From the NCBI GenBank assembly GCA_034433695.1, contig DAOUAK010000038.1, positions 2,758-66,757 on the forward strand: a stretch of 64,000 nucleotides of DNA, given 5' to 3'. The position numbers were made by a program, and so were the translations under genes. Shown here one piece after another: positions 1-64,000 of the stretch. Below the pieces are notes generated by a model. The model was not told the DNA's origin. It ran no database searches and worked only from the letters and a program-made list of their open reading frames with translations. Positions within the stretch are counted from its first letter, which is position 1. The number at the start of each line of letters is the position of its first letter. This DNA is from Chloroflexia bacterium (GTDB lineage Bacteria > Chloroflexota > Chloroflexia > DTKN01).

Positions 1-24
1 TTGCAAAGTAACTGGAGGACTCAG

Positions 25-1443
25 ATGAAGACGCTCAAGATGCTTCCCCTGGTCCTGATCGGCGCGATGCTGATCGGTGTCCTGGCCGGGTGCGGCCCAC
101 AACCTACCGCCCCGGCTACGGAAAAACCGGCGGCGACCCCCGTCCCCACGGCGGCCCCTACGGCGGTTCCCACCCCGAAGCCCGTGACGCTCCGCTATGC
201 CAACTGGAACCTGGGCACGGAAGAGGAAAACAACGTCCAGCGCCAGCTGGTCAAGAAGTACATGGAACTCAACCCTCACGTGACCATCGAGTTCGTGGAC
301 ATGTCAGGCGAGGGCACGTGGGACGACAAACTGACCGCCCTAGCGGCCAAAGGCGCACTGCCCGACGTCTTCATGGCCGACAAGACTCCCCTCTACGTCA
401 AGAACGGCTGGTTGGCCGACCTGACCGAACTGGTGAGCGAGGACCCGGATTGGCAGAAGGTGCCGGAGGTACTGCGCAACGCCGTGACCTACAACGGCAA
501 GGTACTGGCTCTGCCGGCGGCGCAGTTTGTCATGGGCTATTTCGTCAATCTGGACCTCTTTGAAGCCAACAACCTGGGAGCGCCCACCTATGGCACCCCC
601 GTGGACGAGTTCTTCGCCGTGGTCACCAAGTTGACCGACGTCCAGAAAGGTCGCCTGGGCATGGACGAGATGGAATTCATCCTGGGCTGGTATCCCAGCA
701 CCCAGGACCCGACCCTGAAGTGGTTCAGTTTCGACGGCCAACACATGCACTATAACTCCGAAGCCTTCAAGGCCGGCGTGGCCAAGGCCGGCGAGATGCG
801 GCCGCATACCTGGCAGGGCCTCACCGACGAGCAGAAAGCCAACTTCAAGTCGCAGGGGCCGTGGGAACTCTTCCTGAATCAGGAATGCGGCGTCCGCTGG
901 GACGGCGGCTGGGCGGTGCCGGCCATCGCCCAGCAGGCCACCTTCAACTGGGACTTCCTGGGCATCCCCGGCGGCAACCAGGCCCTGGTGGGCGACTTTA
1001 TCGTCGTCGCCAAGACGACCGCCAACCTGGAAGAGGCCTTCAAGTTCGCCAAATGGATGACCTTCTCGCGCGAAGGTTACCTGGCCGAGGCCGAGATCGC
1101 CCGCGCGGCCGGCCAGGTGCCCACCCGCATGCCGGTTTTCGTGGACGCCGAAACCATCGACCTGTACCTGTCCTTCGTCGGCGATAAACCCGGCCTGCGC
1201 CAGGCCTTCGAGAACCTGGACAACAGCCTGCTCGAATCGCTGGCCAAGATCGTGCCCGGGTACGTCGCCGCCCGCTGGGAAGGTAAACCCGGCATCGACA
1301 TCGGCGAGGACAAGGATGTGAACATGTGGTACATGTTCAACTTCGCCAACGAGGGCAGGTACAAGTACGAGGATTATGCAGCCCGGTTGGAAGAGTTCGC
1401 CAACCGCCTGCTCGATGAGGCCCGCGCCGAACTCAAGCCTTAA
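25..1443 (+). CDS. ABC transporter substrate-binding lipoprotein (family 1, carbohydrate-type)
   Basis: ATG at 25 preceded by GGAGG. Signal peptide with lipobox LAGCG. Pro/Thr-rich linker, then ~420-aa SBP-like fold. First gene of the sugar ABC operon. Confidence 0.85.
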
Positions 1444-1518
1444 AAGCGACCCGGAGGGGGCTGCACCAGCGCGTGCAGCCCCCTCTTCCCCAAGTGGTCA
1501 GAGACGCGCTCGCATGAG

Positions 1519-4413
1519 ATGAGCGGGAAAATCAGGGCGGTCCGTGTTTTGAGTCTCCTTGGGGCAATCGTCCCGCTCCTGAATCTCCTGGGGGCCGGCC
1601 AGGTGACTTCTGGGGCAGCCCGGCCGCCCGCCACCCTCGCCTTCGCAGCCCAGCCCGGCGGGCAACAGGGCCGGACCATCGAGATCCGTGCCGATACCTT
1701 CGGTCTGCCGCTCGCCAACGACGACCTGGCCCACCAGTATAACAAGCCCAGCGTCCGATTGACCCGAGGGGACAGCGCCCGCTTTTCGGTAACGATCGAG
1801 ACGGCGGGGGAATATACCATCGCCTTCGATGCCGCCGTGCCGGAGGAGGTGCTCGTCACTGCCCCGGAGGGTCAACTCCTTCTGGATGGTGCCCTGCCGG
1901 TCGAAGATGCCCGCCGCATCGTCTTCCCGCTTTTTTACCGCAGCCCGGCGGAAGAGTTTCCGCTCGACCGCTACGGCAACGAGACCCTTATCCCCGCAGT
2001 GCGCCTGGCGCGTTGGACCCAGGTCTATCTACGAGATGTCAACCTGAGCCGCAAGTACCCGCTGACCATCCACCTTTCCCAGGGCGAGCACGACTTTGAG
2101 TTTGTCCTGACCCGCGAGATCCTCCTTCTGGGCAGCATCTACCTCCGACCATTTTCGCCGGACATGCCGTATAGCGACTACCTTGCCCGGAAACCTGCCC
2201 AGGACTCTGTCGGGGTGCTGATCGAAATCGAGGCAGAAAGACCAAGTTACAAGAACGATATCTCCATCCGCCCTCTCTATGACCGCAGCCTGGAAGTCAC
2301 GCCCTACGACACCTATCGCCTGCTCCTGAACACCATCGGCGGGGAAAGCTGGCAACGCAGCGGCAGCGCACTCTACTACGAGGTAAAAGTACCGCAGGAC
2401 GGGATGTATCTTATCACCCTGCGGGTCCTCCAAAATACACGCAGTAACTTTGTCGTTTTCCGCCGCCTCACCATCAACGGAACCGTGCCCTTTGATGAGG
2501 CTAACGAAATACCGTTCGGCTATCACCCGGGATGGGAAAACGTCACCCTGCCCTATCGGGTGTACCTGCAACGGGGGACGAACGTCCTGGGGCTGGAGGT
2601 TACCACTTCCCCCTACGATGCCGCCATCAGGAACATCCGTCGCTCCATTGGGGACATCACGGCCCTCTCGCTGGAGGTCAAGCGCCTGACCGGCAACCAG
2701 GTGGACCGCTATCGGGAATGGGAAATTGCCGAATACATCCCCAACATCGAGGAGCGGCTGGATGACATCGCCGCCAGGCTCGCCGCCGACAAGGCCGCGC
2801 TACAGACCTTGAGCGGCGGGCTGAACTCGCAGGAGATCATGAACTACCAGATGGCCCTCGACAACATTCTCGTACTCCGGAACGACCCCAACAAAATCCC
2901 GGTGCGCATGAACCGCCTCTCCGAGGGGCCACAATCGGCGGCCCAACTGCTGGGCAATGTGCTCAGTGCCCTGCAGAAACAGCCGCTTATGCTGGACAAA
3001 ATCTACCTGCACTCGCCCGATGTCACGCCGCCAGAACCGCAGGTCTCGGCCTGGGAATCGGCGAGCGAGGGCATCAAGCGCTTCTTCCACTCCTTCACAC
3101 GCACCCCCTATCAATCCATCGGCGCGAGCGAGGGCGAAATCGAAGTCTGGGTCAACCGTCCCCGGCAGTATGTGGCCCTGATGCAGCAAATGGCCGATCG
3201 GTCTTTTACTCCACGGACGGGCATCGGCGTTGTATTCTCGCTCATGCCCAACGAATCGAAACTGGCCCTGGCCATCGCCGCCGACATCGAACCGGATGTG
3301 GTCCTGGGCCTCAGCACGAACATCCCCTATGAACTCGCCCTGCGCAACGCCCTGTACGATCTGCGCTCCTTTGAGGATTTCGATTCCTTCATCCGCATCT
3401 ATGCCCCCGGTTCGCTCCTGGGCTACATCATCAACGATTCGGTCTATGCCATCCCGGAGACGCAGGATTTCTGGGTGACGTTTTACCGCAAGGATATCCT
3501 GGATTCCCTTGGGCTGTCGGTCCCGCACACCTGGGATGAAGTCATCGCCATCTTGCCCGAACTGCAGCGTTATGGGATGAACTTTTACACCCCACTTTCA
3601 ACCGGCAGCGGCCTCAAGGGTTATCTCATCACGGCTCCTTATATCTGGAATTTCGGCGGCGCGTTATACAGTCCCGACGGCCTGAAGACCGGACTCGGCA
3701 GCGACGAATCCATCACCGCCATCAAATTCATGGCCGAACAATTCACCGTCTACGGGATGCCGCTCACCGCCGTCAGTTTTTACGACAGTTTCCGCAACGG
3801 CGAACTGCCGGTGGGCATCTCCAACGTGGAGACGTACATCAAACTGCGCACTGCCGCGCCCGAAATCGAAGGGCTGTGGGGAATCGACCTCTACCCGGCC
3901 ACCGTCCTGCCGGACGGGAGACAAAACCGTTACGCCACCGGCTCGGCGCAGACCTGCGTCATCCTCGCCGATACCGAAAGGCCGCAGGAAGCATGGGAAT
4001 TCCTGAAGTGGTGGATGTCCACCGAGACCCAGGTGGAGTACGAACGGCAACTCCTGATGAACTATGGCCCGGAATACCTGTGGTACACGGCCAACCTGGA
4101 AGCCTTCCGTTATCTGCCGATTCCCGAGGAGCACAAAGAGGTCATCCTCAAACAGTGGGAATGGCTTCAGGAGCCGGTCAAACTTCCCGGCACGTACATG
4201 CAGGAGCGCGAGTTAAGCAATGCCTGGAACCGGATCGTCTTCGACGGAGTCAACCCACGCGTAGCGATCGACAACGCCATTCTGACGATCAACCGTGAAA
4301 TGGCGCGCAAGATGGAGGAACTCGGTTACACCCGCAACGGCGTGCCGGTACGCGAGATTCGGGTGCCCACCATCGAGACCGTCCGCCGGTGGATGGAGGC
4401 AGCAGAGAAATGA
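1519..4413 (+). CDS. Large secreted protein: ~530-aa unknown N-terminal region fused to a C-terminal family-1 sugar solute-binding-like domain
   Basis: 964-aa ORF with N-terminal hydrophobic signal. The C-terminal ~430 aa resemble ABC sugar SBPs. Directly followed by an overlapping permease gene. Confidence 0.6.
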
Positions 4414-5327
4414 CTACCCTCAGAACCGCCTTCCGCCGATGGCTGGCCCGGGAAGGAAGCGCTTACGCCTTCATCTTCCCCTACGCCATCCTGTTCATGG
4501 TCTTTATCGTCATTCCGGTGGCGATAGCCGTCGTCCTCTCGTTCACTTATTTCGATACCATCCAATTCCCGACCTTCATCGGCCTGCGCAACTATATCAC
4601 TCTGCTGACCCAGGATGACATTTTCATGAAACATGTCCTGCCCAACACCATCGAGTTTGCGGTCATTGTTGGGCCGGGCGGCTACATACTGGCCTTTTTG
4701 CTGGCCTGGATGCTGGCGCAACTGCCGCGCCTCCCCCGTACCATCCTGGCGTTGATCCTGTATTCGCCCTCGATGACCTCGGCGGTGACGATGGCCGTCG
4801 TCTGGCAAACCCTTTTCAGCGGCGACCAGAACGGCTATCTGAACAGTTTCCTGCTGAACCTGGGCATCATCCAGGAACCGGTGCAGTGGCTGCAATCGCC
4901 TCAGTACCTGATGCCGATTATGATCGTCGTCACGCTGTGGAGCAGCATGGGGGTGGGCTTCCTGGCCATGCTGGCCGGCATTCTGGACATCAACCCCGAA
5001 CTTTATGAGGCCGCCGCCGTCGATGGTCTGAGCAACCGCTGGCAGCAGATCTTTTACATCACCATCCCCTCGATGAAGCCGCAGATGCTCTTTGGGGCGG
5101 TGATGGCCATCGTCGGCACGTTCCAGGCCGGCTCGATCGGCGTGGCTCTTTCGGGGTCCAACCCCACCCCGCAATATGCCGGCCAGCTCATCGTCAACCA
5201 CATCGAGGACTATGGTTTCCTGCGCTACGAGATGGGCTACGCGGCAGCCGTCTCGGTGGTCCTGCTCCTGATGGTGCTGTTCTTCACCCGCCTGGCCAAC
5301 CGGCTGTTCGGCAGCGAGGAACGATAG
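4410..5327 (+). CDS. Carbohydrate ABC transporter permease (MalF/UgpA-like)
   Basis: ATGA overlap with the upstream stop. Six TM segments and an EAA-like loop. Typical binding-protein-dependent permease. Confidence 0.85.
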
Positions 5328-5350
5328 CGTATACGGCGGTAGGGCTACCC

Positions 5351-6259
5351 ATGAGACTCCGTTTCCTTCAGAAATCGTACAGCCTGCGCAACAGCGGCAT
5401 CAATCCATCCGGCTTCCACCCCAGCCAGATTCAGTTCTACATCATCCTGGCTCCGGTGGTGGCCTTTATGCTCCTGCCGATCATCTTTATTATCTCCAAC
5501 GCCTTCAAGCCGCCCGAGGAACTCTTCGCCTACCCGCCGCGCTTCTTCGTCGTCAACCCAACGCTGAAGAACTTTACCGACCTTTTTACCCTGATGACCG
5601 TCTCCGAGGTGCCGGTCAGCCGCTACCTGTTCAACAGCATTGTCCTCACGGCCATCTCCATAGGGGCTTCCATTGCCATCTCCAGCACGGCGGCCTATGC
5701 CCTCTCCAAGAAGCGCTTCAGGCTCAAGCAGACGCTCTTTGCCGTCAACACCGTGGCGCTGATGTTCGTGCCCGTTGCCGTTACCATCCCGCGCTTCCTC
5801 ATCATCGCCCGTCTGGGACTGATCGATACCTTCTGGGTACACATCCTCCCTGCACTGGCCATGCCGGTCGGACTCTTCCTGCTCAAGCAATTTATCGACA
5901 CCATCCCGGACGAGGTCATCGAGGCAGCCCAGATCGACGGTGCCTCCGACCTGCAGATCTACTGGCGCATCGTCCTGCCGCTGGTCAGACCGGCCCTGGC
6001 CACCATCGCCATCCTGACCTTCCAGGCCACCTGGAACAATGCCGATACCTCGGCCATGTATATCAACATCGAAAACCTCAAGACCTTCGCCTACTATCTC
6101 AGCACACTTTCGACGACAACCGCCGGGGCGAACGTGGTGGCCGGCCAGGGTATGGCCGCAGCGGCAGCACTGATCATGTTCGTGCCTAACCTGATCATGT
6201 TCCTCCTCCTGCAAAGTCAGGTCATGAGCACGATGTCGCATTCGGGGCTAAAGGGATGA
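5351..6259 (+). CDS. Carbohydrate ABC transporter permease (MalG/UgpE-like)
   Basis: Multi-TM protein with the conserved loop [16 protein letters not shown], which is EAA-motif-like. Confidence 0.85.
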
Positions 6260-8271
6260 AACGTCTGCCGCTCTTCCTCGTTCTGGTGCTCTTATTGCTC
6301 CTCCTGATTCCGGGCGTGCCCGCGCAGGCCCTGACCCCTTATACGACCTGGGCGCTGGGGCCGGGCGGCCGACTCTACCTGACACAGGACGCCTACGTTC
6401 CCGTTTCGGAGGTGCCCCTGCCCTTGTCCGGTGCGGAGGATATGTTCATCACCGCAGAAGGAGACCTTTACATCGCCGATACGGGCAACGGCCGCATCCT
6501 GCGCCTGGACAGCAACTGGCAGATCGTGGCAACCTACGGCGAAGGGCTGCTCCGAAAGCCGAACGGCCTCTTTGTGGACCCCGAGGGAACGATGTACATC
6601 GCCGACGCCGGAAACAACTCCATCGTCATCCTCGACCATGACGGCACACTGGCCACGAGTTTTGGCCGGCCGAACGAGGCGCTCTTTGGCCGCAGGAACG
6701 AGTTCCTGCCTCGCAAAATCGCCGTAGACACGCGCCAGAACCTCTATATCGTCAGCGAGGGTTCGACCGATGGCCTGGTGATGATGACCCGAGACGGACG
6801 CTTCATCGGCTACTTTGGCGCGAACCCGGCCACGATGTCCTTGAAGATGCTCTTGCAGCGCCTGTTCCTGACGAGGGAGCAACTGGCGCAATTCATCAAG
6901 AACGAGGCGGCCTCGCCCTCCAATGTAGCCATCGACAGCGAAGGGATGATCCTTACCGTAACCTCGGGCACGGCCCGCGAGCGCAGCATCCGCCGTTTCA
7001 CCGTCGCCGGCCACAATATCTTCCCCGAAATCTACGGCTCGACGACCTTTCGCGACCTTCATGCCAGTCCGAACGGCCTGGTCACAGCGGTAGATGCCGA
7101 GGGACGAATCTACGAGTACGATCGGAAAGGAATGCTCCTCTTTGTCTTCGGGGCCCAGGACAAAGGGGAGCAACGCCTGGGACTGCTCCGCAACCCCACC
7201 GCCATCGAACGCTATCAGGACTGCATCTATGTGCTGGACAAGGACAAGAACGCCATCGTCGTCTACCGGGAAACGAGGTTTGCCCGTCTGGTCCATGACG
7301 GTGTGCGGCTGTATGTGGAGGGCTTTTACAGCGAGGCACGACCTTACTTCGAGGAGGTGCTGCGCTATAACGGCTTATTCATCATGGCCTACCAGGCCAT
7401 CGCCGATGCGTACTTCAAGGAGGGCGACTATATCCGCGCCCTGACCTATTATCGCTATGCCGAAGACCGCCGGGGCTATTCCGAAGCCTTCTGGGAACTC
7501 CGCAACGTCGTCCTGCAACAATACCTGGCAACCGGCCTCCTCGGGCTACTCGGCCTCCTCGTTGCCCAGGGGGCCCTCAAACGCCTCGACCGCCGCTACG
7601 CCTGCTTCGCTCCGGTACGGCGTGGACTGGCCTGGCTGTGCCGCCGCAAACTCGTGGACGACTTTCTTTTCCTCTTTCGCTTCATCAAACACCCCGCCGA
7701 TAGTTTCTATTACATCAAGGCCAAACAGCGCGGCAGCCTGGCGTTTGCCCTCCTGATCTATCTGTGGGTGGTCATCGTGCGGGTGCTGACCCCTTACCTG
7801 ACCGGATTTATCTTCAATCCCTACGCCAACCCGGGAGAAATCCGCGCCGAAAACGAGGTCGTCTACACCCTCCTCTTCCTTCTGCTCTGGAATGCGGCGA
7901 ACTACCTGGTCTCGACCATCAGTGAGGGTGAGGGCCGCGTCCGGGACGTCGTCATCGGCAGCGCCTACGCGCTCTCCCCTTACGCCATTTTTGCGCTGCC
8001 AATCGCCCTCCTCTCCAACGTCCTGAGCGCCAACGAGGCCTTTTTTTACACCTTTTCCATGAACCTGGTATGGGCCTGGACCGGGCTGATGCTTTTCCTG
8101 ATGGCCAAGGAAATCCATAACTACTCCTTCGGCGAAACGGTCCGTAACGTCCTGCTGACCCTCTTCACGATGGCTATGGCGCTGCTGGCCGGCTATATCC
8201 TGTATGTGCTGGCCTCCCAGTTCTATGACTTTATCTCGGCCATCTGGCGGGAGGCACAGTTACGTGGTTAA
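6256..8271 (+). CDS. Membrane protein with N-terminal signal, NHL repeats, TPR-like region and C-terminal Yip1-like multi-TM domain
   Basis: NHL-like repeats [14 protein letters not shown] and [17 protein letters not shown]-like segment ([22 protein letters not shown]). C-terminal ~250 aa with 5-6 hydrophobic helices. ATGA overlap with the upstream permease. Confidence 0.6.
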
Positions 8272-8272
8272 G

Positions 8273-10411
8273 ATGAACAGGGCCTTGACCTTTTTCCTGC
8301 TTCTCCTCTTCCTTCTGCCGGCGCCGGCCGTATTCGCCGCGCCTTCTCCAGACGCTATCCCGGGAACCTATACCCTGGTTGCTGAAAACGAGAACTTTCG
8401 CCTATACGTCAATCCGGAAACCCTGGCTTTCAAGGTGCTGGACAAGCGTAGCGGTTACCTCTGGCATTCCAGCCTGGACGAAAAACTCCCCGAGGACCGC
8501 CTGAACAGGTCCTGGCTCGCTTTCGCCCAGAGCGGGTTCAGCGTGGACTGTCTGGACTGGAAAGCCAACACTCGGCGGGTTTCTATCGCCAGCGCCGAGC
8601 ACACGATGGAGGTCCGGCCCATTGAAAACGGCCTCCAGGCCCAGGTCACCTTTAGCGATGTGGCCATTTCGGTGGGGTTGCGCCTGATCCTGGAGGAAAC
8701 CGGCGTGCGGGTCGAGGTGCCATTCGAGACCATCCGTGAGGACGGCGACTTTCGCCTGGGCATGCTCCATCTTTACCCCTGGATGGGCGCGACGCGCGGC
8801 GACGAAACGCCCGGTTATATGTTCATCCCCGACGGCTGTGGGAGCCTCATCCACTTCGCCGCCGAGACAAAAGCCCGGAACATGTACTATGGCCGCTACT
8901 ACGGCATCGACCTGGGCATGGTGTCCCACCTGCCTTTCGATCCGGCCATCCGCCGGCCTTATCCCATCTCCATCCCGGTAATCGGCATGGTGCATGGCGA
9001 GGGGCAGAACGCCTACCTGGCCGTCCTGGAAAAGGGCGCGTCCTATGCCGAAATCCAGGCCCATCCCTCCGGCATCCTCACCAACTTTAACTTTCTCTAC
9101 AACGCCTTCATCTACAACGAGAGTTACTTCCAGCGCACCAGCCGGGCCGGCGATGGCGTGACCGTCGTTCAGCCCCGCACCAACCGCTTCGACATCGTCA
9201 TGCACTACCGCTTCCTCACCGGCCGGGAGGCCGACTATGTCGGCATGGCCCGCAGTTACCGGCAGTACTTGCTCGAAAAAGGGCTACTTCGCCGACAGCC
9301 GCTGCCCTCCGACGGCATCGGTATCCGTCTGGAGTTCCTGGCCGCCGAGCAGGAGAAAATCCTGTTCTGGAACCGCACCATTCCGATGACGACCCTGCCG
9401 CAGATGGAGCAAATCCTGGCCGAACTGGACGTTACGAACCCTCAGGTCATCTACTATGGCTGGCAGCCCGGCGGCGCTTCGGCCATGCCGCCTGCCTACC
9501 TGGCCCTGGATGGCAGCCTGGGCACCCTGGCCGACCTGGGCAGGGTGGCCGAACAGGTCGCTCGCCGTGGCGGGGCCTTCGCCTTGTACCTCGATCCCCT
9601 GGCGGCGATCCGGGATCAGGGGGGGTACTCGCGCTACGACCTGGCGGTAGCCATCACCGGCGATTACCCGCAAGGCTACCGGCGGGGAAAGCCCAATTTT
9701 TTCCTCAACCTTCCGGCCCTGGAAGCGCGTCTCGGTTCTCTCGGCCGGGAGATACAGAGCAAGGTCCCGGCCGGCCTGGCCCTGGATAACATCGGCACTA
9801 CCCTGTACTCCGACTTTCGCCAGGACAACCTGCTCAACCGGGAGGAGGCGATCGACGCCTACCGTTCCCTCCTGGCCGCCATACCCGTCCCGCTGGCCCT
9901 GTACATGCCGAACGACTACCTCTTCGCCTATGCCCGGGCCTATTACGATATCCCCATCGCCGACAGCGGCTACATCTATACCACGGCGACGGTGCCTTTC
10001 CTGCAAATCGTCCTTTCCGGCTATATGCCCTACTACGGCGAGGCCCTCAACTTTTCTCCTGACGTGCGCCAGGACCTGCTCCGACACGCCGAGTACGGTG
10101 TCTATCCCTCCTTCTTCCTTACCTACGAGGAAACCGCCCGCATCCTGAAGACCCGGTCGAACTGGATTTACGTCTCCGCCTACCGCCAACTGGAAGCGGG
10201 GATCGAAGATAGTTATGCCTGGCTGAATGCCCTGCTGTCCCCGGTACAGGGGGCCAGCATTGTCGGACATGCACAGGTCGCCCCCCAGGTGTTTGCCACC
10301 ACCTACAGCAACGGCAAGCAGATTCTGGTCAACTATAGCGAGCACCCCGTCTCACTCTACGGCCTCACCGTTCCGGCCCGGGATGCCATCTTGAGGGAGG
10401 TAATGCCATGA
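8273..10411 (+). CDS. Hypothetical secreted protein (712 aa), possible glycan-active enzyme
   Basis: Start at MNRALTFFLLLLFLLPAPAVFAAPSP (signal peptide), 1 nt after the upstream stop. No confidently recognised catalytic motif. Embedded between two ABC permease pairs. Confidence 0.5.
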   Translation: MNRALTFFLLLLFLLPAPAVFAAPSPDAIPGTYTLVAENENFRLYVNPETLAFKVLDKRSGYLWHSSLDEKLPEDRLNRSWLAFAQSGFSVDCLDWKANTRRVSIASAEHTMEVRPIENGLQAQVTFSDVAISVGLRLILEETGVRVEVPFETIREDGDFRLGMLHLYPWMGATRGDETPGYMFIPDGCGSLIHFAAETKARNMYYGRYYGIDLGMVSHLPFDPAIRRPYPISIPVIGMVHGEGQNAYLAVLEKGASYAEIQAHPSGILTNFNFLYNAFIYNESYFQRTSRAGDGVTVVQPRTNRFDIVMHYRFLTGREADYVGMARSYRQYLLEKGLLRRQPLPSDGIGIRLEFLAAEQEKILFWNRTIPMTTLPQMEQILAELDVTNPQVIYYGWQPGGASAMPPAYLALDGSLGTLADLGRVAEQVARRGGAFALYLDPLAAIRDQGGYSRYDLAVAITGDYPQGYRRGKPNFFLNLPALEARLGSLGREIQSKVPAGLALDNIGTTLYSDFRQDNLLNREEAIDAYRSLLAAIPVPLALYMPNDYLFAYARAYYDIPIADSGYIYTTATVPFLQIVLSGYMPYYGEALNFSPDVRQDLLRHAEYGVYPSFFLTYEETARILKTRSNWIYVSAYRQLEAGIEDSYAWLNALLSPVQGASIVGHAQVAPQVFATTYSNGKQILVNYSEHPVSLYGLTVPARDAILREVMP

Positions 10412-11286
10412 CATCATCCGGCCGGCCCCGCTTCACCCTTCGCCTGCGCCAGGCCCTGCAAGGCTATCTTTTCGTGGCCATCTGGATCATCGGCTTTGCC
10501 CTCTTCGCTCTGGCTCCGCTCGTTCAAACCTTCCTCTACAGCCTGAACCGGGTCATCGTCTCGGCCACCGGCGTGGAGCAGACCTTCGTTGCCTGGCAGA
10601 ACTATACCAAAGCCCTGTTCACCGACCCCACCTTCATCGAATTGCTGATCGGATACATCCTGGAGACGCTTATCTCTGTGCCGATCATCATGATCTTTTC
10701 CCTGATCATCGCTCTGCTCCTCAACCTGAAACTGCCGCTCAGGGGCATCTTTCGCACGATCTTCTTCCTGCCGGTCGTCATCACCAGCGGGCCGGTGATT
10801 CGTGAACTCGTCTCGCAGGGGGCGACCGCCGCACCGCAGATCGCACAGTCGCCGGTGGTGCTGGATTTCCTGGCCCAGTTGCCGGAGGTGCTTCGCGGGC
10901 CGGCCGAGTACCTGCTGACTTCGTTCATCCTGATTCTCTGGTTCTCGGGCGTCCAGATTCTGATCTACCTGGCCAGCCTGCAGCGAATCGACCGCAGCCT
11001 CTATGAAGCAGCCGCCATCGACGGCGCTTCGGCCTGGGAAATGTTTTGGAAGATCACCTTGCCGTCGCTTTCTTCGACCAACGTGGTGGTAGCCATCTAT
11101 ACCATCGTTATCCTTTCGCACTTTCCCGAGAACAAGGTGGTGCGCTACATTTATACCCAGACCTATGACATCAAGGGTGGCATCGGCTACGCCAGCGCGA
11201 TGTCGTTCCTGTACCTGGCCGCCCTGGTGCTCGTCCTGCTCATCGCCTACATTGTCCTGTCTCTGCGCGCCAGGAAAGTACGATAG
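10408..11286 (+). CDS. Carbohydrate ABC transporter permease (UgpA-like)
   Basis: ATGA overlap with the upstream gene. Multi-TM permease with an AAAIDGASAWEMFWKITLP loop. Confidence 0.85.
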   Translation: MTSSGRPRFTLRLRQALQGYLFVAIWIIGFALFALAPLVQTFLYSLNRVIVSATGVEQTFVAWQNYTKALFTDPTFIELLIGYILETLISVPIIMIFSLIIALLLNLKLPLRGIFRTIFFLPVVITSGPVIRELVSQGATAAPQIAQSPVVLDFLAQLPEVLRGPAEYLLTSFILILWFSGVQILIYLASLQRIDRSLYEAAAIDGASAWEMFWKITLPSLSSTNVVVAIYTIVILSHFPENKVVRYIYTQTYDIKGGIGYASAMSFLYLAALVLVLLIAYIVLSLRARKVR

Positions 11287-11312
11287 TCGGAATCGGCCTG
11301 CAAGGTGTACCG

Positions 11313-12314
11313 ATGGACCTGCATCCCATAAGGAAAACGAAATTTGGGGATCGGAGGGGGCCTCGCCTCGAGGAACTCCTCTCTCGCCTCGCCCCCCTTG
11401 GGGACAGGATTCGCGGCTTGCTATTCGGCACGCGCTCCGGTTACGGCCTGATTTTCACCGTCCTCGCCTACGCCTTGCTCATCATTATCGGCTTTGTGTA
11501 CCTCTACCCGCTCCTCTTTATGCTGGTTACCAGCCTGAAAAGTCCCACCGACCTGCTCAACCCAATGGCGCAATGGATACCCAACGAGTTGTACCTGGGC
11601 AACTATGCCAAAGCCTACCGCGTCCTGAATTACCCTTCCACCTTGCTCTCCTCCATTCTGGTCAGCGTTGTACCTTCGGTGATTCAGACCATCGTTTGCT
11701 CGGTCGTGGGCTACGGCCTGGCCCGCTACCGGTTCCCCGGCAAGCACCTGCTTTTCCTGTTGATCCTGGCCACCTTTCTCATCCCGCCCCAGAACACCGT
11801 CATCCCGCAGATGCTCACTTACCGGCAGTTCGGTCTGCTGGGGAGCATCTGGGCGATGATCCTGCCGGCCCTGTGCGGACAGGGCTTTCGTAGCGCTATC
11901 TTCATCCTCATCTTTTACCTGTCTTTCCTTACTCTGCCCAAAGCGCTCGAAGAGGCGGCCCGTCTGGACGGAGCATCCGAGGCCCGAATTTTCCTCCAGA
12001 TCGCCGTTCCGAACGTCATTCCGGCTTATATCGTCTCCCTGATCTTTTCCATCGTCTGGTACTGGAACGAGACCTACCTGACCGTCATCTTCCTGGAGGG
12101 CGGCATCCAAACCCTGCCGATGCAACTTTCCAAGTTCGCCCAGGCCTATGAGAACCTCTATCCGGCCGGCATGGTCAACATCTTCGACCGTCTGAACGAG
12201 GCGGTCAAACTCAGCGGCACCTTCCTCAACATCTTGCCCCTTCTGCTGATGTATTTTGTCCTGCAAAGGTGGTTCGTCGAATCGATCGAAAGGACGGGTA
12301 TCACCGGTGAATAG
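11313..12314 (+). CDS. Carbohydrate ABC transporter permease (UgpE-like)
   Basis: Multi-TM permease with an AARLDGASEARIFLQIAVP loop. Confidence 0.85.
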   Translation: MDLHPIRKTKFGDRRGPRLEELLSRLAPLGDRIRGLLFGTRSGYGLIFTVLAYALLIIIGFVYLYPLLFMLVTSLKSPTDLLNPMAQWIPNELYLGNYAKAYRVLNYPSTLLSSILVSVVPSVIQTIVCSVVGYGLARYRFPGKHLLFLLILATFLIPPQNTVIPQMLTYRQFGLLGSIWAMILPALCGQGFRSAIFILIFYLSFLTLPKALEEAARLDGASEARIFLQIAVPNVIPAYIVSLIFSIVWYWNETYLTVIFLEGGIQTLPMQLSKFAQAYENLYPAGMVNIFDRLNEAVKLSGTFLNILPLLLMYFVLQRWFVESIERTGITGE

Positions 12315-13668
12315 ACGGCTTGCTCTCCTCCTGGCGCTCTTTCTCATGTCTTCCTGTGGCCCGCTGGCTCCGTCTCCGCAGGCGGGAGGTGTCAGGCCGG
12401 CTGGCGTGCCCTCTCAGACGCTTGTTCCCGCACCTACCCCAACGTGGACGCCTGCTCCTACGCAAACCCCCGTCCTCGTTGCCATCGAAGAGGTGATCGA
12501 GGGGGAAATGTGCGGAGCCTTTGACTTCTTCTGGGAACAGGCCAACACCGACCCTGAAAGCCCCGGCTACGGCCTTATCCGAGACCGTTATCCCGGTTCG
12601 GAGGGCATCGCCAGCATCGCCTCGGTCGGTTTCGGCCTCACTGCCTATGTGATTGGGGCGGAAAAGGGCTATGTCACGCGCGAACAGGCCTGCGAACGCG
12701 TGGCCGGCACGCTGGACACCCTCCTGGCCCTCGAGCGCGAACACGGCTTCTACTTCCACTTCCTCGATATGCGAACCGGCAGGCGTGCCTGGCAAAGTGA
12801 GGTCTCCAGCATCGACACCGCCATCCTGTTGATGGGTGTCTTGAGCGCCGGGGAGTACTGCCGCGAGAGCCAGGCCAAGGCCGAAGAAATATACACCGGC
12901 GTGGACTGGCCCTGGTTCGTGGACCCCGATCGGAACATGTTCTACATGGCTTACCGTCCGGAAAAGGGCTTTGAGGGTTATTGGGACTTTTACGCCGAGC
13001 AACTGATGCTCTACGTCCTGGCTGCCGGCTCGCCTACCCATCCGGTTGACCCGGTGGTGTACTATACCTTTACCCGCCACTCGGCCAAATACGGGGAGGG
13101 GCAGCCCTTTATTCACTCCTGGTTCGGCTCGATCTTTACCTACCAGTACAGCCATGCCTGGATCGACTTCCGTGGTCTCACCGACCGTCGGGGCGTGAAC
13201 TGGTTCGACAACTCGGTCGAGGCCTCCCTGGCGCATTACCGCTTCGCCGTGGCGATGGACGAAAAGTACCTGACGCTGGGTCCGCAGGCCTGGGGGTTGA
13301 CCGCCTGCGACAGCCCCCACGGGTACGAGGGACGTTACGGTGCACCCCCCTCCGGCTACGACTACAGACAGCACCTGGTGGATGATACGATTGCCCCCGC
13401 CGGAGCCATCGGCTCCATCCTCTTCCTGCCGGAAGAGGCCAAACAGGCCATGGCCTACTATTACTCCTTGGAAAAACTCCGGGGGCCGTACGGCTTTCAG
13501 GATGCCTTTAACCTGACCGAGAACTGGTTCTCCAGCGATGTCATCGGCATCGACAAGGGCATCTCCCTCTTGATGCTGGCGAATTATCAAAACGACCTGG
13601 TCTACGCCGTTACGATGAAGAATGTGCACATCCAGAATGGACTGGAAAGGCTGGGAATCACGAGATGA
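12307..13668 (+). CDS. Glucoamylase-like (alpha/alpha)6 glycoside hydrolase lipoprotein, GH144/DUF3131-like (putative endo-beta-1,2-glucanase-type)
   Basis: GTG start overlapping the permease stop. Lipoprotein signal LLLALFLMSSCG. Motif FFWEQANTDPESPGYGLIRDRYPG...SVGFGLTAY is shared with the paralog at 14654. Confidence 0.5.
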   Translation: MNRRLALLLALFLMSSCGPLAPSPQAGGVRPAGVPSQTLVPAPTPTWTPAPTQTPVLVAIEEVIEGEMCGAFDFFWEQANTDPESPGYGLIRDRYPGSEGIASIASVGFGLTAYVIGAEKGYVTREQACERVAGTLDTLLALEREHGFYFHFLDMRTGRRAWQSEVSSIDTAILLMGVLSAGEYCRESQAKAEEIYTGVDWPWFVDPDRNMFYMAYRPEKGFEGYWDFYAEQLMLYVLAAGSPTHPVDPVVYYTFTRHSAKYGEGQPFIHSWFGSIFTYQYSHAWIDFRGLTDRRGVNWFDNSVEASLAHYRFAVAMDEKYLTLGPQAWGLTACDSPHGYEGRYGAPPSGYDYRQHLVDDTIAPAGAIGSILFLPEEAKQAMAYYYSLEKLRGPYGFQDAFNLTENWFSSDVIGIDKGISLLMLANYQNDLVYAVTMKNVHIQNGLERLGITR

Positions 13669-14657
13669 TCACCATCAAAGACGTTGCCCAACGTGCCGGG
13701 GTCAGCATCACCACCGTTTCTTATGTGCTTAACGGCAAGGGGAACATCAGCGAAGCCACACGCCGGGCGGTTCTGGCTGCGGCGGAGGAACTCAACTACC
13801 ATCCTAACGCCCATGCCCGCCACCTGAAGAAGCGGAGAACGCGCACCATCGGTGCCTTTGTCGGCTCTCTGGGTGGCCTGTTCTACGAGGAGATTCTGGA
13901 AGGCGTCCACGCCGCAATCTTGCAAACGGACTATGAACTCATCGTCGTCCCGGAGACACATGCTCCCAGCCGTATTCTCTGCAACCGCCAGGTGGATGCC
14001 GCCATTGTCTTCGACGTCAAGATTCCGGACGATCTGCTGGTCAGCCTGGCCTGGAAACGCTTCCCCATCGTTACCTTCGACCGCTACCTGGAAGCCGAAT
14101 ACGTCTTTCCTCTCCTCGTCGATAACCCTAGCGGTACACGCGAGGTGTTCTACCACCTCTACAACCAGGGAGTCCGGCACTTGGCCTTTGTGGCCGGCGC
14201 TCCCGATTCGTTCGACAATGCCGAGCGCAAGGAAACCTTTCTCGGCGAAGCCGAAAAGCGTGGCCTCAGCGTCCGTTGCTATCAAGGGAACTTTACCGAG
14301 ACCTCCGGCTACCAGATTGCCCGGGAAATTATCGCTTCCCGAGACCTTCCCGAAGCAGTTTTCTGCGCCAACGATCAGATGGCAATCGGCTTCCTGAAGG
14401 CCATGCACGAACACGGCCTGCGCGCCCCCCAGGATATCGCTCTGGTCGGCTTCGACGACATCCCGGTCGCCTGCTACCTGCAACCGCCGCTTTCCACCGT
14501 CCACGTCTCGCGCACGGAATGGGGCCGACAGGCGGTGGTTCGGCTGATCGACTTTCTGGAGCACGATATCTCCTTTCCCCGAGAGCGAATTCCGGTTCGC
14601 TTCGTTGCCCGCGAATCTTCGCTGATCTCACCGCAGTTCCCACGGCCATTGCCATGA
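13665..14657 (+). CDS. LacI-family transcriptional regulator
   Basis: N-terminal HTH MITIKDVAQRAGVSITTVSYVLNG plus a periplasmic-binding-protein-like sugar-binding domain. ATGA overlaps on both sides. Confidence 0.9.
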   Translation: MITIKDVAQRAGVSITTVSYVLNGKGNISEATRRAVLAAAEELNYHPNAHARHLKKRRTRTIGAFVGSLGGLFYEEILEGVHAAILQTDYELIVVPETHAPSRILCNRQVDAAIVFDVKIPDDLLVSLAWKRFPIVTFDRYLEAEYVFPLLVDNPSGTREVFYHLYNQGVRHLAFVAGAPDSFDNAERKETFLGEAEKRGLSVRCYQGNFTETSGYQIAREIIASRDLPEAVFCANDQMAIGFLKAMHEHGLRAPQDIALVGFDDIPVACYLQPPLSTVHVSRTEWGRQAVVRLIDFLEHDISFPRERIPVRFVARESSLISPQFPRPLP

Positions 14658-15946
14658 AAGCAGATACCCTCCTGGCCGAAGAAATTCGGGGGGCGGTCCG
14701 GTTCTTCCTGGAGCATACCAATCTTCACCCGGAAAGCCCCGGCTTTGGCCTGACCGTGGATTCGACCAAGCGGCCGGCCAGGGCTTCCATCGCTTCGACC
14801 GGCTTTGCCCTGACCGCCTGGGTGATCGCGGCCGAACGGGGCCTTATCCCGCAACAAGAGGCCCGCCGAATCGTCCACGGCACGCTCCACACCCTGTTCC
14901 ACCATGCCGACCAGCACCGCGGCTTCTTTGCCCACTTTTTGCACATCGACAGCGCCGGCCGCTTCGGCAAAAGCGAGTACAGCACCATCGACACCGCCCT
15001 CTGCCTGAACGGCGTCATCACCGCAGCCGCATACTTTCACCACGATGCGACCATCGCCGAACTGGCCGCAGGCATCCTCGATCGCGTGGACTGGGATTTC
15101 ATCGTCTTTGAGCGAGATCGAGAGGCCCTCTTCCGTATGGCCTACAACCCTGACCCGGACGGCGATTACGTCAGCGGGCAACCGGGCTTCATCGGCCAGT
15201 GGGATATGGCCGCCGAGCAGAAGATGATGTACCTCCAGGCCTCCCTGCACCTCGAGGCCGGCCTCGCCCGCCGGCTCTACCGGGGCTTTCGCCGCGACAT
15301 CGGCTACCACGAAGGCCGGCCGATCATCATCAACCCCGGCGGCAGCCTCTTTGCCTACCTGTTCAGCGAGGCCTGGCTGGATACCGCCCGCTACCTCGAT
15401 CCCGACGGCGTGGACTGGTTCGAGAACACCCGCCGCGCGGCCCTGGCCAACCGGGCTTTCTGCATCGAGAACTCGACGTGCTTCCGGACTTATCACGCCC
15501 GCAGTTGGGGATTGAGCGCCGGGGATAGCCCGCACGGCTACGACGTCTTTGGCGCCCCTCCCTGCCTGGGCGAACCCTATCACGATGGAACGGTCTCCAT
15601 CTATGCGGCCGTCGCTTGCCTGCCCTTCCTGCCCGAGGAGATCCTGGAAATGATGACCTACCTCCACCGCCATCAGCCGCGCACCTGGGGCCGGTACGGC
15701 TTCTTCGACGCCTACAACCTGGATGTCTCGCCTCCCTGGTACAGCCGGGCCGTTTATGCCATCGACAAGGGCTGCTCGATGATCATGACCGAAAACTATC
15801 TCAGCGGCCTGGTGTGGAGTGTTTACACAAGCAGTCCTTATATCCGCCAGGCTCTCCATACCCTGGGCTTCACCGAACGGGCCGGCCGGCTCCTATCAGG
15901 GCAAAACTCTGGAACAGCATCTCCCGCAGACGGATCGATTCCCTAG
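14654..15946 (+). CDS. Glucoamylase-like (alpha/alpha)6 glycoside hydrolase, GH144/DUF3131-like paralog (no signal peptide)
   Basis: Motif FFLEHTNLHPESPGFGLTVD...STGFALTAWVIAAERG is paralogous to 12307..13668. ATGA overlap with the lacI stop. The 14276 ORF extension is a frame artefact. Confidence 0.5.
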   Translation: MKADTLLAEEIRGAVRFFLEHTNLHPESPGFGLTVDSTKRPARASIASTGFALTAWVIAAERGLIPQQEARRIVHGTLHTLFHHADQHRGFFAHFLHIDSAGRFGKSEYSTIDTALCLNGVITAAAYFHHDATIAELAAGILDRVDWDFIVFERDREALFRMAYNPDPDGDYVSGQPGFIGQWDMAAEQKMMYLQASLHLEAGLARRLYRGFRRDIGYHEGRPIIINPGGSLFAYLFSEAWLDTARYLDPDGVDWFENTRRAALANRAFCIENSTCFRTYHARSWGLSAGDSPHGYDVFGAPPCLGEPYHDGTVSIYAAVACLPFLPEEILEMMTYLHRHQPRTWGRYGFFDAYNLDVSPPWYSRAVYAIDKGCSMIMTENYLSGLVWSVYTSSPYIRQALHTLGFTERAGRLLSGQNSGTASPADGSIP

Positions 15947-15958
15947 AAGGAGGATGCC

Positions 15959-18265
15959 GTGAACCTGACCTTCCGTAAGGGCCTCTTCTGGCTGGATGAC
16001 CGCCCGCTCATACTCCAGGCCGGCGAATTCCATTACTTCCGCACTCCCCCCGACCGGTGGGAGCATCGCCTCGGCCTGCTCAAAGCGGCCGGCTTCAACG
16101 CCGTTGCCTCCTATATCCCCTGGCGCTGGCACGAGCCTGAGGAGGGGCATTTCGACCTGGACGGCCACAGCCACCCGATGCGCAACCTGGCCGGCTTTCT
16201 CGACCTGGCTGCCGAGATGGGCCTTTTCATCATTGCCCGCCCCGGCCCCTACATCATGGCCGAGACGATCAACGAGGGCATCCCCGATTGGGTCTTTTCC
16301 CACTATCCACAGGTCGCTTTCATCGACCAGCACGGCCGGCCGCAGAACATCGTCAGTTACCTGCACCCCGATTTCCCGACCTGCGCCGCCCGCTGGTTGC
16401 GCGCCGTCTTCGGCGTGCTCGCGCCGCGCCAGGTCACACGCGGTGGGCGTATCGTGCTCGTGCAATTGGATAACGAGATGGGCATGATGCACTGGGTACG
16501 TAACATCCTGGACATCCACCCCGATACCCTGGAGCGTTTCGCGACCTGGCTCCGGCAGACCTACGGCGAACAGTTGGCGGAGCGTTACCCGACGACGAAT
16601 CTGGTTTCCTTCCTGCGCCAGGGCATCACCCAGGCGCGGAGTCCCCATGCCGCCCGCACGGTGGAGGATTACCGCCGCTTCTTCCGTGGCTACCTGCGTG
16701 AGTATGCCGCCTTTCTGCTGAACGAAGCGCAGAAAAACGGCCTGGAAGTGCCGCCGGTGATCAACGTCCACGGCTTTGCGAACGGCGGCAAGACCTTTCC
16801 CATCGGGCTTTCCCAACTGGTCGAGGTGATGGAACTGCCCGGCGTGCTCACCGCCACCGATGTCTATCCCGGCTTCATCGGCGAGGGCAACTATCATGAA
16901 CTGCTGCTGGTCAACGAGATGACGCGCGCCCTCCAGAACCCACAGCAACCGCTCTTTTCCATCGAGTTCCAGGCCGGCGGCAACCAGGACTTTGGCGGGG
17001 CGCAGACTTCCTTCTTCGATCTGCATACCCGTCTGAGCCTCTCCGTGGGGATGCGCGCCATCAACCACTACCTCTTCTTCGATGGGGAGAACGACCCCCT
17101 GCTCAGCCCGGTGCGGCGCCACGATTGGGGACACCCCGTGCGCAAAGACGGCAGCCTGCGCCGCCACTACCACCGCTACCCCCAACTTTCCCAGACTCTG
17201 GCGGCCTATGGGGAGGCCCTTGCCCTCGCCCGCCCGCAGACCGTCACCGCCGTCGGCTTCCGGCTGGACGACTTTTCGACCGAGGTCAACACGCCCGCCA
17301 CCGAAGAGGCCACCCGAATTATCACCCACCAGCGCGAGGTGATCCTCTTCGACTTTATCGCCCGTGGTCTGGCGCTGACCCACCGGCCGTTCCGCGCCCT
17401 GGAACTGGGCCGCGCCGCGCTCGATGTACGGGAAACTCCCACCCTCTGGGTGATGAGCGAGCGGCGCTGTGAGGCCGCGATCCAGCGGAAGTTGGTCGAT
17501 TACGTCCGCTCCGGTGGCCGCCTGGCCCTCATCGGCCGGCTGTGTCTGGAGGATGGAGACGGCCGGCCCTGTACATTGTTGCGCGACGCCCTCGGCCTGA
17601 CGGCCGTCCAGAGCGACCCGCCCTTTACCCCCAGCCACATCGACGCCTTTGGCTACACCGACATACCCGTCTCGTTTGTGGAAACCTACCGCGGCGTGTT
17701 CGACCGGGTCATCGCCACCCGGCATGGCGAGACGGTGGGCTTTGTCAGGGCGCTGGGCAAGGGGCAAGTCCTTGTCCTTGGGGCAGCGCTCGAGGCCAAT
17801 ACCCTGGAAGACCTCGACCTCCTGCACCGGATGGCGCTGGAAATAGGCTGCCCCCCCGCCTTCACCCTGAGCGAGTGGGCCGACGTGCGCCTGAGCCGGG
17901 GCGAAAAGGGCGGTTTTCTTTTCATCAACAACTACCAGGATGACCCGATCGAGACCTGCATCGCCTGGCAGGGACAACCCCTCTTTGGCGGGAACGCCAT
18001 CTATCTCCCGGCCCGCCAGGGCGCCATCCTGCCGCTGGACTGGCAGGTAGCCGAAGGGGTTACCCTGCACTATGTCACAGCGGAGGTACGCCGTGTGGAA
18101 CGCCGGCCGGAGTCGCTCATTCTGGGACTGGCCCAGGACGCTTTCGCGGCCGAGTTGAGCCTGAGTGGCTGGGAATGTCCAGAGGCGCAACGCGTATCGG
18201 AGTCTGTCCCTCCCCGTCTGTTCCTGCGGGGGAGGGATGGGCAAATCGTTCTGTACAGACAATGA
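15959..18265 (+). CDS. Glycoside hydrolase family 35 beta-galactosidase-like enzyme
   Basis: GH35 motifs YIPWRWHEPEEGHFDL, RPGPYIMAE, GIPDW and VLVQLDNEMG (compare human GLB1). GTG start with GAAGGAGG RBS. Confidence 0.8.
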   Translation: MNLTFRKGLFWLDDRPLILQAGEFHYFRTPPDRWEHRLGLLKAAGFNAVASYIPWRWHEPEEGHFDLDGHSHPMRNLAGFLDLAAEMGLFIIARPGPYIMAETINEGIPDWVFSHYPQVAFIDQHGRPQNIVSYLHPDFPTCAARWLRAVFGVLAPRQVTRGGRIVLVQLDNEMGMMHWVRNILDIHPDTLERFATWLRQTYGEQLAERYPTTNLVSFLRQGITQARSPHAARTVEDYRRFFRGYLREYAAFLLNEAQKNGLEVPPVINVHGFANGGKTFPIGLSQLVEVMELPGVLTATDVYPGFIGEGNYHELLLVNEMTRALQNPQQPLFSIEFQAGGNQDFGGAQTSFFDLHTRLSLSVGMRAINHYLFFDGENDPLLSPVRRHDWGHPVRKDGSLRRHYHRYPQLSQTLAAYGEALALARPQTVTAVGFRLDDFSTEVNTPATEEATRIITHQREVILFDFIARGLALTHRPFRALELGRAALDVRETPTLWVMSERRCEAAIQRKLVDYVRSGGRLALIGRLCLEDGDGRPCTLLRDALGLTAVQSDPPFTPSHIDAFGYTDIPVSFVETYRGVFDRVIATRHGETVGFVRALGKGQVLVLGAALEANTLEDLDLLHRMALEIGCPPAFTLSEWADVRLSRGEKGGFLFINNYQDDPIETCIAWQGQPLFGGNAIYLPARQGAILPLDWQVAEGVTLHYVTAEVRRVERRPESLILGLAQDAFAAELSLSGWECPEAQRVSESVPPRLFLRGRDGQIVLYRQ

Positions 18266-18311
18266 AACGGTGACTCTCTAGCAATGGCATAGGCCCATCA
18301 AGGAGCACACA

Positions 18312-20420
18312 ATGGACGACACCGCGTCTTTCGTCGAGAACCTTCTGGCCCAAATGACCCTCGAAGAAAAGATCGGGCAACTCCACCAGATCCACCTTGA
18401 CGACGATTTCGACCCGGACATGCTACGCCAGGGGCACGTCAGTTCGGTCCTCAACTTGCCTGACACGCTGGCCGGCTACGACCGGAGCGATTCCGGCAGA
18501 GCGGAAGCCGTCAACTACCTGCAGCGGCTGGCGCTGGAAGCCCCCCTCAAGATCCCGCTGCTCGTTGGACGGGATGTGATCCACGGTTTTCGCACCGTCT
18601 TTCCCATCCCGCTGGCCCAGGCCGCCGCGTTCGACCCCGAACTGGCCCGACAGGCCGCCGAGGTCGCCGCCCGCGAGGCCACCGCTTGCGGCATCAAGTG
18701 GACCTTTGCCCCCATGCTCGATATCGCCCGCGACCCGCGCTGGGGACGCATCGCCGAGGGTAACGGTGAAGACCCGGTGCTGGGGGCACGCATGGCCGAG
18801 GCCGTCGTCCGCGGCCTGCAGGGCGAGGATATGTCCCGTCCCGAGAAAATGGTCGCCTGCGCCAAGCACTTTGCCGGGTACGGGGCTGCCGAGGGTGGGC
18901 GGGACTATGAAAACGGCGAAATCTCCGACCCTACCTTGCGGGATATCTACTTGCCTCCCTTTGAGAGCGCCGTGCGCGCCGGGGTCGGGACGGTGATGTC
19001 CGCTTTTATTGACCTGAATGGGATGCCCGCCACCGCGAGTCGCTACCTTCTGACCGACATCCTGCGCGGCGAGTGGGGCTTCGACGGCTTTGTCGTCTCC
19101 GACTGGGAAGCGATCCGCGAACTCGTTGAGCATGGGGTGGCGGAGGACCGGGCCCATGCCGGCCGCCTGGCCCTCCATGCCGGCGTGGATATGGACATGG
19201 TCAGCGGCATCTACCTGGAAACGCTGGCCGAGGGCGTCCGTAACGGGACTGTTCCGATCGAAGAAGTGGACGAAGCCCTGCGCCGCATCCTGCGCATCAA
19301 AAAGCGCGCCGGCCTGTTTGAAAGCCCCTTCACCGATCCCGCCCGAGCCGCCCGGGATTTGCTCACTCCAGATGCGCGCCTGCTTGCCCGGAGGTTCGCC
19401 CGCCAGAGCATGGTACTGCTCAAGAACGAAGGGGGACTGCTCCCGCTGCAGGGCTTTCGCCGCATCCTGGCGGCCGGCCCCTTTGTGCACGCCCAAAGCG
19501 AGTTGTTCGGCACCTGGACGTTCGACGGGCGTGCCGAGGATGTCACCCCGGTCGATCAGGCCCTGCGCCAGACTGCCCCGAAAGATGTGGAACTGTGGTT
19601 CGCCGACTCGGCGGACCTGGCGCTGCGTATGGCATCAGCAGTGGACGCCGTGATCCTGCTGATGGGCGAGCACCCGGTGCGCTCCGGCGAGAACTCCAGC
19701 GTCAGCGATCTGGGTTTGCCACCCGGTCAGGCCGAGTTCATCGCCGCCATCGCCGCCTTGGGCAAGCCGGTGGTGCTGGTCGTCTTTGCCGGGCGCCCAC
19801 TGGCCATGACCCGGCAGGTGGAGCAGGTGCAGGCCGTGCTCTATGCCTGGCATCCGGGGATAGAAGGGGGCATGGCCCTGGGAGAAATCCTCTTCGGCCT
19901 GGAGGCCCCCGGCGGGCGGCTACCGGTGACTTTTCCCCGGGCTACGGGTCAGGTTCCCATCTATTACAATCACAAGAACTCCGGCCGGCCGATCGGTTCA
20001 AACGGGTACTTTACCCGCTACAGCGACCTGCCGTCCTCGCCGCTCTTTCCCTTCGGTTACGGCCTGACCTACACCACCTTTGCGTATGCCAACCTGCGCC
20101 TGAGCAGCGATGTGCTGCGCGGCCATGTGGAGATCAGCGTCGAGGTCACCAACACGGGCCCGCGCCCCGGCCGTGAGGTGGTCCAGTTGTACGTGCGCGA
20201 TCTGGTCGGTTCGCTTACCCGCCCGGTGCGCGAACTCAAGGATTTCCAGAGCGTCGAACTGGACCCCGGCAAAACCACCCGCGTCACCTTTTCCCTGAGC
20301 GAAGACCAACTGGCTTTCACCGGCGCCAGCGGCCGGCGGGGCGTCGAACCCGGAACCTTCCACATCTGGGTCGCTCCTCACAGCCAGGGTGGGTTGCAGG
20401 GAACGATAACGATACCTTAA
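18312..20420 (+). CDS. Glycoside hydrolase family 3 beta-glucosidase (BglX-like) with C-terminal FnIII-like domain
   Basis: GH3 N-terminal signature GRDVIHGFRTVFPIPLAQAAAFD and catalytic region FVVSDWEAI. AAGGAG RBS. Confidence 0.85.
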   Translation: MDDTASFVENLLAQMTLEEKIGQLHQIHLDDDFDPDMLRQGHVSSVLNLPDTLAGYDRSDSGRAEAVNYLQRLALEAPLKIPLLVGRDVIHGFRTVFPIPLAQAAAFDPELARQAAEVAAREATACGIKWTFAPMLDIARDPRWGRIAEGNGEDPVLGARMAEAVVRGLQGEDMSRPEKMVACAKHFAGYGAAEGGRDYENGEISDPTLRDIYLPPFESAVRAGVGTVMSAFIDLNGMPATASRYLLTDILRGEWGFDGFVVSDWEAIRELVEHGVAEDRAHAGRLALHAGVDMDMVSGIYLETLAEGVRNGTVPIEEVDEALRRILRIKKRAGLFESPFTDPARAARDLLTPDARLLARRFARQSMVLLKNEGGLLPLQGFRRILAAGPFVHAQSELFGTWTFDGRAEDVTPVDQALRQTAPKDVELWFADSADLALRMASAVDAVILLMGEHPVRSGENSSVSDLGLPPGQAEFIAAIAALGKPVVLVVFAGRPLAMTRQVEQVQAVLYAWHPGIEGGMALGEILFGLEAPGGRLPVTFPRATGQVPIYYNHKNSGRPIGSNGYFTRYSDLPSSPLFPFGYGLTYTTFAYANLRLSSDVLRGHVEISVEVTNTGPRPGREVVQLYVRDLVGSLTRPVRELKDFQSVELDPGKTTRVTFSLSEDQLAFTGASGRRGVEPGTFHIWVAPHSQGGLQGTITIP

Positions 20421-20621
20421 GAATCGGGCGGCGACCCAGGGGACACCTCTCGCTCCACCGCCAATAAGTCGGTGTGGAGACGGAGCGGCGCACACGGCGA
20501 CCCACCCCTGACGGTTTCGTTGGTGCCAACGACGCGCACTCCTCCCTCACCTTCCTTTGGGACGGGCTGGCAGACACCGGCTGCTGTACAAAGGGTCTCC
20601 TCCGGAGCCGGGGGAAAATGG

Positions 20622-20657
20622 GGGGGGCGGATGTCGGCCGGCCGACACCCGCCCCCC
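20622..20657. terminator. Near-perfect GC-rich palindromic hairpin between convergent genes (bidirectional terminator candidate)
   Basis: GGGGGGCGGATGTCGGCC|GGCCGACACCCGCCCCCC is a ~18-bp stem with one mismatch. Flanked by GTTTCG on the + side and TTTT on the - side. Confidence 0.5.
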
Positions 20658-20682
20658 GTTTCGCTGGGGCGGCAGCGCATCC

Positions 20683-22083
20683 CTACAGCTTCACCACCAC
20701 CATACCCCCTGCCGAACGACCCCAGAGTTCGGGCCGGTACATCGGATAGGCCTCGGCCGGCAGGGCGTGGAAGGTGCCGGCCGTCGTCGCCCGCGCCAGG
20801 TAGGTGAAAGTGTGCGGACCGGGGTCGAGTTCGTTGAAGAAGAGCGCCACGGCGTCATCGTACACATCCTTGCGGCTATAGAGGTAGTGGCCGGCCCCCT
20901 CATAAGCCCGGGCGGCGTAACTCGTGGTCGCCAAGCGCTCGTTCAGCCCTTCCAGCCCGGCCGGGAGGGGGTCGTAGAGGATGACGTAGTAGGCCATCTC
21001 CGGGAAGTTCACCGTCAGATGCACCTCCACCAGGTCGCCCACCCGGAGCGGCCCCTCGATCGGCTTCCCGCCGGGCCGGGTGTACGTCCGCTCCACCCGA
21101 ACCCGGCCGGCCGGCCGGATCTCTTCCTCCACGCTATAGAGGCGCAGGACCACGGTGTAGTATAGCCGGCCGTTCCCGCCGTGGAGCAACCGTACCTCGT
21201 TTTCCCCGATCCGGAGGGCCGTGGCGGGCAATACCACCCTCGCCCCCTGTTCTACCTGGGTAAAGGCTCCCTCGGCCACCGTCTGCCCGTTCACATCCAC
21301 CCGGTAGTTCTGCTGGTCCATCTGCATCTGCACGCTCAGCACATAGTCCGATAGCGCCAGCAGGGCATAGGAGGTTTCCTGGGTGGTGTTCCAGGCGTGG
21401 CCCCGACGCTGCCCCATCAGCCAGCGCACGACCTTGGGAATCAGAGGATGGTCCGGGCGGATGTGCACCAGTGCATCCAGGGCCAGTGCCGTCGAGCGTA
21501 CCGAAGAGGACATGGTCTTCTCCCTGTAGTGGCCGTCCTCGATTCCGGTATCCCAGTAGGCCAGGTCGTCCTTCACCACGGCCTTTTCCGCCAACCTGTC
21601 CACCAGCAGGCCGGCCGTGGCATCGTCTCCGGCGGTGTAGAGGGTCAGGGCCAGCGCGGCCTGGCTAAAGGGGTCAAAGTCCTTCACCTCGCCGTTCAGC
21701 ACCCGGGAAGCCAGTACCTGGGCCCGGCCCGGCTCCACGTGGCCGGCCGTAGCCAGAGCAAAGAGGGCATAGGCCTGGGTGCGGACATCCATCGTGTCCA
21801 GATGTTGGCGCAGGTATTCGGCCCCACGGGCGATCACGCCGTCGTCAATCTCAAAGCCGGCCTGTTCGGTCATCGCCAGACCGAAGAGGATGTAGGCCGT
21901 CTGGTAATCGTGGGAAGGATCGTCGAACCACCAGCCCCAGCCGCCGTCCTCGTGCTGGAAGCCGTAGAGTTTCTGCCGGCCGACGTCCACCATCTTGGGC
22001 AGGTCCGCCTCCAGGCGCTCGTTGCGTACCCCCAGGATCCGGAAAGCCCGACCGATGATCGCATTGGGGAGCACACGGCTCAT
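20683..22083 (-). CDS. Alpha-2-macroglobulin family protein, C-terminal part (thioester-domain alpha/alpha toroid plus receptor-binding-like domain)
   Basis: Terpenoid-cyclase-like repeats (GWGWWFDDPSHDYQTAYILFGLA). Begins TEQTMSRV 4 codons after an in-frame TGA that ends the upstream A2M ORF. Confidence 0.7.
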   Translation of the reverse strand: MSRVLPNAIIGRAFRILGVRNERLEADLPKMVDVGRQKLYGFQHEDGGWGWWFDDPSHDYQTAYILFGLAMTEQAGFEIDDGVIARGAEYLRQHLDTMDVRTQAYALFALATAGHVEPGRAQVLASRVLNGEVKDFDPFSQAALALTLYTAGDDATAGLLVDRLAEKAVVKDDLAYWDTGIEDGHYREKTMSSSVRSTALALDALVHIRPDHPLIPKVVRWLMGQRRGHAWNTTQETSYALLALSDYVLSVQMQMDQQNYRVDVNGQTVAEGAFTQVEQGARVVLPATALRIGENEVRLLHGGNGRLYYTVVLRLYSVEEEIRPAGRVRVERTYTRPGGKPIEGPLRVGDLVEVHLTVNFPEMAYYVILYDPLPAGLEGLNERLATTSYAARAYEGAGHYLYSRKDVYDDAVALFFNELDPGPHTFTYLARATTAGTFHALPAEAYPMYRPELWGRSAGGMVVVKL

Positions 22084-22095
22084 CGTCTGTTCCGT

Positions 22096-22098
22096 TCA
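22096..22098 (-). other. In-frame TGA at the predicted thioester-cysteine codon of the A2M gene (candidate Sec recoding site, inactivating mutation or sequencing error)
   Basis: Minus-strand reading is ...GAT TAC CCC TTT GGC TGA ACG GAA CAG ACG ATG..., i.e. DYPFG-stop-TEQTM. Canonical A2M thioester motif is YP(Y/F)G-C-x-E-Q. Confidence 0.7.
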
Positions 22099-25000
22099 GC
22101 CAAAGGGGTAATCGATGAGGTACTCCAGGCCGTCCAGAAGGGCGTTCACCACCGAGGGCGAAAGGCGGATCTCCAGCGTGGTCACCTCGGGAATCGCCTT
22201 CTCCGGCAAGACGATGCGCTCGATGTGTTCGCCCTGGAATTCCCCGGCCCACGTTTCCACCCGGGGCACGGCAAAGGGGCGCACCGGAATCGCGTACTGG
22301 ACGGCATCGCTCAGGCCCCCGCCCCGGGCGTAGGCGGTGACGGTGACGGCGCCCAGGGTGCCGGCTTCCAGGGCCCAATGGAGTGGGGCCGTTTCCCCGG
22401 CGGCCAGGCTTAGCGTCTGGGTAAGCGGGCTATGGAGGGCCAGACCCTGGGGAAGCAGGCCGGCCTGGAGGGATAGAGGACCTTCGCTGTAGTTATGCAA
22501 CGTGGCGGTCAGGGTGAAGGTATCGCCCTGGATGAGGAAGCGGGGGACGGCCGGCCGGATGACCAGCGGCTGGGTGACGGTGAGCGCCACCGTCCCCTCG
22601 CCCAGGCGCGTATCCACGGTGACGGCGCGGGCCAGCAGCCGCCAGCGGGTGAGCGAATCGGGCAGGCGCAACGTCACGACGGCCCGACCTTCGGCATCGG
22701 TCAGGATGCGGGGGTTCCAGTAGGCCGTATCGGGAAAATGGCGGCGCGGGTTGCCCACGTCAATGCCGTCGCCTCCACCGCCCCTCTCCGCCCCACCGAG
22801 TTCCCGCACCGGCTTGAGGGAGTGATAGGTGCGCACCAGGTTCGTCCGGCGGCTGTAGAAAGCCTCGAAGGGGTCCTGTGCCAGGTCCTGGGAAAGGGCG
22901 TAAATGGCCTCATCCACCACGGCCAGGGAAAGTTCGGCCTGCACCGGCCGGCCGGCTACATCGGTTACCTGAATGACGATTTCGGCCTCCTCCCGAGGCG
23001 CGTAGGTCGGGCGCTGCGGGGTAAGGGTCACCCGCAGGCGGCGCTCCTCCGGCGGAACGGCAAGTTCGGTACTGGCGATCAGGAGTTCGGCATCGGGGAT
23101 ACTGGTGTAACTCCAGTGGTCGAGCGGCTGGTTCGTCGGCCGGTAAATCTGCACCGTGACGAAAATGTTGGGGACAAAGTCGGCCTCCACGGGCAGGGTG
23201 ATGGCGGTGACGGTTCCGCTCAACTCCACCGGCTGCATCCGCCGCACCCGACCGCGCTCCAGGGTCAGGAGGGCCGTGCCGGTCACCGGCGAATGCACCA
23301 GAAGCCGGGCCGTCTCGCCCACAGTATAAGAGGATTTGTCGGCGCTGATGCTCAGGCCTCCGCCCTGCCCCCAGTCGACCCAGGGCGTAGCACCGGTGGG
23401 GTCATAGACCCAGATCCAATCCTCCAGTTCCTTTTCCCCCTGCACCAACACCCGGAACCACCCCTGCCGATCCACACGCAGGGGGAGGCGAGCCTGGCCG
23501 GAAGCACCGGTGACGAGTTCTCCCTGGGCCACGGGGACGTATTTCTCTCCATCCCAGTGGTAGATGCCGCCTTGGAGCCGGGCGCCGGCCACTGGCCTTC
23601 CCAGGTAATCGTGCACTACCACCTCCAGAGGAATCTCCTCCCCAGGCGAGTAAATATGGCGTCCCAAGAGCAAGGCGGCACCCTGCGGGTTTCGGTATAC
23701 CTCCACCAGGGCATGGCCGCTGACCGACTGACCGCTTCCGTCCTCCACCGTGGCCTCCAGGTCGAGGCGGGAAAGGTCGGGCGACCACCAGGAGTATTCG
23801 GCTATCCGGGCCGGGATACGCACCACCCAGCGCCCCTGGGCATCGGTAGTGCCGCCATAGTCCCCCTCCCGGTACAATTGGGCCCAGCAGTCGGAGGCAT
23901 CCATCCCGCATTCCCATTCACCGTAGGCCTGCTTGTAGACGGTCAGTTTGACCGGGGCTCCGGTCACAGGCCGGCCGAAATAGTACTGGGCCTCCACGGT
24001 CACCGTGATCGTCTCGCTCAGGAGGTAGCGCCCGCGGTCGGTCGTCACGGTGACCTGATAATCGGGCTTGCGGTACTCTTCCACCTTGAGCGCCTGGCGG
24101 GTAACCTCTTCGCCCACGACCACCTCGACGTTATAGGTGCCCAGCGTTCCACCTTCGGCCAGGGCAAAAGAGGTGTAGGCGGTGCCGAATTCGTTCAAAG
24201 GAAGCACCTGGGTGGCCAGAACGTTATCGCGGGCATCGCGCAGGCGCACGGTGATCGGGGTGCCGGCCGGGGGCAGGGAGTAGAGGGCATCGTCATCGTT
24301 GCGGACGACAGCGCGGACGTGGACCGTCTGGCCGGGCCGGTAGATAGGGCGGTCGGTATAGACATAGACGCGGAAAAGCCGGCCGGTAGGCGGGTTGGTG
24401 AGCCAGCCGCGCCAGGACCACCAGCCGCCCTGGGCATCCCACTCCGGCCCAAAGCCGCAGAGCGTCGTTTCGCCCTCCACCTCTCCCAGGGCGAGGAGCG
24501 GGTCGGTATCCCCCCCTACCGTTATCTCGAAGCGGCCCTGCTCCTCGGTCATACCCTGGCCGTAGAGCCGGCCGGAGCGGTCGTAGAGACGCACCACCAT
24601 GCCAGGGCGGGGCTGACCGGTGGAGATGCGCGTGGCGTACCCGGCCACCTGATGCTGGGCGGTGGTGCCGAGGCCGGTGGAGGCTTCCTTGAGGAGGAGG
24701 GTATAATGGGTCAGCACGACGATCAGGCGGTCGCCGTGGCCGGTGGAGGCTTGGGGGGCCAGGACATAGAGGCCGGGAGGAAGGTCGGCCGGGAGGGTCA
24801 CCTCCCTGTCCGTCTCCTCGGCTCTCCACTGGCGCACGATGGGCAATCCTTCGATGGAGATGACCACCGGGCTCTTGAGGGAGGAGGTATAGTCGGCCAG
24901 GAGGCGTTCCATCGGGAGTTGATAGAGGACAAAGATGGGAGGACAGGAGGCCGAATCCCAGCGCTCGTACTGGATACGGCGGGGGCCGGCGGCATCCATA

Positions 25001-26145
25001 ATCTGAATGTTGGGTCCGTAGCCAAAGTTCACCGCGGTCTGCCGGTAGTCGACCCGAAAGTTCCAGCGGAGCGGCTTCCGCAGGAGCGGGCTACCGTCGG
25101 CAGCACGGGCAGAAGGTTCCAGAAGCACCTGGTAGGTCTCCGAAGAAAGCTCCCCCGAAGGAACAAAGCGCAGGGCGGTTTTCTCCCATTCGAAGGTGCC
25201 GGCGAGGGTAGGGGTGATATGGAAGGCGGCCTCGACGCTGGCGTGGTCGGGTTCCCGGTCGAAGGTGATGCCGATGGTGCTGCAGGGCGAGGCCTTTCCT
25301 TTGGGGAAAACATCCACCACCCGCGAACGAGTGGTAAAGGTCCAGTGCAGCGGTTTCGCCAGGGTCATTATTCCGGCTTCATCCCGTGCCCCGGCATCCA
25401 GGGTGAGGGTATAGGTCGTCTCCACCTCCCAGCCATCTTCCGGCTCCAGAAGCAAGGTTCCTTTCGACCAGGAGAGGCGGTAGGGCGTCGCCGGCTCCAG
25501 GTGCAGGGCCTGTTCGATGGAGCGTGCGTCGACCGGATAGGGGAAGGAGAGAGATAGAGGGGCATCGGGATCGCGCCCCTGGGAGGCCCCGAGAAAGGTG
25601 GCAAAGGGCTGGGTGGTGAAGATGAGGCGAGGCGAGTTCCGGGCGCTGCGCACCTCGAGGATGTAGCGGGTTGCCGGTAGCCAGGCGGGGATGGGGGTCA
25701 GGGCCAGGGAACGTTCGTCCACGATCGTCCGGCGCAGGGGCACGCTCGGCGAGATCACGATCCGCACCGTCCTCGGGTCGATGGGGCGGTCGAAGGTGAG
25801 GACGAGAGAAGCCTGCAAGTGGGATGGGATCGGCCCGGTGCTTGTCAGGGGCGGAGATTTGCCCGGGGCGAAATCCTCCTGGAGGCGTTCCTCCACGAAC
25901 GCCCACCAGCTGATGGCCGGTGGGACGGGGGTAGGGGTAGGGGCCGGCGTGGATGTGGGGGACGGGGTAGACGTCGGGGAGGCGGTTGGGAGTGGAGGAG
26001 GCGGAGCGGCCGTCTCCCAGACGGCCGGCAGGAGCACCAGAAACAGAAGGAGCAGGAAGCCGAGAAACGGAACGGGCGCGATCAGACGGATGGACCCTTT
26101 CATCGTGCACCTCCTGGACAACTCCGGTGAGACCTTTGCCCTCAT
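22096..26145 (-). CDS. Alpha-2-macroglobulin family protein, N-terminal part (signal peptide, Ig-like and MG domains, bait region, A2M domain)
   Basis: Signal peptide and Pro/Thr linker. MG2-like motifs (YVYTDRPIYRPGQTVHVRAVV, KPDYQVTVTTDRGRY). Ends ...LEYLIDYPFG immediately before the TGA. CAGGAGGTG RBS before ATG at 26145. Confidence 0.8.
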   Translation of the reverse strand: MRAKVSPELSRRCTMKGSIRLIAPVPFLGFLLLLFLVLLPAVWETAAPPPPLPTASPTSTPSPTSTPAPTPTPVPPAISWWAFVEERLQEDFAPGKSPPLTSTGPIPSHLQASLVLTFDRPIDPRTVRIVISPSVPLRRTIVDERSLALTPIPAWLPATRYILEVRSARNSPRLIFTTQPFATFLGASQGRDPDAPLSLSFPYPVDARSIEQALHLEPATPYRLSWSKGTLLLEPEDGWEVETTYTLTLDAGARDEAGIMTLAKPLHWTFTTRSRVVDVFPKGKASPCSTIGITFDREPDHASVEAAFHITPTLAGTFEWEKTALRFVPSGELSSETYQVLLEPSARAADGSPLLRKPLRWNFRVDYRQTAVNFGYGPNIQIMDAAGPRRIQYERWDSASCPPIFVLYQLPMERLLADYTSSLKSPVVISIEGLPIVRQWRAEETDREVTLPADLPPGLYVLAPQASTGHGDRLIVVLTHYTLLLKEASTGLGTTAQHQVAGYATRISTGQPRPGMVVRLYDRSGRLYGQGMTEEQGRFEITVGGDTDPLLALGEVEGETTLCGFGPEWDAQGGWWSWRGWLTNPPTGRLFRVYVYTDRPIYRPGQTVHVRAVVRNDDDALYSLPPAGTPITVRLRDARDNVLATQVLPLNEFGTAYTSFALAEGGTLGTYNVEVVVGEEVTRQALKVEEYRKPDYQVTVTTDRGRYLLSETITVTVEAQYYFGRPVTGAPVKLTVYKQAYGEWECGMDASDCWAQLYREGDYGGTTDAQGRWVVRIPARIAEYSWWSPDLSRLDLEATVEDGSGQSVSGHALVEVYRNPQGAALLLGRHIYSPGEEIPLEVVVHDYLGRPVAGARLQGGIYHWDGEKYVPVAQGELVTGASGQARLPLRVDRQGWFRVLVQGEKELEDWIWVYDPTGATPWVDWGQGGGLSISADKSSYTVGETARLLVHSPVTGTALLTLERGRVRRMQPVELSGTVTAITLPVEADFVPNIFVTVQIYRPTNQPLDHWSYTSIPDAELLIASTELAVPPEERRLRVTLTPQRPTYAPREEAEIVIQVTDVAGRPVQAELSLAVVDEAIYALSQDLAQDPFEAFYSRRTNLVRTYHSLKPVRELGGAERGGGGDGIDVGNPRRHFPDTAYWNPRILTDAEGRAVVTLRLPDSLTRWRLLARAVTVDTRLGEGTVALTVTQPLVIRPAVPRFLIQGDTFTLTATLHNYSEGPLSLQAGLLPQGLALHSPLTQTLSLAAGETAPLHWALEAGTLGAVTVTAYARGGGLSDAVQYAIPVRPFAVPRVETWAGEFQGEHIERIVLPEKAIPEVTTLEIRLSPSVVNALLDGLEYLIDYPFG

Positions 26146-26240
26146 GTTACATCCGAAGTCATCCCGAGGGCCGACGTCAGGGGATTTGTTGGCCTACGTT
26201 TGTTCGACGCCAGGTAGACGGGGGCGTAAGGGAACGGCTT

Positions 26241-27182
26241 TCAAGAGGATGGCCAGCGCCAGGGTTCGTCCAGCAGGTGCACCTCCACCGTCTCGATGCC
26301 GTCCAGGCCTCGCAGGGCCCGGCGCACCTGCTCGGTGAGGTAGCCGGCCAGGGGGCAGGTAGGGCTGGTGAGCACCATATCTACCTCGGCCCGTCTTCCC
26401 TCCACCCGCACGTCGCGGATCAGTCCCATCTCCACCAAATTGCCTCCGACCTCGGGGTCGGGGATGCCGCGCAGGGCCTCCCAGGCCCGGGCCCGGACCT
26501 CGTCGGGCGGGGCAGGAGGAGAGAGGGGCGAGACACCGACCAGGGCCTCTTCCAGGGCACGTACCCGCTCTTCCAGCCGGCTGTAACGCTCCAGCACCTG
26601 GCTGAGGGCCTGCATCACCGGGTCGGGCAGGCGGCCGTGCTCCAGGTAGCCGGTGAGGTCGGCCGGTTCCCGGGGACCGGCCAGCCGGGCCGGCACCCCC
26701 ACCACCGTGGCCCCGGCCGGCACCGACCGCACCACCACCGAACCGGCCCCGATGCGGGCATCGTCCCCCACGGTGATCGGCCCCAGGAGGATGGCCCCGG
26801 CCCCGATGACCACCCGGTTGCCCACCGTCGGATGACGCTTGGTCTTCTGCAGGCTGGTCCCGCCCAGGACGACCCCCTGGTAGAGGAGCACATCGTCGCC
26901 CACCTCGGCCGTCTCTCCGATCACCACCCCCATGCCGTGGTCAATGAAGCAGCGCCGGCCAATCTTGGCTCCGGGGTGGATCTCCACGCCGGTCAGGAAG
27001 CGGTTGAAATGGGAAAGCAGTCGCCCCAGGAATTTGAAGCCGTGCCGCCAGAGGAAATGGGCCAGACGGTGCAACCAGATGGCATGGAGGCCCGGGTAGG
27101 TAAAGAGGACCTCCCAGACCGTGCGGGCGGCGGGGTCTTTGGCAAAGGCGGTGGCGATGTCCTCGCGCAGCATACGGAACAT
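26241..27182 (-). CDS. cysE: Serine O-acetyltransferase fused to a C-terminal DUF59/MIP18 (SufT-like Fe-S assembly) domain
   Basis: N-terminal SAT helical region and hexapeptide repeats ([44 protein letters not shown]). C-terminal ~90 aa carry [17 protein letters not shown]...[13 protein letters not shown], the DUF59 hallmark. Confidence 0.75.
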
Positions 27183-27198
27183 TTCGCGCTCCTGGGGA

Positions 27199-28158
27199 CT
27201 AATCCCCGAAGAGGTCGGTGCTCAGGTAGCGCTCCCCGGTATCGGGGAGGACGACGACGATGAGGGCCCCCGCGTTTTCCGGCCGGCCGGCCACCTGAAG
27301 GGCGGCATGTGCCGCCGCTCCGGAGGAGATGCCGCAGAGGATGCCCTCCTCGCGGGCCAGGCGGCGGGCCATGGCGATGGCTTCCTCGTCCTGGACCCGG
27401 ATAATCTCATCCACCAGGTCCAGGCGCAACACCTCGGGGATGAAGCCGGCCCCGATGCCCTGAATTCGGTGGGAACCCCGTTGGCCGCCCGAAAGGACCG
27501 GAGAGCGGGCCGGCTCGACGGCGATGGCCCGGAAGGAGGGTTTGCGGGCCTTGATGACCTCGGCCACGCCGGTGATCGTCCCTCCCGTGCCCACGCCGGC
27601 CACCAGGATGTCCACCTGGCCGTCGGTATCGCGCCAGATCTCCTCGGCGGTGGTGCGGCGGTGGACGGCGGGATTGGCCGGGTTGCGGAACTGCTGGGGG
27701 ATAAAGTAACGCGGGTCCTGGGCGGCCAGTTCCTCGGCCCGGCGCACGGCCCCGGGCATCCCTTCATCCCCCGGCGTCAGGATGAGTTCGGCCCCTAGGG
27801 CCCGAAGCAGCCGGCGGCGCTCCAGGCTCATCGTCTCCGGCATCGTCAGCACCAGGCGGTAGCCGCGGGCGGCGCAGACCATGGCCAGGGCGATGCCGGT
27901 GTTGCCGCTGGTCGGCTCCAGGATGATCGTGTCGGGTCCGATGAGGCCGGCCTGCTCGGCAGCCTCGATCATGCTCAACCCGATGCGATCCTTCACACTG
28001 GAACAGGGGTTGAACGACTCCAACTTGGCCAGAACGGTGGCCCCAAGCCCCCGGGCGACACGGTTCAGGCGCACCAAGGGGGTGTTGCCGATCGTCTCGG
28101 TGATATCCCTGTAGATCCGACCCATCGCTTTCCTCCGGAAGGTCCTCCAATCTGCCAA
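27199..28158 (-). CDS. cysK: Cysteine synthase A (O-acetylserine sulfhydrylase)
   Basis: PLP-enzyme motifs [20 protein letters not shown] and [10 protein letters not shown]. Confidence 0.9.
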
Positions 28159-28180
28159 TCCACTCCTCGAGGAAGGAGTA

Positions 28181-29968
28181 CTAATCCACCGTCAGCGTCT
28201 TGCTCAGATTGCGGGGAAAATCCGGGTCATAGCCCCGGGCCACGCTCAGGCGGTAGGCCAGGAGTTGCAGCGGAAGTACGGCCAGGAGGGGATTGAAGAG
28301 CGGGCCGGCCGAAGGCAGCACGATCAGGTCGTGGGCATTGGAGCGCAAGCGGGGGTCCTCTTCCCCGATGGCGATGGCCCGTCCGCCCCGACAGACCATC
28401 TCGTTGATGCCGCTGACCAGGAGGGGCACGTCTTCCGGGCCGGCCACAAAGAGCACGGCATAATCGTCCTGCACTGCCGAGAGGGGACCGTGCTTGAACT
28501 CGGTGGAAAGCATCCCCTCGCAGTGGGCGTAGGTAATCTCTTTCATCTTCAAGGCCCCCTCCAGGGCGATGGGATAGGTCAGGCCGTAGCCCAGACAATA
28601 GAGGTCATCCCGTTTCTCCAGGATCGGTTCCAGGGGGGCGATCTGCGGTTCCACCCGGGCAATCGTCTCTTCGAGCAGGTCGGGGAGGGCGTCCAGTTCC
28701 CCGGTGGAATGGCCGCCCAGACGCAGGGCGAGGAAAAGGAAGGCCACCGCCTGGTTCATAAAGGTCTTGGTGGCCGGCACGCTGATCTCATAGCCGCAGG
28801 CCAGGGGAAGGTAGCATTCGCTTTCGTGGCGCAGGGTGGAGCCGAGCACGTTGACCAGGGCCAGCCGGCCCATCCCCCGCTTCCGAGCCGCCTCCAGGGC
28901 GTTCAGCACGTCCTTGGTCTCCCCACTCTGGCTGACAAAGACCCCCACATCCTCCGGCCCTATGGCGTTGCCATACTGGGCGATGAATTGGGGGGCCAGG
29001 ATGGGGACGGCCGGCCGTCTGGCCAGCCGACCCAGATAGATGGCCCCCAGGAGACAGGCATGGTAACTGCTGCCGCAGCCGATCAGGTAGAGGTGATCGG
29101 CCCGGGCAATCCGCTCCACCATCGGTGCTACAAAGGGCGAGGCCTGGAGGAGGTGGAGGAGTTCCCGTACCCGCACCGGCTGCTCGTGAATTTCCTTCAG
29201 CATAAAGTGGGGATACCCCTCCTTCGTAGCCGCCTCGATGCTCTCGGTCACCCATTCCGGCTCCCGTTCCACCCGGCTGCCGTCCTCCACCTGGCGCAGT
29301 TCCACCCGATCGGGCCACAGGATAACGATCTCGCCGTCCTGCACCCGCAAGATGCGGCGGGTCAACGGCAGGATGGAGGGAAGGTCGGAGGAAACGCAGG
29401 TGGCCCAATCGGCCAGGCCGACCGCCAGGCTGGAGCCTTTCTTCAGAGCGTAGAGGCAGTCCTCGCCCATCCGGCCGATGACAAAGGCATAATCCCCGGC
29501 CAGGTCGTTATAGGCGCGGCGGATGGCCTCCACCATGTCATAGCCCCGATTCACATAGCGCTCCACGGCGTGGACGCACGACTCGCCGTCGTTGGTGGAG
29601 CGGACGATCATCCCCTCGGCCATGAATTCCAGGCGCAGTTCGACGTTGTTGACCACGTTGCCGTTGTGGGCACCGACCATATCGCCATCCGAGTCCAGGT
29701 GAGGCTGGGCGTTGGCCTGGGAGGGAGCGCCGAAGGTGGCCCAGCGGAGTTGCAGGATGCCCCGCCGACCGGCCATCTCGGCAAAGTTCAGCCGTTCGGC
29801 CACCTCGTCCACCCGCCCCACGTCCTTGCGGAGGTCAATGCCCTCGTCATCCAGGGTGGCACAGCCGACCGAATCATAGCCCCGGTAGGAGAGGCGCCGG
29901 CCGGCCTCGATGAGGATCGGCCCTAACGTCCGCCGATGATCGGTGACAATGCCAAAGATGCCGCACAT
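28181..29968 (-). CDS. glmS: Glutamine--fructose-6-phosphate aminotransferase (isomerising)
   Basis: N-terminal MCGIFGIV (Ntn glutaminase Cys2). Two SIS domains and C-terminal ...KTLTVD. AAGGAGGG RBS. Confidence 0.95.
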
Positions 29969-30039
29969 ACCGCCCTCCTTTTTGGCCTAGTGTACCACCC
30001 CGGCCCGATTCCGTCAAACCCAACTCCCTCCAGCACGGT

Positions 30040-30068
30040 TTGTATATCCGGGAGAGGCATAGTATAAT
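30040..30068 (+). promoter_or_regulatory. Sigma70-like promoter TTGTAT-N17-TATAAT directed toward the GT-C membrane protein gene
   Basis: ttgtat atccgggagaggcatag tataat, ~100 nt upstream of ATG 30167, in the glmS-divergent intergenic region. Confidence 0.4.
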
Positions 30069-30166
30069 GGAAACGATAACGTCCAGGGTCAGGTCCAGAG
30101 AGGAGCGCGGTTGGAACATCGAGACCCTCTCGAAGAGGGCCGGCCCCATCGGAGCCATTTCCGGCC

Positions 30167-32227
30167 ATGCAGAAGCAACCTTCACCCATTTTCCGCCCGA
30201 TCGCTACCCTGGGGAACGTCCTCCGCCGGGAGGTCCACCTCCTGGGACAGACCCTGGGCGATCCTTTCCTGGGCCTTTTGCTTCTGGGAACGGTTCTCCT
30301 GACCTTTCTGGCCGGCCAGGCCTTTCCCCCTTTCCGATTGGACGTCGGCGAGCAGCCGGATGAGGTCTACCTGAGCGGTTTTTACGAGCCGGAGAAGGCG
30401 GCCGGGGAGTCTTTCCGCTGGAGCACGGGAGAGGGTCGGCTGGACATTCCGGCCTCGGGCATGGTCCCCCTTCGCCTCGACCTGCGCCTCTCTGCCCCCA
30501 GGCCGGCCGAAGTTCCCCCACCACGCCTGAGCCTGGCCGGGAACGGCCACCTCCTCCTGGAGACAACCGTTGCCCCCGCTCCCCGGATTTACTCCCTTCT
30601 TCTTCCGGCGGAGGCCTCTTCCTTGGGAAATCTGGAGTTACGGTGGCGCAGCGAAACGTTCTCCCCGGGTGAAAGCGATCCTCGGGTATTGGGATTTGCG
30701 CTAGATCACCTGGAGATATGGCGGGTGGGCCGGCCGCTCGTCCTCCTCCCTCCCGAAGTCTACCTCTGTTCCCTTGCCACGGTCTTCTTGGCCGTGCTTC
30801 TGGCGCGGCGGCTGGGCTGGCCACGCCCGGGTGCCCTGGGCGTGGGGTTCGTCTGCGCCCTGGCGCTGGCCGCGGCCCTGGCCTGGGCCCGCCCGCTCCT
30901 GGCACCGGGCCTGCCTTTCCTCCCCCTGGCCCTGGCCTGCTCCTGGCTCTTCCACGCCCTCCTCCGGCGGCCGTTCGAGCGTTGCTTCGTCCGCCTGGGG
31001 GGCGGACTGCCCCTTTTCGCTGAGCGCGCCCTCTGGAGCACGGCGCTTTTCTTTCTGGCCGTGCGTCTGGCCGGCTGCCTTCACCCGGCGATGGAAACAT
31101 GGGACCTCTGCTTCCACTTCCACCGCCTTCAGGATGTGGCCCGGGGCGAACCTTTCTTCACCATCACCTCCGGGGAATGGCGGGGCTTGCAGACTCTCTA
31201 CCTGCCCTCGTTCTACGTCGTCCTGGCCCCCCTCTGGGCCGTCTTCGGCGGCCGGCTGGTGCCGCTCCAGGTCGCCGCCGTCCTTCTGGATACCTCGTCT
31301 GCCCTTCTGGTAGCCTACCTGTCCTGCCGGTTGCTGGGGAGGAAGGCGACCTGGCCGGCCGCCTTCCTTTACCTGACCATGCCGCAGTCCTCCATCATCT
31401 TCTCCTGGGGCATCGTAGCCAACATCTTCGGTCAGTGGCTTTTCTTGCTCCTGCTGGCCTTTTTCTTTTCCCCGGCCGGGAGGCTATCCCGCCGGCCGGC
31501 CTGGCTTTTGGCCGCGGGACTCCTGACGCTGGTGTGGCTTTCCCACCCCGGCACGGTCCTTCTGACGGCCGTCCTGCTGGGCGGCCTGCTTTTCCTGGCC
31601 CGGTTTTTCCCCGAGGGCCAAGGCCTTCCCCGGCCGGCCGTGGGGCGCTGGGTTGGGGTGGCGTTGGGGGCGCTGGCGCTTGTTACGGCGCTCTACTACA
31701 GCCACTTTGCCCCGACGATGTGGGCGGCGCTCCAGGAGATGGGGCAGGGAAGCAATCTGGAGCAGCCCCGCCATGGGGGAATCCTCATCCGTGGGCCGGT
31801 TACAGACCCCGACCTGGGCCTGCGGGCGGTCGAGGTCCAGGGTTGGGGACAGGCCATCCTGGCCGGAGCGGAAGAAGTGGCCGCCGAGGCCCGGGCTTAC
31901 TACGATGTCTGGCCACTTCTCCTGGCTCTGGCCGCGTTGCCCGGCCTGGCCTGGCAGCGGCGAGTTCCTGCCGTCCGGCTGCTGGGGCTGGCCTTTACAA
32001 CGGCCCTGTTTTTTGCTATGATTGGGTTGGTCTGGAATCTGTATGTGCGGTACATGTACTTTCTGCTGCCCTTTGTGGCGCTGGGAGGGGCCTGGTGGCC
32101 GGCCCACTGGAGCCGGCGTGGCCTGGCCGGCCGGTTGACGGCGCTCCTTACGGGGCTTTATTTGCTCTTCTTGGGGCTATCTTTCTGGGCCGGCCATGTG
32201 CTCTATTACTCGGCCGGTTGCCGTTGA
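30167..32227 (+). CDS. Polytopic membrane protein, putative GT-C-fold glycosyltransferase (PMT/ArnT-like) with an extracytoplasmic beta-rich insert
   Basis: 686 aa. One TM, then a ~130-aa soluble segment, then >10 hydrophobic helices. Sits directly upstream of two Dpm1-like GT2 genes. Confidence 0.45.
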
Positions 32228-32237
32228 GGAGTTCCCG

Positions 32238-32942
32238 GTGGAAACGTTCCGCCGCCTGAGCATCGTCATCCCGGTCTATAACGAGCGCGATCGGGTCGGT
32301 CGGGTCATCGAAAAGGTCCTCCAGGCCGATACTTTGGGGCTGGAAAAAGAACTCATCATCGTAGACGACGGCTCCACCGACGGCACGCGCCAGGCGCTTG
32401 CGGCCTATGAGGGGCTGGAGAACGTGCGCATCTTCTACCAGGAACGCAACCAGGGCAAAGCGGCGGCCCTGCGCCGGGGCTTTGCCGAGGTCAGCGGAGA
32501 AATCGTCCTCGTCCAGGACGCCGACCTGGAATACGACCCGGAGAACTACCCGGCCCTGCTCCGCCCGATTCTGGAGGACAAGGCCGATGTCGTCTACGGC
32601 TCGCGCTTCCTGGGCGGTCCCCATCGGGTGCTCTTTTTCTGGCATTCTGTGGCGAATAAGATTCTCACCACCCTATCCAACATGTTCACCAATCTGAACC
32701 TGACCGACATGGAGACCGGTTACAAGGTCTTTCGCACGGAGGTCCTGCGTCGCCTCCGGTTACGCTCCAGCCGCTTCGGCTTCGAGCCGGAAGTCACGGC
32801 CAAGGTCGCCCGGCTGGGCTGCCGCATCTATGAAACGCCTATCTCCTACTACGGCCGCACCTATGCCGAAGGAAAAAAGATCGGCTGGAAGGATGCGTTC
32901 CAGGCCGTCTACTGCATTATCCGCTACGCCTTCTGGGATTAG
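32238..32942 (+). CDS. Family 2 glycosyltransferase, dolichyl/polyprenyl-phosphate sugar synthase-like (Dpm1/GtrB type)
   Basis: [10 protein letters not shown]...[11 protein letters not shown]...DADL and YGSRF motifs. GTG start with GAGGAG RBS. Confidence 0.75.
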
Positions 32943-32997
32943 CGTTGCGGCCCTGTTCGCACCGGGTATTCTGCAACACGAAACACGGATCACGAAC

Positions 32998-33726
32998 ATG
33001 GAACGAAAACTGAGCATCTCCGCCTTCTTCCCCTGTTACAACGATGGGGGCACGATTGCCAGTATGGTGCTGAGCGCCCTGGTGACGCTCCGCCAGATCA
33101 CCGATGATTACGAGGTCATCGTCGTGGACGATGCCGGAAAGGACTATGCCCTGCTCATCCTGGAGGAATTGGAGCGCATCTATCCGGGGGAGGTGCGCGT
33201 CATCCGCCACGAGAAAAATCGGGGCTATGGTGGGGCGCTACGCAGCGGCTTTGCCGCCGCCACCAAGGAGTGGGTCTTTTACACCGACGGGGACGCCCAG
33301 TACGACCCCCGTGAACTGAAGAATCTCGTGGCGGCCCTGGAGGAGGGGGTGGATGTGGTCAACGGCTACAAGATCGACCGCTCCGACCCCTTACTTCGCA
33401 AGATCATCGGACGCATCTACCACTACACGGCCAAGTTCCTCTTCGGCTTCCGGCTGCGCGATGTGGATTGCGATTTTCGCCTGATCCGCCGGAGCATCTT
33501 CGACCGCATCTCCCTGGAATCGAACCACGGGACGATCTGCCTGGAAATGGTCAAGAAGATGCAGGATGCCGGCTTTCGCTTTGTCGAGGTGCCGGTCCAC
33601 CACTACCACCGCGCCTACGGCCGCTCCCAATTCTTCAATTTTCCGAGGCTCTGGCGAACGGCCAAAGACCTGGCCCGGCTATGGTGGAAACTGGTGGTTC
33701 GCAAGGAACATCTGAGGCAGCGGTGA
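32998..33726 (+). CDS. Family 2 glycosyltransferase (second Dpm1-like paralog)
   Basis: SISAFFPCYNDGG...VIVVDDAGKD...TDGDAQYDP. The 32830 ORF extension overlaps the upstream gene and is rejected. Confidence 0.75.
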   Translation: MERKLSISAFFPCYNDGGTIASMVLSALVTLRQITDDYEVIVVDDAGKDYALLILEELERIYPGEVRVIRHEKNRGYGGALRSGFAAATKEWVFYTDGDAQYDPRELKNLVAALEEGVDVVNGYKIDRSDPLLRKIIGRIYHYTAKFLFGFRLRDVDCDFRLIRRSIFDRISLESNHGTICLEMVKKMQDAGFRFVEVPVHHYHRAYGRSQFFNFPRLWRTAKDLARLWWKLVVRKEHLRQR

Positions 33727-34937
33727 TGCGTGTTTTTATGTTATCCTGGGAATATCCCCCCTATGTGGTCGGAGGCCTGGGCAAGCATGTGATGGAACTG
33801 GCCCCGGCCCTGGCCGAGCAGGGGGTCGAGGTGCATCTCATCGTTCCCTGTCTGGCCGGTGGGCCTCTGGAGGAAGGCTGGCGAAACCTCCTTATCCATC
33901 GTGTGGGGATACCCTGGGGGTACGGCCAGGACTTCCCCGGCCTGGTCTCCGAAAACAATGGGCTTTTGCGCGAGCGGGCCGAGCGGCTGATGGAGGAGGT
34001 CGGCCGGCCCGACCTCCTGCACGCCCATGACTGGCTCGTGGCCCGGGCTTCCATCGAGTGCAAACATCGCCATCGCCTGCCCCTCATCGCCACCATCCAC
34101 GCCACCGAACGGGGACGAGGCCAGGGTACCCTCTCCGGAGAGACCTCGCAGACTATCCACAGCATCGAGTGGTGGCTCACCTACGAAGCCTGGCGGATCA
34201 TCTGCACCAGCCGCTATATGGCCCACCAGGGGCAGGAATACTTTGCCGTGCCGGCCGACAAACTCGATGTCATCCCCAACGGCGTGGACCCCAGCCGCTT
34301 CCAGGCCCTCGAGGGGGAAGACCTCCGTGCCTTTCGCCAGAACTATGCGGCCCCCGACGAAAAGATGGTCCTCTATGTCGGCCGAATCGTGGCCGAAAAG
34401 GGGGTGCCAGTGCTTATCGAGGCCGTTCCCCGGATCCTGGCGCGCTACGACAGGGCAAAATTCGTCATCGTCGGGACCGGACCGCTCCTGGAGCCCCTGC
34501 GCCGGCGGGCCGAGGAACTGGGCGTGGGCCGGCGCATCTATTTTGTCGGCTACGTCCCGGACTATACCCGCGACCGCCTCTTCAAGGTGGCCGACGTGGC
34601 CGTCTTCCCCAGCCTTTACGAGCCGTTCGGCATCGTTGCCCTGGAGGCGATGGCGGCCCGCACACCGGTGGTGGTAACCGAGACCGGAGGGCTGGCCGAG
34701 GTAGTGCGCCACGCCGAGACTGGCATCACCGTCTATCCGGGCGATCCCGATTCCCTGGCCTGGGGCATCCTGCATACCCTGGAGCACCCGGAGTGGGCCC
34801 GCCTGCGGGTGGAAAACGCCTACCGCGAGGTCCTGGAGCGCTACAACTGGACGACCCTCGCCCGGCAGACCATCGCGGTGTACGAGCGGGTCCGGGAGGA
34901 GTATGAGCGAAGTGGATGGGGGAAAGCCGAGCGATGA
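33726..34937 (+). CDS. Family 4 (GT-B, group 1) glycosyltransferase
   Basis: MRVFMLSWEYPPYVVGGLGKHV N-terminus and C-terminal EPFGIVALEAMAARTPVV motif. TGATG overlap with the upstream stop. Confidence 0.8.
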   Translation: MRVFMLSWEYPPYVVGGLGKHVMELAPALAEQGVEVHLIVPCLAGGPLEEGWRNLLIHRVGIPWGYGQDFPGLVSENNGLLRERAERLMEEVGRPDLLHAHDWLVARASIECKHRHRLPLIATIHATERGRGQGTLSGETSQTIHSIEWWLTYEAWRIICTSRYMAHQGQEYFAVPADKLDVIPNGVDPSRFQALEGEDLRAFRQNYAAPDEKMVLYVGRIVAEKGVPVLIEAVPRILARYDRAKFVIVGTGPLLEPLRRRAEELGVGRRIYFVGYVPDYTRDRLFKVADVAVFPSLYEPFGIVALEAMAARTPVVVTETGGLAEVVRHAETGITVYPGDPDSLAWGILHTLEHPEWARLRVENAYREVLERYNWTTLARQTIAVYERVREEYERSGWGKAER

Positions 34938-34947
34938 GAGGTGAAGG

Positions 34948-35661
34948 ATGATGCTAGCCGAGATGACCTGGAAAGAGGTAGCCGTCTATCTGGAAAACGA
35001 TGACCGCATCATCGTGCCGGTAGGAAGCACGGAACAGCACGGCCCACGGGCGGTCATCGGAACCGACTATCTGGTGCCGGCCGGAATCGCCCGCGAGGTC
35101 GGCCGGCGCAGCGGGGTGCTGGTGGCTCCGCCCCTCTGCTACGGCATGTCCCTTCACCACATGGCCTTCCCGGGGACGATTTCCCTGCGTCCCAGCACCC
35201 TCCTCCAGGTGACCTGTGACATCCTGGCTTCGCTGGCCCGCCACGGCTTTCGACGCATTCTCCTCCTGAACGGCCACGGCGGCAACACGCCGGCCCTGCT
35301 CGCCGGCATCGCCGAAGCTAACGACCTTCACCCCGAACTGGGGATCAAACTCCTCTCCTGGTGGGAACTTGCTGCCGTCAAGGCCGTCCTGGATGAGGCC
35401 TTTGGGGAAAAGGAGGACGGTCACGGCACGCCCGGGGAGACCTCGCTGGTGATGGCCCTTTGCCCGGGAATCGTCTCCGACCGGCCGGTTGAGGTCCGGC
35501 CGGTGGTGCGGCCGGCGGTTTGGCCCAACGCCCGGGTCTGGGCCGAGCACTACCCGGACGGCTCGGGCGGCGCGGACGTCAATCTGGCCTCAGAGGAGTG
35601 GGGGCGACGCCTCCTGGAGGCTGCCGTGGCCGCAGTGCTGGACGAACTGGAACGCTGGTAA
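34948..35661 (+). CDS. Creatininase-family amidohydrolase
   Basis: VPVGSTEQHGPRAVIGTDYLV and LNGHGGN motifs, typical of the creatinine amidohydrolase/ArfB/MftE family. Confidence 0.75.
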   Translation: MMLAEMTWKEVAVYLENDDRIIVPVGSTEQHGPRAVIGTDYLVPAGIAREVGRRSGVLVAPPLCYGMSLHHMAFPGTISLRPSTLLQVTCDILASLARHGFRRILLLNGHGGNTPALLAGIAEANDLHPELGIKLLSWWELAAVKAVLDEAFGEKEDGHGTPGETSLVMALCPGIVSDRPVEVRPVVRPAVWPNARVWAEHYPDGSGGADVNLASEEWGRRLLEAAVAAVLDELERW

Positions 35662-35671
35662 GGGGTGCCCG

Positions 35672-36946
35672 ATGGATGTACATGCCGTTCGCGCCGATTT
35701 TCCCATCCTCCAACGCACCGTCCACGGCAAGCCGCTCATCTACCTGGATAACGCGGCCACCACCCAGCGGCCGCGCCAGGTCCTGGAGACGCTGGTAACC
35801 TTCTACAGCCACTACAACGCCAACATCCACCGCTCTCCCCACCTTTTGGGCCAGGAAGCCACCCTGCTTTATGCGCAGGCCCACGAAAACGTGGCCCGCT
35901 TCATCGGGGCGGAGGACGAGGGGGAGGTGATCTTTGTCCGCAACACCACCGAAGCCGTCAACCTGGTGGCAAACTCGCTCCTGCGCCGCGAAAGCGGGCC
36001 GCTGCGGTTGCTGCCGGGCGATGAGGTGCTCATCACCGTCATGGAGCACCATTCCAACCTGGTGCCCTGGCAGGCCCTTTCCCAGGAGGCCGGCCTGACC
36101 TTGCGCGTGGTAGACATCCGGGAAGACGGCACCCTAGACCTGGCCGACCTGGAGGCCCAATTGGGGCCGCGCACCCGGCTGGTCTGCTGTGCCCACGTCT
36201 CCAACGTCCTGGGGACGATCAACCCGGTAGCGGAGATTGCCCGTCGGGTCCACGCATCCGGTGCCCTCCTTCTGGTGGATGGGGCGCAGTCGGTGCCCCA
36301 CATGCCGGTGAACGTGCGGGAACTGGAGTGCGACTTCCTGACCTTTTCCGGGCACAAGATGCTGGCCCCCTTCGGCATCGGCGTCCTCTACGGCCGGCGG
36401 GCCCTCCTAGAACGGATGGCTCCCTTCCTCTACGGCGGGGATATGATCGCCGATGTCACGCTGGAGCATTCCACCTGGAACGAGTTGCCCTGGAAGTTCG
36501 AGGCCGGAACGGCCAATGTGGCCGGCGGCATCGCCCTGGGCGGAGCCGTGGACCTCTGGAGCGGCCGGAAACTGGTGGGGGCCGTGGATTACCTCCAGGA
36601 GATCGGCATGGAGCAGGTCCAGGCTCACGAGCGGGAGTTGCTGGCCCAACTCCTGCAGGGACTCCAGGCTATCCCCCGCGTCCGCGTCTACGGCCCCCTG
36701 GAGCCGGAACGGCGGGGGGCAGCCGTCTCCTTCACGGTGGAGGGCAGCAACCCTCACCTGATCGCCCAGTTTCTGGACGACGAGGGCATCGCCGTGCGGG
36801 CCGGCGGCCATTGCGCCCACCCGTTGGCCCGGCGGTTGGGCGTGGCGGGAACGGTGCGCGTCAGCCCTTATATCTACAACACTTCCGAGGAAATCGAGCG
36901 CTTCCTGGATGTTCTGGAGGGAATTGTGAGGAGGCAGGCGCTGTGA
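35672..36946 (+). CDS. sufS: Cysteine desulfurase, SufS-like (class V aminotransferase)
   Basis: FPILQRTVHGKPLIYLDNAATTQ, PLP-Lys region FSGHKMLAPFGIGVLYGR and active-site RAGGHCA. Confidence 0.85.
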   Translation: MDVHAVRADFPILQRTVHGKPLIYLDNAATTQRPRQVLETLVTFYSHYNANIHRSPHLLGQEATLLYAQAHENVARFIGAEDEGEVIFVRNTTEAVNLVANSLLRRESGPLRLLPGDEVLITVMEHHSNLVPWQALSQEAGLTLRVVDIREDGTLDLADLEAQLGPRTRLVCCAHVSNVLGTINPVAEIARRVHASGALLLVDGAQSVPHMPVNVRELECDFLTFSGHKMLAPFGIGVLYGRRALLERMAPFLYGGDMIADVTLEHSTWNELPWKFEAGTANVAGGIALGGAVDLWSGRKLVGAVDYLQEIGMEQVQAHERELLAQLLQGLQAIPRVRVYGPLEPERRGAAVSFTVEGSNPHLIAQFLDDEGIAVRAGGHCAHPLARRLGVAGTVRVSPYIYNTSEEIERFLDVLEGIVRRQAL

Positions 36947-37332
36947 GTACCCGATATACCCCGACGCTGCTGGAGCACTTTACCCACCCCCGCCACGTAG
37001 GGATGCTGGAGGATGCCGACGCTTCCGGCCAGGGAGGGGGAGGACCGCTCTGTCCGGAGGATATGGCCTACGTCTGGATCAAGGTCCGCGAGGGCCGCAT
37101 CGTCGAAATCGGCCACAAGACGATGGGCTGCCCGGTCGCCATTGCCTCCAGCAGTCTGACCTGCTCCCTGGCCGAGGGCAAAACCCTGGAGGAGGCGCTC
37201 CAGATCACCCCGGAGGTGGTCATCGAGGCCCTGGGAGGCGTCCCGGAGCGCAAAGCCGATTCGGTGGTGGCTCCGGAAGCCCTGCGCCGGGCCATCGAAT
37301 CGTACCTGGCCTCCCATGTCTCGGGTGAATGA
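36943..37332 (+). CDS. sufU: SufU/NifU-like Fe-S cluster scaffold
   Basis: GTG start overlapping the sufS stop. LEHFTHPRHVG...CPEDMAYVWIKV...GCPVAIASSS matches the IscU/SufU three-Cys pattern. Confidence 0.75.
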   Translation: MSTRYTPTLLEHFTHPRHVGMLEDADASGQGGGGPLCPEDMAYVWIKVREGRIVEIGHKTMGCPVAIASSSLTCSLAEGKTLEEALQITPEVVIEALGGVPERKADSVVAPEALRRAIESYLASHVSGE

Positions 37333-37344
37333 ACCTCAAATCCT

Positions 37345-37367
37345 ATCGAGGGCCCAGGGCCCTCGAT
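37345..37367 (+). terminator. Perfect 10-bp GC-rich hairpin just after sufU (terminator candidate without a strong U-tract)
   Basis: ATCGAGGGCC-cag-GGCCCTCGAT, 13 nt downstream of the sufU stop. Confidence 0.35.
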
Positions 37368-37405
37368 CTTCGGGTGCCGCCCTCCAACTGTGTAACCTAT
37401 CACAT

Positions 37406-37434
37406 TTGACAAAGGGAAGACTTCGTGGTATAGT
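37406..37434 (+). promoter_or_regulatory. Near-consensus sigma70 promoter TTGACA-N17-TATAGT
   Basis: ttgaca aagggaagacttcgtgg tatagt. Lies ~285 nt upstream of the PRC-MgtE_N-CBS gene start, which leaves a long leader. Confidence 0.45.
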
Positions 37435-37441
37435 TTATTTA

Positions 37442-37719
37442 TCCCCGTTCGGCCTGGCCGGCGGGGTTGGAGGTTGCGTTTCGATGGACGAGGATTATCA
37501 ACGTAGTCGGGGACTGTGCGAGTCCGGGTGCGGGGCATCCGACCCGGGGGAGGTGGCTATGCCGATAGCCACCTGATCTTTTCCCCCGGTTCCCCCGCCT
37601 GAGGTCCCCCAGTCCCCTCCGAGATCGAAAGTACGCAAAACTTCAAAGCCATCTCATAGGATGTACAGGTGGAGTACCGGGTCCAGCCGTATGGGCCTGG
37701 GAACCACGGGAGGTGGACC
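37442..37719 (+). promoter_or_regulatory. Structured 5' leader with internal intrinsic-terminator-like hairpin (candidate riboswitch/attenuator)
   Basis: ~110 nt of GC-rich nested hairpins. Then GGTGGCTAT-gccg-ATAGCCACC followed by TGATCTTTT (37552..37582). The enclosing CCGGGGGA/TCCCCCGG arms can alternatively pair across the U-tract. Confidence 0.35.
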
Positions 37720-38976
37720 GTGCCGTATGTCAGCACGCTCCTGGGGAAGCCTGTTACCGACGTGGAAGGCAACCGCGTCGGCCGGCTGCAGGACCTCGTT
37801 GCCTCGCTCCGGGGTGCCATGCCCCATCCCATGATTGTGGCCCTGGCCGTCCGGAATCCCGAGGGCCTTCGCCTGGTCCCCATTTCTTCCGTGGCCGTCC
37901 TGATCGCTCCGGCCATTCCCCTCCGCCATCGCCTGCGGGATATTCCCTCTTACACCCCGGGCGAGCAGGAACTGTACCTGGCCCGCGATGTGCTCGATAA
38001 GCAGATCATTGATACCCGTGGAGCGCGCGTGGTGCGGGTCAACGACCTGGAACTGGCCCGGATCAACAACCACTTTTATGTGGCCAATGTAGACGTCGGT
38101 GGGCTGGGACTTTTGCGACGCCTGGGACTTGCAGGCCCGGTCGAGAAGATCGCCCGCTGCCTGAAGCGCCCGCTCCGATCCGTCAGCATCTCCTGGGACG
38201 CGGTCGAACTCCTCCCTGGCCAGAACTCGATGCGCCTGAAGGTGCCGGGGGAGAAACTGGCCGAACTGCACCCGGCCGACCTGGCCGAAATCATCAGCGA
38301 CCTCAGCCGCGTTGAGGGAAGCCGGTTGATCGAGACACTCGATGTCAAGACCCTGGCCGATACCCTGGAGGAGATCGAGCCGGACTTCCAGGCCAGCCTG
38401 ATCGAAGCCATGCCCGACGAGAAGGTGGCCGATGTGCTGGAGGAAATGGCCCCCGACGAGGCGGCGGACCTTCTGGCCGAACTGCCCCAGGAACGCAGCC
38501 GGGAACTCCTGGAACTGATGGAGGATGAGGAGGCCGAGGACGTTCGGAAACTGCTGGCCTATCCGGAGGACACGGCCGGCGGCATTATGAACACCGAGTT
38601 CGTCGCCATCCGCCCCAACCTGACGGCGGAGGAGGCCATCGCCGTCCTGCGGGAGACGGCCCACGAGGCCGAGACCATCTATTACGTGTACGTTACGGAT
38701 GAGGAGGGCCATCTCCTGGGGGTGTTCTCCCTGCAGGACCTGGTGCTGGCCCAGCCCAAGACGCCGGTAACCGACTTTATGCACCACCGCGTGGTCAACG
38801 TCCATCTGCGCGACAGCCAGGACAAGGTGGCCCAGATCGTGGCCAAGTACAATTTGCTGGCCGTACCGGTGGTGGACGATGAGGGTCGGATGCACGGCAT
38901 CGTCACCGCCGATGACGCCCTGGATAAGATCATTCCCACCGCCTGGAAGAAACGCCTGCCGAAGATGTGGGGGTAA
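37720..38976 (+). CDS. Soluble PRC-barrel (x2) + MgtE_N + tandem-CBS protein, with no MgtE membrane domain
   Basis: GTG start with GGGAGGTGG RBS. PRC-like LLGKPVTDVEGNRVGRLQDL. MgtE N-domain acidic helices (PDEKVADVLEEMAPDEAADLLAELP). Two CBS motifs. Ends before any TM region. Confidence 0.7.
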   Translation: MPYVSTLLGKPVTDVEGNRVGRLQDLVASLRGAMPHPMIVALAVRNPEGLRLVPISSVAVLIAPAIPLRHRLRDIPSYTPGEQELYLARDVLDKQIIDTRGARVVRVNDLELARINNHFYVANVDVGGLGLLRRLGLAGPVEKIARCLKRPLRSVSISWDAVELLPGQNSMRLKVPGEKLAELHPADLAEIISDLSRVEGSRLIETLDVKTLADTLEEIEPDFQASLIEAMPDEKVADVLEEMAPDEAADLLAELPQERSRELLELMEDEEAEDVRKLLAYPEDTAGGIMNTEFVAIRPNLTAEEAIAVLRETAHEAETIYYVYVTDEEGHLLGVFSLQDLVLAQPKTPVTDFMHHRVVNVHLRDSQDKVAQIVAKYNLLAVPVVDDEGRMHGIVTADDALDKIIPTAWKKRLPKMWG

Positions 38977-38978
38977 AG

Positions 38979-40235
38979 ATGACGTTCGGGCAACGTTTCA
39001 GGCCGTTCTGGGTACGCCTCCTGGCCTTCCTGTCGGTCATTGGGCCGGGCATCATCACCGCGAATGTGGATAACGATGCCGGCGGCATCACGACCTATTC
39101 CGTCGCCGGTGCCCACTATGGCTACGATCTGCTGTGGATGATGCCGCTGGTCGCGCTGGCCCTGATCGTGGTGCAGGAGATGAGTGCCCGGCTGGGAGTG
39201 GTCACCGGACGGGGGCTGGCCGCGCTGATTCGGGAGAACCTGGGGGCGCGCCTGACGGCGGTGGTCATCGGCATCCTGGTGCTGGCCAATCTGGCCAACA
39301 CGGTGAGCGAATTTGCCGGCATCGCCGCCGGCATGGAGATCTTCGGGGTCAGCAAGTACATTTCGGTGCCGCTGGCCGGCCTGGCGGTGTGGCTGCTCGT
39401 CATCCGGGGCAACTACCGTTCGGTGGAAAAGGTCTTCCTGGTGGCCAGCGGACTTTACCTTTGCTATGTGGCCTCGGGCCTCCTGGCCCGGCCCCGGTGG
39501 GAAGAGGTCCTCCACGCCCTTGTCCGGCCCTCCTTCCGCCTGGAGAGCGGCTTTATGACCATGGCCATCACCATCGTGGGAACGACAATCGCCCCCTGGA
39601 TGCAGTTCTACCAGCAGTCGGCCATCGCCGACAAGGGGTTGAAGCCGGCCGATTACCGTTACGAGCGGCTGGATGTGATCGTGGGCTCCCTCTTTGCCGT
39701 CTTTGTGGCGGCCTTTATCACCATTTCCTGCGCTGCCACCATCTACGGCCGCGCTCACATCGAGACGGCCCAGGACGCTGCCCGGGCGCTGGGTCCGCTG
39801 GCCGGCCCCTACGCTTCCACGCTCTTTGCCTTCGGCCTCCTCAATGCCTCGCTTTTTTCGGCAGCCATCTTGCCCCTCTCCACCGCCTATGTGGTCTGCG
39901 AAGCCTTCGGATGGGAATTGGGCCTGGGCCACCGGTGGAAGGAAGCCCCCATCTTCTTCGGGACTTTTACGGCCCTGATCGTCCTGGGAGGCGGGGTGGT
40001 CCTTTTGCCGATCCCTTCGCTGGTCCAGGCGATGATGTTCAGCCAGACCCTCAACGGCATCCTTCTGCCGCTCGTCCTGGTGGTGATGCTCCGCCTGGTC
40101 AACGACCGTCGCCTGATGGGCCATTTCGTCAATGGTCGGGTGCTCAATGCCTTCTCCTGGGCCTCGGCGGGATTGGTCATCCTGCTCACGGCCCTTCTGG
40201 TGCTCAGCCCCTTTCTGCCCGTTCCGGGCACTTGA
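38979..40235 (+). CDS. mntH: NRAMP-family divalent metal (Mn2+/Fe2+) transporter
   Basis: GPGIITANVDNDAGGITTYS and LLWMMPLVALALIVVQEMSARLGVVTG are NRAMP hallmarks. ~11 TM helices. Confidence 0.85.
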   Translation: MTFGQRFRPFWVRLLAFLSVIGPGIITANVDNDAGGITTYSVAGAHYGYDLLWMMPLVALALIVVQEMSARLGVVTGRGLAALIRENLGARLTAVVIGILVLANLANTVSEFAGIAAGMEIFGVSKYISVPLAGLAVWLLVIRGNYRSVEKVFLVASGLYLCYVASGLLARPRWEEVLHALVRPSFRLESGFMTMAITIVGTTIAPWMQFYQQSAIADKGLKPADYRYERLDVIVGSLFAVFVAAFITISCAATIYGRAHIETAQDAARALGPLAGPYASTLFAFGLLNASLFSAAILPLSTAYVVCEAFGWELGLGHRWKEAPIFFGTFTALIVLGGGVVLLPIPSLVQAMMFSQTLNGILLPLVLVVMLRLVNDRRLMGHFVNGRVLNAFSWASAGLVILLTALLVLSPFLPVPGT

Positions 40236-40249
40236 TTCGGAGGAGGAAG

Positions 40250-41968
40250 ATGGCCCGTCCTCGCCGTTTTGCGCCGTTCCTTCCCCCGGGCCCCCTCTTC
40301 GATGTGGGGGACCTGGCGGTGCTCGTCGCCCTGGCCGGCATCCTTTACCTGGGCGTGCGGGTAGCGATGGGCACGCCGGCGATCTTGCCGGGGCCGGAGA
40401 TTCGCCGGGAGGCCTGGGCCTTGCCCGTCTATGCCCTCTTCTCTCTGGGTCGGATGCTGGCGGCCTATATTCTCTCCCTGTCCTTCAGCCTCCTTTACGC
40501 CCGTATCGCCGCCCGGCGGGCGCTGGCCGGCCAGGTCATGCTTCCCCTCCTGGATGTATTGCAATCGGTGCCGATCCTTTCCTTCCTGCCGGTGGTGCTC
40601 CTCGGACTGTCGGCCGTCCTGCCTTCCGGTCTGGCGGCCGAACTGGCTGCCATCGTCCTCATCTTCACCAGCCAGGCCTGGAACCTGACCTTTTCCTTCT
40701 ACCAGGCCCTCCAGACCATCCCCAAGGAACTGGACGAAGCCGCCCGCACCTTTCGCCTGTCCGACTGGCTACGCTTTCGCCGACTGGAACTGCCCTTTGC
40801 CGCACCGGGCCTGATCTGGAACACCATCATGTCCTGGGCCGGCGGCTGGTTCTTCCTGATGGCCGCCGAATCCTACACAGTGGGAGAGCGGGACTTTCGC
40901 CTGCCCGGCCTGGGGGCCTACCTCCAGGAAGCCGCCCAGGCCGGAGACGTGCAGGCCCTTCTCCTGGGGGTAAGCGCCCTGGTCGTCCTGATCGTCCTCC
41001 TGGATCAACTGCTCTGGCGGCCGCTTTTGGCCTGGGGAGAACGCTTCCAACTGGAGATGGTCGAATCGCAAGAGCCGACCTCCTCCTGGCTCTATAGCCT
41101 CCTCCAGCGTTCACGTCTTCTTTCCGGACTCCAGCGCCGGCTGTTCCGGCCGCTCCTGGAATGGCTGGACATGCGTTTTTCCCGGCCGCCCCGGGAGATT
41201 GCGGAGGGGAATACGCCTTTACTGCGCCGGCTGGCCGTGTATACCCTGGGGGGTATCCTGGCCGGCGGCCTCCTCTATGGTGCCTTTTGGGCCGGCGGCT
41301 GGCTCCTTTCGTTGCCGGTAGCCACCTGGGGCGAGATCGCCCTGGGTACACTGGCTACTTTCCTGCGAGTCGCCGTGGCTATCGGCCTTTCCCTGCTCTG
41401 GACGGTGCCATTGGGCATCCTGATCGGCACCCGTCCTCGCCTGGCCGCCCTATTGCAGCCGGTGGTGCAAATTCTGGCTTCCGTCCCGGCCACGGCCCTC
41501 TTCCCCATCTTTCTCCTGCTCCTTTTGCGCCTGCCGGCCGGGTTACAAATTTCCTCCCTTCTCCTTCTGATGACCGGAAGCCAGTGGTACCTCCTCTTCA
41601 ATGTCATCGCCGGCGCCTCGGCCATCCCCCAGGACCTGGAATTCAGCACCAAACTCCTGGGAGTACACGGCTGGGGGCGATGGCGCATCCTCCTTCTGCC
41701 CGGCATCTTTCCCTACTTGGTGACCGGGATGATCACCGCCAGCGGCGGTGCCTGGAACGCCAGCATCGTCGCCGAATATGTGGTCTTTGGCGGGCAGAAG
41801 CAGAGCGTCACCGGCCTGGGGGGGCTGATCTCCCTGGCTACGGAAGAAGGAAACTATCCCCTCCTCCTGGCTGCGACGCTTACGATGATCGTTACCGTCG
41901 TGTTGCTCAACTGGCTCTTCTGGCGCCGGCTTTACCGCCGGGCCGAGGAACAGTATCGGATGGATTAG
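40250..41968 (+). CDS. ABC transporter permease with two tandem permease domains fused (NitT/TauT-like)
   Basis: ATG with GGAGGAGG RBS. 572 aa with two repeats of a ~6-TM binding-protein-dependent permease unit. The 39134 ORF N-terminal extension overlaps NRAMP and is rejected. Confidence 0.8.
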   Translation: MARPRRFAPFLPPGPLFDVGDLAVLVALAGILYLGVRVAMGTPAILPGPEIRREAWALPVYALFSLGRMLAAYILSLSFSLLYARIAARRALAGQVMLPLLDVLQSVPILSFLPVVLLGLSAVLPSGLAAELAAIVLIFTSQAWNLTFSFYQALQTIPKELDEAARTFRLSDWLRFRRLELPFAAPGLIWNTIMSWAGGWFFLMAAESYTVGERDFRLPGLGAYLQEAAQAGDVQALLLGVSALVVLIVLLDQLLWRPLLAWGERFQLEMVESQEPTSSWLYSLLQRSRLLSGLQRRLFRPLLEWLDMRFSRPPREIAEGNTPLLRRLAVYTLGGILAGGLLYGAFWAGGWLLSLPVATWGEIALGTLATFLRVAVAIGLSLLWTVPLGILIGTRPRLAALLQPVVQILASVPATALFPIFLLLLLRLPAGLQISSLLLLMTGSQWYLLFNVIAGASAIPQDLEFSTKLLGVHGWGRWRILLLPGIFPYLVTGMITASGGAWNASIVAEYVVFGGQKQSVTGLGGLISLATEEGNYPLLLAATLTMIVTVVLLNWLFWRRLYRRAEEQYRMD

Positions 41969-41980
41969 GGGAGGAAACCA

Positions 41981-43291
41981 ATGGCCCAGAACGGGGTTCT
42001 TCTGGAATTGCGCAACATCCGCCAGGTCTACGGACGCGGCCCTCGTGCCATCGTCGCCGTGGAGGGGGTTAATCTAACGGTGCGGCGGGGCGAGTTCGTA
42101 GCCCTGCTGGGACCTTCCGGCTGCGGAAAAAGCACCCTCCTGCGCATCATCGCCGGCCTGAACGTGCCTACGGAAGGGGAGGTGCTCTACCACGGCCGGC
42201 CGTTGCGGGGAGTCAACCCTCATGCTACCATCGTCTTCCAGACCTTTGCCCTTTTCCCCTGGCTGACGGTGCTCGAAAACGTCGAGGTGGCCCTCCAGGC
42301 CCGGGGCATCCCCTTGCCCGAGCGCCGGGAGCGGGCCCTGGCCCTCCTGGACAAGGTTGGTCTGGATGGCTTTGAAAACGCCTATCCCCGAGAACTTTCG
42401 GGGGGGATGCGTCAGAAGGTGGGTTTTGCCCGGGCCATGGCCGTCGAGCCGGAACTTTTGTGCCTGGACGAACCGTTTTCTGCCCTGGATGTGCTTAGCG
42501 CCGATGCCCTGCGGGGCGAACTCGTCGAACTGTGGACCGGAGGCCAGATTCCCACCCAGGCCATCATTCTGGTTACCCACAACATCGAGGAGGCCGTCTT
42601 CCTGGCCGACCGCATCGTGGTGATGGAGACGCGACCGGGGCGCATCGCCGCCGAGGTGGTGGTCGGTCTCCCCCATCCCCGCCAGCGCAAGGGAGAGGAT
42701 TTCCTGACCACCGTGGATCGGGTCTATGCGGCGGTGGCCGGCCAGACCCAGCCGCCGGCCGTGGAACTGGGCACGGCCCCCGGCGAGCCAGGCCGGACGC
42801 GGGCCCTGCCCCCGGCCTCCGTCAGTGCCCTCTCCGGGCTGATCGAGCACCTGGACGAAGAGGTGGGCAACCGGGAAGACCTCTACCGCCTGGCCGACGA
42901 CCTGCGCATGGAGATCGATGAACTCTTGCCGGTGGTGGAGGCCGGGGAACTGCTCAATTTCCTCCGGGTGGACCAGGGCGATGTCATCTTGACGCCGCTG
43001 GGAGAGACCTTCGCCGAGGCCAGCATCCTGGCCCGTAAGGAAATCTTTGCCTCCCGTGCCCGCCGCATCCCGCTCATCCGCTGGCTCCTGAAGGGGCTGC
43101 GGGCCGCCCCGGAGGGCCGGGTGCCGCGCCGGGTCTTCCAGGATGTCCTGGAGTGGGAGTTTACCCCGGAGGAGGCGAAGGTACAGATGGATCAGGCCAT
43201 CGCCTGGGGGCGCTACGGCGAACTCTTCGGCTACGACGACGACCGGGACCTGCTCTACCTGGAGACGAACGGCTCGGGATCGGCCGCCTGA
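41981..43291 (+). CDS. ABC transporter ATP-binding protein (NitT/TauT-type) with ~180-aa C-terminal AAA-associated extension
   Basis: Walker [10 protein letters not shown], signature LSGGMRQKV, Walker [13 protein letters not shown]. Extra C-terminal domain follows [12 protein letters not shown]. Confidence 0.85.
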
Positions 43292-43301
43292 TTCCCCGGA
43301 A

Positions 43302-43802
43302 TTATTGCCCACAATAGGGGCAGACCGTCCAGGTCAGGTCCATCAATCGGCCGCAGGACAGACACTTTTTCCGAAGCGGGGTATGGCAATGGGGGCAGAG
43401 GATAAAGTCCGGTTCCACCCCCCGCTGGCAGGTGGGACAGAGGGGACGCTCCTCGATATCCTGCATGATGTATTCTCTCTCCAGGGCACGGGCGTAGCCC
43501 TCGGCCAGCGTCTCCCGGGGGCGGAACAGGAGGTAAAGCCAGTAACCGGGGAGAAAGAGAAGGAGCACCACCAAGGTGGCCAGGAGTTGCGCCGGCAGAC
43601 TCTCGCTGCGGGCACGGACATCCTGATAGGTCCAGACCACCAGGCCCAACCACACAACGGCCAGATAAATGCCCAGGACATAGCCAACGATCTCCAGGAT
43701 GGGCAAAGCCCGGGCCAGGAAAAGTTGGATCTCGGGGGGAAGGAACGACATTGTCGTCGTTTCGGTAACGGTTTGGGCCAGATGCAAACCCCAGGGTTCC
43801 AT
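43302..43802 (-). CDS. Membrane protein with C-terminal double zinc-ribbon
   Basis: Start chosen at MEPWGL with GAAGGAGG RBS, because the longer ORF overlaps darA. Two TM helices. C-terminal CPTCQRG...CPHCHTPL...CLSCGRL...CPYCGQ. Confidence 0.5.
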   Translation of the reverse strand: MEPWGLHLAQTVTETTTMSFLPPEIQLFLARALPILEIVGYVLGIYLAVVWLGLVVWTYQDVRARSESLPAQLLATLVVLLLFLPGYWLYLLFRPRETLAEGYARALEREYIMQDIEERPLCPTCQRGVEPDFILCPHCHTPLRKKCLSCGRLMDLTWTVCPYCGQ

Positions 43803-43881
43803 CAAAGAAAGCCTCCTTCGTCCATCGCAAATTCGCACCGAAATCGGCGGAAAATCATCCCGGCTTGAAACGGACAACGTT

Positions 43882-44232
43882 CTACCGATCGACGGTATCC
43901 AGTTGTCGCCATTCTTCGATCGGCAGGATAAAGACATGGGCGCCGCCGACCTGCACCTCCACCGGAGCGGGAGGGAAGAGCCCGCCGGTTTCCAGAAGCG
44001 GGGAGACCGGGCTCAGGTAACGGGTGCGGGCGTGGCAGTGGGTCCGAATCACCTCCAGGGCCTTTTCCACGGCCCCTTCGTCCCCGGCCAGGAGGAGGGT
44101 ATCGTTGGCTTCCATCAGAAAGCCGCCGATGCTGGCCACGTGGGTGAAGTTGAACCCGGCCTCTCCCAGTGCCCGGCCCAGTTCTTCCAAATCCCGTCGC
44201 TGGATAATGGCGATCAGGAGTTTCAAGGCCAC
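43882..44232 (-). CDS. darA: PII-like c-di-AMP receptor, DarA/PstA (DUF970) family
   Basis: [20 protein letters not shown]...[19 protein letters not shown]...[18 protein letters not shown] closely parallels Bacillus DarA (KLIVAIVQDQD...ATTGGFLRAGNTTFLCG...PVEVEVGGATVFVMPV). GTG start overlapping the upstream stop. Confidence 0.7.
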
Positions 44233-45896
44233 GGTTCCCCCCCTTCTTCCCGGCGAAAGATGCGCACTCGACGTTTGGGTTCCTGCCCCTGGCTGGCCGA
44301 AGCCAGGCGGTAGCGCTCGATCATCTGGTGTTGCAGCCGGCGGATGTAGGCGTTCTGGGGTGCCAGTTCCACCTCTTCCCGTTCGCCGCTGAGCACCTGC
44401 CGGATGGCCTCCTCGGTCTCCTGCAAGGCCCGGAGAACGTCTCCTTCGGTGGGGCTGCGGCGTTCGGAGAGTAGGTGCAGGCAGTTCTCCATCTGCACGG
44501 CGGTGTTGGCCTTGAGGACATAGATGGGGACGCCGGCCTCCTCGGCCTCGCGCAACCGGCGGGGAGACTGGCGATAATATCCCTGGAGGGTGATCACGGC
44601 CTGGGCCTGGGCCAGTTCATCCACTAGGACGACCGGCATCTGGAGCAGGCGGGCAGCCCGGGCCAGGCGCTTCCGGTTGACTCCGAACGGGTAGATGCGC
44701 AGCGGCGTATCGGGGGTAGGCGAGGGGGATTCTTTTTCCTCCTTTACGGCCGGCGGATATCCTTCTTTTCGAGGCAAAACCCGACGGCCGGCCTCGGCGT
44801 GGCGTCTTTCCAGACCGCCGCCGAAGTAATTCCGCTCGATCCAGCGTTCGATCTGGCCGTCCTCGCGGCGGTGGCGAATCTCCGCCGGGGCCGGAAAGCC
44901 GCGCAGGAGCGAATCGACCACCTCGGCCACGTTGCGATGGACGGCCACCGTGTCCCAGTCCTGAATCTCCACCACGATGTCAAAGGTCGGCGGGGCCTTG
45001 CGTTCCAGGATGGTCTTCTGGGTTCCCCGCCGACGGGCCTCCTCATCGCCCAGCGTGACCGGCTGGATGCCCCCCAAAAGGTCGGAAAGGGTTGGGTTGA
45101 GCATCAGGTTCTCCAGGGTATTGCCGTGGGCCGTGGCCACCAGTTGCACGCCCCGCTCGGCGATGGTGCGGGCCGCCGCCGCCTCCAGTTCGGTGCCGAT
45201 CTCGTCAATGATGATGACCTCGGGCATATGGTTTTCCACCGCCTCGATCATCACCGCGTGCTGACGGTCGGGGCTGGGCACCTGCATCCGGCGGGCCCGG
45301 CCGATGGCCGGGTGAGGGATGTCACCGTCGCCGCCGATCTCGTTGGAGGTATCCACAATGATGACCCGCTTGCGAAAGTCGTCGGCCAGCACGCGGGCCA
45401 CCTCGCGGAGCATGGTCGTCTTGCCCACTCCCGGTCGGCCCAGGAGGAGGATGCTCTGTCCCGTCTCGATGAGGTCCTGGATGACGGCGATCGTCCCGTA
45501 GACGGCCCGTCCCACCCGGCAGGTCAGGCCGATAATGCGGCCGTCCCGGCTGCGGATGGCGGAGATGCGGTGCAGGGTCCGGGCGATACCGGCACGGTTG
45601 TCGCCGCTGAAGAGGCTGATGCGGGCCAGGACGTAATCCAGGTCCTCCTGGGTGACCTCCCGTTCGCTCAGGATGACTTCGCGGCCCGGGAAACGGGCCT
45701 CCGGCGGCCGGCCCAGGTCCAGCACGATCTCCAGGAGTTCGCTCAGTTCAGGCTCCCGACGCAGGGGGTCGTGGAGGCGGGGAGGGATGGCCTCTAGAAG
45801 GGCATCCAGGTCATCGGTCACCCGTTTCTGAACCACCGGAAGTTCCGGTGGATCGGAAGGTATCCTTTCTCTTCGAATGGTTACCGGAATCTTCAT
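44223..45896 (-). CDS. R3H-domain AAA ATPase (Ycf45/SpoIIIAA-like)
   Basis: Walker [10 protein letters not shown], Walker B VIIIDEIG and C-terminal R3H-like segment. Real start at MKIPVTI. The 230-codon Pro/Gly-rich upstream extension of the ORF is rejected. Confidence 0.75.
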
Positions 45897-46843
45897 ATTT
45901 TCCCCAAAGACGGCGTGCTCGGCGCCGTTCCAAGAGGCGCTCCGGCCCGACGGCCGGGAAGCGCCTGACGTTGTTCGACCCGCACGGCCAGGTTTTTGGC
46001 CAGGAGGATTTGTTCGGCATAGAGACGAAAGCCCAGACGGCGGGCCACTTCCAGAAGTTCGCCCTGGTAAGAGCGCAGGACCAGGTAGACGGGGGGAGAA
46101 GCCCGTCGCAACCCCCAGACGAGCACATCTGGAGCACCTTGACGAAAGGCCGGCTCCAGAAGCACTTCCAGACGGGTGCCCCCTGTTCCCCGGGCGCAAC
46201 GCAGGTACGCCCGGACGCGGCCCTGTTCCGGCCAGATCCAGGCCTCCTCCCCCGGCCCGGCCCGCCAAAAGGCTGGATCGCGGCCCTCCACCTGTTGAAC
46301 GATGGGGGGAGTCAGGCCGGCATATAGCCCCTGCACCGCTGCCAGCATGTCGGGCTGGAGGGGTTGGGGTCTCGAGCGCGGGTGGACTTCTGGTCGGCTG
46401 CCCTCCTCCCTGAGCAGGATCATCTCCTGGGCAAAGGGGGCAAACCCGGCCCGCTGGAAGAGTTCCAGGTACTCCTCCTCCGGCAGACGGGCCAGCAGGC
46501 GCACTTGTCCCCGCCGGCCGGCCTCCATCCCCAGGCCGTGCAAGAGTTCTTCCCAGGCGTCCTCGACCGCCTCCTCGGCGGTCCACAGCCCCAGGTAGCC
46601 GACCTCCCAGGCCCCTTTTTGCCGGCCTTCCCGGGCCTGGGCGCAGGCCAGAACCTTTCCTCCTTCCCGGCAGAGCAGGGTGTACGACGGCTTCCCCAGG
46701 TGGAGGCAGGAACTGAGCAGGCCGCGCCAGGGATGGTAGGAAAAGACCCGATGCTGCACCAGGTCCAGGGATAAGGATACCTGGGGGGGAATGCCCAGCG
46801 TCACCAGGTCCAGCAAGGTGGCCGGCCGAATCTGCCGTTCCAT
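45893..46843 (-). CDS. Hypothetical protein
   Basis: 316-aa ORF in operon position between pdxT and the R3H ATPase, with start overlapping the pdxT stop. No recognised motif. Could be a GC-driven artefact in part. Confidence 0.4.
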
Positions 46844-46847
46844 CCTC

Positions 46848-47423
46848 CTACCCCGTCATCTCCAGAAAATAGCGGTGAAACCGCTCGTCTTCGGTCAGTT
46901 CGGGGTGAAAGGCCGTCCCCAGAAGTCGGCCTTGTTGCACGGCCACCACCCGTCCGTCCTCCAGGCGGGCCAGGACCTCCACCTCCGCTCCCCACTCCTG
47001 CACATAGGGGGCGCGGATGAAGACTCCCCGGAAGGGTGGCGGACCCAGCCGTTCCACCTCCAGGTCGGTTTCGAAACTATCCAACTGCCGGCCGAACCCG
47101 TTGCGCACCACGACGACATCCAGAAGGCCCAGGAGGGGCTGGTGGGGAACCCCACCCAGGGCCGCGCGGGCCAGGAGGATCAACCCGGCGCAGGTGCCCC
47201 AGATGGGTTTCCCCTCCCGGGCCAGGGAGAGGATGGCTTCGTCCAGGCGGTAGGCCACCGCCAATTTGCCGATGGTCGTGCTCTCCCCGCCCGGAAGGAT
47301 CAGGCCGTCCAGCCCCTCCAGGTGCTCCGGCAAACGGACTTCCCGGGTCTCTACCCCGATGCGGCGGAGCATGGCGATATGCTCCTGAAAATCTCCCTGA
47401 AGGGCCAGGACACCGATTCGCAT
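46848..47423 (-). CDS. pdxT: Pyridoxal 5'-phosphate synthase glutaminase subunit
   Basis: [12 protein letters not shown]...[11 protein letters not shown]...catalytic Cys in GTCAG. Class I glutamine amidotransferase. Confidence 0.9.
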
Positions 47424-47444
47424 ACCTTGCCTCCGTGCCGGCTT

Positions 47445-48332
47445 CTACCATCCCCGGCCGGCCAGCCGCTCCGTGGCCGGAATGGCGGCGATCTCCAGGC
47501 CGGGCATGGCCTCGCCCAAGCCCCGGGAGACCTCGGCGATGATGGCCGGGTCGCGGAAGTGGGTGGTGGCGGCGACTATGGCTTTGGCCCGGCGGAAGGG
47601 GTCGCTGCTCTTGAAGATGCCGGAGCCCACAAAGACGCCGTCCATGCCCAGTTGCATCATCAGGGCCGCGTCGGCCGGCGTGGCGATACCGCCGGCGGCG
47701 AAGTTGACCACGGGCAGCCGGCCGGTGCGGGCCACTTCCACCACGAGTTCGTAAGGCGCGCCCATCTCCTTGGCGGCGTGCATCAGTTCCTCCGGGGCCA
47801 TGCTTTGCAGCCGGCGAATTTCCCCCAGCACGGCCCGGGCATGGCGCACCGCCTCGACGATGTTGCCGGTGCCGGCCTCACCCTTGGTGCGAATCATGGC
47901 TGCCCCCTCGGCAATCCGGCGCAACGCCTCCCCCAGGTTGCGGCAACCGCAGACAAAGGGCACCCGGAAGGCGTGTTTGTCAATGTGATGCTCTTCGTCG
48001 GCGGGGGTGAGGACCTCGCTTTCATCAATGTAATCCACCCCCAGCGCCTCCAGCACCTGGGCCTCGACAAAGTGACCGATGCGGCATTTGGCCATCACCG
48101 GGATGCTGACGGCATCCATGATCTTCAGGATGAGTTCGGGGTCGCTCATCCGGGCCACGCCCCCGTGGGCGCGGATATCGGCCGGCACCCGCTCCAGGGC
48201 CATGACCGCCACCGCACCGGCCTCCTCGGCGATTCGGGCGTGTTCCGGCGTGACCACGTCCATAATCACGCCCCCCTTGAGCATCTGGGCCAGCCCGACC
48301 TTGGTCCTCCAGGTAGATTTTTCCATCATCAT
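47445..48332 (-). CDS. pdxS: Pyridoxal 5'-phosphate synthase lyase subunit
   Basis: Highly conserved PdxS sequence (GGVIMDVV...[17 protein letters not shown]...). Confidence 0.95.
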
Positions 48333-48404
48333 TCACCTCCTCGCGCACCGTTGCGCTTGACCCTGACATCCCTGTCGTGCCGTCCGGCTCTACCGGACAT
48401 TTCT

Positions 48405-48433
48405 ATTGTACTACACTCCCATCCGACCTGCAA
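48405..48433 (-). promoter_or_regulatory. Putative promoter TTGCAG-N17-TACAAT for pdxST
   Basis: Reverse complement of ctgcaa(48428-33)...attgta(48405-10). Divergent from the rpsA promoter. Confidence 0.4.
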
Positions 48434-48438
48434 CTGGC

Positions 48439-48467
48439 TTGCATTCTGGCCGGAAATCCCGTATAAT
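48439..48467 (+). promoter_or_regulatory. Putative promoter TTGCAT-N17-TATAAT for rpsA
   Basis: ttgcat tctggccggaaatcccg tataat. Followed by leader hairpin GGACCTTTCC-accc-GGAAAGGGTCC (48479..48503) and GAGGAG RBS. Confidence 0.45.
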
Positions 48468-48531
48468 AAGAAGTAGCAGGACCTTTCCACCCGGAAAGGG
48501 TCCTGAATCCGATGACCTTGAGGAGCGGGGT

Positions 48532-49776
48532 ATGGTCGAAAGCACCTATACCGAGGGAACTCAACCGACCCAAGAGGGCTGCCGTCCACCGGAAGTTGTT
48601 GCCCGTGGAGAAAGTGTGAGCGCCGGAGCCGTTTCCCCCGGGTCCGGCAGCGAGGAGGCCTGGCTTCGGATGCTGGAAGACCCCAACTATACGTACTCTG
48701 CCATGAACTATGGGGATGTCATCGAAGGCACGGTGATGGAGATCGGCCGGGACGAAATCCTGGTGGACATCGGGACCAAGTCCGAAGGCGTGGTTCCCAG
48801 CCGCGAGTTCCGCAAGGCGGCCCAGGCCGGAGAACTGGAGGGCTTGAAGGTCGGCTCCCCCGTCCTGGTCTTTGTCCTGCGGGCCGAAGATGAGGAAGGC
48901 CGGGCCCTTCTCTCCATCGACCGGGCGCGCCATGAAAAGAGCTGGCGCTGGCTGGAGGAAATTTACCGGAAGGGCGAGTTGATCGAGGCCACCGTAGACG
49001 GCTATAACAAAGGGGGAGTGCTGGTCAACTTGCGCGGCATACGGGGCTTTGTCCCTATTTCCCAGATCGCCGGGATGGGAAACCGGCGGAACCCTTCCCC
49101 GGAGGTGATGGCCCAGATGGTGGGCCAGACCCTCCCGCTGAAGGTGATCGAACTCAACCGCCGACGCAACCGGCTGGTCCTTTCCCAGCGCCAGGCCCTC
49201 CAGGAGCACCGGGAGAGCCGCAAGGAGGAACTGCTGGAAACGCTGGAGGTGGGCAAAATCTACCACGGCGTGGTCAGCAGCATCTGTAACTTTGGCGTCT
49301 TTGTGGACCTGGGTGGCGCCGACGGCCTGGTTCACCTCTCGGAACTCTCCTGGAAACGGGTGGATGACCCCGCCGAGGTCGTCCAGGTCGGCCAGGAAGT
49401 GGATGTCTACGTCCTGGGGGTGGATCGCGAGCGCAAGCGCATTGCCCTGAGTATGCGGCGTGCCCAGCCGGAACCTTGGGAAACGATTGCCGAACGGTAT
49501 CAACTGGGGCAGTTGGTCCAGGGCAAAGTGACTCAACTGGCTTCTTTCGGGGCCTTTGTCCAGATCGAGGAGGGGATCGAGGGGCTGGTGCACCTTTCCG
49601 AACTTTCCGATACCCCGGTGTCCCATCCTCGTGAGGTGGTCCAGGAGGGGGATGTGGTCACGCTGCGGGTGATCCGGATCGATCCGGCCCACCGCCGCAT
49701 CGGCCTGAGCCTGCGCCGGGCCCAGCATGATATGGGAGACCAAGTCGCGGAGACGGGGTCGGAGCAGGCCGGATAG
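48532..49776 (+). CDS. rpsA: 30S ribosomal protein S1 (four S1 domains)
   Basis: Repeated S1 OB-fold motifs (GDVIEGTV..., GELIEATVDG..., KIYHGVVSSICNFGVFVDLGG...GLVHLSELSW, GQLVQGKVTQLASFGAFVQIEEGIEGLVHLSELS). Confidence 0.85.
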   Translation: MVESTYTEGTQPTQEGCRPPEVVARGESVSAGAVSPGSGSEEAWLRMLEDPNYTYSAMNYGDVIEGTVMEIGRDEILVDIGTKSEGVVPSREFRKAAQAGELEGLKVGSPVLVFVLRAEDEEGRALLSIDRARHEKSWRWLEEIYRKGELIEATVDGYNKGGVLVNLRGIRGFVPISQIAGMGNRRNPSPEVMAQMVGQTLPLKVIELNRRRNRLVLSQRQALQEHRESRKEELLETLEVGKIYHGVVSSICNFGVFVDLGGADGLVHLSELSWKRVDDPAEVVQVGQEVDVYVLGVDRERKRIALSMRRAQPEPWETIAERYQLGQLVQGKVTQLASFGAFVQIEEGIEGLVHLSELSDTPVSHPREVVQEGDVVTLRVIRIDPAHRRIGLSLRRAQHDMGDQVAETGSEQAG

Positions 49777-49815
49777 TTGGGATATGGGCCATCCGGGTTG
49801 CCGAGGAGGACGTGA

Positions 49816-52308
49816 ATGGGTAATCCGTTGGACCGATTTACCGAACGCGCCAGACGGGTGTTGAGCCTGGCCCAGGAGGAGGCCAGCGCCCTCAACCATC
49901 GCTATATCGGCACCGAGCACATCCTTTTGGGGCTTATTCGGGAGGGCGAGGGCACGGCGGCCCGTGTCCTGGCCGAGATGGGAGTGAACGCGGAAAAAGT
50001 GCGCGAGGCCATTGAACTCCTGGTAGGCCGGCCGGAACGGACCTCCTCCCACGAGCGAGAGTTGACGGCCCAGGCCAAAAAGGCGCTGGAGTACGCGATG
50101 GAGGAGGCTCGCCGCCTCAGCCACAGTTATATCGGCACGGAGCACCTCCTCCTGGGCATCCTCCGCGGGCAGGACAATGTGGCCACCAGCATTCTGGATA
50201 ACGTCGGAGCCAACCCCAATAAGGTGCGGGAACGCCTCCTCCAGGTCCTGCAGGAAGTTCCGGCGGCCGTATCGGCCCCGCAGACCCGGCAGAGCAAGAC
50301 CCCCTACATCGACGCCCTGGGGCTGGACCTGACCGAGGCCGCCCGGGCCGGCCGGCTGGACCCGGTCATCGGTCGCGAGACCGAGATCGAGCGGGTCATC
50401 CAGATCCTCTCCCGCCGAACCAAAAACAACCCGGCGCTGGTGGGTGACCCCGGCGTGGGCAAGACGGCCATCGTCGAAGGCCTGGCCCAGCGTATTGTGC
50501 GCGGCGAGGTGCCCGAACACCTCCTGAACAAGCGCCTCCTGGCCCTGGACATGGGCGCCGTGGTCGCCGGAACCAAATACCGGGGCCAGTTCGAGGAACG
50601 TCTGAAGCGGGTGGTGGACGAAATTCGGGAAACCGGGAGCATCCTCTTCATCGACGAGTTCCACACCATTATCGGGGCCGGCGGGGCGGAAGGCAGTCTG
50701 GACGCGGCCAACATCCTCAAGCCGGCCCTTTCCCGCGGCCAGATTCAATGCATCGGGGCTACCACCCTGGATGATTACCGCAAATACATCGAGCGCGATG
50801 CCGCCCTGGAACGGCGTTTCCAGCCGGTCTATGTGAACGAACCCTCGGTGGAAGAAACGATCCATATCCTTCGCGGCATCGCTCCCCGCTACGAGGACTT
50901 TCACCAGGTCAAAATCAGCGATGAAGCCTTGATCGCCGCCGCCCGCCTCTCCGCCCGGTATATCAGCGATCGCCACCTGCCGGATAAGGCCATCGACCTG
51001 ATGGACGAGGCGGCCGCCCGCGTGCGTATGTACCGGTTGGGCACCGCCTCTCCGTTACGCCAGGCCCTCCAGGAACTGGAGACGCTACGCCGGCGCAAGG
51101 ACGTCGCGGTGGAACAGCAGAATTTCGAGCAGACCATCGCCCTGCGGGAGGAAGAAAACCGCCTGCTGCCCCGCATCGAGGAACTGCGCCGGGGACAAAC
51201 GATGGAATCGCGCCCGATGGTTTCGGCCGAGGACATCGCCGAGGTGGCCTCGATGTGGACAGGTATCCCGATGACCCGTCTGGCCCAGGAGGAGTCGGCC
51301 CGTCTGGTGCGCATGGAGGAAGAGTTGCACAAACGCATCGTTGGCCAGGACGAGGCCATTCAGATCGTCTCTCGGGCCATCCGACGGGCACGGGCCGGCC
51401 TGAAAGACCCCCGTCGGCCCATCGGCTCCTTCATCTTCCTCGGCCCCACCGGCGTGGGCAAGAGTGAATTGGCCCGCGCCCTGGCCGAATTCCTCTTCGG
51501 CACCGAGGATGCCCTGATCAAACTCGATATGTCCGAATTTATGGAGCGCCACACCGCCGCCCGCCTGGTCGGCGCTCCCCCGGGCTACATCGGCTACGGC
51601 GAAGGGGGGCAACTCACCGATGCCGTGCGCAACCGCCCCTACAGCGTGGTCCTCCTGGACGAGATCGAAAAGGCCCACCCCGACGTCTTCAACCTCCTCC
51701 TGCAACTGATGGAGGACGGCTGCCTGACCGATGCCAAAGGGTGCAAGGTGGACTTTCGCAACGTCGTCCTGGTGATGACCTCCAACGTGGCCGCCGAAAA
51801 GATTATCCGCGGCTCCACCTGGGGCTTTTCTTCGCGCAGCGACCAGAGGGCGACGGAACTGCGCGAGTATGAGGCGATGAAGGAAAAGGTGCTGGCCGAA
51901 CTGAAGGACCTCTTCCGCCCCGAATTCCTCAACCGCGTGGATGCCATCGTCGTCTTCCACGCCCTCAACCCCGATCACATCCGCCAGATCGCCCGGTTAC
52001 AACTGCGTCGGGTGGAGGAACAGTTGCGGGAGGCCGGCTTCACCTTGGAAGTCACCGATGCGGCCGTGAACCTGCTGGCCCAGCGCGGCTTTGACAGTGC
52101 CTTTGGGGCCCGACCGCTCAAGCGGGTCATCACCAACCTTCTGGAGGACCCCCTGGCCGAGGCCATCCTGCATGGCCGCTTCCATGCCGGCGATACCATC
52201 GTCGTGGATGCCCTGGACGAGCAAATCGTCTTCCGGGCCGCCGGGGAGCCGGCCCTGGCCCCACCGGAGGACACAGGGGTGGCGCTTCAGGAGGTGAAGA
52301 CGAATTAG
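49816..52308 (+). CDS. clpC: ATP-dependent Clp protease ATP-binding subunit ClpC
   Basis: Two Clp_N repeats, UVR-like linker, two AAA+ modules ([15 protein letters not shown] and [15 protein letters not shown]) and ClpB_D2-small domain. Confidence 0.95.
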
Positions 52309-52579
52309 CCGGTCGGCTATATCATCTCCATGATCCCGCACGACCTGGACCTCTACTTCACCCTGTAATGTAGATCACTCGCAATTTTTAAAAGTCGGAG
52401 TATAATGATTATACTGAGCTTCTGCCACCTCTCCTACCTACCCTCCCCGGCAGAAGATGGGGCAGTACTCGGGTATCCTTTTAGGCAAGCGGGTTATAAC
52501 ATCCAAGAAAGGAGGGCTATTTGAACCTCTCTTGGACCCAGGACCTGTCTTTTGCGTTTTCCTATCTAGGAGGAATCCC

Positions 52580-54277
52580 ATGCGACGCGCACGTGTTTGG
52601 TTCCCGATTTTGGTATCCGCCCTGATCGTTGCCCTGATTTCGGTCGGTGTGACCCTGGCCGGCGGCCCACCGATCCCTCCTGACGCCACGCCGCCCCCTC
52701 CTCAACAGCCCCGGCTTCCGGAACGCCACCCCGGCAACGCCCCCGCCGGCCAGGAAACGACCGGGGCCGGCCTGACGGTCGTCCCGACCGGCCAGATCAG
52801 TTACCAGGGGAAACTCCTCCAGAACGGCGCTCCTTACAACGGCAACATCAACATCACCTTCCGCCTCTATAGGGAGGCAAGTGGCGGCACCGCCTTCTGG
52901 GAGGAGACCCAGAATGTGGCCGTCTCGAACGGCCTTTTCAACGTGTTGCTGGGCGCGGTCAACCCGATGGCCGACGCCCAGGAGTTCTATGAGCAGGTCT
53001 GGCTGGGCATCCAGCCGGCCGGAGCCTCGGCCGAACTCACCCCCCGCCAGCCGCTGAGCACCGTGGGCTATGCCATGAACCTCCTCCCCGGAGCGACGAT
53101 GGTGGACCCCGGCCTCACGGGCTACTGGACCTCGTTCTACGTAGAAAGCCATAACCACCCCGCTATATACGGTTTCTCCGACACCGACATCGCCATCACC
53201 GGCGAGACCTCCTACACCGATACCAGCGCCATCGCAGGGCTTTCCTACGGTTGGGCCGGCACCGGCCTCTACGGCTATGCCGAACAGAACGGCACCGGCG
53301 TCTACGGCTACGGTGAGGGCACCGGCGGACTCTTCGGCGGCGGTATCGGCGTCTACGGCGAGGGCAGGAACGGCTTCTTCAGCGTCGGCGTCTACGGCGA
53401 GGGCGATACCTGGGGCGTCTTTGGCACCGGATTCTTCGGCGTGGCGGGCAGCAGCATGGTCACGGAAAGTATCGGCGTCTATGGCATAAGCAGCGGGTCC
53501 GATGCCAGCGGCGTCTACGGCGATATGACCGGCGATGTGCCGTCTTGCCCCGGGGGCGACACCCACTGCGGTGCCGGGGTCTACGGCACCGCCTCCGGCG
53601 ATGCCTACGGCTCCTTCTTCTACGGGAAAAACCGTTCCAGCATCATCGCTTTGGTCGCGCCGGACAACTACTACGGCCTGTGGGTGGACACGTTGGCGTC
53701 TCCGGATGGGGTCGGCATCTGGACAGACGGCCAGAGCCAGTTCGACGACTATGTCATCTTCAACGGCGGCAAGAGCGGCTACGTCGTGGACATCGCCCGC
53801 AACGGCGGGACGGAGCCTTTGGAGCGCGGCGACGTCGTGGTCATCAGCGGCTATGACAGCCCCGTCGTCGGCAACATTCCGGTCATCGTGGTGACCAAAG
53901 CCACGGAGGCCAACGCCACCGGCGTCGTCGGGGTGGTGGACGTGCTCTATGTGCCGTGCGACCGACCCCAGGAGGAGTTACAGGCCGGCGAGGCCTGCGG
54001 CGGCTTCGAGGAGAGCGTTACCACCATCCGGCCTGGCCAGTACCTCGCCGTGGTCACGCTGGGAGCCTATGGCTACATCAAGGTGGATGCCTCGGGCGGC
54101 CCGATCCGCCCCGGCGACCTCTTGACCGCCTCCTCCGTAGCCGGATATGCCGCCAAGGCTCCGCTCCTCACCGTGGAGGGCGTCTCCTTCCACGCTCCCG
54201 GGACGATCATCGGCAAGGCCCTGGGCGGTCTGGACAAAGGCACGGGGTTCATTCCGGTCTTTGTCTCGGCCCGCTAG
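52580..54277 (+). CDS. Secreted/anchored hypothetical protein with Pro-rich linker, conserved N-terminal beta-rich domain and Gly/Tyr-rich GVYG repeats
   Basis: Signal/anchor MRRARVWFPILVSALIVALISVGVTLAGG, PPIPPDATPPPPQQP linker, and ISYQGKLLQNGAPYNGNINITFRLY...VSNGLFNVLLGAV. At least 8 degenerate repeats of G(V/L)(Y/F)G (GVYGYGEG, GVYGEGRNG, GVYGEGDTWGVFGTGFFG, GVYGISSG, GVYGDMTG, GVYGTASG). Confidence 0.5.
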   Translation: MRRARVWFPILVSALIVALISVGVTLAGGPPIPPDATPPPPQQPRLPERHPGNAPAGQETTGAGLTVVPTGQISYQGKLLQNGAPYNGNINITFRLYREASGGTAFWEETQNVAVSNGLFNVLLGAVNPMADAQEFYEQVWLGIQPAGASAELTPRQPLSTVGYAMNLLPGATMVDPGLTGYWTSFYVESHNHPAIYGFSDTDIAITGETSYTDTSAIAGLSYGWAGTGLYGYAEQNGTGVYGYGEGTGGLFGGGIGVYGEGRNGFFSVGVYGEGDTWGVFGTGFFGVAGSSMVTESIGVYGISSGSDASGVYGDMTGDVPSCPGGDTHCGAGVYGTASGDAYGSFFYGKNRSSIIALVAPDNYYGLWVDTLASPDGVGIWTDGQSQFDDYVIFNGGKSGYVVDIARNGGTEPLERGDVVVISGYDSPVVGNIPVIVVTKATEANATGVVGVVDVLYVPCDRPQEELQAGEACGGFEESVTTIRPGQYLAVVTLGAYGYIKVDASGGPIRPGDLLTASSVAGYAAKAPLLTVEGVSFHAPGTIIGKALGGLDKGTGFIPVFVSAR

Positions 54278-54287
54278 GAGGGATGCC

Positions 54288-54578
54288 ATGCGCAAGCAAG
54301 TCGGTCGGATCCTCTTCTCCCTCCTGGTGTTGACCCTGTTCGGCGGCACCGTCCTGGCGCAGACCGGCGACGGCTTCGACCTGACCTGGAACGTGATCGG
54401 CGGGGGCGGCGGAGGCGGCCCGATGACCGGGAGCGACTTCTTCGTGGACAGCACCCTCGGTCAGACGGCCATCGGGCCGGCCACCCAGGGAGACTGGTGG
54501 CTCGGCCAGGGCTACTGGTACGGCACCCCGTCCGCCTTTGGGGTCTACCTCCCGGTGGTCCTCAAGGGCTGGGATTGA
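54288..54578 (+). CDS. Small secreted hypothetical protein (97 aa) with poly-Gly tract
   Basis: Signal peptide MRKQVGRILFSLLVLTLFGGTVLAQT, then DLTWNVIGGGGGGGPMTGSDFFVDSTLGQTAIGP...WWLGQGYWYG. Begins 11 nt after the repeat-protein stop. Confidence 0.4.
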   Translation: MRKQVGRILFSLLVLTLFGGTVLAQTGDGFDLTWNVIGGGGGGGPMTGSDFFVDSTLGQTAIGPATQGDWWLGQGYWYGTPSAFGVYLPVVLKGWD

Positions 54579-54672
54579 GCCGGCGGCAGGGGGCGAACCT
54601 TTGCCCTGCTGCTCCGCTGACCCTCCGGGCACGTAAGGAGGGATTGCATCCACCTGGAAAGCCTATCCAACC

Positions 54673-54706
54673 GGCCAAGGCCCAGGTTCCGGCCTGGGCC
54701 TTGGCC
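54673..54706 (+). terminator. 14-bp perfect GC-rich hairpin (terminator candidate) downstream of the small secreted protein gene
   Basis: GGCCAAGGCCCAGG-ttccgg-CCTGGGCCTTGGCC, followed by TTCTCTGG. Confidence 0.5.
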
Positions 54707-54780
54707 TTCTCTGGAAGGCCGGCCCGGCCAGGGCTACCCCATGGCTCCATCGGCGTCCTCCTCCGGGTATTCTCCCGCAT

Positions 54781-54836
54781 TTGACAAAACGGCTTCCCGG
54801 CTATATACTTCGGAATAGAAATATTCGGAAACGAAT
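54781..54836 (+). promoter_or_regulatory. Putative promoter TTGACA-N17-TATACT plus inverted-repeat operator candidate upstream of marR
   Basis: ttgaca aaacggcttcccggcta tatact. Downstream ATTCG-gaaa-CGAAT palindrome (54823..54836) and direct repeats TTCGGAA x2 overlap the -10/+1 region. Confidence 0.4.
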
Positions 54837-54850
54837 TATGGAGGTACGCG

Positions 54851-55297
54851 ATGGACGAGGCCGGCCGGAAACTCTTTACCGAGACCATCCACGCCTTCCT
54901 TTCCGTCTACCGTTACCTGCGGCGCTATTCGCGCCAGGTTCAAGAAAAAGGGCTCAGCGGCCGACAGGTCTCGACCCTGCGTTACCTCCTGGAGGCCGGT
55001 CCCCAGACGATCGGGCAACTGCGGGACTATCTCTATCTGAACGACAGCACCACCTCAGAACTCGTAACCCGCCTGGAGCAGGCCGGCCTGGTCGTCCGTT
55101 CCCGTTCCGGGAGCGATAGCCGCGTCGTCTTTGTCCACCTGACCCCGGCCGGCCGCGAGACCGCACTCCGCATCCCCCTTGGGGGCATCCCGCTCCTGCG
55201 AGAGCGGCTCAAGCGCCTGCCGCCGGACCGGCTGGCACGCATCCGCGACGCGATGCGTGAAGTCGGCGACCTTCTGGAGATCCCCGATGAATGCTGA
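54851..55297 (+). CDS. MarR-family transcriptional regulator
   Basis: Winged-helix region SGRQVSTLRYLLEAGPQTIGQLRDYLYLNDSTTSELVTRLEQAGLVVRSR...RVVFVHLTPAGRE. Confidence 0.85.
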   Translation: MDEAGRKLFTETIHAFLSVYRYLRRYSRQVQEKGLSGRQVSTLRYLLEAGPQTIGQLRDYLYLNDSTTSELVTRLEQAGLVVRSRSGSDSRVVFVHLTPAGRETALRIPLGGIPLLRERLKRLPPDRLARIRDAMREVGDLLEIPDEC

Positions 55298-57182
55298 GCC
55301 CCTCGCTTCCGGGGTGCCGCGCCGTAGTGGTTCGCTTCGCCTCCTGGGGCGTTGCCTGAGTTACCTGCGACCCAGCGGGCCGCTGGTCTTTTTCTCCTAC
55401 CTCTTCGACATGCTCTGCAACGGCATTGCGCTGGTCATCCCCCTGATCATCCGCGCCATCGTGGACCGGGGCATCAGGGGCGGGGATGTTCCCACGATCG
55501 GGCGGGGCGTCGCCGCCTTGATGGGACTGGCCCTCGTCCGGGGCTTGTTCACCTTCCTTTCCGGCCGCTGGACCGAGATCGCTTCGCAGAACGTTGCCTA
55601 CGATCTGCGGAATGCGTTGTACGCCAAATTGCAATCGCTTTCTTTTTCCTACCACGACCGGGCGGAGACAGGGCAACTCCTCACCCGGGCGGTGAGCGAT
55701 GTGGACCGGGTGCGTTTCCTCACCGGCCGGGCCCTCGTGCGACTGGTCGAGGCGTTGACGCTGCTTCTGGGCATCGCCGTAGCCATGATTCTGCTCCACC
55801 CTACTCTGGCGCTGGTGACCCTGGTGGTCGTTCCGTTGCTCGTTCACCGGGCGCTGGTCTTCGGCCGCCGCTACCGGCCGCTGGCGCAGGCGATTCAACA
55901 ACAACTTTCGGCGCTTACGGCCTTCCTAGAGCAGAATCTGCGGGGAGCACGGATTGTCAAAGCCTTCGCCCAGGAGAGGGCCGAGATTCAACGCTTTGAG
56001 AAGGAAAACGCTGCTCTCTTTGGGCTGAACGTGTCGGCCGCGCGTGTACGGGCGCTCAACCTGCCGCTCCTGCGCCTCCTGGTCAACACCGCCACCGTCC
56101 TTATCCTCCTCTACGGCGGGTCGCTGGTCATGGACGGAGGGTTGACGATCGGCGCCCTGGTCGCTTTCACCACCTACGTGGGGCAACTTCTGATTCCCGT
56201 CCGTCGCCTGGGCATGATCATCCCGGCCATCTCCCAGGCGCTGGCCTCGAGCGAGCGCATCTTTGAGATTCTGGATGCCCCTTCCGAAGTCGCCGACCGG
56301 CCGGATGCCGAGCCGCTCGGACCGGTGCAGGGACACATCCGCTTTGAGCATGTCCACTTTGCCTACTTCGGCCGCCACCGCGTCCTGGAGGATGTGGACT
56401 TTGAGGTACAGCCCGGCCAGGTGGTCGCCCTCCTGGGCACGACCGGCTCGGGCAAGAGCACGATTATCAACCTGATTCCCCGCTTCTATGACCCGACCCG
56501 TGGCCGCATCCTCATAGACGGACGCGACATCCGGGGGGTGACGCTGGCCTCACTGCGTAGGCAGATCGGCATCGTCCTCCAGGATACCACGCTCTTTGCA
56601 GCGACCGTCCGGGAGAACATCGCCTTCGGCCGGCCCGACGCCACGGAGGAAGAGATCGTGGCCGCGGCCCGGAGTGCTGCCGCCCACGATTTCATCATGG
56701 AACTGCCGCAACAATATGACACCCGCATCGGGGAACGCGGGGTGACCCTCTCCGGCGGCCAGAAGCAACGCATTGCCATCGCCCGGGCCATCCTCAAGGA
56801 CCCGCGCATCCTGATTCTGGACGACGCCACCTCCAGCGTGGATGCCGAAACCGAGGCGCTCATCCAGGAGGCCCTGGCCCGGCTGATGGAAGGACGGACC
56901 ACCTTCATCATCGCTCAGCGCCTGAGCACGATTCGCCGGGCCGACCTGGTTCTGGTCCTGGAAAACGGCCGCATCGTGGCCCGGGGACGCCGGACGGCGG
57001 AGCACACCGCCCACGAAGAACTCTTACGCACCTGCGGGTTGTACGCCGAGATTTACTACCGCCAACTGCGGCCCCAGGAGGAGTTACTTCAGGCCACCTA
57101 TACGCCGATGGACCTTGCTCGGCCCGAGGTTGTCTCGTCGGCGGGGGGCCACAGCGGCAACTTTGGAGATTCAGAGCGATGA
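55287..57182 (+). CDS. ABC exporter, fused TMD-NBD half-transporter (MsbA/multidrug type), subunit 1
   Basis: Six-TM domain, Walker A GTTGSGKST, signature LSGGQKQRIAIARA, Walker B ILILDDATSSVD. ATGAATGCTGA overlap with the marR stop. Confidence 0.85.
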   Translation: MNAEPLASGVPRRSGSLRLLGRCLSYLRPSGPLVFFSYLFDMLCNGIALVIPLIIRAIVDRGIRGGDVPTIGRGVAALMGLALVRGLFTFLSGRWTEIASQNVAYDLRNALYAKLQSLSFSYHDRAETGQLLTRAVSDVDRVRFLTGRALVRLVEALTLLLGIAVAMILLHPTLALVTLVVVPLLVHRALVFGRRYRPLAQAIQQQLSALTAFLEQNLRGARIVKAFAQERAEIQRFEKENAALFGLNVSAARVRALNLPLLRLLVNTATVLILLYGGSLVMDGGLTIGALVAFTTYVGQLLIPVRRLGMIIPAISQALASSERIFEILDAPSEVADRPDAEPLGPVQGHIRFEHVHFAYFGRHRVLEDVDFEVQPGQVVALLGTTGSGKSTIINLIPRFYDPTRGRILIDGRDIRGVTLASLRRQIGIVLQDTTLFAATVRENIAFGRPDATEEEIVAAARSAAAHDFIMELPQQYDTRIGERGVTLSGGQKQRIAIARAILKDPRILILDDATSSVDAETEALIQEALARLMEGRTTFIIAQRLSTIRRADLVLVLENGRIVARGRRTAEHTAHEELLRTCGLYAEIYYRQLRPQEELLQATYTPMDLARPEVVSSAGGHSGNFGDSER

Positions 57183-58999
57183 CCTTTTCTTTCGGCATAG
57201 CCCAGGGACCGGGCCACGTACTCGAGGGTTTCGGCGCCAAAGAAGCAACGGGCCGCATCAGCGGGCGCGTGCTCCTGCGCCTGCTCCGCTTCGTCCTTCC
57301 CCACTGGCGTCAGATGCTGCTTGCCGTGGCCCTGATGATCCTCTCCTCCCTGCTCAACCTGGCCGTGCCGTATCTCATCAAGGTGGCCATTGACGATCAC
57401 ATCGCCGCCGGCGATTTTCACGGGTTGCTGTCCGTCTGCCTCTATCTGGCCGGCGCCCTGCTGGTCATCTATTTGGCCTCGGCCGGCCAGACCTATATTC
57501 TCTCCTGGATCGGCCAGCGCGTCCTGTACACACTACGCCGTCTGCTTTTTCGCCACCTTCAGGACCTTTCCGTGCCCTATCACGACCGGCACATCGTCGG
57601 CGTGACGATCTCACGGGTGGTCAACGATGTCGAGGTGATCAACGAACTCCTTTCCCAGGGGCTGGTCAGTATGCTGAGCGATGGGATCCTGCTCCTGGGA
57701 ACGATCGGGGTGATGGTAGCGATGGAGGTGCGGCTGGCCCTGCTCACCTTCGGCGTCCTTCCCCTGATGGTAGGGCTTACGGTCTGGTTCGGGCGTCGGG
57801 CGCGTATGGCCTTCCGCCAGACGCGGGAGACGATCGGCGCGGTGGTCGGAGATTTGGCAGAGAACCTGAGCGGTATGCGGGTGATCCAAGCCTTTGCTCA
57901 GGAAAAGACCACCCAGGAGCGTTTCGAGGCACTGAATCGGGAGAACCGCGATGCCTATGTCGGCGCGATGTCGCTTTCGTTCATCTTCCTGCCGGCCGTG
58001 GACATCCTGAGCCTGATGGCGATCGCCATCGTCCTCTCCGCAGGTGGGGTAATGGCGGCGCAGGGGGTGCTGACGATCGGCGTGGTGGTCGCTTTCCTGA
58101 GTTATGTCAGCCGTTTCTTCGAGCCGATCCAGGACCTAAGCCAGCTTTATACCATCCTGCAGGCGGCAACGGCCGGGGGGGAGCGCGTCCTGGAACTCCT
58201 GGACCAGAGGCCGCTGGTTCAGGATCGCCCCGGCGCCATCGAGGCTCCGCCCCTGGCCGGCCGGGTGGAACTGCGCGACGTAAGTTTCGCCTATCCGGGA
58301 GGAGAGGAGGTCCTGCATCATATCCACCTGACCATCGAACCGGGGGAAACCGTCGCCCTGGTTGGCCCCACCGGGGCGGGCAAGACCTCCATCGTCAATC
58401 TGGTGGCCCGTTTCTATGAGGCGAGCGAAGGCGTGGTGCTGGTGGATGGATACGATATACGCGATCTCACGGCGGAGAGCCTGCACCGGCAGATGGGACT
58501 GGTGCCCCAGGACCCCTTCCTCTTCCCCGGCACCCTTGCCGACAACATCCGTTTTGGCCGGCCGGAAGCCGATATGGAAGAGGTTGTTGCCGCCGCCCGA
58601 CTGGCCAACGCCGACGCCTTTATTCGCAACCTGCCCGAGGGATATGACACCCGGGTTCTGGAAGGCGGGGTCAACCTTTCCCACGGGCAGCGCCAGTTGA
58701 TCTGCATTGCCCGGGCCCTTCTGGTGAATCCGCGCATCCTCATCCTGGATGAGGCCACCTCCAGCGTGGATACCCTAACGGAGGCGCTCATCCAGGAGGC
58801 GCTGGCCCGGTTACTGGCCGGCCGCACGGCCATTGTCATCGCCCATCGGCTGAGCACGGTGCGCAATGCCGACCGCATCTTTGTGCTGGACGGTGGCCGC
58901 ATCGTGGAACAGGGCCGGCACGAGGAGTTGCTGGCGGCCGGCGGGCTATATCGGGAATTGTACGAAAAGCAATTCCTTGCGCGCAACGGTTCGGTCTGA
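57179..58999 (+). CDS. ABC exporter, fused TMD-NBD half-transporter, subunit 2 (heterodimer partner)
   Basis: Walker A GPTGAGKTS, signature LSHGQRQLICIARA (degenerate, so an asymmetric heterodimer), Walker B ILILDEATSSVD. ATGA overlap. Confidence 0.85.
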   Translation: MTFSFGIAQGPGHVLEGFGAKEATGRISGRVLLRLLRFVLPHWRQMLLAVALMILSSLLNLAVPYLIKVAIDDHIAAGDFHGLLSVCLYLAGALLVIYLASAGQTYILSWIGQRVLYTLRRLLFRHLQDLSVPYHDRHIVGVTISRVVNDVEVINELLSQGLVSMLSDGILLLGTIGVMVAMEVRLALLTFGVLPLMVGLTVWFGRRARMAFRQTRETIGAVVGDLAENLSGMRVIQAFAQEKTTQERFEALNRENRDAYVGAMSLSFIFLPAVDILSLMAIAIVLSAGGVMAAQGVLTIGVVVAFLSYVSRFFEPIQDLSQLYTILQAATAGGERVLELLDQRPLVQDRPGAIEAPPLAGRVELRDVSFAYPGGEEVLHHIHLTIEPGETVALVGPTGAGKTSIVNLVARFYEASEGVVLVDGYDIRDLTAESLHRQMGLVPQDPFLFPGTLADNIRFGRPEADMEEVVAAARLANADAFIRNLPEGYDTRVLEGGVNLSHGQRQLICIARALLVNPRILILDEATSSVDTLTEALIQEALARLLAGRTAIVIAHRLSTVRNADRIFVLDGGRIVEQGRHEELLAAGGLYRELYEKQFLARNGSV

Positions 59000-59025
59000 G
59001 GGGCTGCCCTTTCCCCGTGGGTCTT

Positions 59026-60012
59026 TCATTTATCTAGCATCCGCGCCATCTCGTAGAGGCGCATATCCAGCACCTTGCGCCGGCCGGTCACCTCTTCCAG
59101 AGGAACGCTCACCGCCTCGCCGTGGGATAGGCCCACCATCACTCCCCGCTCGCCGGCCAGGAGTTTCTCCACCGCCGCCACCCCCAGCCGCGTCGCCAGG
59201 ATGCGGTCAAAGGCGCTGGGGGAACCGCCACGCTGCACGTGCCCCAGAATCGTCACCCGCGTCTCGAAGCCGGTTTCCTCCCGGTGCTGGTCCAGGTAGA
59301 CTTTGATCTCTTCGGCGCGGTGGCTGGCCCCTTCGGCCACCACGATGATGCAGTGGGACTTGCCTTTGATGTAGGCGTTCTGCAATCCGCGCAGCACTTC
59401 CTCCAGCGTAAAGGGCACCTCCGGGATCAGCACCAGTTCCGCCCCGCCGGCGATCCCGCCCATGAGCGCCAGGTAGCCGCAGTCCCGCCCCATCGTCTCG
59501 ATGAGAAAGGCCCGGCGGTGGGAAGAGGCCGTGTCCTTGATCATATCAATGGAGCGCAGGAGCGTGTTCAGCGCCGTATCCACGCCGATGGCCATCTCCG
59601 TCCCGTAGATATCGTTGTCGATCGAGCCGGGGACCCCGATTACGGTAAAGCCCTTCCGGTGCAGTTCCAGCGCCCCCCGCAGGGACCCATCTCCGCCGAT
59701 GACCACCAGGGCATCCAGGGCGTTTTCGTTCAGGTTGCGCAGCGCCTCCATCTGTCCCCGAGGGGTCATGAACTCGGGCGAGCGGGCCGTCCCCAGGATG
59801 GTTCCGCCGCGCTGGATGATGCCCCCAACGGAGCGGGCGGTCATCTCCTCCATATCGTTGTCAATGAGTCCCTGGTAGCCTCGGCGGATGCCCACGGGGG
59901 TCACCTGATGCTCCAGCGCCGTGCGCACCACGGCGCGGATGGCCGGGTTCATGCCGGGGCCATCTCCCCCGCTGGTCAGGACACCGATTCGGCGAATCGC
60001 GCCCATCTTCAA
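59026..60012 (-). CDS. pfkA: ATP-dependent 6-phosphofructokinase
   Basis: RIGVLTSGGDGPGMN, GGDGS and MGR motifs. ORF begins at TTG 60012, and an ATG two codons downstream is an alternative start. Confidence 0.9.
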   Translation of the reverse strand: MKMGAIRRIGVLTSGGDGPGMNPAIRAVVRTALEHQVTPVGIRRGYQGLIDNDMEEMTARSVGGIIQRGGTILGTARSPEFMTPRGQMEALRNLNENALDALVVIGGDGSLRGALELHRKGFTVIGVPGSIDNDIYGTEMAIGVDTALNTLLRSIDMIKDTASSHRRAFLIETMGRDCGYLALMGGIAGGAELVLIPEVPFTLEEVLRGLQNAYIKGKSHCIIVVAEGASHRAEEIKVYLDQHREETGFETRVTILGHVQRGGSPSAFDRILATRLGVAAVEKLLAGERGVMVGLSHGEAVSVPLEEVTGRRKVLDMRLYEMARMLDK

Positions 60013-60061
60013 CCCCAGATACCGGCCCCAGGGCCGTTTTTCCTAAAGATGCCCATTGGGG

Positions 60062-60090
60062 ATTATACTACCCCCTTCGGGTTTGAGCAA
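60062..60090 (-). promoter_or_regulatory. Putative promoter TTGCTC-N17-(TAG)TATAAT for pfkA
   Basis: Minus-strand reading ttgctc aaacccgaagggggtag tataat, ~55 nt upstream of the pfkA start. Confidence 0.4.
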
Positions 60091-60160
60091 AACCTTTTGG
60101 AGTGGGCTGATCCGGTCCCGCCTACGAAGCACCGTGTTCGGCAAGCACTCCACGGGAAGA

Positions 60161-60844
60161 TCAGGACTTGCCCCTCCCACCATGCCCTCCGCCGGCCTCC
60201 CGGGCGATTTCGAGAGCCCAGGGCGTGGCCAGGCGGGCCGGCTCCAGGGCCAGGAGCGCCTGGGCTTCCTCCAGGGAACGGATTTCCCCCATCGCCCCCA
60301 GAAGACAATCCGGCCCGACGAACTCGGCCAGCCGCCGGAACATGGTCGGAGTAATCGGCTGGGGAACAAAGGTGCCGGCCAGCAGAAAATCGGCCCCACA
60401 CTCCCGGACCAGGCGCACCACTTCCCGCTGTTCTGCCAGGCTCAGGAGGTCCACGTAGATGAGCACCTTGACCCGGGCCTCGGGGTTCACCTGCCGGCAT
60501 TGCTTGAGCACATACGCCACGTCCTGCCGGAAGGTCTCCCGGTAGCCGCTTTTGTAGGCGGAAAGGTTGGGCACCAGGGTAACCTCCATAGCCCCTTCTT
60601 CCAGGGCCAGCCGCGCCTCCAGCCCTTTGACCGAGGCGGTGTGCGTCCCCATCGGGTAGCCCACCACGACGCCCATCCGCACCGGCGACTGGGCCAGCGC
60701 CAGGCCGGTAAAGCGGGCCCACACCGGGGGCACCGTCAGAGCAACCAGGTGAAGGTCTTTGGCCGCCATCGCCAGCCGACGCACCTCCTCTTCGATGCTG
60801 TCCGGACGCAGGGCAACGAGTTCCATCCGAGAGGTGATTTCCAT
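60161..60844 (-). CDS. DeoC/LacD-family class I aldolase-fold protein (deoxyribose-phosphate aldolase-like)
   Basis: [28 protein letters not shown] resembles DERA [37 protein letters not shown] resembles KAGADFIKTS, but the Schiff-base Lys positions appear substituted. This alignment is from memory. Confidence 0.55.
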   Translation of the reverse strand: [227 protein letters not shown]

Positions 60845-60878
60845 CGTTTCCTCCTCAAGCCCTCGGACGGCGCAGCGT

Positions 60879-61979
60879 TTAGCCGGAGATAAAGGCTTCC
60901 GTCAGCCGGTAAGCCTCTTCGTCCGGAATCTGCCGTGGGGGCGTCTTCATAAAGTAGGCCGAGGGTGCCTCGATGGCCCCCTTGAGGCCGCGGTCCAGGG
61001 CTAACTTGCAGCAGCGCACCGCATCAATGACCACGCCGGCCGAGTTGGGGCTGTCCCACACCTCCAGTTTGCACTCCAGCGTAATGGGCGAGCCGCCGAA
61101 AGCCGTGCCCTCCATACGGATGTAGCAGAACTTGCGGTCCAGAAGCCACGGTACATAGTCGCTGGGGCCGATGTGGATGTCGCCCTCCGGCAGGCGATAG
61201 TCCAGTTCGGCGGTGACCGCTCCGGTCTTGGAAATCTTTTTCGATTCCAGCCGTTCTCGCTCCAGCATGTTCAGGAAATCGGTGTTCCCGCCGAAATTCA
61301 GTTGATAGGTACGCTCCAGGCGCACGCCCCGCTGGCGGAAGAGATGGGTGAGGGCCCGGTGCAGGATGGTCGCTCCGACCTGCGATTTGATGTCGTCGCC
61401 GATCACCGGCAGCCCCCGCTCCTCGAAGCGGCGTTGCCAGTACGCCTGAGAAGCGATAAAGACCGGGATGCAGTTGACAAAGCCGCAGCCGGCCTCCAGT
61501 ACCTGCTCCACATACCACTTGGTTGCCATCTCCGAGCCGACCGGCAGGAAGTTGACCACGACATGGGTGCCGGTCTCCCGGAGGATGCGGACAATGTCAT
61601 CTGTGGAGCCGGGCGCCTTACGAATCACCTGGGAGAGGTACTTGCCCAGCCCATCGTGGGTCATCCCCCGATGCACAGGCACACCCAGGTGGGGAACATC
61701 GGCGAAGTGACGTGTGTTGTTCGGCGCGGTGAAGATGGCCTCGGATAGATCCTCGCCCACCTTGTTGGCATCAATGTCAAAGGCGGCCGAGAACTCGATG
61801 TCGCCGACGTGGTAGCCCCCCAGGACGACGTGCATCAGCCCGGGGACAAACTCCTCCGGCGGAGCGTTGCGGTAGAAATACACCCCCTGGACGAACGATG
61901 AGGCACAGTTGCCGACGCCGATGATGGCGACACGAACTTTTTCACCCATACGACCCTCCTTTGCTTGGCGAACGTTCAC
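60879..61979 (-). CDS. ino1: myo-Inositol-1-phosphate synthase (bacterial/archaeal short type)
   Basis: [23 protein letters not shown]-terminal Rossmann motif and conserved catalytic-region motifs. 366 aa. Confidence 0.85.
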
Positions 61980-62830
61980 GGCATCCGCCGCCGCCAGTGC
62001 TCGATGTACCGCCTGGCGTAGCGGTCCCGACCCAGCAACAGGTCCACGGCCAGCACCGTGGTCCGAACCTTGGCTACATCCACGATGGGACAGTTGACCC
62101 CGTTCATGATGGCCAGGGCCAGGAAGGCCAGATTGAGCGCTTCCCGATCCGGCAGACCGAAGGAGACGTTGCTCACCCCCAGGGTCTGGTTGACCCCCAG
62201 TTCCTGCGATACCAGCCGGATGGCCTCCAGGGTGACCCGGGCGGCCTGAAAATCGGCCCCTACCGTCAGGGCCAGGCAGTCTATGAGGACGTCCTGGCGA
62301 GGGATACCCCGTTGCTCGGCCCGTTCGACGATGCGCTCGGCGATCTTCAGCCGCTTGAACGGGTCGGAAGGGATGCCCTCGCCGTCCATCGTCAGCCCGA
62401 TCACCGCGGCTCCGTGCTCCCGCACCAGGGGGAGAACCCGCTCCAGCGTGGATTCTTCCCCGTTGACCGAGTTGACCAGGGCCTTGCCCGGATAAAGTTC
62501 CAGGGCGGCCTTCAGGGCGGCCGGATTGGTGGTATCGAGGGAAAGAGGCACATCGGCCGCCTCCAGAGCCGTCCGGACGGCCAGCGGAAGGATGCGCACC
62601 TCGTCCACTCCGGCCGCACCGACGTTGATGTCCACGACATCGGCCCCGGCTTCCACCTGGGCCCGCACCTCTCGGGCCACGGGGGACATATCCCCGACCC
62701 GCAGGGCCTCGGCCAGACGTTTTTTGCCCGTGGGGTTGATCCGTTCGCCGATGAGGACGGTGGGCCGGTCGCGGGCGATCTGCACCGTTTTCCCGGCCGA
62801 AGAAAGGGTGGTAACGAGCACCTGTTCCAC
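61976..62830 (-). CDS. Pterin-binding (DHPS-like TIM-barrel) methyltransferase, methyltetrahydrofolate:corrinoid methyltransferase-like (AcsE/MtrH/MetH-pterin type)
   Basis: GTG start with [25 protein letters not shown]-terminus. Motifs ...DINVGAAG..., [13 protein letters not shown] and [10 protein letters not shown]. The 204-codon upstream ORF extension is rejected. Confidence 0.65.
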
Positions 62831-62841
62831 GGGAACCTCCT

Positions 62842-64000
62842 TTATCTTCTCTCCGGGAACGACATGGCCCGGATGAAGGCTTCCCGAAATCCCGGGTGGG
62901 CAGAAAGTTCGATGTAGCGGATTCGGCGGGCGAGTTCCTGGGCCCGTCGGCGCATCGGAAGCGAAAGGAGGGCCTGCACCGCCCCGGCCCCGGCGGCGTT
63001 GCCCAGCCCGATGACCCGTTCCTGGGGCATCCGGGGAATCAGGCCGATCTCCATAGCCTCCTCCCGGTCCACATCGTTGCCGAAAGAGCCGGCCAGGAGC
63101 ACCTCCTCGAGGTCGCCTTCCCCCAGGCCGGCTTCCTGGAGGAGGAGGCGCAGGCCGGCAGCGACGGCCGCCTTGGCCAGGAGGAGTTCGGCCACATCCT
63201 GTTGCGTGAGGGTGATCCTCCGCCCGGTGCCCGAGGCATCCTCCGGCACAAGCACCAGTTCTGGTCCCCGCCGGCCCTGGACGAAGAGGCCCGGCGGAGC
63301 CCGGTGCAGGAGGAAGCGGCCCCTGGAAGAAAGGAGCCCCGCCCTCCGCAGGGCAGCCGCCGCCGAGACCAGCCCCGAGCCGGCCAGCCCCATCGCCGGC
63401 TGCTCCCCCAGGACGTGCACCTCCACACGCCCGTCGGTCCACCTCACCCGGTCGATGGCCCCCGGTGCGGCGCGCATACCACAGGAGATGCGCGCTCCCT
63501 CAAAGGCCGGGCCGGCCGCCGCAGCGCAGGCAAAGAGTTCCCCCCGACGGCTCAGGATGACCTCGGCGTTCGTGCCCAGGTCCACCAGCACCCGCGTCCG
63601 GCCGTCTTCTCCCAGAGATGCGGCCAGGGCATCGGCCACGGCATCGGCCCCGACATAGCCGGATACGGCCGGGAGGAGGTGCACGTTGCCTCCCGGGGAC
63701 ATCTCCAGCCCGGCCTCCCGCGCCGGCAGGTCCAGGGGATCGGTGAAGGTGGGGACGTAAGGGGATACACCGATGGTATGGGGGTCCAGGCCCAGGAAGA
63801 GGTGCAACATACAGGTGTTGCCCACCAGGGTGGCCTCATAGATGCCCTGCGGGGAAAGACCGGCTTCCCGGCAGACCCGGGCGATCAGGGCGTTGAGCGT
63901 CTCCAGGGCAGCCCGACGAAGCGCCTCTACTTCGCCGGCATGGGCACGGTCGAGGCGGGAAAGGACATCCTCGCCGTAGATGCTCTGGCGGTTGAGGGCG
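62842..64000 (-). CDS. RACo-like ASKHA-fold protein (DUF4445, reductive activator of corrinoid proteins-like); 5' end lies beyond the window
   Basis: Acetate/sugar-kinase-like motifs ([23 protein letters not shown]) downstream of a pterin methyltransferase. Reading frame continues past 63825 to the window edge. Confidence 0.5.

Follow-up and report, generated by a model that had tools for sequence, protein, structure and literature searches.

The locus described here raises the question of which glycan its thirteen genes serve, and of how far the transport machinery at its centre is dedicated to that glycan. It occupies positions 25-20420 of the window, by which we mean the whole 64,000-nucleotide stretch of Chloroflexota DNA that was analysed. 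A previous, sequence-only reading had likened its gene content to that of beta-1,2-glucan (sophoro-oligosaccharide) utilisation loci. That reading is supported by the presence of two GH144 genes, an IaSGT-type GH35, a BglX-type GH3 and, in relatives, a GH94. On the evidence of the sequences we consider it probable that the region is a beta-1,2-glucan scavenging operon, arranged around a seven-gene cassette (g2-g8).

Operon organization and conservation

The thirteen genes (g1-g13) all lie on the plus strand at the coordinates originally given for them, and the tight, co-directional packing reported earlier is borne out by the junction lengths, which from g1 to g13 are +75, -4, +23, -4, +1, -4, +26, -8, -4, -4, +12 and +46 nt. 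Six of the junctions are overlaps of 4-8 nt each, and the widest gap is 75 nt. Pfam searches upheld every one of the earlier domain calls. Promoter and terminator scans of the locus were uninformative, and it is from the overlapping junctions that we infer co-transcription of g1-g13 as a genuine 13-gene operon. A perfect, loopless, GC-rich 18-nt inverted repeat at 20622-20657 (no strand assigned), between g13 and the convergent alpha-2-macroglobulin gene, likely marks the end of the transcription unit.

The gene order is colinear in 79 of 80 Chloroflexota loci, with identities of 56-89%. Since the same order recurs in 79 of these 80 loci, the arrangement is far beyond chance. Counting for each gene only those loci with enough flanking sequence, g1-g8 are present in nearly all of the 80, and the first GH144 gene, the LacI gene and the GH35 gene in about 90% or more. 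The LacI gene is at the same position in 60 of 62 related loci. The second GH144 gene (g11) is the most dispensable part, being present in 43 of 58, and the GH3 gene (g13) is adjacent only in closer relatives.

The sequence-only reading had asked for a search for a GH94 phosphorylase. Such a gene is found outside the window, immediately upstream in orthologous loci, where it is the first gene of the operon. In Anaerolinea thermophila a GH94 of 796-815 aa directly precedes the counterpart of g1, and about 60 further loci show the same arrangement, with identities of 75-86%. Because GH94 directly precedes g1 in relatives, we take the present locus to be clipped by the window edge, with the GH94 position lying beyond it. 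The full operon would thus comprise at least 14 genes, of which the window holds the truncated body.

Enzymes pointing to beta-1,2-glucan

The two hydrolases that flank the LacI gene, previously described as glucoamylase-like, both match PF10091 (named 'Glycoamylase'; cut-off 27 bits), which corresponds to the GH144 endo-beta-1,2-glucanase family. The E-values are 2e-64 for g9 (GH144a, 12307-13668) and 5e-65 for g11 (GH144b, 14654-15946). The best solved matches of g9 are XcSGL (8xul, 1.2e-67) and CpSGL (5gzh, 7e-44), and those of g11 include 4gl3, XcSGL (5e-34) and CpSGL (4e-28). In a MAFFT alignment with CpSGL and XcSGL fragments the equivalents of the CpSGL general acid E211 and of F268 and Y330 are kept in both proteins, and the position of CpSGL E142 is an Asp in both, as it is in XcSGL; the roles of the CpSGL residues (general-acid Glu, clan-defining Phe and Tyr) are those given in PMC12102758. 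With this catalytic signature intact, g9 and g11 are candidate endo-beta-1,2-glucanases. The g9 protein has a signal sequence (LLLALFLMSSC) and a Pro/Thr-rich linker, and is a candidate extracellular lipoprotein. Its paralog g11, 40% identical to it, is without a signal peptide and is predicted to be cytoplasmic. As a comparison enzyme, with no kinship to g9 or g11 implied, the Chloroflexus aurantiacus GH144 Chy400_4164 is reported to yield Sop3-7. The intervening gene, g10 (13665-14657), whose stop codon is overlapped by the ATG of g11, encodes a LacI-family repressor with both the LacI helix-turn-helix domain (PF00356, 5.8e-22) and Peripla_BP_3 (PF13377, 4.8e-34).

The GH35-like enzyme, g12 (15959-18265), is confirmed as such (Glyco_hydro_35 and GLMA_2nd domains) and is predicted to be cytoplasmic. 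Its best solved match is the Ignavibacterium beta-1,2-glucosyltransferase IaSGT (7vkw, 6e-73). All seven subsite -1 and catalytic residues of IaSGT (Y52, E102, N175, E176, N275, E343 and Y378) are identical in g12 in the HMMER alignment. Two accessory residues involved in O4/O6 discrimination are not kept, L100 being replaced by Met and R349 by Asn; Met at the L100 position is common among homologs (PMC8861115). We describe g12 as an IaSGT-type GH35 and a predicted beta-1,2-glucosyltransferase. The last gene, g13 (18312-20420), encodes the expected GH3 enzyme, with GH3 N- and C-terminal domains and an Fn3-like domain and a predicted cytoplasmic location. It is BglX/BT_3567-like, matching 3u48 (1e-179), BT_3567 (5xxl, 2.9e-176) and Lin1840 (4zoa, 2.3e-144) among PDB chains and scoring 641 bits against NCBIfam BglX, under the cut-off of 666. 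For the upstream GH94 the best tblastn matches among plasmid sequences, at ~38% identity, are to C-terminal GH94 domains belonging to cyclic beta-1,2-glucan synthases, and it is from these matches that a specificity for beta-1,2-glucan is suggested.

These assignments bear on a broader reading, in which the locus serves beta-glucosides or beta-galactans in general (laminarin, galactan, chito-oligosaccharides), the GH35 being a beta-galactosidase or glucosaminidase and the PF10091 proteins true glucoamylases. The Pfam names 'Putative glucoamylase' and 'Glyco_hydro_35' would fit it, as would an NCBIfam match to exo-beta-D-glucosaminidase that scores 196 bits, below the cut-off of 1500, and the promiscuity of GH3 enzymes. 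However, four of the eight solved PF10091 relatives found (XcSGL, CpSGL, BDI_3064 and PgSGL3) act on beta-1,2-glucan or its oligosaccharides, the other four being uncharacterised entries labelled 'putative glucoamylase' or 'uncharacterized protein'. Likewise, IaSGT is a better match to g12 than GlmA (1e-57) or any of the galactosidases (1e-28 or weaker), g12 keeps the Glc-recognising residue set, and the upstream GH94 resembles the C-terminal domain of a glucan synthase. We consider the generic reading very improbable.

Binding proteins and translocons

Both of the substrate-binding proteins (SBPs) reported earlier are confirmed, although the nature of the second had been overlooked: it is a giant fused to carbohydrate-binding modules. 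The first, g1 (25-1443), is a small lipoprotein of 472 aa with the lipobox LAGC and a ribosome-binding site (GGAGGA) 6 nt upstream of its start; it matches SBP_bac_1 (1.6e-23, Pfam) and also SBP_bac_8. Residues 25-471 align to PDB chain 22hh (entries 22hh-22hl; HMMER, 4.8e-212) and, judged by eye, look roughly three-quarters identical to it. We found no published paper on these structures. Comparison of g1 with Lin1841 gave no match at E <= 1e-5, and g1 does not appear to be a Sop(n) binder of the Lin1841 type. The second, g2 (1519-4413), is a membrane-anchored protein of 964 aa in which an N-terminal transmembrane helix is followed by two CBM6/35-like beta-sandwiches, a helical stalk and a C-terminal SBP domain, the Pfam SBP domain covering only residues ~563-841. 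This domain weakly matches Lin1841 (3.8e-11).

Two pairs of BPD_transp_1 permeases are present, one consisting of the MalF-like g3 (4410-5327; six hydrophobic segments) and the MalG-like g4 (5351-6259), the other of g7 (10408-11286) and g8 (11313-12314). The earlier description of the import modules as duplicated does not hold, as g1 and g2 are not significantly similar (E 1.3) and the resemblance between one permease pair and the other is limited to short stretches, with 23-41% identity. The two translocons appear instead to be ancient, divergent partners in a fixed seven-gene cassette. Between the pairs lie g6 and, at 6256-8271, g5, a 671-aa protein with a signal peptide, an NHL beta-propeller, TPR repeats (TPR_2/TPR_16) and a multi-pass Yip1 domain; its hydrophobic segments are at 4-22 and within 418-650.

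Some CUT1-type sugar ABC importers rely on a common orphan ATPase of the MsmX/UgpC kind, for which MsmX of Bacillus subtilis is the paradigm. Like such importers, g1-g8 comprise SBPs each accompanied by two BPD_transp_1 permeases, here in two such sets, with no ATPase in the operon. The absence of an ABC ATPase from the 13-gene locus had already been recognised and an ATPase elsewhere implied. Our analysis agrees, in that neither the locus nor the rest of the window encodes an MsmX-type ATPase; outside the locus, the ATPase at 41981-43291 is of the nitrate/sulfonate type with AAA_assoc_C and those at 55179-58999 are two exporter half-transporters. The present system differs from CUT1 importers in having two heterologous translocons hard-wired with a Yip1 protein, an NHL propeller, a GH129-like protein and a CBM-fused SBP of ~960 aa, a two-translocon combination of which we found no description in the literature.

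DUF5696 resembles GH129

The 712-aa product of g6 (8273-10411) had been noted as a hypothetical secreted protein. It is indeed secreted or anchored but it is not featureless, being a DUF5696 protein (PF18952, Pfam 3.8e-166) that resembles GH129/GH101 glycosidases in fold and profile searches by three methods. The predicted structure has an N-terminal beta-sandwich, a (beta/alpha)8 barrel and a C-terminal beta-sandwich, and is superposable on NagBb and ZgGH129. At the sequence level g6 falls outside GH129: its only Pfam family is DUF5696, a single-sequence search of PDB chains gave no match, and the DUF5696 profile matches GH129 chains at 5.6e-4 to 0.025 over partial stretches only. Sequence identity to GH129 (the alpha-N-acetylgalactosaminidase NagBb and the 3,6-anhydro-D-galactosidase ZgGH129) and GH101 is just 14-16%, and g6 also differs from them in its genomic setting, enclosed by two pairs of ABC permeases, and in its substrate context. 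DUF5696 is therefore best treated as a distinct family related to GH129.

Across 15 Chloroflexota and Firmicutes sequences the only invariant acidic residues are D187, D213, E253 and D514, with D505 and D548 conserved in Chloroflexota only. D514 is the sole invariant acidic residue inside the predicted barrel, and modelling is poor in the segment of highest conservation (residues 171-300). Both AF2 structure models in this work are of modest confidence (pLDDT 66.6 and 57.9). Enzymes with the GH129, GH101 and related folds act on alpha-glycosidic linkages, with no obvious fit to a beta-glucan. We found no mention of DUF5696 in any searchable paper.

A fixed transport cassette with variable neighbors

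The seven genes g2-g8 (the giant SBP, two permeases, the NHL-TPR-Yip1 protein, DUF5696 and two more permeases) each have an ortholog at the corresponding position in five loci from Paenibacillus and Lachnospiraceae. Identities to the Firmicutes positional orthologs are 41-58% for g3, 41-50% for g4, 34-37% for g7 and 31-35% for g8. NHL and Yip1 are encoded by separate genes in four of the five loci and are fused in Paenibacillus cellulosilyticus. The neighboring hydrolases differ in four of the five (GH43, GH113, GH2, GH35/GH42), and the P. cellulosilyticus cassette has no adjacent glycoside hydrolase; in this one case a ugpC ATPase gene adjoins the cassette. No ortholog of g1 was found in the Firmicutes cassette loci. 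Because every Firmicutes cassette has a small SBP of its own alongside, g1 is best read as the variable SBP of the cassette, and it is probably the substrate-defining binder. This comparison suggests that g2-g8 form an ancient fixed cassette which is not specific for beta-1,2-glucan, with specificity supplied by the flanking small SBP and hydrolases. We found no description of such a seven-gene uptake cassette in the searchable literature.

The recurrence of the cassette could also mean that two unrelated systems are juxtaposed here, g2-g8 importing some other, possibly alpha-linked, glycan handled by DUF5696, and beta-1,2-glucan being left to g1, perhaps working with a permease encoded elsewhere, and to g9-g13. 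Such a division would account for Firmicutes cassettes without any GH144, GH94 or IaSGT-type GH35, and would fit DUF5696, whose nearest relatives in structure are retaining alpha-glycosidases. We nevertheless think it unlikely. Placed between g1 and the GH144 genes, the cassette has overlaps of 4-8 nt at its junctions, the locus has a single regulator and no other permease pair for g1, g1 itself is best assigned to the cassette, and in essentially all of the Chloroflexota loci examined the order runs GH94-g1-cassette-GH144-LacI.

A different concern is the direction of glucan flow. The operon might turn over or remodel the organism's own beta-1,2-glucan, in an envelope or osmoprotective role, with the reversible GH94 and the GH35 transglucosylase acting in synthesis or editing. 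The locus is almost universal across several Anaerolineae orders, with permeases about 80% identical and 79 of 80 loci colinear, and conservation of this kind is more typical of housekeeping functions; moreover, the GH35 is of a transferase type and GH94 enzymes can run in both directions. Against this, the permeases belong to the class of importers that depend on binding proteins, lipoprotein SBPs accompany them, a LacI repressor lies inside the operon, GH144a is an extracellular lipoprotein, a GT84-type glucan synthase is absent from the locus and its flanks, and the Firmicutes cassette accompanies plainly catabolic GH43, GH113 and GH42 genes. We judge this alternative decidedly unlikely and favor scavenging of external beta-1,2-glucan.

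Comparison with known glucan-utilisation clusters

The closest enzymatic parallel is the SGL cluster of Ignavibacterium album (IALB_1177-1187), which encodes two GH144 homologs, the GH35 IaSGT, a GH94 SOGP-domain homolog and an ABC SBP (Kobayashi et al. 2022, PMC8861115), the same set as here when the GH94 of relatives is included. One of its GH144 enzymes is predicted to be extracellular and the rest of its enzymes intracellular, and there is likewise one surface GH144 in the present locus. However, I. album is a diderm with a proposed TonB-dependent transporter, and its SBP is of the Lin1841 type (PMC8861115). Its cluster is without DUF5696, NHL-Yip1, a giant CBM-fused SBP or a second permease pair, whereas the present locus has a GH3 gene appended and a LacI gene embedded. 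On the GH3 the source is divided: the Discussion of PMC8861115 describes the I. album cluster as lacking a beta-glucosidase homolog, and its Introduction lists a putative GH3 beta-glucosidase.

The SOGP cluster of Listeria innocua (the GH94 phosphorylase Lin1839, the GH3 Lin1840 and the SBP Lin1841) shares the monoderm route in which Sop(n) enters through an ABC importer and is then handled by phosphorolysis and a GH3 beta-glucosidase, but it has just one SBP and one permease pair, and descriptions of it mention neither GH144 nor GH35. In the SGL cluster of Bacteroides thetaiotaomicron the GH3 enzyme BT_3567 resembles g13 (3e-176). By functional analogy only, the locus also recalls the Sus-like PULs of Bacteroidota and the 'Gram-positive PULs', in which surface binding, a surface endo-enzyme, an importer, a regulator and intracellular exo-enzymes are co-encoded and exchangeable enzymes surround an invariant transport core. 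It differs from these in the absence of SusC/SusD, in its use of ABC importers, and in a core containing DUF5696 and NHL-Yip1.

A model for beta-1,2-glucan scavenging

We propose that the CBM6/35-like modules of g2 would bind soluble linear or cyclic beta-1,2-glucan at the cell surface, for example glucan released from Proteobacteria, and that the lipoprotein GH144a would cut it to Sop(n) oligosaccharides. Capture of these would fall to g1, the small SBP, and to the SBP domain of g2, and their import to two separate ABC translocons (g3/g4 and g7/g8), powered by an MsmX/UgpC-type ATPase encoded elsewhere. Once in the cytoplasm, long chains would be shortened by GH144b, short Sop(n) reshuffled by the GH35, Sop(n) phosphorolysed to glucose-1-phosphate by the GH94, and sophorose hydrolysed to glucose by the GH3 enzyme. 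LacI would de-repress the operon when Sop(n) is present. The NHL-TPR-Yip1 protein g5 may act as a membrane scaffold, and the GH129-like DUF5696 protein may serve both translocons, either as an enzyme at the cell surface or as a subunit that handles glycan. Beyond this one substrate, the cassette is a good lead to a new uptake architecture, and DUF5696 a good lead to a new glycosidase family.

Organization of the locus

The locus comprises thirteen genes (g1 to g13), all on the forward strand between positions 25 and 20420 of the window, and they are as tightly packed as the sequence-only reading had proposed: with refined start positions, neighboring genes overlap by 4-8 nt at six of the twelve junctions, and the widest gap measures 75 nt. 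Pfam bore out every domain assignment of that reading. The first gene, g1, encodes a lipoprotein solute-binding protein (SBP) of 472 aa, and g2 a 964-aa protein in which the SBP domain occupies only residues ~563-841. They are followed by two BPD_transp_1 permeases (g3 and g4, here A1 and A2), a membrane protein combining NHL, TPR and Yip1 domains (g5), a 712-aa DUF5696 protein (g6, E 3.8e-166), and a second BPD_transp_1 permease pair (g7 and g8, here B1 and B2). Of the remaining genes, g9 (refined start 12307) and g11 (refined start 14654) both encode proteins of PF10091 ('glucoamylase'), the former bearing a lipoprotein signal and the latter lacking a signal peptide. Between them lies the LacI regulator g10, and the locus closes with g12, a GH35 protein that has a GLMA_2nd domain, and g13, a GH3 protein. 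Lipoboxes are present on g1 and g9, and N-terminal hydrophobic segments on g2, g5 and g6; no such segment is found in g11, g12 or g13.

A ribosome-binding site (GGAGGA) lies 5' of g1, and an 18-nt GC-rich inverted repeat lies 3' of g13, ahead of a convergent gene. Promoter and terminator scans of the locus gave signals no higher than shuffled background and thus carry no information on operon structure; from the gene overlaps alone we infer that g1-g13 are co-transcribed. The part of the locus around g2-g8 (window 2000-16000) has a GC content of 0.59-0.62, as against 0.64-0.69 elsewhere, and a persistently negative GC skew on the coding strand (-0.07 to -0.16), which may reflect either membrane-protein composition or a separate evolutionary origin of these genes.

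Beyond the locus, a bacterial alpha-2-macroglobulin is encoded on the reverse strand (20683-26145), split over two neighboring ORFs ~12 nt apart, one of 1349 aa (Big_5, MG2, MG3, bait region and A2M) and one of 466 aa (TED and bMG10); the split may be natural, or it may point to a frameshift, a pseudogene or a fault in the assembly. Also on the reverse strand, at 26241-28158, an unusual fusion of a hexapeptide-repeat acyltransferase to a FeS_assembly_P (DUF59-like) domain adjoins a PALP (cysteine-synthase-like) gene. AT skew is strongly negative (about -0.30) at 30167-32227 and 40000-42000. The former interval corresponds to an ORF of 686 aa without a Pfam match, located beside a GT2/GT2/GT4 glycosyltransferase cluster (32196-34937); this ORF may encode an uncharacterized membrane protein of a polysaccharide synthesis locus.

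Degradative enzymes

PF10091 corresponds to family GH144. For g9 and g11 (hereafter GH144a and GH144b), the best-matching relatives of solved structure include the endo-β-1,2-glucanases XcSGL (8xul) and CpSGL (5gzh). In CpSGL, E211 is the general acid and E142 the conserved acidic candidate base, and the clan to which the enzyme belongs is defined by E211, F268 and Y330 (PMC12102758). In a MAFFT alignment, GH144a and GH144b both retain the CpSGL residues at the positions of E211, F268 and Y330, and have Asp in place of E142, as XcSGL does. The best solved relative of g12 is IaSGT, the GH35 β-1,2-glucosyltransferase of Ignavibacterium (6e-73), followed by archaeal glucosaminidases, with β-galactosidases far behind. 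All seven IaSGT subsite -1 and catalytic residues are identical in g12, in which L100 of IaSGT is replaced by Met and R349 by Asn; the replacement of L100 by Met is common among IaSGT homologs (PMC8861115). The GH3 protein g13 is of the BglX type, and its solved relatives include BT_3567 and Lin1840, each from a β-1,2-glucan cluster. NCBIfam provides no name for the two GH144 proteins.

Together with the GH94 found in related loci (see below), the homologies of the GH144, GH35 and GH3 proteins support the proposal of the sequence-only reading that this is a β-1,2-glucan utilization locus. The alternative of a generic β-glucoside or galactan locus is contradicted by the specific relatives and residue signatures of these enzymes. 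The enzyme set matches that of the I. album SGL cluster, which has two GH144 proteins, an IaSGT-like GH35, a GH94 and ABC uptake genes, once the relatives' GH94 is counted, and g13 recalls the GH3 of the Listeria and Bacteroides β-1,2-glucan clusters. The degradative half of the locus is a new member of an already known locus type, the SGL/SOGP clusters. For GH144 in Chloroflexota, our literature search returned only a mention as a reagent enzyme and unrelated metagenomics papers.

Conservation across the Chloroflexota

The nearest database proteins to the locus come from Anaerolineae and other Chloroflexota metagenome-assembled genomes, with g2 100% identical to one NCBI protein and g6 97% identical to another. 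Scanning a DUF5696 alignment against one genome per species yielded 80 loci, all in Chloroflexota, from groups including Anaerolineales, Caldilineales, Ardenticatenaceae, Promineifilaceae, Thermoflexus, Aggregatilineales and Roseilinea. When the thirteen window proteins were compared with these loci by tblastn, gene order was colinear with the window in 79 of the 80, at 56-89% identity. Counting only loci with enough flank, each of g1-g8 is present in all loci or all but one (56/56 to 73/73), GH144a in 58/64, LacI in 60/62, GH144b in 43/58 and GH35 in 49/53; the GH3 gene adjoins the operon in closer relatives only.

A GH94, which the sequence-only reading had suggested seeking elsewhere in the genome, is absent from the window, and in relatives it is found directly upstream of the g1 orthologs. 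Two comparison loci from Anaerolinea thermophila (L083, 1-1533, and L087, 5842-8289) carry it at the head of the orthologous operon, with a length of 796-815 aa. In A. thermophila UNI-1 and a second A. thermophila assembly it stands immediately 5' of the g1 ortholog, and the genes 5' of it are unrelated, so that GH94 opens the unit. Of the 80 loci, ~60 encode the C-terminal part of the protein at the same position, with 75-86% identity. This conserved placement indicates an operon of at least 14 genes; in the contig studied here, the GH94 gene would sit just 5' of base 1, with the window opening right after the operon's first gene. Among plasmid-borne genes, the closest to the relatives' GH94 is the C-terminal GH94 domain of cyclic β-1,2-glucan synthases (~38% identity across 96% of the GH94 length), and IALB_1177 of the Ignavibacterium cluster is likewise said to resemble that domain (PMC8861115). 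We infer the specificity of this GH94 from its sequence; NCBIfam has no name for the GH94 fragment.

Close homologs of g1 are found in five recent PDB entries, 22hh-22hl, titled 'Extracellular solute-binding protein family 1'; the alignment covers residues 25-471 (4.8e-212) with roughly three-quarters identity. The solved chain shares 75% identity with the A. thermophila SBP and no more than 79% with that of any locus compared. We found no publication on these entries, nor anything relevant in the literature on Anaerolinea glucooligosaccharide-binding proteins, and ligand complexes of this SBP have probably already been solved.

A seven-gene cassette in two phyla

The sequence-only reading described the import genes as duplicated ABC modules. 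They are not duplicates: g1 and g2 show no significant similarity (E 1.3), and the permease pairs share 23-41% identity over short stretches only. A recent duplication is also ruled out by the existence of a separate Firmicutes positional ortholog for each subunit from g2 to g8. A tblastn search of plasmids with DUF5696 gave two Firmicutes homologs, one from Paenibacillus cellulosilyticus and one from Butyrivibrio fibrisolvens. Each of these plasmid loci encodes a giant SBP (~980 aa), two permeases, NHL/Yip1, DUF5696 and two further permeases, followed by ordinary SBPs, and the same arrangement occurs in three more loci from Lachnospiraceae and Paenibacillus. All five Firmicutes loci have a positional ortholog of every gene in g2-g8, with identities of 28-32% for the giant SBP (over ~880 aa), 41-58% for permease A1, 41-50% for A2, 27-32% for NHL-Yip1, 26-28% for DUF5696, 34-37% for permease B1 and 31-35% for B2. 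None of the five contains an ortholog of g1, the GH144 proteins or the IaSGT-type GH35. Their flanks vary, with GH43 and a histidine kinase/response regulator in one arrangement, LacI, GH113 and GH2 in another, and GH43, GH35, LacI and GH42 in a third. The picture that these comparisons suggest is of a constant seven-gene core, with the substrate set by a variable small SBP and variable hydrolases.

NHL and Yip1 form one protein in Anaerolineae and P. cellulosilyticus, and are encoded by separate, slightly overlapping neighbor genes in Lachnospiraceae and P. alkalitolerans (among Firmicutes loci L081-L086); being fused in some loci and adjacent in others gives Rosetta-stone style support for a joint function. 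Our literature searches found no paper on the combination of Yip1, NHL, SBP and permease, and only irrelevant reports on YIP1 family proteins with glycoside hydrolases.

Pfam finds no ABC ATPase in the locus, as the sequence-only reading had stated, and no MsmX-type ATPase occurs in the window, whose other ATPases belong to other types. In P. cellulosilyticus, a ugpC (MsmX-type) ATPase gene stands immediately 5' of the cassette. Elsewhere in the window, a 944-aa fused double permease (two BPD_transp_1 domains) followed by an ABC ATPase with a C-terminal AAA_assoc_C domain (39134-43291, forward strand) is a separate importer of other than MsmX type, and a 787-aa protein (44223-46586, reverse strand) combines an AAA/SpoIIIAA-like ATPase with a phosphotyrosine-phosphatase-like domain and an R3H domain.

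The DUF5696 protein

An AF2 model of DUF5696 (pLDDT 66.6, pTM 0.74) predicts an N-terminal β-sandwich, a (β/α)8 barrel and a C-terminal β-sandwich, and in Foldseek matches GH129 (1e-24) and GH101 (1e-15), then GH36, GH97 and GH31. Searched against PDB sequences, a single DUF5696 sequence has no match; independently of the model, a profile of Chloroflexota and Firmicutes sequences recovers those GH129 chains with E values of 5.6e-4 to 0.025. Because fold searches and sequence profile agree, we consider DUF5696 a distant relative of GH129/GH101, although its sequence does not place it within these families. In a comparison of 15 sequences drawn from the two phyla, just four acidic residues are invariant, namely D187 (in a PDGxG motif), D213, E253 and D514; D441, D505 and D548 are conserved in Chloroflexota and variable in Firmicutes. 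The most conserved segment, residues 171-300, has a pLDDT below 50 in the model. The family is large (6,710 clusters at 50% identity, E <= 1e-3), is not named in NCBIfam, and is the subject of no paper that we found in the literature under that name. The predicted structure of g2, a giant SBP fused to carbohydrate-binding (CBM)-like modules, models its SBP domain poorly.

The predicted GH129-like fold suggests α-glycosidase chemistry, a poor obvious fit with a β-glucan. This, and the occurrence of the cassette elsewhere, would suit a juxtaposition of two unrelated systems, as the data in part suggest. Several features speak against such a juxtaposition: junctions overlap, there is one regulator only, the order GH94-g1-cassette-GH144 is invariant, and a small SBP of its own always accompanies the cassette. 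A second suggested alternative, that the locus serves turnover of endogenous β-1,2-glucan, would account for its class-wide conservation. Here the permeases are of importer type and the SBPs are lipoproteins, LacI is embedded in the operon, the locus contains no synthase, and the cassette's Firmicutes partners are catabolic, all of which argue against it.

Proposed mechanism and implications

We favor uptake of external β-1,2-glucan by a single system. At the cell surface, the CBM-like modules of g2 would capture soluble β-1,2-glucan, which the lipoprotein GH144a would then cut. The resulting sophoro-oligosaccharides would be bound by g1 and the SBP domain of g2 and imported through both translocons, powered by an MsmX/UgpC-type ATPase whose gene lies elsewhere. 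Their cytoplasmic conversion to glucose-1-phosphate and glucose would fall to GH144b, GH94, the GH35 transglucosylase and GH3, with the operon under LacI control. We propose that g5 is a membrane scaffold and that DUF5696, as a part found in every version of the cassette, is either an enzyme at the surface or a subunit that handles glycans.

β-1,2-Glucans are produced by many Proteobacteria, and few systems that degrade them are known. Relative to the literature we found, two features are new: the fixation of the locus throughout Anaerolineae as a ~14-gene operon, and its construction on an uncharacterized cassette spanning two phyla, which unites a GH129-like DUF5696 and an NHL-Yip1 membrane protein with a giant SBP fused to CBM-like modules and a hard-wired set of two ABC translocons. 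For DUF5696, which may represent a new enzyme family, the locus supplies a defined substrate setting, and the cultivable host A. thermophila UNI-1 makes its function open to direct biochemical test. If the parts of the cassette cooperate, they represent a new organization of ABC-mediated polysaccharide uptake.

A broader reading, which we offer tentatively and rate somewhat short of an even chance, is that g2-g8 form an undescribed, ancient multi-subunit glycan-uptake machine of monoderms (Chloroflexota and Bacillota) with a re-targetable core, a candidate new GH family in DUF5696, and an Anaerolineae version dedicated to β-1,2-glucan. In such a machine, the giant SBP with its CBM-like modules, NHL-Yip1 as a membrane scaffold and DUF5696 as a GH129-like ecto-enzyme would be coupled to two different translocons, and swapping the small SBP and flanking hydrolases would re-target the core to other soluble polysaccharides. 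If this is true, the machine is a functional counterpart of the Bacteroidota Sus paradigm.

Throughout the class Anaerolineae, both the gene order and the sequence of the operon are conserved, which suggests that these abundant filamentous organisms of sludge, sediment and hot springs routinely feed on glucans released by other bacteria. If the broader reading holds, class-wide fixation of the locus would suggest that bacterial periplasmic glucans are a staple of these necromass feeders.

What the first reader, a model, noticed from the sequence alone, without database searches (positions are those of the whole stretch)
12307..15946. Two divergent glucoamylase-like (GH144/DUF3131-type) paralogs flanking a LacI regulator, one lipoprotein and one cytoplasmic
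Both proteins share FFWEQANTDPESPGYGLIRD...SVGFGLTAYVIGAEKG versus FFLEHTNLHPESPGFGLTVD...STGFALTAWVIAAERG. One has a lipobox and the other has no signal peptide. This suggests sequential extracellular endo-cleavage followed by intracellular trimming, with the LacI gene translationally coupled between them. The GH144 assignment is from motif memory.
Basis: partly seen in the sequence, partly recalled or inferred. Interest (0 to 1): 0.5.

Follow-up and report, generated by a model that had tools for sequence, protein, structure and literature searches.

The report
Surface and cytoplasmic beta-1,2-glucanase gene pair
Two related enzymes that cut the rare bacterial sugar polymer beta-1,2-glucan, one tethered outside the cell and one kept inside, sit on either side of a repressor gene in a sugar-uptake operon shared by many uncultured Chloroflexi; it is a new, uncharacterised example of a known kind of system.

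Summary
Window 12307-13668 (A, 453 aa) and 14654-15946 (B, 430 aa) both match Pfam PF10091, and their best solved relatives are GH144 beta-1,2-glucanases. A is 44% identical to XcSGL, B 33%, and A and B are 39% identical. The GH144 acid Glu, the candidate base, and the clan-defining Phe and Tyr are kept in 50/50 A and 81/81 B orthologs. A has a lipoprotein signal and a Pro/Thr linker; B has no signal peptide in any ortholog. The LacI gene overlaps both neighbours by ATGA.

The pair is the core of a locus conserved across more than 100 related loci, almost all labelled Anaerolineae or other Chloroflexota: GH94 phosphorylase (just outside the window), two binding proteins, four permeases, an NHL-Yip1 protein, DUF5696, A, LacI, B, a GH35 most similar to the beta-1,2-glucosyltransferase IaSGT, and a GH3 beta-glucosidase. 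A LacI operator (AGTGAAACGTTTCACT) lies upstream of GH94 in relatives.

The DUF3131 label is wrong. Verdict: new member of a known kind, modest interest.

Elsewhere in the window, an alpha-2-macroglobulin gene has a conserved in-frame TGA at its thioester cysteine. This is a possible selenocysteine and looks more surprising than the finding itself.

The parts
25..1443 (+). SBP1: solute-binding lipoprotein of an ABC sugar importer (signal [23 protein letters not shown])
   Evidence: PF01547/PF13416. N-terminus. It is 75% identical (E 5e-212) to the solved structures 22HH-22HL, whose ligand is unknown to me. In relatives it always follows GH94.
1519..4413 (+). SBP2L: 964-aa secreted or anchored protein. 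The N-terminal ~540 aa have no known domain; the C-terminal part is a solute-binding domain.
   Evidence: PF01547/PF13416 on residues 563-841. The C-terminal domain is weakly similar to MalE3 (1e-12) and to the sophoro-oligosaccharide-binding protein Lin1841 5YSB (3.8e-11). Sequence.
4389..5327 (+). ABC permease 1
   Evidence: PF00528; syntenic in all related loci.
5351..6259 (+). ABC permease 2
   Evidence: PF00528.
6256..8271 (+). Membrane protein with signal peptide, NHL repeats, TPR and a C-terminal Yip1 domain; role unknown
   Evidence: PF01436, PF04893 and TPR hits; conserved position in all loci.
8273..10411 (+). Secreted DUF5696 protein; predicted GH129/GH101-like glycosidase fold
   Evidence: PF18952 at 4e-166. 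AF2 model with pLDDT 72 and pTM 0.75. Foldseek best hits are GH129 5OPQ (1e-25, TM 0.60/0.64), GH129 NagBb and GH101. No sequence hit in the PDB.
10408..11286 (+). ABC permease 3
   Evidence: PF00528.
11313..12314 (+). ABC permease 4; its stop overlaps the start of GH144A
   Evidence: PF00528; junction sequence.
12307..13668 (+). GH144A: lipoprotein beta-1,2-glucanase homolog (signal and lipobox, ~45-aa Pro/Thr linker, catalytic domain)
   Evidence: PF10091 at 2e-64. XcSGL 8XUL at 1e-67 with 44% identity. Catalytic residues kept in 50/50 orthologs. Lipobox conserved.
13665..14657 (+). LacI-family repressor; ATGA overlaps at both ends
   Evidence: PF00356 and PF13377; junctions. Its likely operator, AGTGAAACGTTTCACT, is found upstream of GH94 in 43 related loci and is absent from the window.
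14654..15946 (+). GH144B: cytoplasmic beta-1,2-glucanase homolog (catalytic domain only, no signal peptide)
   Evidence: PF10091 at 5e-65. PDB hits 4GL3 (6.5e-36), XcSGL (2.9e-34) and CpSGL (3.8e-28). Residues kept in 81/81 orthologs. AF2 model with pLDDT 88; best fold match XcSGL at TM 0.81. No signal peptide in 81/81.
15959..18265 (+). Cytoplasmic GH35 most similar to the beta-1,2-glucosyltransferase IaSGT
   Evidence: PF01301 and PF22369. Best PDB hit is 7VKW at 6e-73. The IaSGT residues Y52, E102, N175, E176, N275, E343 and Y378 are all conserved; R349 is replaced by Asn and L100 by Met (residue list from PMC8861115).
18312..20420 (+). Cytoplasmic GH3 beta-glucosidase
   Evidence: PF00933, PF01915 and PF14310. 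PDB hits JMB19063 (1e-179), BT_3567 5XXL (3e-176) and Lin1840 (2e-144). BT_3567 and Lin1840 are the two GH3 enzymes known to be associated with beta-1,2-glucan.

Best explanation
The two genes encode GH144 beta-1,2-glucanases that act on opposite sides of the membrane. They sit in a LacI-controlled operon for using beta-1,2-glucan or sophoro-oligosaccharides, in an Anaerolineae (Chloroflexota) bacterium.

Proposed sequence of events:
1. GH144A is exported and lipid-anchored through Cys17. A Pro/Thr linker holds it off the cell surface, where it cuts extracellular linear (and possibly cyclic) beta-1,2-glucan endolytically into oligosaccharides.
2. The lipoprotein SBP1 and the large SBP2L capture these oligosaccharides, and the two permease pairs import them.
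3. In the cytoplasm, GH144B cuts imported chains that are long enough to span subsites -3 to +2. It has the catalytic domain only, with an XcSGL-type active site.
4. The GH35 IaSGT-like transglycosylase, the GH3 beta-glucosidase and the GH94 phosphorylase finish the conversion to glucose and glucose-1-phosphate. The GH94 gene lies just upstream of the window in relatives.
5. LacI represses the operon from a palindromic operator upstream of GH94 and is presumably released by a sophoro-oligosaccharide.

Shown here: family membership, conserved catalytic residues, fold, signal-peptide pattern, gene order and its conservation, and the operator motif in relatives.

Inferred: the substrate, endo action, chain-length preferences, the inducer, and the roles of DUF5696 and the NHL-Yip1 protein.
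For: Family and fold:
- PF10091 is the only Pfam hit for both proteins.
- All strong PDB hits are GH144.
- A is 44% and B 33% identical to the characterised XcSGL. A and B form sister clades on the XcSGL branch.
- The B model matches XcSGL at TM 0.81, then other GH144 structures, then other SGL-clan families.

Active site: CpSGL E211 (acid), E142 (base candidate; Asp here, as in XcSGL), F268 and Y330 are invariant in 50 A and 81 B orthologs (one B has Tyr for F268). Residue definitions come from PMC12102758.

Topology: lipobox in A and no signal in B. GH35 and GH3 also start directly in their catalytic domains.

Context points to beta-1,2-glucan from four independent sides:
- The GH35's best solved relative is IaSGT, with all -1 subsite and catalytic residues kept.
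- The GH3 is closest to the BT_3567 and Lin1840 group.
- An unrelated 38%-GC organism pairs a lipoprotein-like GH144 and a signal-less GH144 with LacI, GH3 and a protein carrying the SOGP Pfam domains.

The same enzyme set (two GH144, GH35 SGT, GH94, ABC binding protein) defines the published Ignavibacterium album cluster (PMC8861115).

Conservation: 80 genome loci and about 45 metagenome loci keep the gene set.

Regulation: one copy of AGTGAAACGTTTCACT (at most 2 mismatches) sits roughly 30-90 nt upstream of GH94 in 40 of the 43 loci that carry the motif, within 2.07 Mb of sequence searched.
Against: - No biochemical data exist for any Chloroflexota member. A and B are only 27-44% identical to characterised enzymes.
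- SBP1 is not a detectable homolog of the known sophoro-oligosaccharide-binding protein Lin1841. SBP2L resembles it only weakly.
- A pure beta-1,2-glucan model does not explain the secreted DUF5696 protein, whose fold resembles families of alpha-acting glycosidases, or the NHL-Yip1 protein.
- The transporter/DUF5696 module also occurs in a 32%-GC organism with no GH94 gene in the 10 kb upstream of it.
- B has 22 clade-fixed differences from A. At most of these A agrees with XcSGL, for example Tyr to Ala next to the acid Glu and His to Glu in YSHAW. The GSPTH motif is missing, so B's specificity may have shifted.
- The operator and the GH94 gene are not inside the window.
Confidence: 0.78

Rival explanations
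1. B is not an endo-glucanase. It is an exo-acting or short-chain enzyme, for example a sophorohydrolase like BDI_3064, that trims imported oligosaccharides. This is what the first reader meant by 'trimming'.
For: GH144 already contains one exo-type enzyme, BDI_3064, which matches B at 5e-28. B carries 22 clade-fixed substitutions relative to A and XcSGL, some next to the catalytic Glu. ABC importers of this class usually carry short oligosaccharides; Lin1841 binds Sop3-5 (PMC12369401).
Against: BDI_3064 is 712 aa with an extra N-terminal region, and only its C-terminal half aligns. B is a bare 430-aa catalytic domain whose best fold match is the endo-enzyme XcSGL. The residues said to require binding at both -3 and +2 (Tyr and Glu) are invariant in B (PMC12102758). 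GH3, GH94 and GH35 already cover exo-type steps.
Confidence: 0.15
2. The locus targets a glycan other than beta-1,2-glucan. This Chloroflexota branch of GH144 would then have a shifted specificity.
For: Identity to characterised GH144 enzymes is low to moderate. SBP1 is unrelated to Lin1841. DUF5696 has a GH129/GH101-like fold, families that act on alpha-linked or anhydro-galactosides. The transporter module also occurs without GH94 elsewhere.
Against: To my knowledge every characterised GH144 enzyme, and all hydrolases of the SGL clan, are specific for beta-1,2-glucan (PMC12102758). Four neighbouring enzyme types independently point the same way. The sugar-contacting clan residues are invariant.
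Confidence: 0.07
3. The conserved LacI-B-GH35 triad is mainly a regulatory device. B, and/or the GH35 transglycosylase, would convert imported sugars into the true LacI inducer, as LacZ makes allolactose. Alternatively they would remodel beta-1,2-oligosaccharides made inside the cell by reverse phosphorolysis by GH94. In either case they would not be bulk catabolic enzymes.
For: LacI-B-GH35 stay adjacent in nearly all of the 80 loci, even where the transporter operon is inverted. IaSGT is a transglycosylase with unusual kinetics whose physiological role is unknown (PMC8861115). GH94 phosphorylases are reversible (general knowledge).
Against: Nothing in the sequences requires this reading. Co-transcription with a repressor is common for ordinary catabolic genes. 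The catalytic machinery of B is fully conserved, as expected for a working hydrolase.
Confidence: 0.08

Closest known systems
XcSGL (XCC2207), GH144 endo-beta-1,2-glucanase of Xanthomonas campestris (PDB 8XUL; PMC12102758)
   Same: It is the best solved relative of A (1e-67, 44% identity) and the best fold match of B (TM 0.81). Both share the same active-site variant: Glu acid, Asp at the CpSGL-E142 position and Ser at the D139 position. Both are single catalytic (alpha/alpha)6 domains.
   Different: XcSGL comes from a diderm proteobacterium and carries a C-terminal extension (539-aa chain). A is a lipoprotein with a Pro/Thr linker in a Chloroflexota bacterium, a phylum generally regarded as single-membraned. 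B has no export signal at all and carries 22 clade-specific substitutions.
CpSGL (Cpin_6279), founding GH144 endo-beta-1,2-glucanase of Chitinophaga pinensis (PDB 5GZH/5GZK)
   Same: Same family and fold. E211, F268 and Y330 are conserved.
   Different: Only 27-32% identical. CpSGL D135 and D139, which matter for its activity, are not acidic in A, B or XcSGL.
Ignavibacterium album SGL gene cluster with IaSGT (IALB_1177-1187; PMC8861115)
   Same: Same parts list: two GH144 genes, a cytosolic GH35 transglycosylase, a GH94 resembling the C-terminal domain of cyclic glucan synthase, and an ABC importer.
   Different: I. album is diderm, and its cluster is proposed to use a TonB-dependent transporter with GH144 enzymes outside and in the periplasm. 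Here one GH144 is cytoplasmic. The binding protein is not Lin1841-like. There are two permease pairs plus DUF5696 and NHL-Yip1 proteins, and a LacI gene lies inside the operon.
Listeria innocua SOGP cluster (Lin1839 phosphorylase, Lin1840 GH3, Lin1841 binding protein)
   Same: A monoderm design: ABC import of sophoro-oligosaccharides, then cytoplasmic GH3 and GH94.
   Different: The Listeria cluster has no GH144 glucanase and no GH35. Its GH94 is of the SOGP type, whereas the GH94 here is closer to the cyclic-glucan-synthase domain.
BDI_3064, exo-type GH144 sophorohydrolase of Parabacteroides distasonis (PDB 5Z06)
   Same: Same catalytic domain family.
   Different: It has an additional N-terminal region (712 aa) that neither A nor B possesses.

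Membership tests
GH144 (Pfam PF10091) | Significant profile and full-length sequence similarity to characterised GH144 enzymes | tested here: met
   PF10091 at 2e-64 (A) and 5e-65 (B). XcSGL at 1e-67 and 2.9e-34, CpSGL at 7e-44 and 3.8e-28, with alignments spanning the whole domain.
GH144 / SGL clan (GH-S) | Clan-defining Glu (acid), Phe and Tyr (XcSGL E239/F286/Y367 = CpSGL E211/F268/Y330) | tested here: met
   Conserved in A and B of the window, in 50/50 A orthologs and in 81/81 B orthologs (one B has Tyr for Phe). Residue equivalences come from Table S3 of PMC12102758.
GH144 | Acidic residue at the candidate general-base position (CpSGL E142) | tested here: met
   Asp in all A and B orthologs, as in XcSGL.
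GH144 | (alpha/alpha)6-barrel fold | tested here: met
   Tested for B only: AF2 model with pLDDT 87.8 and pTM 0.90. The top nine Foldseek hits are all GH144 structures (TM 0.74-0.81). A was not modelled; its fold is inferred from 44% identity to 8XUL.
GH144 | Anomer-inverting hydrolysis specific for beta-1,2-glucan | not testable with these tools
   Requires recombinant enzyme and substrate.
DUF3131 (Pfam PF11329) | Match to the PF11329 profile | tested here: not met
   No hit at E<=0.01 for either protein.
GH162 (fungal beta-1,2-glucanase) | Sequence similarity to TfSGL | tested here: not met
   No phmmer hit to 6IMU chains. Only a distant fold match (E 3e-7, TM 0.60).
Bacterial lipoprotein (A) | Positively charged N-region, hydrophobic core and a lipobox ending in Cys within the first 35 residues | tested here: met
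   VNRRLALLLALFLMSS-C17. Canonical lipobox in 41/50 orthologs. Lipidation itself is not testable, and no LipoP or SignalP was available.
LacI/GalR repressor | N-terminal HTH plus a periplasmic-binding-protein-like effector domain, and a palindromic operator | tested here: met
   PF00356 at 6e-22 and PF13377 at 5e-34. The 16-bp palindrome AGTGAAACGTTTCACT is found in 43 related loci and lies upstream of GH94 in 40 of them. No copy lies inside the window, because the window starts 24 nt before SBP1.
IaSGT-type GH35 beta-1,2-glucosyltransferase (neighbouring gene) | Catalytic Glu pair and -1 subsite residues Y52, E102, N175, N275, Y378; Arg349 at subsite +1 | tested here: inconclusive
   All seven -1 subsite and catalytic residues are conserved. 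Arg349 is Asn, and the paper says this position varies among homologs. Transferase versus hydrolase activity cannot be told from sequence.

The most novel reading that the evidence does not exclude
B and its many signal-less relatives would be the first intracellular endo-beta-1,2-glucanases. Together with the IaSGT-like GH35 and the GH94 phosphorylase they would form a cytoplasmic cycle of disproportionation, phosphorolysis and cleavage for beta-1,2-oligosaccharides, analogous to the MalQ/MalP maltodextrin system. The cycle would be fed by an unusual double ABC importer (a giant binding protein, an NHL-Yip1 membrane protein and a secreted GH129-like DUF5696 enzyme of an undescribed glycosidase family) that lets a single-membraned bacterium take up long or cyclic beta-1,2-glucans shed by proteobacteria.
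Probability: 0.2. Interest if true: 0.55.

Novelty: new member of a known kind. Interest (0 to 1): 0.35.

Why it matters
Beta-1,2-glucans are symbiosis, virulence and osmoprotection factors of proteobacteria, and little is known about who degrades them in the environment. This locus, conserved across Anaerolineae from sludge, sediments, hot springs and groundwater, would make these abundant filamentous scavengers likely consumers of that polymer.

It also supplies testable candidates:
- a surface-tethered GH144 enzyme;
- a cytoplasmic GH144 clade that, to my knowledge, has never been assayed;
- IaSGT-like GH35 enzymes in a new phylum;
- a LacI operator;
- a binding protein that already has solved structures;
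- a DUF5696 protein that looks like an undescribed glycosidase family.

The cultured Anaerolinea thermophila carries the DUF5696 gene, and a MAG assigned to that species carries the full locus (L076), so experiments are feasible. None of this overturns current understanding. It extends a known design to a new phylum.

Tried and rejected
- PF11329/DUF3131 and GH162 membership: no profile or sequence hit.
- NCBIfam: no model for either GH144 protein or for DUF5696.
- Exact-sequence lookup of B in the assembly index: not on record. The nearest public contig was reached through the DUF5696 protein instead.
- LacI operator inside the window: none with up to 3 mismatches. It lies upstream of GH94, outside the window.
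- Internal promoters or terminators in 1000-20900: no more than in shuffled sequence. This gives no evidence against a single long transcript.
- Publication or ligand for PDB 22HH-22HL: not found.
- Literature on DUF5696: none.
- Exo-type (BDI_3064-like) architecture for B: rejected, because B lacks the extra N-terminal region.
- The MAFFT column for XcSGL Y367 fell in an ambiguous loop. I relied on the CpSGL Y330 column and on the paper's structural equivalence instead.
- Whether the transporter/DUF5696 module is specific to beta-1,2-glucan: a distant copy in a 32%-GC organism has only housekeeping genes upstream, so specificity is not established.
- SECIS evidence for the alpha-2-macroglobulin TGA: Rfam, minimum-free-energy folding and RNAalifold gave nothing decisive.

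Full report
**What is at the coordinates.** On the + strand, three genes fill 12307-15946.
- A runs from GTG 12307 to 13668 (453 aa).
- A LacI-family gene runs from 13665 to 14657 (330 aa).
- B runs from ATG 14654 to 15946 (430 aa).

A's GTG overlaps the TAG of the upstream permease. Both LacI junctions are ATGA overlaps. The mechanical ORF list extends B back to a TTG at 14276, inside LacI. However, homology to GH144 begins at the Met of MKADTLL, and all 81 orthologs start there. A gene caller on a 97.4%-identical public contig (L141, GCA_037443735.1) gives the same 453, 330 and 430 aa products.

**Family.** Each protein hits a single Pfam family, PF10091 'putative glucoamylase', at 2e-64 and 5e-65. 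PF11329 (DUF3131) is not hit. Against all PDB sequences, the strong matches are exclusively GH144:
- XcSGL/XCC2207 8XUL (A 1e-67, B 2.9e-34);
- the Bacteroides structural-genomics proteins 4GL3, 3EU8 and 4QT9;
- CpSGL 5GZH/5GZK;
- the exo-type BDI_3064 5Z06.

A and B are 39% identical (E 1e-78). A is 44% and B 33% identical to XcSGL, and 32% and 27% to CpSGL. In a distance tree, A and B are sister clades on the XcSGL branch, with B on the longer branch. An AlphaFold model of B (pLDDT 87.8, pTM 0.90) matches 8XUL best (TM 0.81). The next matches are the other GH144 structures, then GH189, GH194, GH192 and GH162, which is the SGL clan order.

**Active site.** The family literature (PMC12102758) gives these key residues:
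- a Glu acid catalyst (CpSGL E211 = XcSGL E239);
- a Phe near the nucleophilic water (F268 = F286);
- a Tyr stacking at subsite -3 (Y330 = Y367);
- the most plausible general base at CpSGL E142.

In an alignment of 50 A orthologs, 81 B orthologs and three solved GH144 sequences, all four positions are invariant, apart from one Phe-to-Tyr change in a single B. The base position is Asp and the D139 position is Ser, exactly as in XcSGL. Both paralogs should therefore be active enzymes of the XcSGL type. B nevertheless has 22 positions fixed differently from A, and at most of them A agrees with XcSGL. Two examples are the Tyr before the acid Glu, which becomes Ala, and YSHAW, which becomes FSEAW. 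B's subsite preferences may therefore differ.

**Localisation.** A begins V(M)NRRLALLLALFLMSS-C, followed by about 45 residues rich in Pro, Thr and Ala.
- The same GTG-AAY-AAR/CGN start overlapping the permease stop recurs in the orthologs, each with a hydrophobic core.
- 41 of 50 orthologs have a canonical lipobox with Cys. Four more have LLTNC.
- Three have a signal without Cys. Two are truncated or unclear.

B orthologs (81/81) begin 5-25 residues before the first helix of the catalytic domain and have no hydrophobic segment. The GH35 and GH3 proteins downstream also lack signals. SBP1 has a lipobox (VLAGC). SBP2L, the NHL-Yip1 protein and DUF5696 have N-terminal signal-like segments. Chloroflexota are generally regarded as single-membraned (general knowledge), so A would sit on the cell surface.

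**The wider system.** The pair is embedded in one + strand array with mostly overlapping or tightly spaced genes:
- SBP1;
- SBP2L (964 aa);
- two permeases;
- an NHL-TPR-Yip1 membrane protein;
- a DUF5696 protein;
- two more permeases;
- A, LacI, B;
- a GH35;
- a GH3.

The GH35's best solved relative is the beta-1,2-glucosyltransferase IaSGT (6e-73). All seven -1 subsite and catalytic residues listed for IaSGT homologs are conserved. Arg349 is replaced by Asn and Leu100 by Met, both noted in the paper as variable. The GH3 is closest to a compost beta-glucosidase, to BT_3567 and, further off, to Lin1840. BT_3567 and Lin1840 are the two beta-1,2-glucan-associated GH3 enzymes.

A scan of species-representative genomes found 144 relatives of B and kept 80. 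All but one are labelled Chloroflexota, mostly Anaerolineae, at 63-76% identity. Synteny analysis shows LacI-B-GH35 together in nearly every locus with enough flank. In about 50 loci the order is that of the window. In about 21, LacI-B-GH35 is divergent from an operon that starts with a GH94 gene followed by SBP1 and SBP2L. [quoted passage not shown] About 35 metagenome loci centred on SBP1, plus L141, show GH94 immediately upstream of SBP1 on the same strand. The window therefore begins 24 nt before SBP1 and just misses this gene. The enzyme set matches the published I. album beta-1,2-glucanase cluster: two GH144, a GH35 SGT, a CGS-like GH94 and an ABC importer.

**Regulation.** The GH94-LacI intergenic regions of the divergent layout share one 16-bp palindrome, AGTGAAACGTTTCACT.
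- Across 2.07 Mb of fetched loci it occurs in 43 loci, once per locus, with at most 2 mismatches.
- In 40 of these it lies roughly 30-90 nt upstream of GH94. This holds in both layouts.
- The exceptions are one 2-mismatch hit inside a gene, and two near-identical loci where it lies next to a divergent GH3 gene, about 1.4 kb upstream of GH94.

The window contains no copy, consistent with the promoter lying upstream of its first base. No excess of promoter-like or terminator-like sites is seen inside the array. The ATGA overlaps are specific to the window's close relatives. Elsewhere the A-LacI and LacI-B junctions are mostly 0-50 nt gaps. This still implies co-transcription.

**How general is a cytoplasmic GH144?** A full HMMER scan with B against 1.84 billion cluster representatives found 2,904 relatives (425 at E<=1e-30). 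Among the best 150, at least 27 are 390-425-aa proteins that align from their first residues and lack any hydrophobic N-terminus. Many have low-GC-type composition. One of them (44% identical to B) lies in a 38%-GC contig. Its gene order is permeases, a GH144 starting MFGILGLSGC (lipobox-like), a surface Ig/CBM protein, the signal-less GH144, a GH13-family protein, LacI, GH3, and a protein with the SOGP_N and SOGP_2nd domains. The 'one outside, one inside' GH144 pair with LacI is therefore a recurring design, not a peculiarity of this window. To my knowledge none of the signal-less members has been characterised; NCBI labels them 'glucoamylase family protein' or 'hypothetical'.

1. Endo-cleavage at the cell surface by A.
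2. Capture and import by two ABC systems.
3. Cytoplasmic endo-cleavage of longer imported chains by B.
4. Completion by GH35, GH3 and GH94, all under LacI control.

The main alternatives, most of which refine rather than replace this model, are:
- B is an exo-type or short-chain enzyme (0.15). B's single-domain architecture and its conserved -3 and +2 residues argue against this.
- The locus targets a different glycan (0.07). Four independent beta-1,2-linked neighbours argue against this.
- The LacI-B-GH35 triad mainly makes the inducer or remodels internally made oligosaccharides (0.08).

Unexplained parts are the DUF5696 protein, the NHL-Yip1 protein, the 540-aa N-terminal region of SBP2L, and the need for two permease pairs.

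**Novelty and score.** This is a correct, checkable annotation of uncharacterised members of a known family, in a known type of gene cluster, in a phylum where it has not been described. No paper in the library combines beta-1,2-glucan with Anaerolinea. A specialist would find it useful rather than surprising. Interest is 0.35.

**By-products outside the finding.**
1. The DUF5696 model (pLDDT 72) has a beta-sandwich, a (beta/alpha)8 barrel and a second beta-sandwich. It matches GH129 (1e-25) and GH101 best, which suggests an undescribed glycosidase family.
2. SBP1 is 75% identical to the solved structures 22HH-22HL.
3. The alpha-2-macroglobulin gene on the - strand (26145-20683) is interrupted by an in-frame TGA at 22098-22096, exactly at the thioester Cys of the GCxEQ motif: YPFG-TGA-TEQTM.
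   - Four homologs at 55-82% identity from independent assemblies have the same TGA. They also share a nearly invariant 27-nt stretch after it.
   - 49 of 86 related protein clusters start exactly at the Met after the site, and about nine more start within some 15 residues after it. All 21 more distant sequences that span the site have Cys.
   - This Sec/Cys-like pattern suggests selenocysteine at the thioester position.
   - No SECIS structure could be demonstrated. The organism's Sec machinery cannot be checked in this window. No literature on it was found.

Noticed in passing
window 20683-26145, - strand; TGA at 22096-22098: An alpha-2-macroglobulin gene is split by an in-frame TGA exactly at the thioester cysteine of the GCxEQ motif (YPFG-TGA-TEQTMSRV). 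Four homologs at 55-82% identity from independent assemblies (L145, L146, L147, L149) have the same TGA, and about 27 nt after it are almost invariant. 49 of 86 related clusters begin at the Met just after the site, whereas all 21 more distant homologs that span it have Cys. This is a candidate selenocysteine at the thioester site. No SECIS fold, Rfam hit or covariation could be shown; the Sec machinery is not checkable here; no paper was found.
   Followed up: partly
window 8273-10411, + strand: The secreted DUF5696 protein inside the operon has no sequence relative in the PDB and no literature. Its AF2 model (pLDDT 72) has a beta-sandwich, a (beta/alpha)8 barrel and a second beta-sandwich, and matches GH129 (5OPQ, E 1e-25, TM 0.60/0.64), GH129 NagBb and GH101. 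It is probably an undescribed glycoside hydrolase family.
   Followed up: partly
window 25-1443, + strand: The SBP1 lipoprotein is 75% identical (E 5e-212) to five recent PDB entries, 22HH-22HL, named only 'Extracellular solute-binding protein family 1'. Their ligands would reveal the substrate of the whole locus. No paper was found.
   Followed up: partly
window 1519-4413, + strand: SBP2L is an unusually long (964 aa) binding protein. Its first ~540 residues match no Pfam family or PDB sequence. Its C-terminal domain is weakly similar to MalE3 and to the sophoro-oligosaccharide binder Lin1841 (3.8e-11).
   Followed up: partly
related loci, e.g. L086:7439, L098:7399, L033:8785; absent from the window: A 16-bp LacI-type palindrome, AGTGAAACGTTTCACT, occurs once per locus in 43 loci. 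In 40 of them it lies roughly 30-90 nt upstream of the GH94 gene that heads the operon. The closest relatives of the window have AGTAAAACGTTTTACT.
   Followed up: yes
window 6256-8271, + strand: A conserved membrane protein combines a signal peptide, NHL repeats, TPR and a C-terminal Yip1 domain. It sits between the two permease pairs, and its role in sugar uptake is unknown.
   Followed up: no
L142 (ENA ERZ27247376 k141_1036594), 1-14029: An unrelated 38%-GC organism has permeases, a lipobox-like GH144, an Ig/CBM surface protein, a signal-less GH144 (44% identical to B), a GH13-family protein, LacI, GH3 and a protein with SOGP domains. This is an independent occurrence of the outside/inside GH144 pair.
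   Followed up: partly
L134-L138 (JGI metagenome contigs, 32% GC): Distant copies (30-66% identity) of the SBP1-SBP2L-permease-permease-NHL/Yip1-DUF5696-permease module exist in a low-GC organism. In L134, the only one with upstream sequence examined, only housekeeping genes lie in the 10 kb upstream. The transporter/DUF5696 module may therefore not be specific to beta-1,2-glucan.
   Followed up: partly

Follow-up and report, generated by a model that had tools for sequence, protein, structure and literature searches.

The window analysed here, a 64-kb stretch of DNA, carries on its minus strand a gene for an alpha-2-macroglobulin (A2M); the strand was absent from the initial annotation. Read through an internal UGA, the complete gene spans positions 20683..26103 (-), as judged from its translation, ribosome-binding site, Pfam architecture and the N-termini of its homologues (MKGSIRL). 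The upstream open reading frame (26145..22096 (-), 1349 codons) ends in LEYLIDYPFG-TGA, and the same frame resumes after the TGA as TEQT-MSRVLPNA and continues for 470 further codons to a TAG at 20685-20683. This TGA is the only internal stop in the 1820-codon frame, which contains no frameshifts, and GC3 is 0.81 on its upstream and 0.84 on its downstream side. The longest open reading frame begins at 26145; the ATG at 26103 is taken as the likely true start because it is preceded, 6 nt upstream, by the Shine-Dalgarno sequence AGGAGG (26110..26115 (-), read from the sequence) and because the homologues also begin with MKGSIRL. Depending on the start chosen, the gene has ~1806-1820 codons; the ATG at 26103 gives ~1806 residues and places the recoded position at residue 1336. 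The gene is flanked by a GH3 gene on one side and by hexapeptide-transferase, cysK-like and glmS genes on the other, and a scan for promoters and terminators around it returned nothing above background. Current pipelines annotate it as two ORFs, an "MG2 domain-containing protein" and a TED fragment.

The encoded protein has a complete A2M architecture, with Pfam matches to Big_5, MG2, MG3, the bait-region domain A2M_BRD, A2M, the thioester domain (TED; TED_complement) and bMG10. All of the domains from MG2 to bMG10, the multi-domain feature of type I bacterial A2Ms, score above the Pfam cut-offs. At the N-terminus, a hydrophobic segment, LIAPVPFLGFLLLLFLVLLPAV, which probably serves as a membrane anchor or export signal, is followed by a Pro/Thr/Ser-rich linker (together 25900..26085 (-); translation and TRF), part of which is formed by an 18-nt tandem repeat (25922-25980 (-); TRF). 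The MG2 domain lies at 24118..24372 (-) (PF01835, E = 2.1e-27) and the bait-region domain at 22894..23355 (-) (PF07703, E = 4.4e-22). The TED occupies approximately 21200..22160 (-), according to Pfam TED_complement and the alignment with the TED of the E. coli A2M, ECAM (YfhM), and contains the UGA near its N-terminal end. It is followed by the C-terminal macroglobulin domain (bMG10/CTMG, 20728..21099 (-); PF17973, E = 4.7e-27), which in known A2Ms shields the thioester (PMC4498604).

The UGA (22096..22098 (-)) stands at the position of the thioester cysteine, as indicated by the translation, the ECAM alignment and the homologues. In a phmmer search of the PDB, 'dypfgCteqt' aligned with 'aypygCleqt' of ECAM (4ziu, 5a42, 4rtd; E about 1e-23), so that the TGA corresponds to Cys1187 of the ECAM CLEQ motif. 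In ECAM, Cys1187 and Gln1190 form the thioester (PMC4498604). The counterpart here is U-T-E-Q (22087..22098 (-)), with the Gln codon CAG at 22089-22087 encoding the acyl partner. The x-E-Q part of the CXEQ motif is present and invariant and its C position is occupied by UGA, so the literal cysteine is lacking and the motif is complete only if UGA encodes selenocysteine (Sec). The initial annotation had described a gene split by a single in-frame TGA at YPFG-[TGA]-TEQT, exactly at the thioester Cys codon and intact on both sides. Each part of this description is borne out, respectively by the translation (TGA at 22098-22096 (-)), by the alignment to Cys1187, and by the complete domain architecture, the sole internal stop and the AGGAGG before the ATG.

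Conservation of the UGA and a SECIS-like hairpin

Alignment of orthologues at the thioester codon, a check that the initial annotation had proposed, found TGA in ~29 distinct homologous sequences (Sec-type) from independent MAGs and metagenomes and TGC/TGT in 31 related genomes or loci (Cys-type), while TAA or TAG occurred in none; the recurrence of TGA in so many distinct homologues is therefore far beyond chance. The TGA is carried by assemblies from independent sources (NCBI MAGs, JGI, ENA and Logan), with proteins of 57% to 90% identity, and also by several lineages that are more distant; examples of carriers are JASFBA01, JBMFNL01, DAOTVY01, JBHIET01, GCA_975962985.1 and GCA_041082245.1. 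Searches without bias towards TGA recovered it in 4/4 GTDB MAGs and in all four truncated proteins that were looked up, and a protein search returned at least 16 homologues (60-90% identity) that end in YPFG and at least 15 fragments that begin with MSRVLPNA. When metagenomes were searched with the pattern YP[YF]G-TGA-xEQTM, all 23 matches were A2M genes, in which the open frame reaches up to 1463 codons before the TGA and 470-511 codons beyond it; these genes cover a GC range of 40-65% and at least five lineages, and three further lineage members with TGA were added to the set later. An in-frame UGA aligned with the Cys of homologues, with a conserved reading frame on both sides, is a feature of bacterial selenoprotein genes and is seen in this gene.

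The codons downstream of the UGA carry a further constraint. In the clade of the window (18 sequences), a scan of the 64 four- or six-fold-degenerate columns within 100 codons either side of the TGA found only four consecutive codons with zero synonymous diversity, codons +6 to +9 (AGC CGT GTG CTC), which lie 19-30 nt after the UGA. Cys-type genes have CGG/CGC, GCN (Ala) and CTG at those codons. From the zero-diversity codons, the fold and the positions known from E. coli fdhF, we propose a SECIS core at 22068..22084 (-), nt 15-31 with the U of the UGA as nt 1. It comprises a G15-C31 pair, an A16/U17 bulge, a stem of four base pairs (G18-C30, A19-U29, G20-C28 and C21-G27) and the loop C22 G23 U24 G25 U26 (CGUGU), with a folding energy of -3.8 kcal/mol (z = -1.98). 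The hairpin begins 11-14 nt past the UGA, in agreement with the fdhF SECIS and the bSECIS model. U17 lies unpaired on the 5' side of the stem and G23-U24 belong to the apical loop, the same places at which these nucleotides define the fdhF element. Unlike in fdhF, the stem in the main clade is just 4 bp plus the possible G15-C31 pair, the 5-nt loop is CGUGU rather than GGUC, and no extended lower stem is conserved.

A hairpin located 17-21 nt after the UGA, with a stem of at least 4 bp and a 3-7 nt loop matching.?G[GU], is present in 25/26 Sec-type and 0/29 Cys-type sequences, counts to which a Fisher test was applied with no correction for phylogeny. Other lineages carry hairpins of their own, GGGCAA-GGUC-UUGCCC (-10.1 kcal/mol), GGCAGG-GUU-CCUGCC (-10.0 kcal/mol) and GCAG-GUUU-CUGC, and the loop GGUC of one lineage is identical to that of fdhF. 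Within each lineage the hairpin nucleotides are invariant, so that the main-clade hairpin offers no column-wise covariation, and across lineages the hairpins are offset by 1-3 nt; it is the occurrence of different hairpins at the same distance that supports the pairing. The bSECIS model specifies an apical loop of 3-9 nt, a stem of at least 4 bp, a G in the first two loop positions and a distance of 16-37 nt from the UGA (PMC13188914), and the geometry in the window (4-bp stem, loop CGUGU, spacing of 18 nt) agrees with it. The model also sets a free-energy cut-off of -7.5 kcal/mol or lower, which the L045/55 and L053/65 lineages reach (-10 kcal/mol) and the clade of the window, at -3.8 kcal/mol, does not. 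Tools that apply this cut-off would probably miss the main-clade element, because so short a SECIS falls under the energy threshold.

Folding of the region downstream of the UGA, also suggested in the initial annotation, told little by itself when applied to the whole 81 nt, which folded no better than shuffled sequence (z = -0.41), and an Rfam scan of the window at gathering thresholds gave no matches. A longer hairpin, G6..C31 with the loop AUGAGC, was set aside, as its 5' wobble positions (nt 9, 12 and 15) vary freely, its loop is separated from the UGA by just 12 nt and the codons of zero diversity match the short hairpin instead.

Decoding of the UGA

Taken together, these observations indicate that the UGA is most likely read as selenocysteine, and we hold with considerable confidence that the gene encodes a full-length, membrane-anchored, extracytoplasmic, type-I-like A2M with Sec at this codon. 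Selenocysteine was among the options raised in the initial annotation, and it finds support in the Cys/TGA pairs, in TGA as the only stop at this position, in the conserved E, Q and T codons that follow and in SECIS-like hairpins confined to Sec-type genes. Within the A2M family, the Sec trait probably arose or disappeared on several occasions, as in other selenoprotein families with Cys homologues. A reassignment of the genetic code is rejected, as TGA ends ~17/37 ordinary genes of the window.

An unlikely alternative is that of a conserved split gene, in which translation would stop at the UGA and restart at the AUG four codons on, the two polypeptides forming a thioester-less, type II-like A2M. 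An ATG does lie four codons past the TGA, with GGAG/GGAA 6-7 nt before it as a possible weak Shine-Dalgarno sequence; gene callers annotate two ORFs everywhere; and bacterial A2Ms of type II lack a thioester and still trap proteases (PMC5764988). However, both the ATG and the GGAG come from the universally conserved EQTM motif and occur equally in Cys-type genes. The codons between the TGA and this ATG are moreover kept as coding sequence: every Sec-type sequence encodes E and Q here, by GAA or GAG and by CAG or CAA, the T codon is likewise kept, and x-E-Q-T shows synonymous or x-position changes only, which is unexpected in an untranslated spacer. Such an arrangement would also need the break to fall at the exact reactive Cys codon in at least five lineages and never to drift to TAA or TAG, and it would leave a conserved hairpin with SECIS geometry inside the supposed second ORF.

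We consider it very unlikely that the UGA is instead decoded by SelB-independent read-through or another form of recoding (by a near-cognate Trp or Cys tRNA or a suppressor tRNA), in which the hairpin would promote incorporation of a standard amino acid. The small size of the main-clade hairpin would fit such a mechanism, as would the gene content of the loci: searches of the 64-kb window and of ~0.8 Mb of other loci revealed no selA, selB, selD or tRNA-Sec. ARAGORN (the window and 27 loci) returned tRNA-Leu only, SelA, SelB and SelD were missing from Pfam scans of ~40 ORFs of the window, and tblastn of all loci with E. coli SelA, SelB and SelD queries gave no matches. Yet a residue other than Cys would abolish the ester, while strong selection acts on the partner Gln and the remainder of the TED, and if Cys were needed, TGC/TGT is one mutation away and is used by relatives. 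Furthermore, the loops carry G[G/U] at a SelB-type distance, in one lineage as GGUC exactly as in fdhF.

A pseudogene created by a TGC/TGT-to-TGA nonsense mutation is highly improbable. TGA is one substitution from either Cys codon, and the window taken alone would allow such a mutation, but ~29 distinct sequences share the TGA, at identities as low as 57% and lower, and the 1820 codons hold no other stop or frameshift. Purifying selection is stronger on the ~470-codon downstream frame (dN/dS of 0.14-0.17) than on the upstream part (0.23-0.28), and the downstream GC3 is 0.84, so the recent decay entertained in the initial annotation is refuted by the downstream selection together with the recurrence of the codon in independent assemblies. 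The sequencing or assembly error it also listed, for which speaks only that a single base is involved, has a negligible probability and is refuted by the same codon in independent NCBI MAG, JGI, ENA and Logan assemblies.

On one Sec-type contig we observed a second gene with a TGA at a Cys that is conserved in 115/120 homologues; the hairpin that follows it has a related loop, CGUGCU. This second candidate Sec gene may lend indirect support to the presence of Sec machinery in the organism that carries it.

Proposed mechanism and comparison with known systems

For selenocysteine decoding, we propose a series of steps. SelB, in complex with GTP and Sec-tRNA(Sec), would bind the small hairpin through the loop CGUGU, with G23/U24 and the bulged U17 acting as in E. 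coli fdhF, and deliver Sec to the ribosome. The selenolate of Sec1336 may then attack the side-chain amide of Gln1339 in U-T-E-Q and form an internal gamma-glutamyl selenoester, a step of which we are less certain. The C-terminal MG domain would shield the selenoester until the bait region is cleaved by a protease, and the selenoester, once exposed, would acylate a lysine of that protease; covalent trapping after bait cleavage, a feature of type I bacterial A2Ms, is predicted here. Selenoesters are faster acyl donors than thioesters, and for this reason the trap would be the more reactive. We lean, with some reserve, towards a natural intramolecular Sec-Gln selenoester that substitutes for the thioester and arose several times, in environmental Chloroflexota as well as in other phyla; its chemistry is extrapolated, since to our knowledge no natural protein selenoester has been described.

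The closest characterised relatives are the type I bacterial A2Ms ECAM/YfhM of E. coli (PDB 4ziu, 4ziq, 5a42, 4rtd) and SaA2M of Salmonella (4u48), which share the MG, bait-region, TED and CTMG architecture. ECAM is alignable over ~620 residues (E about 1e-23), the PDB matches to ECAM and SaA2M lie at E about 1e-22, and the YP[YF]G-x-x-E-Q-T motif and an N-terminal membrane anchor are common to all. The A2M of the window differs from both in the UGA for the reactive Cys, an extra N-terminal Big_5 region, the PT-rich linker, a hydrophobic anchor instead of a lipobox, its Chloroflexota MAG hosts and the absence of an adjacent pbpC (PBP1c), as no transglycosylase or transpeptidase domain was found within the 64-kb window. 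Adjacency to pbpC is frequent, not universal, for type I bacterial A2M genes (PMC5764988). The eukaryotic thioester proteins (human A2M, complement C3/C4, insect TEP1 and CD109) have a homologous TED and CXEQ chemistry and gave weaker PDB matches; unlike the A2M of the window, all of them use Cys, and a literature search returned no Sec form.

The analysis points to the Sec-containing A2M as an unlisted selenoprotein family. A 2026 catalogue of 119 prokaryotic selenoprotein families (PMC13188914) lists neither A2M nor thioester proteins, no NCBIfam model matched, and a literature search found no paper linking selenocysteine with a bacterial A2M or thioester protein. As in the known prokaryotic families, one Sec would take the place of the catalytic Cys, the family tree mixes Sec with Cys forms and the SECIS lies within the coding region. 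Most of the catalogued families are redox proteins with UxxC or CxxU, whereas the Sec of the A2M would be an acyl carrier, bound as an intramolecular ester within a ~195-kDa secreted protein. If this is true, the A2M would provide the first case of a selenoester warhead in a protein. It would also be the first selenoprotein whose selenium, instead of taking part in redox catalysis, acts as an acyl donor kept in store within a protease trap outside the cytoplasm. Nearly all selenoproteins known to us use Sec for redox chemistry, and Sec at the A2M thioester position would extend selenium biology to acyl transfer. Synthetic selenoesters are valued for very fast ligation (PMC9314092), and a Sec-containing A2M would constitute a natural test of the effect of replacing sulphur by selenium on the reactivity and stability of the complement/A2M warhead.

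The in-frame TGA of the alpha-2-macroglobulin gene

The alpha-2-macroglobulin (A2M) gene lies on the minus strand of the window, where the part before the TGA (26145..22096) spans 1349 codons and ends ...LEYLIDYPFG-TGA. The TGA (22098-22096) stands between YPFG and TEQT, and the unchanged frame continues as T-E-Q-T-M-S-R-V... for 470 codons up to the final stop TAG (20685-20683). It is the sole interruption across 1820 codons. The initial annotation of a TGA at the thioester Cys codon, for which selenocysteine (Sec) recoding, a pseudogene or a sequencing error had been offered, is confirmed. The start is probably the ATG at 26103, which follows AGGAGG at a distance of six nucleotides; since this ATG has a strong AGGAGG and is equivalent to the MKGSIRL start of the homologs, the first 14 codons of the longest frame (start 26145) are probably not translated. 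Counted from this ATG, the putatively recoded residue falls near position 1336 in a protein of about 1806 residues. Pfam identifies a complete alpha-2-macroglobulin (Big_5, MG2, MG3, bait-region domain, A2M, TED, bMG10), and the last 620 residues align to E. coli ECAM/YfhM and Salmonella A2M (phmmer against PDB, E about 1e-22), with the TGA on the Cys of YPYG-C-LEQT. As the ECAM thioester is Cys1187-Gln1190 (PMC4498604), the TGA position corresponds to Cys1187. Its N-terminal anchor is joined to its first Ig-like domain by a linker rich in Pro, Thr and Ser (TPSPTSTP...), which is encoded by an 18-nt imperfect tandem repeat of 3.2 copies (25922-25980).

Searching proteins with a query across the stop gave at least 16 homologs of 60-90% identity, all terminating at ...YPFG, and at least 15 fragments, all starting at MSRVLPNA; homologs further away, at 52% identity or below, read YP[YF]G-C-[VT]-EQ. 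A scan at the protein level with one genome for each species gave 37 loci, in which the codon is TGA in four MAGs (Chloroflexia PO_10, KM4338-10 and H111_92; Anaerolineae b2.sp2_bin.30), TGC or TGT in 31 loci, and TAA or TAG in none. All four further truncated proteins found by exact sequence look-up have TGA. A DNA pattern encoding YP[YF]G-TGA-x-E-Q-T-M matched 23 metagenome contigs (GC 40% to 65%), all 23 of them carrying A2M genes whose frame runs without a stop over as many as 1463 codons ahead of the TGA and over 470-511 codons behind it. In a rough NJ tree, these TGA-bearing (Sec-type) sequences fall into five or more lineages, with Cys-type genes placed among them, and additional members recovered for two divergent Sec-type lineages also have TGA.

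A split protein, in which translation breaks at the UGA and restarts at the downstream ATG, was considered and judged unlikely. The four codons from the TGA to the next ATG always read x-E-Q-T, with synonymous variation (GAA/GAG, CAG/CAA, ACG/ACC) and with x being T, V or A as in CXEQ proteins, a pattern that an untranslated spacer would not show. The ATG and its preceding GGAG-like sequence belong to the universal EQTM motif and are equally present in Cys-type genes, and are therefore no evidence of a restart site. A repeated break exactly at the reactive residue is simply explained by Cys/Sec exchange, but is left unexplained by a domain split. The pseudogene reading is refuted, as the TGA recurs in homologs and the downstream frame is open and the more constrained part, with dN/dS between the window and its relatives of 0.14-0.17 after the TGA and 0.23-0.28 before it. 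Sequencing error is refuted by the same TGA across MAGs and metagenome contigs. About 17 of 37 ordinary window genes terminate in TGA; therefore the genetic code is standard.

A SECIS-like hairpin downstream of the UGA

In the window's clade (18 sequences compared), the 100 codons flanking the TGA on each side include 64 columns with four- or six-fold degeneracy. Their synonymous codon diversity has a mean of 0.47 and drops to zero only at four consecutive codons, +6 to +9 (AGC CGT GTG CTC); the codons just before the TGA (TAY CCN TTY GGY) and past the invariant block (CCN AAY GCN) vary freely. Cys-type homologs have AGC CGG/CGC/AAG GCN CTG at this stretch, and Sec-type genes have therefore exchanged an Ala for Val, with two unusual bases now fixed at wobble positions. 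With the U of UGA as 1, the block forms a stem (G18-C30, A19-U29, G20-C28, C21-G27) and a loop (C22-G23-U24-G25-U26), folding at -3.8 kcal/mol (z = -1.98); an A16/U17 bulge may be closed by G15-C31. The essential upper stem-loop of the E. coli fdhF SECIS, whose sequence we confirmed in 5413 genomes, comprises nt 15-31, where U17 bulges out and the loop contains G23-U24 (PMC8659212). The A2M element shares U17, G23 and U24 at equal positions and, by analogy, would work like a minimal fdhF-type SECIS. It agrees with the bSECIS model (PMC13188914) in loop size, stem length, spacing (16-37 nt) and a G at loop position 1 or 2, but is weaker than its energy cut-off of -7.5 kcal/mol.

Other lineages carry, at the same distance as the window's clade, GGGCAA-GGUC-UUGCCC (-10.1 kcal/mol, loop identical to fdhF), GGCAGG-GUU-CCUGCC (-10.0 kcal/mol) or GCAG-GUUU-CUGC, and in one lineage a GUCG loop on a stem of 9 bp lies 33 nt downstream. 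Each hairpin is invariant inside its lineage though adjacent wobble positions change. By a single criterion for all sequences, a hairpin located 17-21 nt past the codon with a stem of 4 bp or more and a 3-7 nt loop that fits.?G[GU], the element is present in 25 of the 26 distinct sequences of Sec type and in none of the 29 of Cys type. These sequences are related, so that the Fisher p-value overstates their independence, although the hairpins comprise at least four unrelated sequences. One Sec-type locus, L041 (TGA at 163; region 151-180), nests among the Cys-type loci L011 and L016 in the NJ tree, and its core AGC CGT GTG CTC is identical to that of the main Sec clade, which suggests convergence on one SelB-binding solution or segment recombination.

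Proposed selenoester chemistry and novelty

The UGA at the Cys position, the open frame downstream and the SECIS-like hairpin are all conserved, in support of the Sec reading first proposed, and we consider it very probable that the UGA is recoded as Sec. Insertion would be SelB-dependent. The Sec could then form a gamma-glutamyl selenoester with Gln, analogous to the Cys-Gln thioester, a reading towards which we lean slightly and which is supported by Gln, Glu and the shielding CTMG domain all being strictly retained. Bait cleavage would release the selenoester, which would acylate the attacking protease. In chemical ligation, selenoesters donate acyl groups markedly faster (PMC9314092), so a trap of higher reactivity than the thioester is plausible by analogy.

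The window protein is homologous to type I bacterial A2Ms and would work alike, but its gene has the UGA, lacks a neighbouring pbpC and belongs to another host phylum. No A2M or thioester protein is among the 119 prokaryotic selenoprotein families catalogued in May 2026 (PMC13188914), and an A2M selenoprotein is mentioned neither in the deep-Sep paper and its supplements nor in the main text of the BSepDB paper. No NCBIfam model matches the Sec-type A2M, its pieces are annotated in the source records as 'MG2 domain-containing protein' or 'YfaS', and full-text literature searches found no link between selenocysteine and bacterial A2M. The Sec-type A2M would be a new variant both among selenoproteins and among A2Ms, and Sec at the thioester position would carry a chemically novel implication.

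Proposed Sec decoding and gene neighbourhood

Neither the window nor the fetched loci contain tRNA-Sec, selA, selB or selD. Indirect support for Sec decoding in the carrier comes from a second TGA gene, about 1.1 kb downstream of the Sec-type A2M on two contigs probably assembled from one organism, L039 (2937-4010, plus strand; TGA at 3663-3665) and L042 (3561-2491). This ferredoxin-like gene (357 aa) has two Fer4 motifs, an N-terminal wHTH-like region and an in-frame TGA in YI-[C/TGA]-NCCTCCCG, a position that is Cys in 115 of the best 120 homologs. A 7-bp hairpin 23 nt after the UGA has the loop CGUGCU, which starts like the A2M loop CGUGU; the gene is a candidate for a further selenoprotein.

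Three genes immediately precede the A2M gene on its strand (26241-29968, minus): a hexapeptide acyltransferase fused to an FeS_assembly_P domain, a cysK-like PLP enzyme and glmS. At 9 kb from A2M, an aminotransferase of class V (cysteine desulfurase/selenocysteine-lyase type) occupies 35489-36946 on the plus strand, and a PALP gene (L065 2774-3691) lies near another Sec-type A2M; a link of these neighbours to sulfur or selenium supply is speculative. In the L043 lineage, a MagC-domain gene (L068 5869-6684) is immediately upstream of a Sec-type A2M. MagC is an operon partner of type II A2M in Pseudomonas, which hints that the type I/type II operon distinction is blurred in such Sec-type lineages.

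Positions 1-20420 hold a glycan-utilisation cluster with two solute-binding proteins, four ABC permease genes, a LacI regulator, a DUF5696 protein, two PF10091 'glucoamylase' paralogs, and GH35/42-like and GH3 enzymes. The long high-GC3 frames at 30167-32227, 46791-48476, 52457-54277, 60056-60892, 61961-62917 and 62896-64000 gave no Pfam hit at E <= 1e-5; a multi-pass membrane protein is encoded by the first. The dips in AT skew at 30-32 kb and 40-42 kb fall on membrane-protein genes.

Follow-up and report, generated by a model that had tools for sequence, protein, structure and literature searches.

A serine O-acetyltransferase (SAT) of the truncated CysE isoform, fused in one reading frame to a DUF59 domain, is encoded directly downstream of cysK in the window (the whole stretch of DNA analyzed, 64,000 nucleotides from a Chloroflexia bacterium). 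Both halves of the protein keep their motifs, the fusion recurs in bacteria and in methanogens, and in the window's own lineage the protein ends without the peptide that docks CysE into CysK. We tentatively favor a reading of the whole in which an active truncated SAT would be tethered through DUF59 to a cysteine desulfurase and/or scaffold, with no canonical CysK complex being formed.

Gene structure and domain assignment

The gene and its upstream neighbors all lie on the minus strand, and translation of 26241-27182 on the plus strand is meaningless:

26241..27182, minus strand: cysE::DUF59 open reading frame, 313 aa plus TGA stop, uninterrupted and with profile matches
27189..27193, minus strand: ribosome-binding site AGGAG, 6 nt before the cysE::DUF59 start, inside the 16-nt gap after cysK
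27199..28158, minus strand: cysK (O-acetylserine sulfhydrylase A), directly upstream of cysE::DUF59 (TIGR01139, 473 bits)
28181..29968, minus strand: glmS, upstream of cysK after a 22-nt gap

Neither the strand nor the upstream cysK had been mentioned in the sequence-only reading that preceded this analysis. The frame opens with ATG and its GC3 (0.86) is similar to that of the neighboring genes. The central proposal of that reading, a CysE-DUF59 fusion, was borne out, since TIGR01172 (cysE; aa 6-166, 248.5 bits against a curated equivalog cut-off of 210.65; NCBIfam) and PF01883 (FeS_assembly_P; aa 231-301, 71.5 bits against 23.5, profile positions 2-71 of 73; Pfam) both exceed their curated cut-offs, the latter score removing the doubt, raised at the time, that profiles might fail to support DUF59. 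The two DUF59 stretches that it quoted are present, one of 17 residues at aa 242-258 and one of 13 at aa 269-281. The Pfam scan that it proposed recovered Hexapep (aa 117-150) together with FeS_assembly_P, while SATase_N found no match in the protein, because this is an N-terminally truncated isoform. The EpsC model NF041874 also scored above its cut-off (231 bits against 150; NCBIfam). For the window, the accurate annotation is a cysE of the truncated isoform that carries a DUF59 fusion, lacks a docking tail and is predicted to share a transcript with cysK.

The only promoter-like site between 25900 and 30400 (29989-30017) stands in front of glmS, and no terminator-like sites were found in the same interval. 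A regulatory RNA around the operon was considered and rejected, as Rfam gave no match anywhere in the 64 kb.

The protein is divided as follows:

26688..27182, minus strand: SAT core, aa 1-165, truncated N-terminal helices plus left-handed beta-helix (TIGR01172, PDB SAT matches, AF2)
26937..26942, minus strand: codons D81-H82, aligned to E. coli CysE D157-H158, invariant in 121/121 sequences
26616..26687, minus strand: flexible hinge, aa 166-179, and conserved L-x-H-x-x-L-P-D-P-V motif, aa 180-189 (alignment, AF2)
26535..26615, minus strand: helix aa 190-216 with a clean heptad repeat, a/d positions VLVYLVLL, 8/8 hydrophobic
26496..26534, minus strand: Pro-rich variable spacer, aa 217-229, mean pairwise identity 0.18
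26259..26495, minus strand: DUF59 / FeS_assembly_P domain, aa 230-308, with DPE motif at aa 242-244 (PF01883, PDB, AF2)
26355..26357, minus strand: codon of Cys276, the conserved DUF59 cysteine in T-x-x-x-C-P, kept in 113/121 close relatives
26241..26258, minus strand: C-terminus R-W-P-S-S plus stop, with no terminal Ile and no GDGI-type docking peptide

The acetyltransferase half

SAT structures in the PDB match the protein at E about 1e-39, with the matches stopping at aa ~170, and AF2 models the core with pLDDT of 86-96. In E. coli CysE we take H158 to be the catalytic histidine, and D92, D143, D157-H158 and R192-H193 to be the catalytic or substrate-site residues, as in SAT structures. Residues D16, D81-H82 and R116-H117 of the fused protein, which correspond to D92, D157-H158 and R192-H193, do not vary across the family; opposite D143 stands E67, and B. 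subtilis CysE also has Glu at this position. Residues at the serine/cysteine-site positions of E. coli CysE are likewise kept in the alignment. The best reading of these intact motifs is that the SAT is catalytically competent, and it is predicted to be active.

Several features place the core in the truncated isoform, in which the first four N-terminal helices are lost and the C-terminal helix is elongated (Oldham et al. 2025, PMC13040420): the E. coli-type model is matched from position 82 of 273, SATase_N finds no match, the alignment with E. coli and B. subtilis CysE agrees, and AF2 predicts a helix at aa 188-217. The truncated enzymes of B. subtilis, S. aureus and M. tuberculosis have the same SAT core and lack the first ~76 residues of E. 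coli CysE (PMC13040420). With B. subtilis CysE (54% identity) the fused protein further shares the LxHxxLPDP motif (LNHQDLPDPV in B. subtilis), which is common to unfused truncated enzymes, and a heptad helical tail after the beta-helix, to which the linker helix is homologous by alignment. What the fusion adds after this tail is the Pro-rich spacer and a DUF59 domain of ~80 aa. By comparison with the unfused truncated enzymes (PMC13040420), the helix at aa 190-216 probably forms a three-stranded coiled-coil stalk on the SAT trimer. The AF2 monomer (pTM 0.51) has a disordered hinge and no confident inter-domain geometry.

The DUF59 half

The best PDB match of this domain is 2cu6 (E=1e-16), followed by 5ird and 1uwd, and its AF2 pLDDT is 82-91. 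Both hallmarks are present, DPE as D242-P243-E244 and T-x-x-x-C-P as T272...C276-P277; the cysteine is lost in eight relatives, all from a clade that keeps the CysK-docking tail. The fold family (PF01883) and the DPE and TxxxCP motifs with their conserved cysteine are those of SufT and stand-alone DUF59 proteins (S. aureus SufT, M. tuberculosis Rv1466, T. thermophilus TTHB138, T. maritima TM0487). Unlike these, the domain is part of a larger protein, does not reach the equivalog thresholds for SufT (TIGR02945, 57.8 bits against 143.4; TIGR03406, 47.3 against 202.6) and is not encoded beside sufBC. No second DUF59 or SufT gene was found in the window, and no sufB, sufC or sufD among the window ORFs scanned. 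In M. tuberculosis, SufT homodimerizes, binds SufS and SufU through the conserved cysteine, and itself binds neither Fe nor cluster (PMC9045647). That cysteine has been described as hyper-reactive, and a contribution of SufT to Fe-S protein maturation has been reported for M. tuberculosis and S. aureus (PMC9045647, PMC4982691).

Family size and distribution

The survey across Chloroflexi that had been suggested found the fusion to be widespread in Anaerolineae/Chloroflexota and, unexpectedly, in methanogens as well; 139 fused sequences from these groups were aligned. All 120 best database matches have the same architecture (62-94% identity), collection scans found it in at least 20 genome loci and at least 36 metagenome loci, the genome matches listed coming from species other than the window's own, and an identical protein is encoded on an independent contig. 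Mean pairwise identity within the family is 0.73-0.83 in the SAT core, 0.80 in the LxHxxLPDP hinge and 0.61 in DUF59, against 0.18 in the Pro-rich spacer, a difference that points to selection on DUF59. A search with the linker plus DUF59 among representatives at 50% identity reduced the fused proteins to a handful, which indicates one compact family and not many independent fusions.

The only mention of a CysE-DUF59 protein that we found in the literature is a one-line listing of the 'S9 architecture', an N-terminal CysE-like domain plus DUF59 exactly as here, with n=1 and no analysis (Mashruwala et al. 2016, PMC4982691), and a 2025 survey of CysE does not mention the fusion (Oldham et al. 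2025, PMC13040420). New with respect to the 2016 listing are the large family, its several C-terminal tail classes, the conserved operons and the methanogen members.

The C-terminal tail and CysK docking

In canonical SAT, both feedback inhibition by cysteine and assembly of the complex are mediated by the C-terminal segment (PMC13040420). The last five residues of E. coli CysE are YGDGI, and this pentapeptide binds Salmonella CysK with a KD of 11.8 uM (PMC9547175). The window protein ends in ...EPWRWPSS and lacks the free C-terminal Ile expected of a partner in the cysteine synthase complex; the same two enzymes as in E. coli and Salmonella are encoded here by adjacent genes, but the CysE partner has neither the docking peptide nor the hexamer-building N-terminal helices. 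Because this peptide is absent in the window's lineage, the protein probably forms no canonical CysE-CysK cysteine synthase complex. A missing Ile is not unusual, as unfused B. subtilis CysE also lacks it, while the S. aureus and M. tuberculosis enzymes end in Ile.

The earlier suggestion that DUF59 had replaced the docking tail therefore holds for the terminal Ile in the window's lineage and not for the tail as a whole, the native helical tail being kept as linker. Nor does it extend to the family. The terminal Ile is missing in the window's own clade and some others, but 49/120 close relatives conserve a ...WGDGI C-terminus after DUF59, which is essentially the YGDGI of E. coli and Salmonella moved behind the added domain. 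Roughly half of the methanogen proteins end in Ile too, so that DUF59 and a CysK-docking peptide coexist in the family.

Gene neighborhoods

In the window, the candidate Fe-S genes lie outside the operon:

35672..36946, plus strand: SufS-family cysteine desulfurase (TIGR01979, 536 bits against a cut-off of 475)
36943..37332, plus strand: NifU_N (IscU/NifU-type) scaffold (profile matches)

A sufS-sufU pair ~8 kb away had been noted previously. The desulfurase and a NifU_N scaffold are indeed found at ~8.4 kb, although 'sufU' was a loose label, the scaffold fitting NifU/IscU models better than the SufU model, where it reaches 43 bits against a cut-off of 92.5, and being ~65% identical to the nifU_N product encoded directly upstream of cysE::DUF59 in three other loci (L004-L006). 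As a link to Fe-S metabolism this proximity is weak, because the pair is 8.4 kb off, in the opposite orientation and separated from the fusion by five unrelated genes. The claim that the fusion joins cysteine supply to Fe-S biogenesis gains little from the window itself and draws real comparative support from the operons of relatives, which contain sufS, nifU_N and IscR-like regulators; the Fe-S genes among these are found in clades other than the window's.

cysK directly precedes the fusion here and in 15/22 bacterial-type loci, and does so in at least 16 loci of the methanogen type. Among the matches listed, sufS and/or nifU_N occur in the same gene string in 14/22 bacterial-type fusion loci, against 16/85 loci of unfused truncated cysE in the same scans (odds ratio 7.5, p=9e-5, a comparison that ignores kinship of loci). 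Unfused cysE, too, is thus sometimes found beside Rrf2-sufS-nifU, and the neighborhood does not single out DUF59. The full string Rrf2-cysK-thiF-sufS-nifU_N-cysE::DUF59 is present in two loci (L097 and L098); the window's closest relatives (L088, L093, L094) have Rrf2-cysK-cysE::DUF59 only, no Rrf2 gene was found in the window, and most methanogen loci among the matches listed have no adjacent desulfurase. Relatives' operons carry sufS, nifU_N and thiF, not sufBC. They are often headed by Rrf2 proteins, which score nearest to IscR and all have C-x8-C-x5-C. Docking of CysK onto a CymR-like regulator was considered and rejected, as the eight Rrf2 proteins at the heads of related operons lack a terminal Ile and have IscR-like cysteines instead.

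In one locus (L025) cysE ends with the linker, and the DUF59 domain sits instead on the NifU_N protein encoded two genes downstream. The NifU_N::DUF59 arrangement, the 'S5' architecture, is also seen in operons of this type in L004, L005 and L007. Next closest among DUF59 architectures are those in which the domain is joined to SufE, IscA-type or Mrp proteins (Mrp/HCF101), so that the domain is repeatedly appended to proteins on the way from cysteine to cluster. The CysE partner differs from these in being a biosynthetic enzyme one step upstream of cysteine and not a sulfur or cluster carrier.

Discussion

Taken together, the fusion itself, the frequent presence of SufS, an IscU-type scaffold and an IscR-like regulator in relatives' operons, and the move of the domain from CysE to the scaffold suggest that DUF59 acts at the point of cysteine transfer to the desulfurase. 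In the tethering reading that we tentatively favor, the native C-terminal helix would act as a coiled-coil stalk holding a SufT-like DUF59 at the far end of the SAT trimer, and the enzyme, co-expressed with the upstream CysK, would supply O-acetylserine for cysteine synthesis. DUF59, with its reactive cysteine kept, would most likely serve as a protein-protein adaptor from SAT to a SufS-type desulfurase and/or an IscU-type scaffold, coupling cysteine production physically or through regulation to the mobilization of sulfur for Fe-S clusters. In the window's lineage, lacking the Ile peptide, this would probably take place outside the canonical CysE-CysK complex. The binding of M. tuberculosis SufT to SufS and SufU (PMC9045647) favors such an adaptor; the domain's scores under the SufT thresholds, the methanogen loci listed, most of which have no desulfurase alongside, and the eight relatives without the cysteine speak against it.

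A stronger form of this idea, which we consider rather unlikely, makes the fused protein the organizing subunit of a cysteine-to-cluster metabolon: the three DUF59 adaptors on the stalk would dock SufS and the IscU-type scaffold, perhaps through DUF59-DUF59 pairing with NifU_N::DUF59, and the optional WGDGI tail beyond DUF59 would recruit CysK, which the tail-less form of the window would leave out.

About as improbable, in our judgment, is that DUF59 is mainly an oligomerization module with no direct role in Fe-S assembly, its pairing across trimers rebuilding a tail-to-tail hexamer. The truncated isoform, predicted to be trimeric, lacks the four helices that join trimers head to head (PMC13040420), M. 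tuberculosis SufT homodimerizes (PMC9045647), in the AF2 model DUF59 forms a globule of its own carried by a helical stalk, and eight relatives, all in the docking-tail clade, tolerate loss of the cysteine. However, a purely structural role would not require anything like the strictness with which DPE and TxxxCP are conserved, the enrichment of sufS/nifU_N in the same operons and the exchange of DUF59 between CysE and NifU_N also speak against it, and unfused truncated CysE enzymes work without the module.

Equally doubtful is that DUF59 is a regulatory sensor, its cysteine responding to redox, persulfide or Fe-S status so as to modulate SAT activity or its feedback inhibition by cysteine, in effect taking over the regulatory job that the C-terminal segment has in canonical SAT (PMC13040420). 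The highly conserved hinge, the described hyper-reactivity of the cysteine and the IscR-like regulators heading relatives' operons would suit this role; yet a 30-residue helix would put DUF59 at an estimated distance of ~45 Å, beyond a variable Pro-rich spacer, AF2 gives no contact between it and the catalytic domain, and an allosteric DUF59 is without precedent.

Far less probable than either is an EpsC-like O-acetyltransferase acting on sugars or polysaccharide outside the cysteine pathway. The NF041874 score and the surroundings (glmS directly upstream, with glmS, GT2 and GT4 genes within 8 kb) point that way, but EpsC is itself annotated as a serine O-acetyltransferase, the serine/cysteine-site residues aligned to E. 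coli CysE are conserved, and cysK is a conserved neighbor across two domains of life while glmS is one in the window only. An assembly or frameshift artefact merging cysE with a separate DUF59 gene, the other doubt raised beforehand, is already refuted by the comparative data, for although stand-alone DUF59 genes are common in general, nothing was found in its support, the frame is continuous with uniform codon bias, the protein recurs identically on an independent contig and its architecture in 120/120 best matches and in the genome and metagenome loci, and none of 104 control loci has the split version, an unfused cysE followed by a free DUF59 gene, the one comparable case being L025 with the domain on NifU_N.

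The fusion of DUF59 to the enzyme that commits serine to cysteine offers a Rosetta-stone hint on the role of DUF59/SufT, and sister clades with or without a near-canonical WGDGI after the extra domain amount to a natural experiment on the cysteine synthase complex. Were the metabolon to exist, cysteine would be made and desulfurated in one assembly without the free cysteine pool being raised, lineages would differ in whether CysK is included, and DUF59/SufT would gain a concrete biochemical role at the cysteine-supply step. It is an old proposal that methanogens acquired their cysteine genes from bacteria, and the near-identical cysK-cysE::DUF59 cassette in Anaerolineae and methanogens fits such a bacterial origin.

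Identity and spread of the fusion

The genes discussed here are, in window coordinates:
26241-27182, minus strand, cysE::DUF59, serine acetyltransferase (SAT) plus DUF59 domain, 313 aa
27199-28158, minus strand, cysK
28181-29968, minus strand, glmS
35672-36946, plus strand, sufS
36943-37332, plus strand, nifU_N

On the minus strand, cysE::DUF59 forms a single unbroken 313-codon ORF that begins at an ATG, with an AGGAG site 6 nt 5' of it; the plus-strand translation of 26241-27182 has no meaning. Both domains named by the sequence-only reading score above curated cut-offs, aa 6-166 matching the NCBIfam cysE equivalog TIGR01172 (248.5 bits, cut-off 210.65) and aa 231-301 the Pfam family FeS_assembly_P/DUF59, PF01883 (71.5 bits, gathering score 23.5), and we hold these identities with high confidence. 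Pfam also places Hexapep repeats at aa 117-150. Since SATase_N has no match in the protein and the E. coli-type CysE model is matched only from its position 82, the enzyme belongs to the N-terminally truncated CysE isoform (Oldham et al. 2025, PMC13040420), from which it differs by the bona fide PF01883 domain added. The family-invariant residues D16, D81-H82 and R116-H117 correspond to E. coli D92, D157-H158 and R192-H193 in the alignment, and E67 aligns with E. coli D143, a Glu position also in B. subtilis CysE; from its sequence, the SAT looks catalytically competent.

In a collection of 5.8 billion proteins, the Hexapep plus PF01883 architecture was present in 120/120 best matches (62-94% identity), whose named members are from Anaerolineae/Chloroflexota MAGs, plus one from Binatia. 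At 50% identity, the family shrinks to few representatives and thus is a single compact one. An artefact of assembly or frameshift can be ruled out, given the unbroken ORF, the same architecture in all 120 relatives and an identical protein on an independent contig. Among the matches listed from species-representative genomes, full-span fusions occur in Anaerolineae and Anaerolineales MAGs and, unexpectedly, in Methanothrix, Methanosarcina, Methanoregula, Methanospirillum and related MAGs; the metagenome scan added at least 36 fused loci, both scans giving lower bounds. The fusion is not rare, being widespread in Anaerolineae and in methanogens. The only literature mention found is the "S9 architecture (n = 1)" of Mashruwala et al. 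(2016, PMC4982691), and the 2025 survey of CysE diversity (PMC13040420) does not mention it. As the architecture was catalogued in 2016 and can also be read from precomputed Pfam annotation of public proteins, cysE::DUF59 is a member of a known, uncharacterised kind.

Anatomy and the C-terminal tail

Beyond the β-helix, a little conserved hinge (aa 166-179) precedes the nearly invariant L-x-H-x-x-L-P-D-P-V (aa 180-189) and a helix (aa 190-216) with every heptad a/d position hydrophobic (VLVYLVLL). In tblastn searches of plasmid records, unfused truncated CysE of Bacillus, Staphylococcus, Ralstonia and Methylococcus matched as far as about aa 199 (with ...LNHQDLPDPVADRFKSLEQQILELKAEL... in B. 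subtilis CysE), so that the supposed linker is the native helical tail of the truncated isoform, modelled by others as a coil among three subunits (PMC13040420). An unconserved Pro-rich spacer (identity 0.18) leads to the DUF59 domain (aa 230-308, identity 0.61), which has the DPE motif and T-x-x-x-C-P and retains Cys276 in 113/121 relatives; among solved structures, the stand-alone DUF59 proteins 2cu6, 5ird and 1uwd are nearest to it. In the AF2 model (pLDDT 82, pTM 0.51), both globular parts are confidently predicted but not their mutual placement, and the hinge is disordered.

The claim that the fusion replaces the CysK-docking C-terminus describes the window protein, which ends in ...EPWRWPSS and so lacks the terminal Ile that defines a complex-competent CysE, but not the family. 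A terminal Ile follows DUF59 in 49/120 relatives, 47 of them with the strictly conserved 15-residue extension S-W-x-D-A-A-P-x-L-L-W-G-D-G-I; in the methanogens, Ile is the last residue (...KQRGxLxQI) of about half the versions. The C-terminus of E. coli CysE is ...YGDGI, and as a pentapeptide YGDGI binds to Salmonella CysK (KD about 12 µM; PMC9547175). DUF59 is thus compatible with a CysK-docking peptide, and the peculiarity of the window's lineage is the missing peptide, missing too in unfused B. subtilis CysE. In a neighbour-joining tree rooted with unfused CysE, tail classes track clades: the clade of the window protein (relatives P0001-P0007 and locus L094) is tail-less, and a few GDGI members have degenerated tails. 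Loss of the DUF59 cysteine, replaced by Y, R, T, G or H, is found in 8/49 of the GxGI-tail class (P0061, P0075, P0082, P0088, P0096, P0103, P0108 and P0115) vs 0/91 of the other classes (Fisher p=1.5e-4, kinship ignored), and the cysteine may be dispensable once CysK is docked.

Gene context

In the window, the minus-strand order is glmS - cysK - cysE::DUF59 (gaps of 22 and 16 nt), with the string's only promoter-like site in front of glmS, which occupies the slot where relatives have an IscR-like Rrf2 regulator. The sufS-sufU pair reported about 8 kb away does exist, at 8.4 kb on the opposite strand, and is orthologous to the operonic sufS-nifU_N of relatives, but its scaffold is nearest to NifU/IscU models, well under the SufU cut-off, and about 65% identical to the operonic NifU_N of relatives. 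Between the pair and cysE::DUF59 lie glmS, an ORF without Pfam match, two glycosyltransferases and a creatininase-family gene. Among the window ORFs scanned there is no further DUF59, no sufBCD and no Rrf2 gene; no Rfam family is at threshold in the 64 kb, and glmS (28181-29968) comes with no glmS ribozyme. Of ordinary annotation, downstream of sufS-nifU_N, are an MgtE_N/CBS-domain protein followed by an Nramp transporter (37669-40235, plus strand) and a cyclic-di-AMP receptor gene (PF06153; 43882-44232, minus strand).

Just downstream of cysE::DUF59, a bacterial α-2-macroglobulin gene (20683-26145, minus strand) is split into two ORFs by an in-frame TGA (22096-22098) exactly at the thioester cysteine of the CxEQ motif (...LIDYPFG-TGA-TEQ...). 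As TGA is one base from TGC/TGT, a point-mutated pseudogene or a sequencing error is possible; it could also be UGA-encoded selenocysteine, and no obvious SECIS is present, as folding of the 65 nt across the TGA plus about 55 nt downstream is no more stable than for shuffled sequence (z=0.30).

Directly upstream of the fusion, cysK is found in most related loci, at least 16 of them methanogen-type, and bacterial-type loci often extend the string further.

Gene strings around cysE::DUF59 in related loci
Window's clade (window itself without Rrf2): Rrf2 - cysK - cysE::DUF59
Bacterial-type: Rrf2 - cysK - thiF - sufS - cysE::DUF59
Bacterial-type: cysK - nifU_N - cysE::DUF59 - sufS
Bacterial-type: cysE::DUF59 - sufS - nifU_N
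Full (L097, L098): Rrf2 - cysK - thiF - sufS - nifU_N - cysE::DUF59

The desulfurases of these strings pass the SufS family cut-off, the scaffolds are NifU_N nearest to NifU/IscU models and well under the SufU cut-off, and the Rrf2 regulators, nearest to IscR, all have C-x8-C-x5-C. Among the matches listed, sufS and/or nifU_N share the string in 14/22 informative bacterial-type loci vs 16/85 loci of unfused truncated cysE, taken as control from the same scans under the same test (odds ratio 7.5, p=9e-5, shared ancestry ignored), which indicates that cysE was linked to desulfurase/scaffold operons before the fusion arose, with strong enrichment among fused loci.

At least five loci (L090:8951-10265, L091:7003-8270, L092:2115-3427, L098 and L102) have a CdhD-family (PF03599) gene beside cysE::DUF59, followed in the first three by a small 4Fe-4S ferredoxin gene; L092 also has a tusA - JAB - thiF - nifU_N string that recalls sulfur-carrier-protein (CysO/Mec/MoeZ-type) systems. 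In an Anaerolineae MAG (L005:5923-6540), the fused gene is 5'-truncated, its ORF starting within the β-helix without the catalytic Asp-His, keeps linker, DUF59 and WERF tail, and has sufS-nifU_N and a fragment of cysK before it; either decay of the copy or faulty assembly may explain it.

Partner swapping and transfer

In the Anaerolineales locus L025 (254-2785), cysE ends directly after coil and spacer, as if DUF59 had been lost from CysE, and the operon continues with a NifS-type desulfurase, NifU_N::DUF59 and tusA. This NifU_N::DUF59 (about 211 aa, without the conserved DUF59 cysteine) also lies a few kb from cysE::DUF59 elsewhere (L004:1197-1829, L005:2796-3434, L007:4361-5068). The nearest non-CysE relatives of the window DUF59 are fused to SufE, IscA-type, DUF1858 or Mrp/ParA domains, so DUF59 acts as a module on varied members of the cysteine-to-cluster route.

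Methanogen cassettes (L009, L011, L013, L016-L018, L020, L023 and many of L100-L129, from Methanothrix, Methanoregula, Methanosarcina and Methanospirillum MAGs) compare with window 26241-28158 at 73-77% identity for CysK, remarkably high across domains, and 54-62% for the fusion. This closeness of sequence points to inter-domain transfer of cysK-cysE::DUF59 as a unit, which fits the proposal reportedly made by Kitabatake and colleagues in 2000 that methanogens acquired their cys genes from bacteria.

Possible role of the DUF59 domain

M. tuberculosis SufT is a homodimer that binds SufS and SufU via its conserved cysteine and binds neither iron nor cluster (PMC9045647), and S. aureus SufT aids Fe-S protein maturation under high demand (PMC4982691); neither its score nor a sufBC context makes the window DUF59 a SufT equivalog. 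The SAT motifs are intact, DUF59 and its cysteine are conserved, cysK is adjacent, and relatives often co-locate sufS, nifU_N and an IscR-like regulator. We tentatively favor, at somewhat under even chances, an adaptor role in which the SAT trimer would bear three DUF59 domains on a coiled-coil stalk, tethering SAT to desulfurase and/or scaffold and coupling cysteine supply with sulfur mobilisation; tailed relatives would dock CysK as well, and the window protein probably does not. DUF59 might instead serve purely for oligomerisation, standing in for the lost head-to-head hexamer interface, or regulate or sense SAT activity, both being unlikely and equally so. An EpsC-like acetyltransferase outside the cysteine pathway is very improbable.

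New in this analysis are the tail classes, the derivation of the linker from the native tail, controlled operon statistics, the CysE/NifU_N partner swap and the presence in methanogens. The family gives good access to the role of DUF59, but the window copy, tail-less and without operonic sufS, is its least informative variant.
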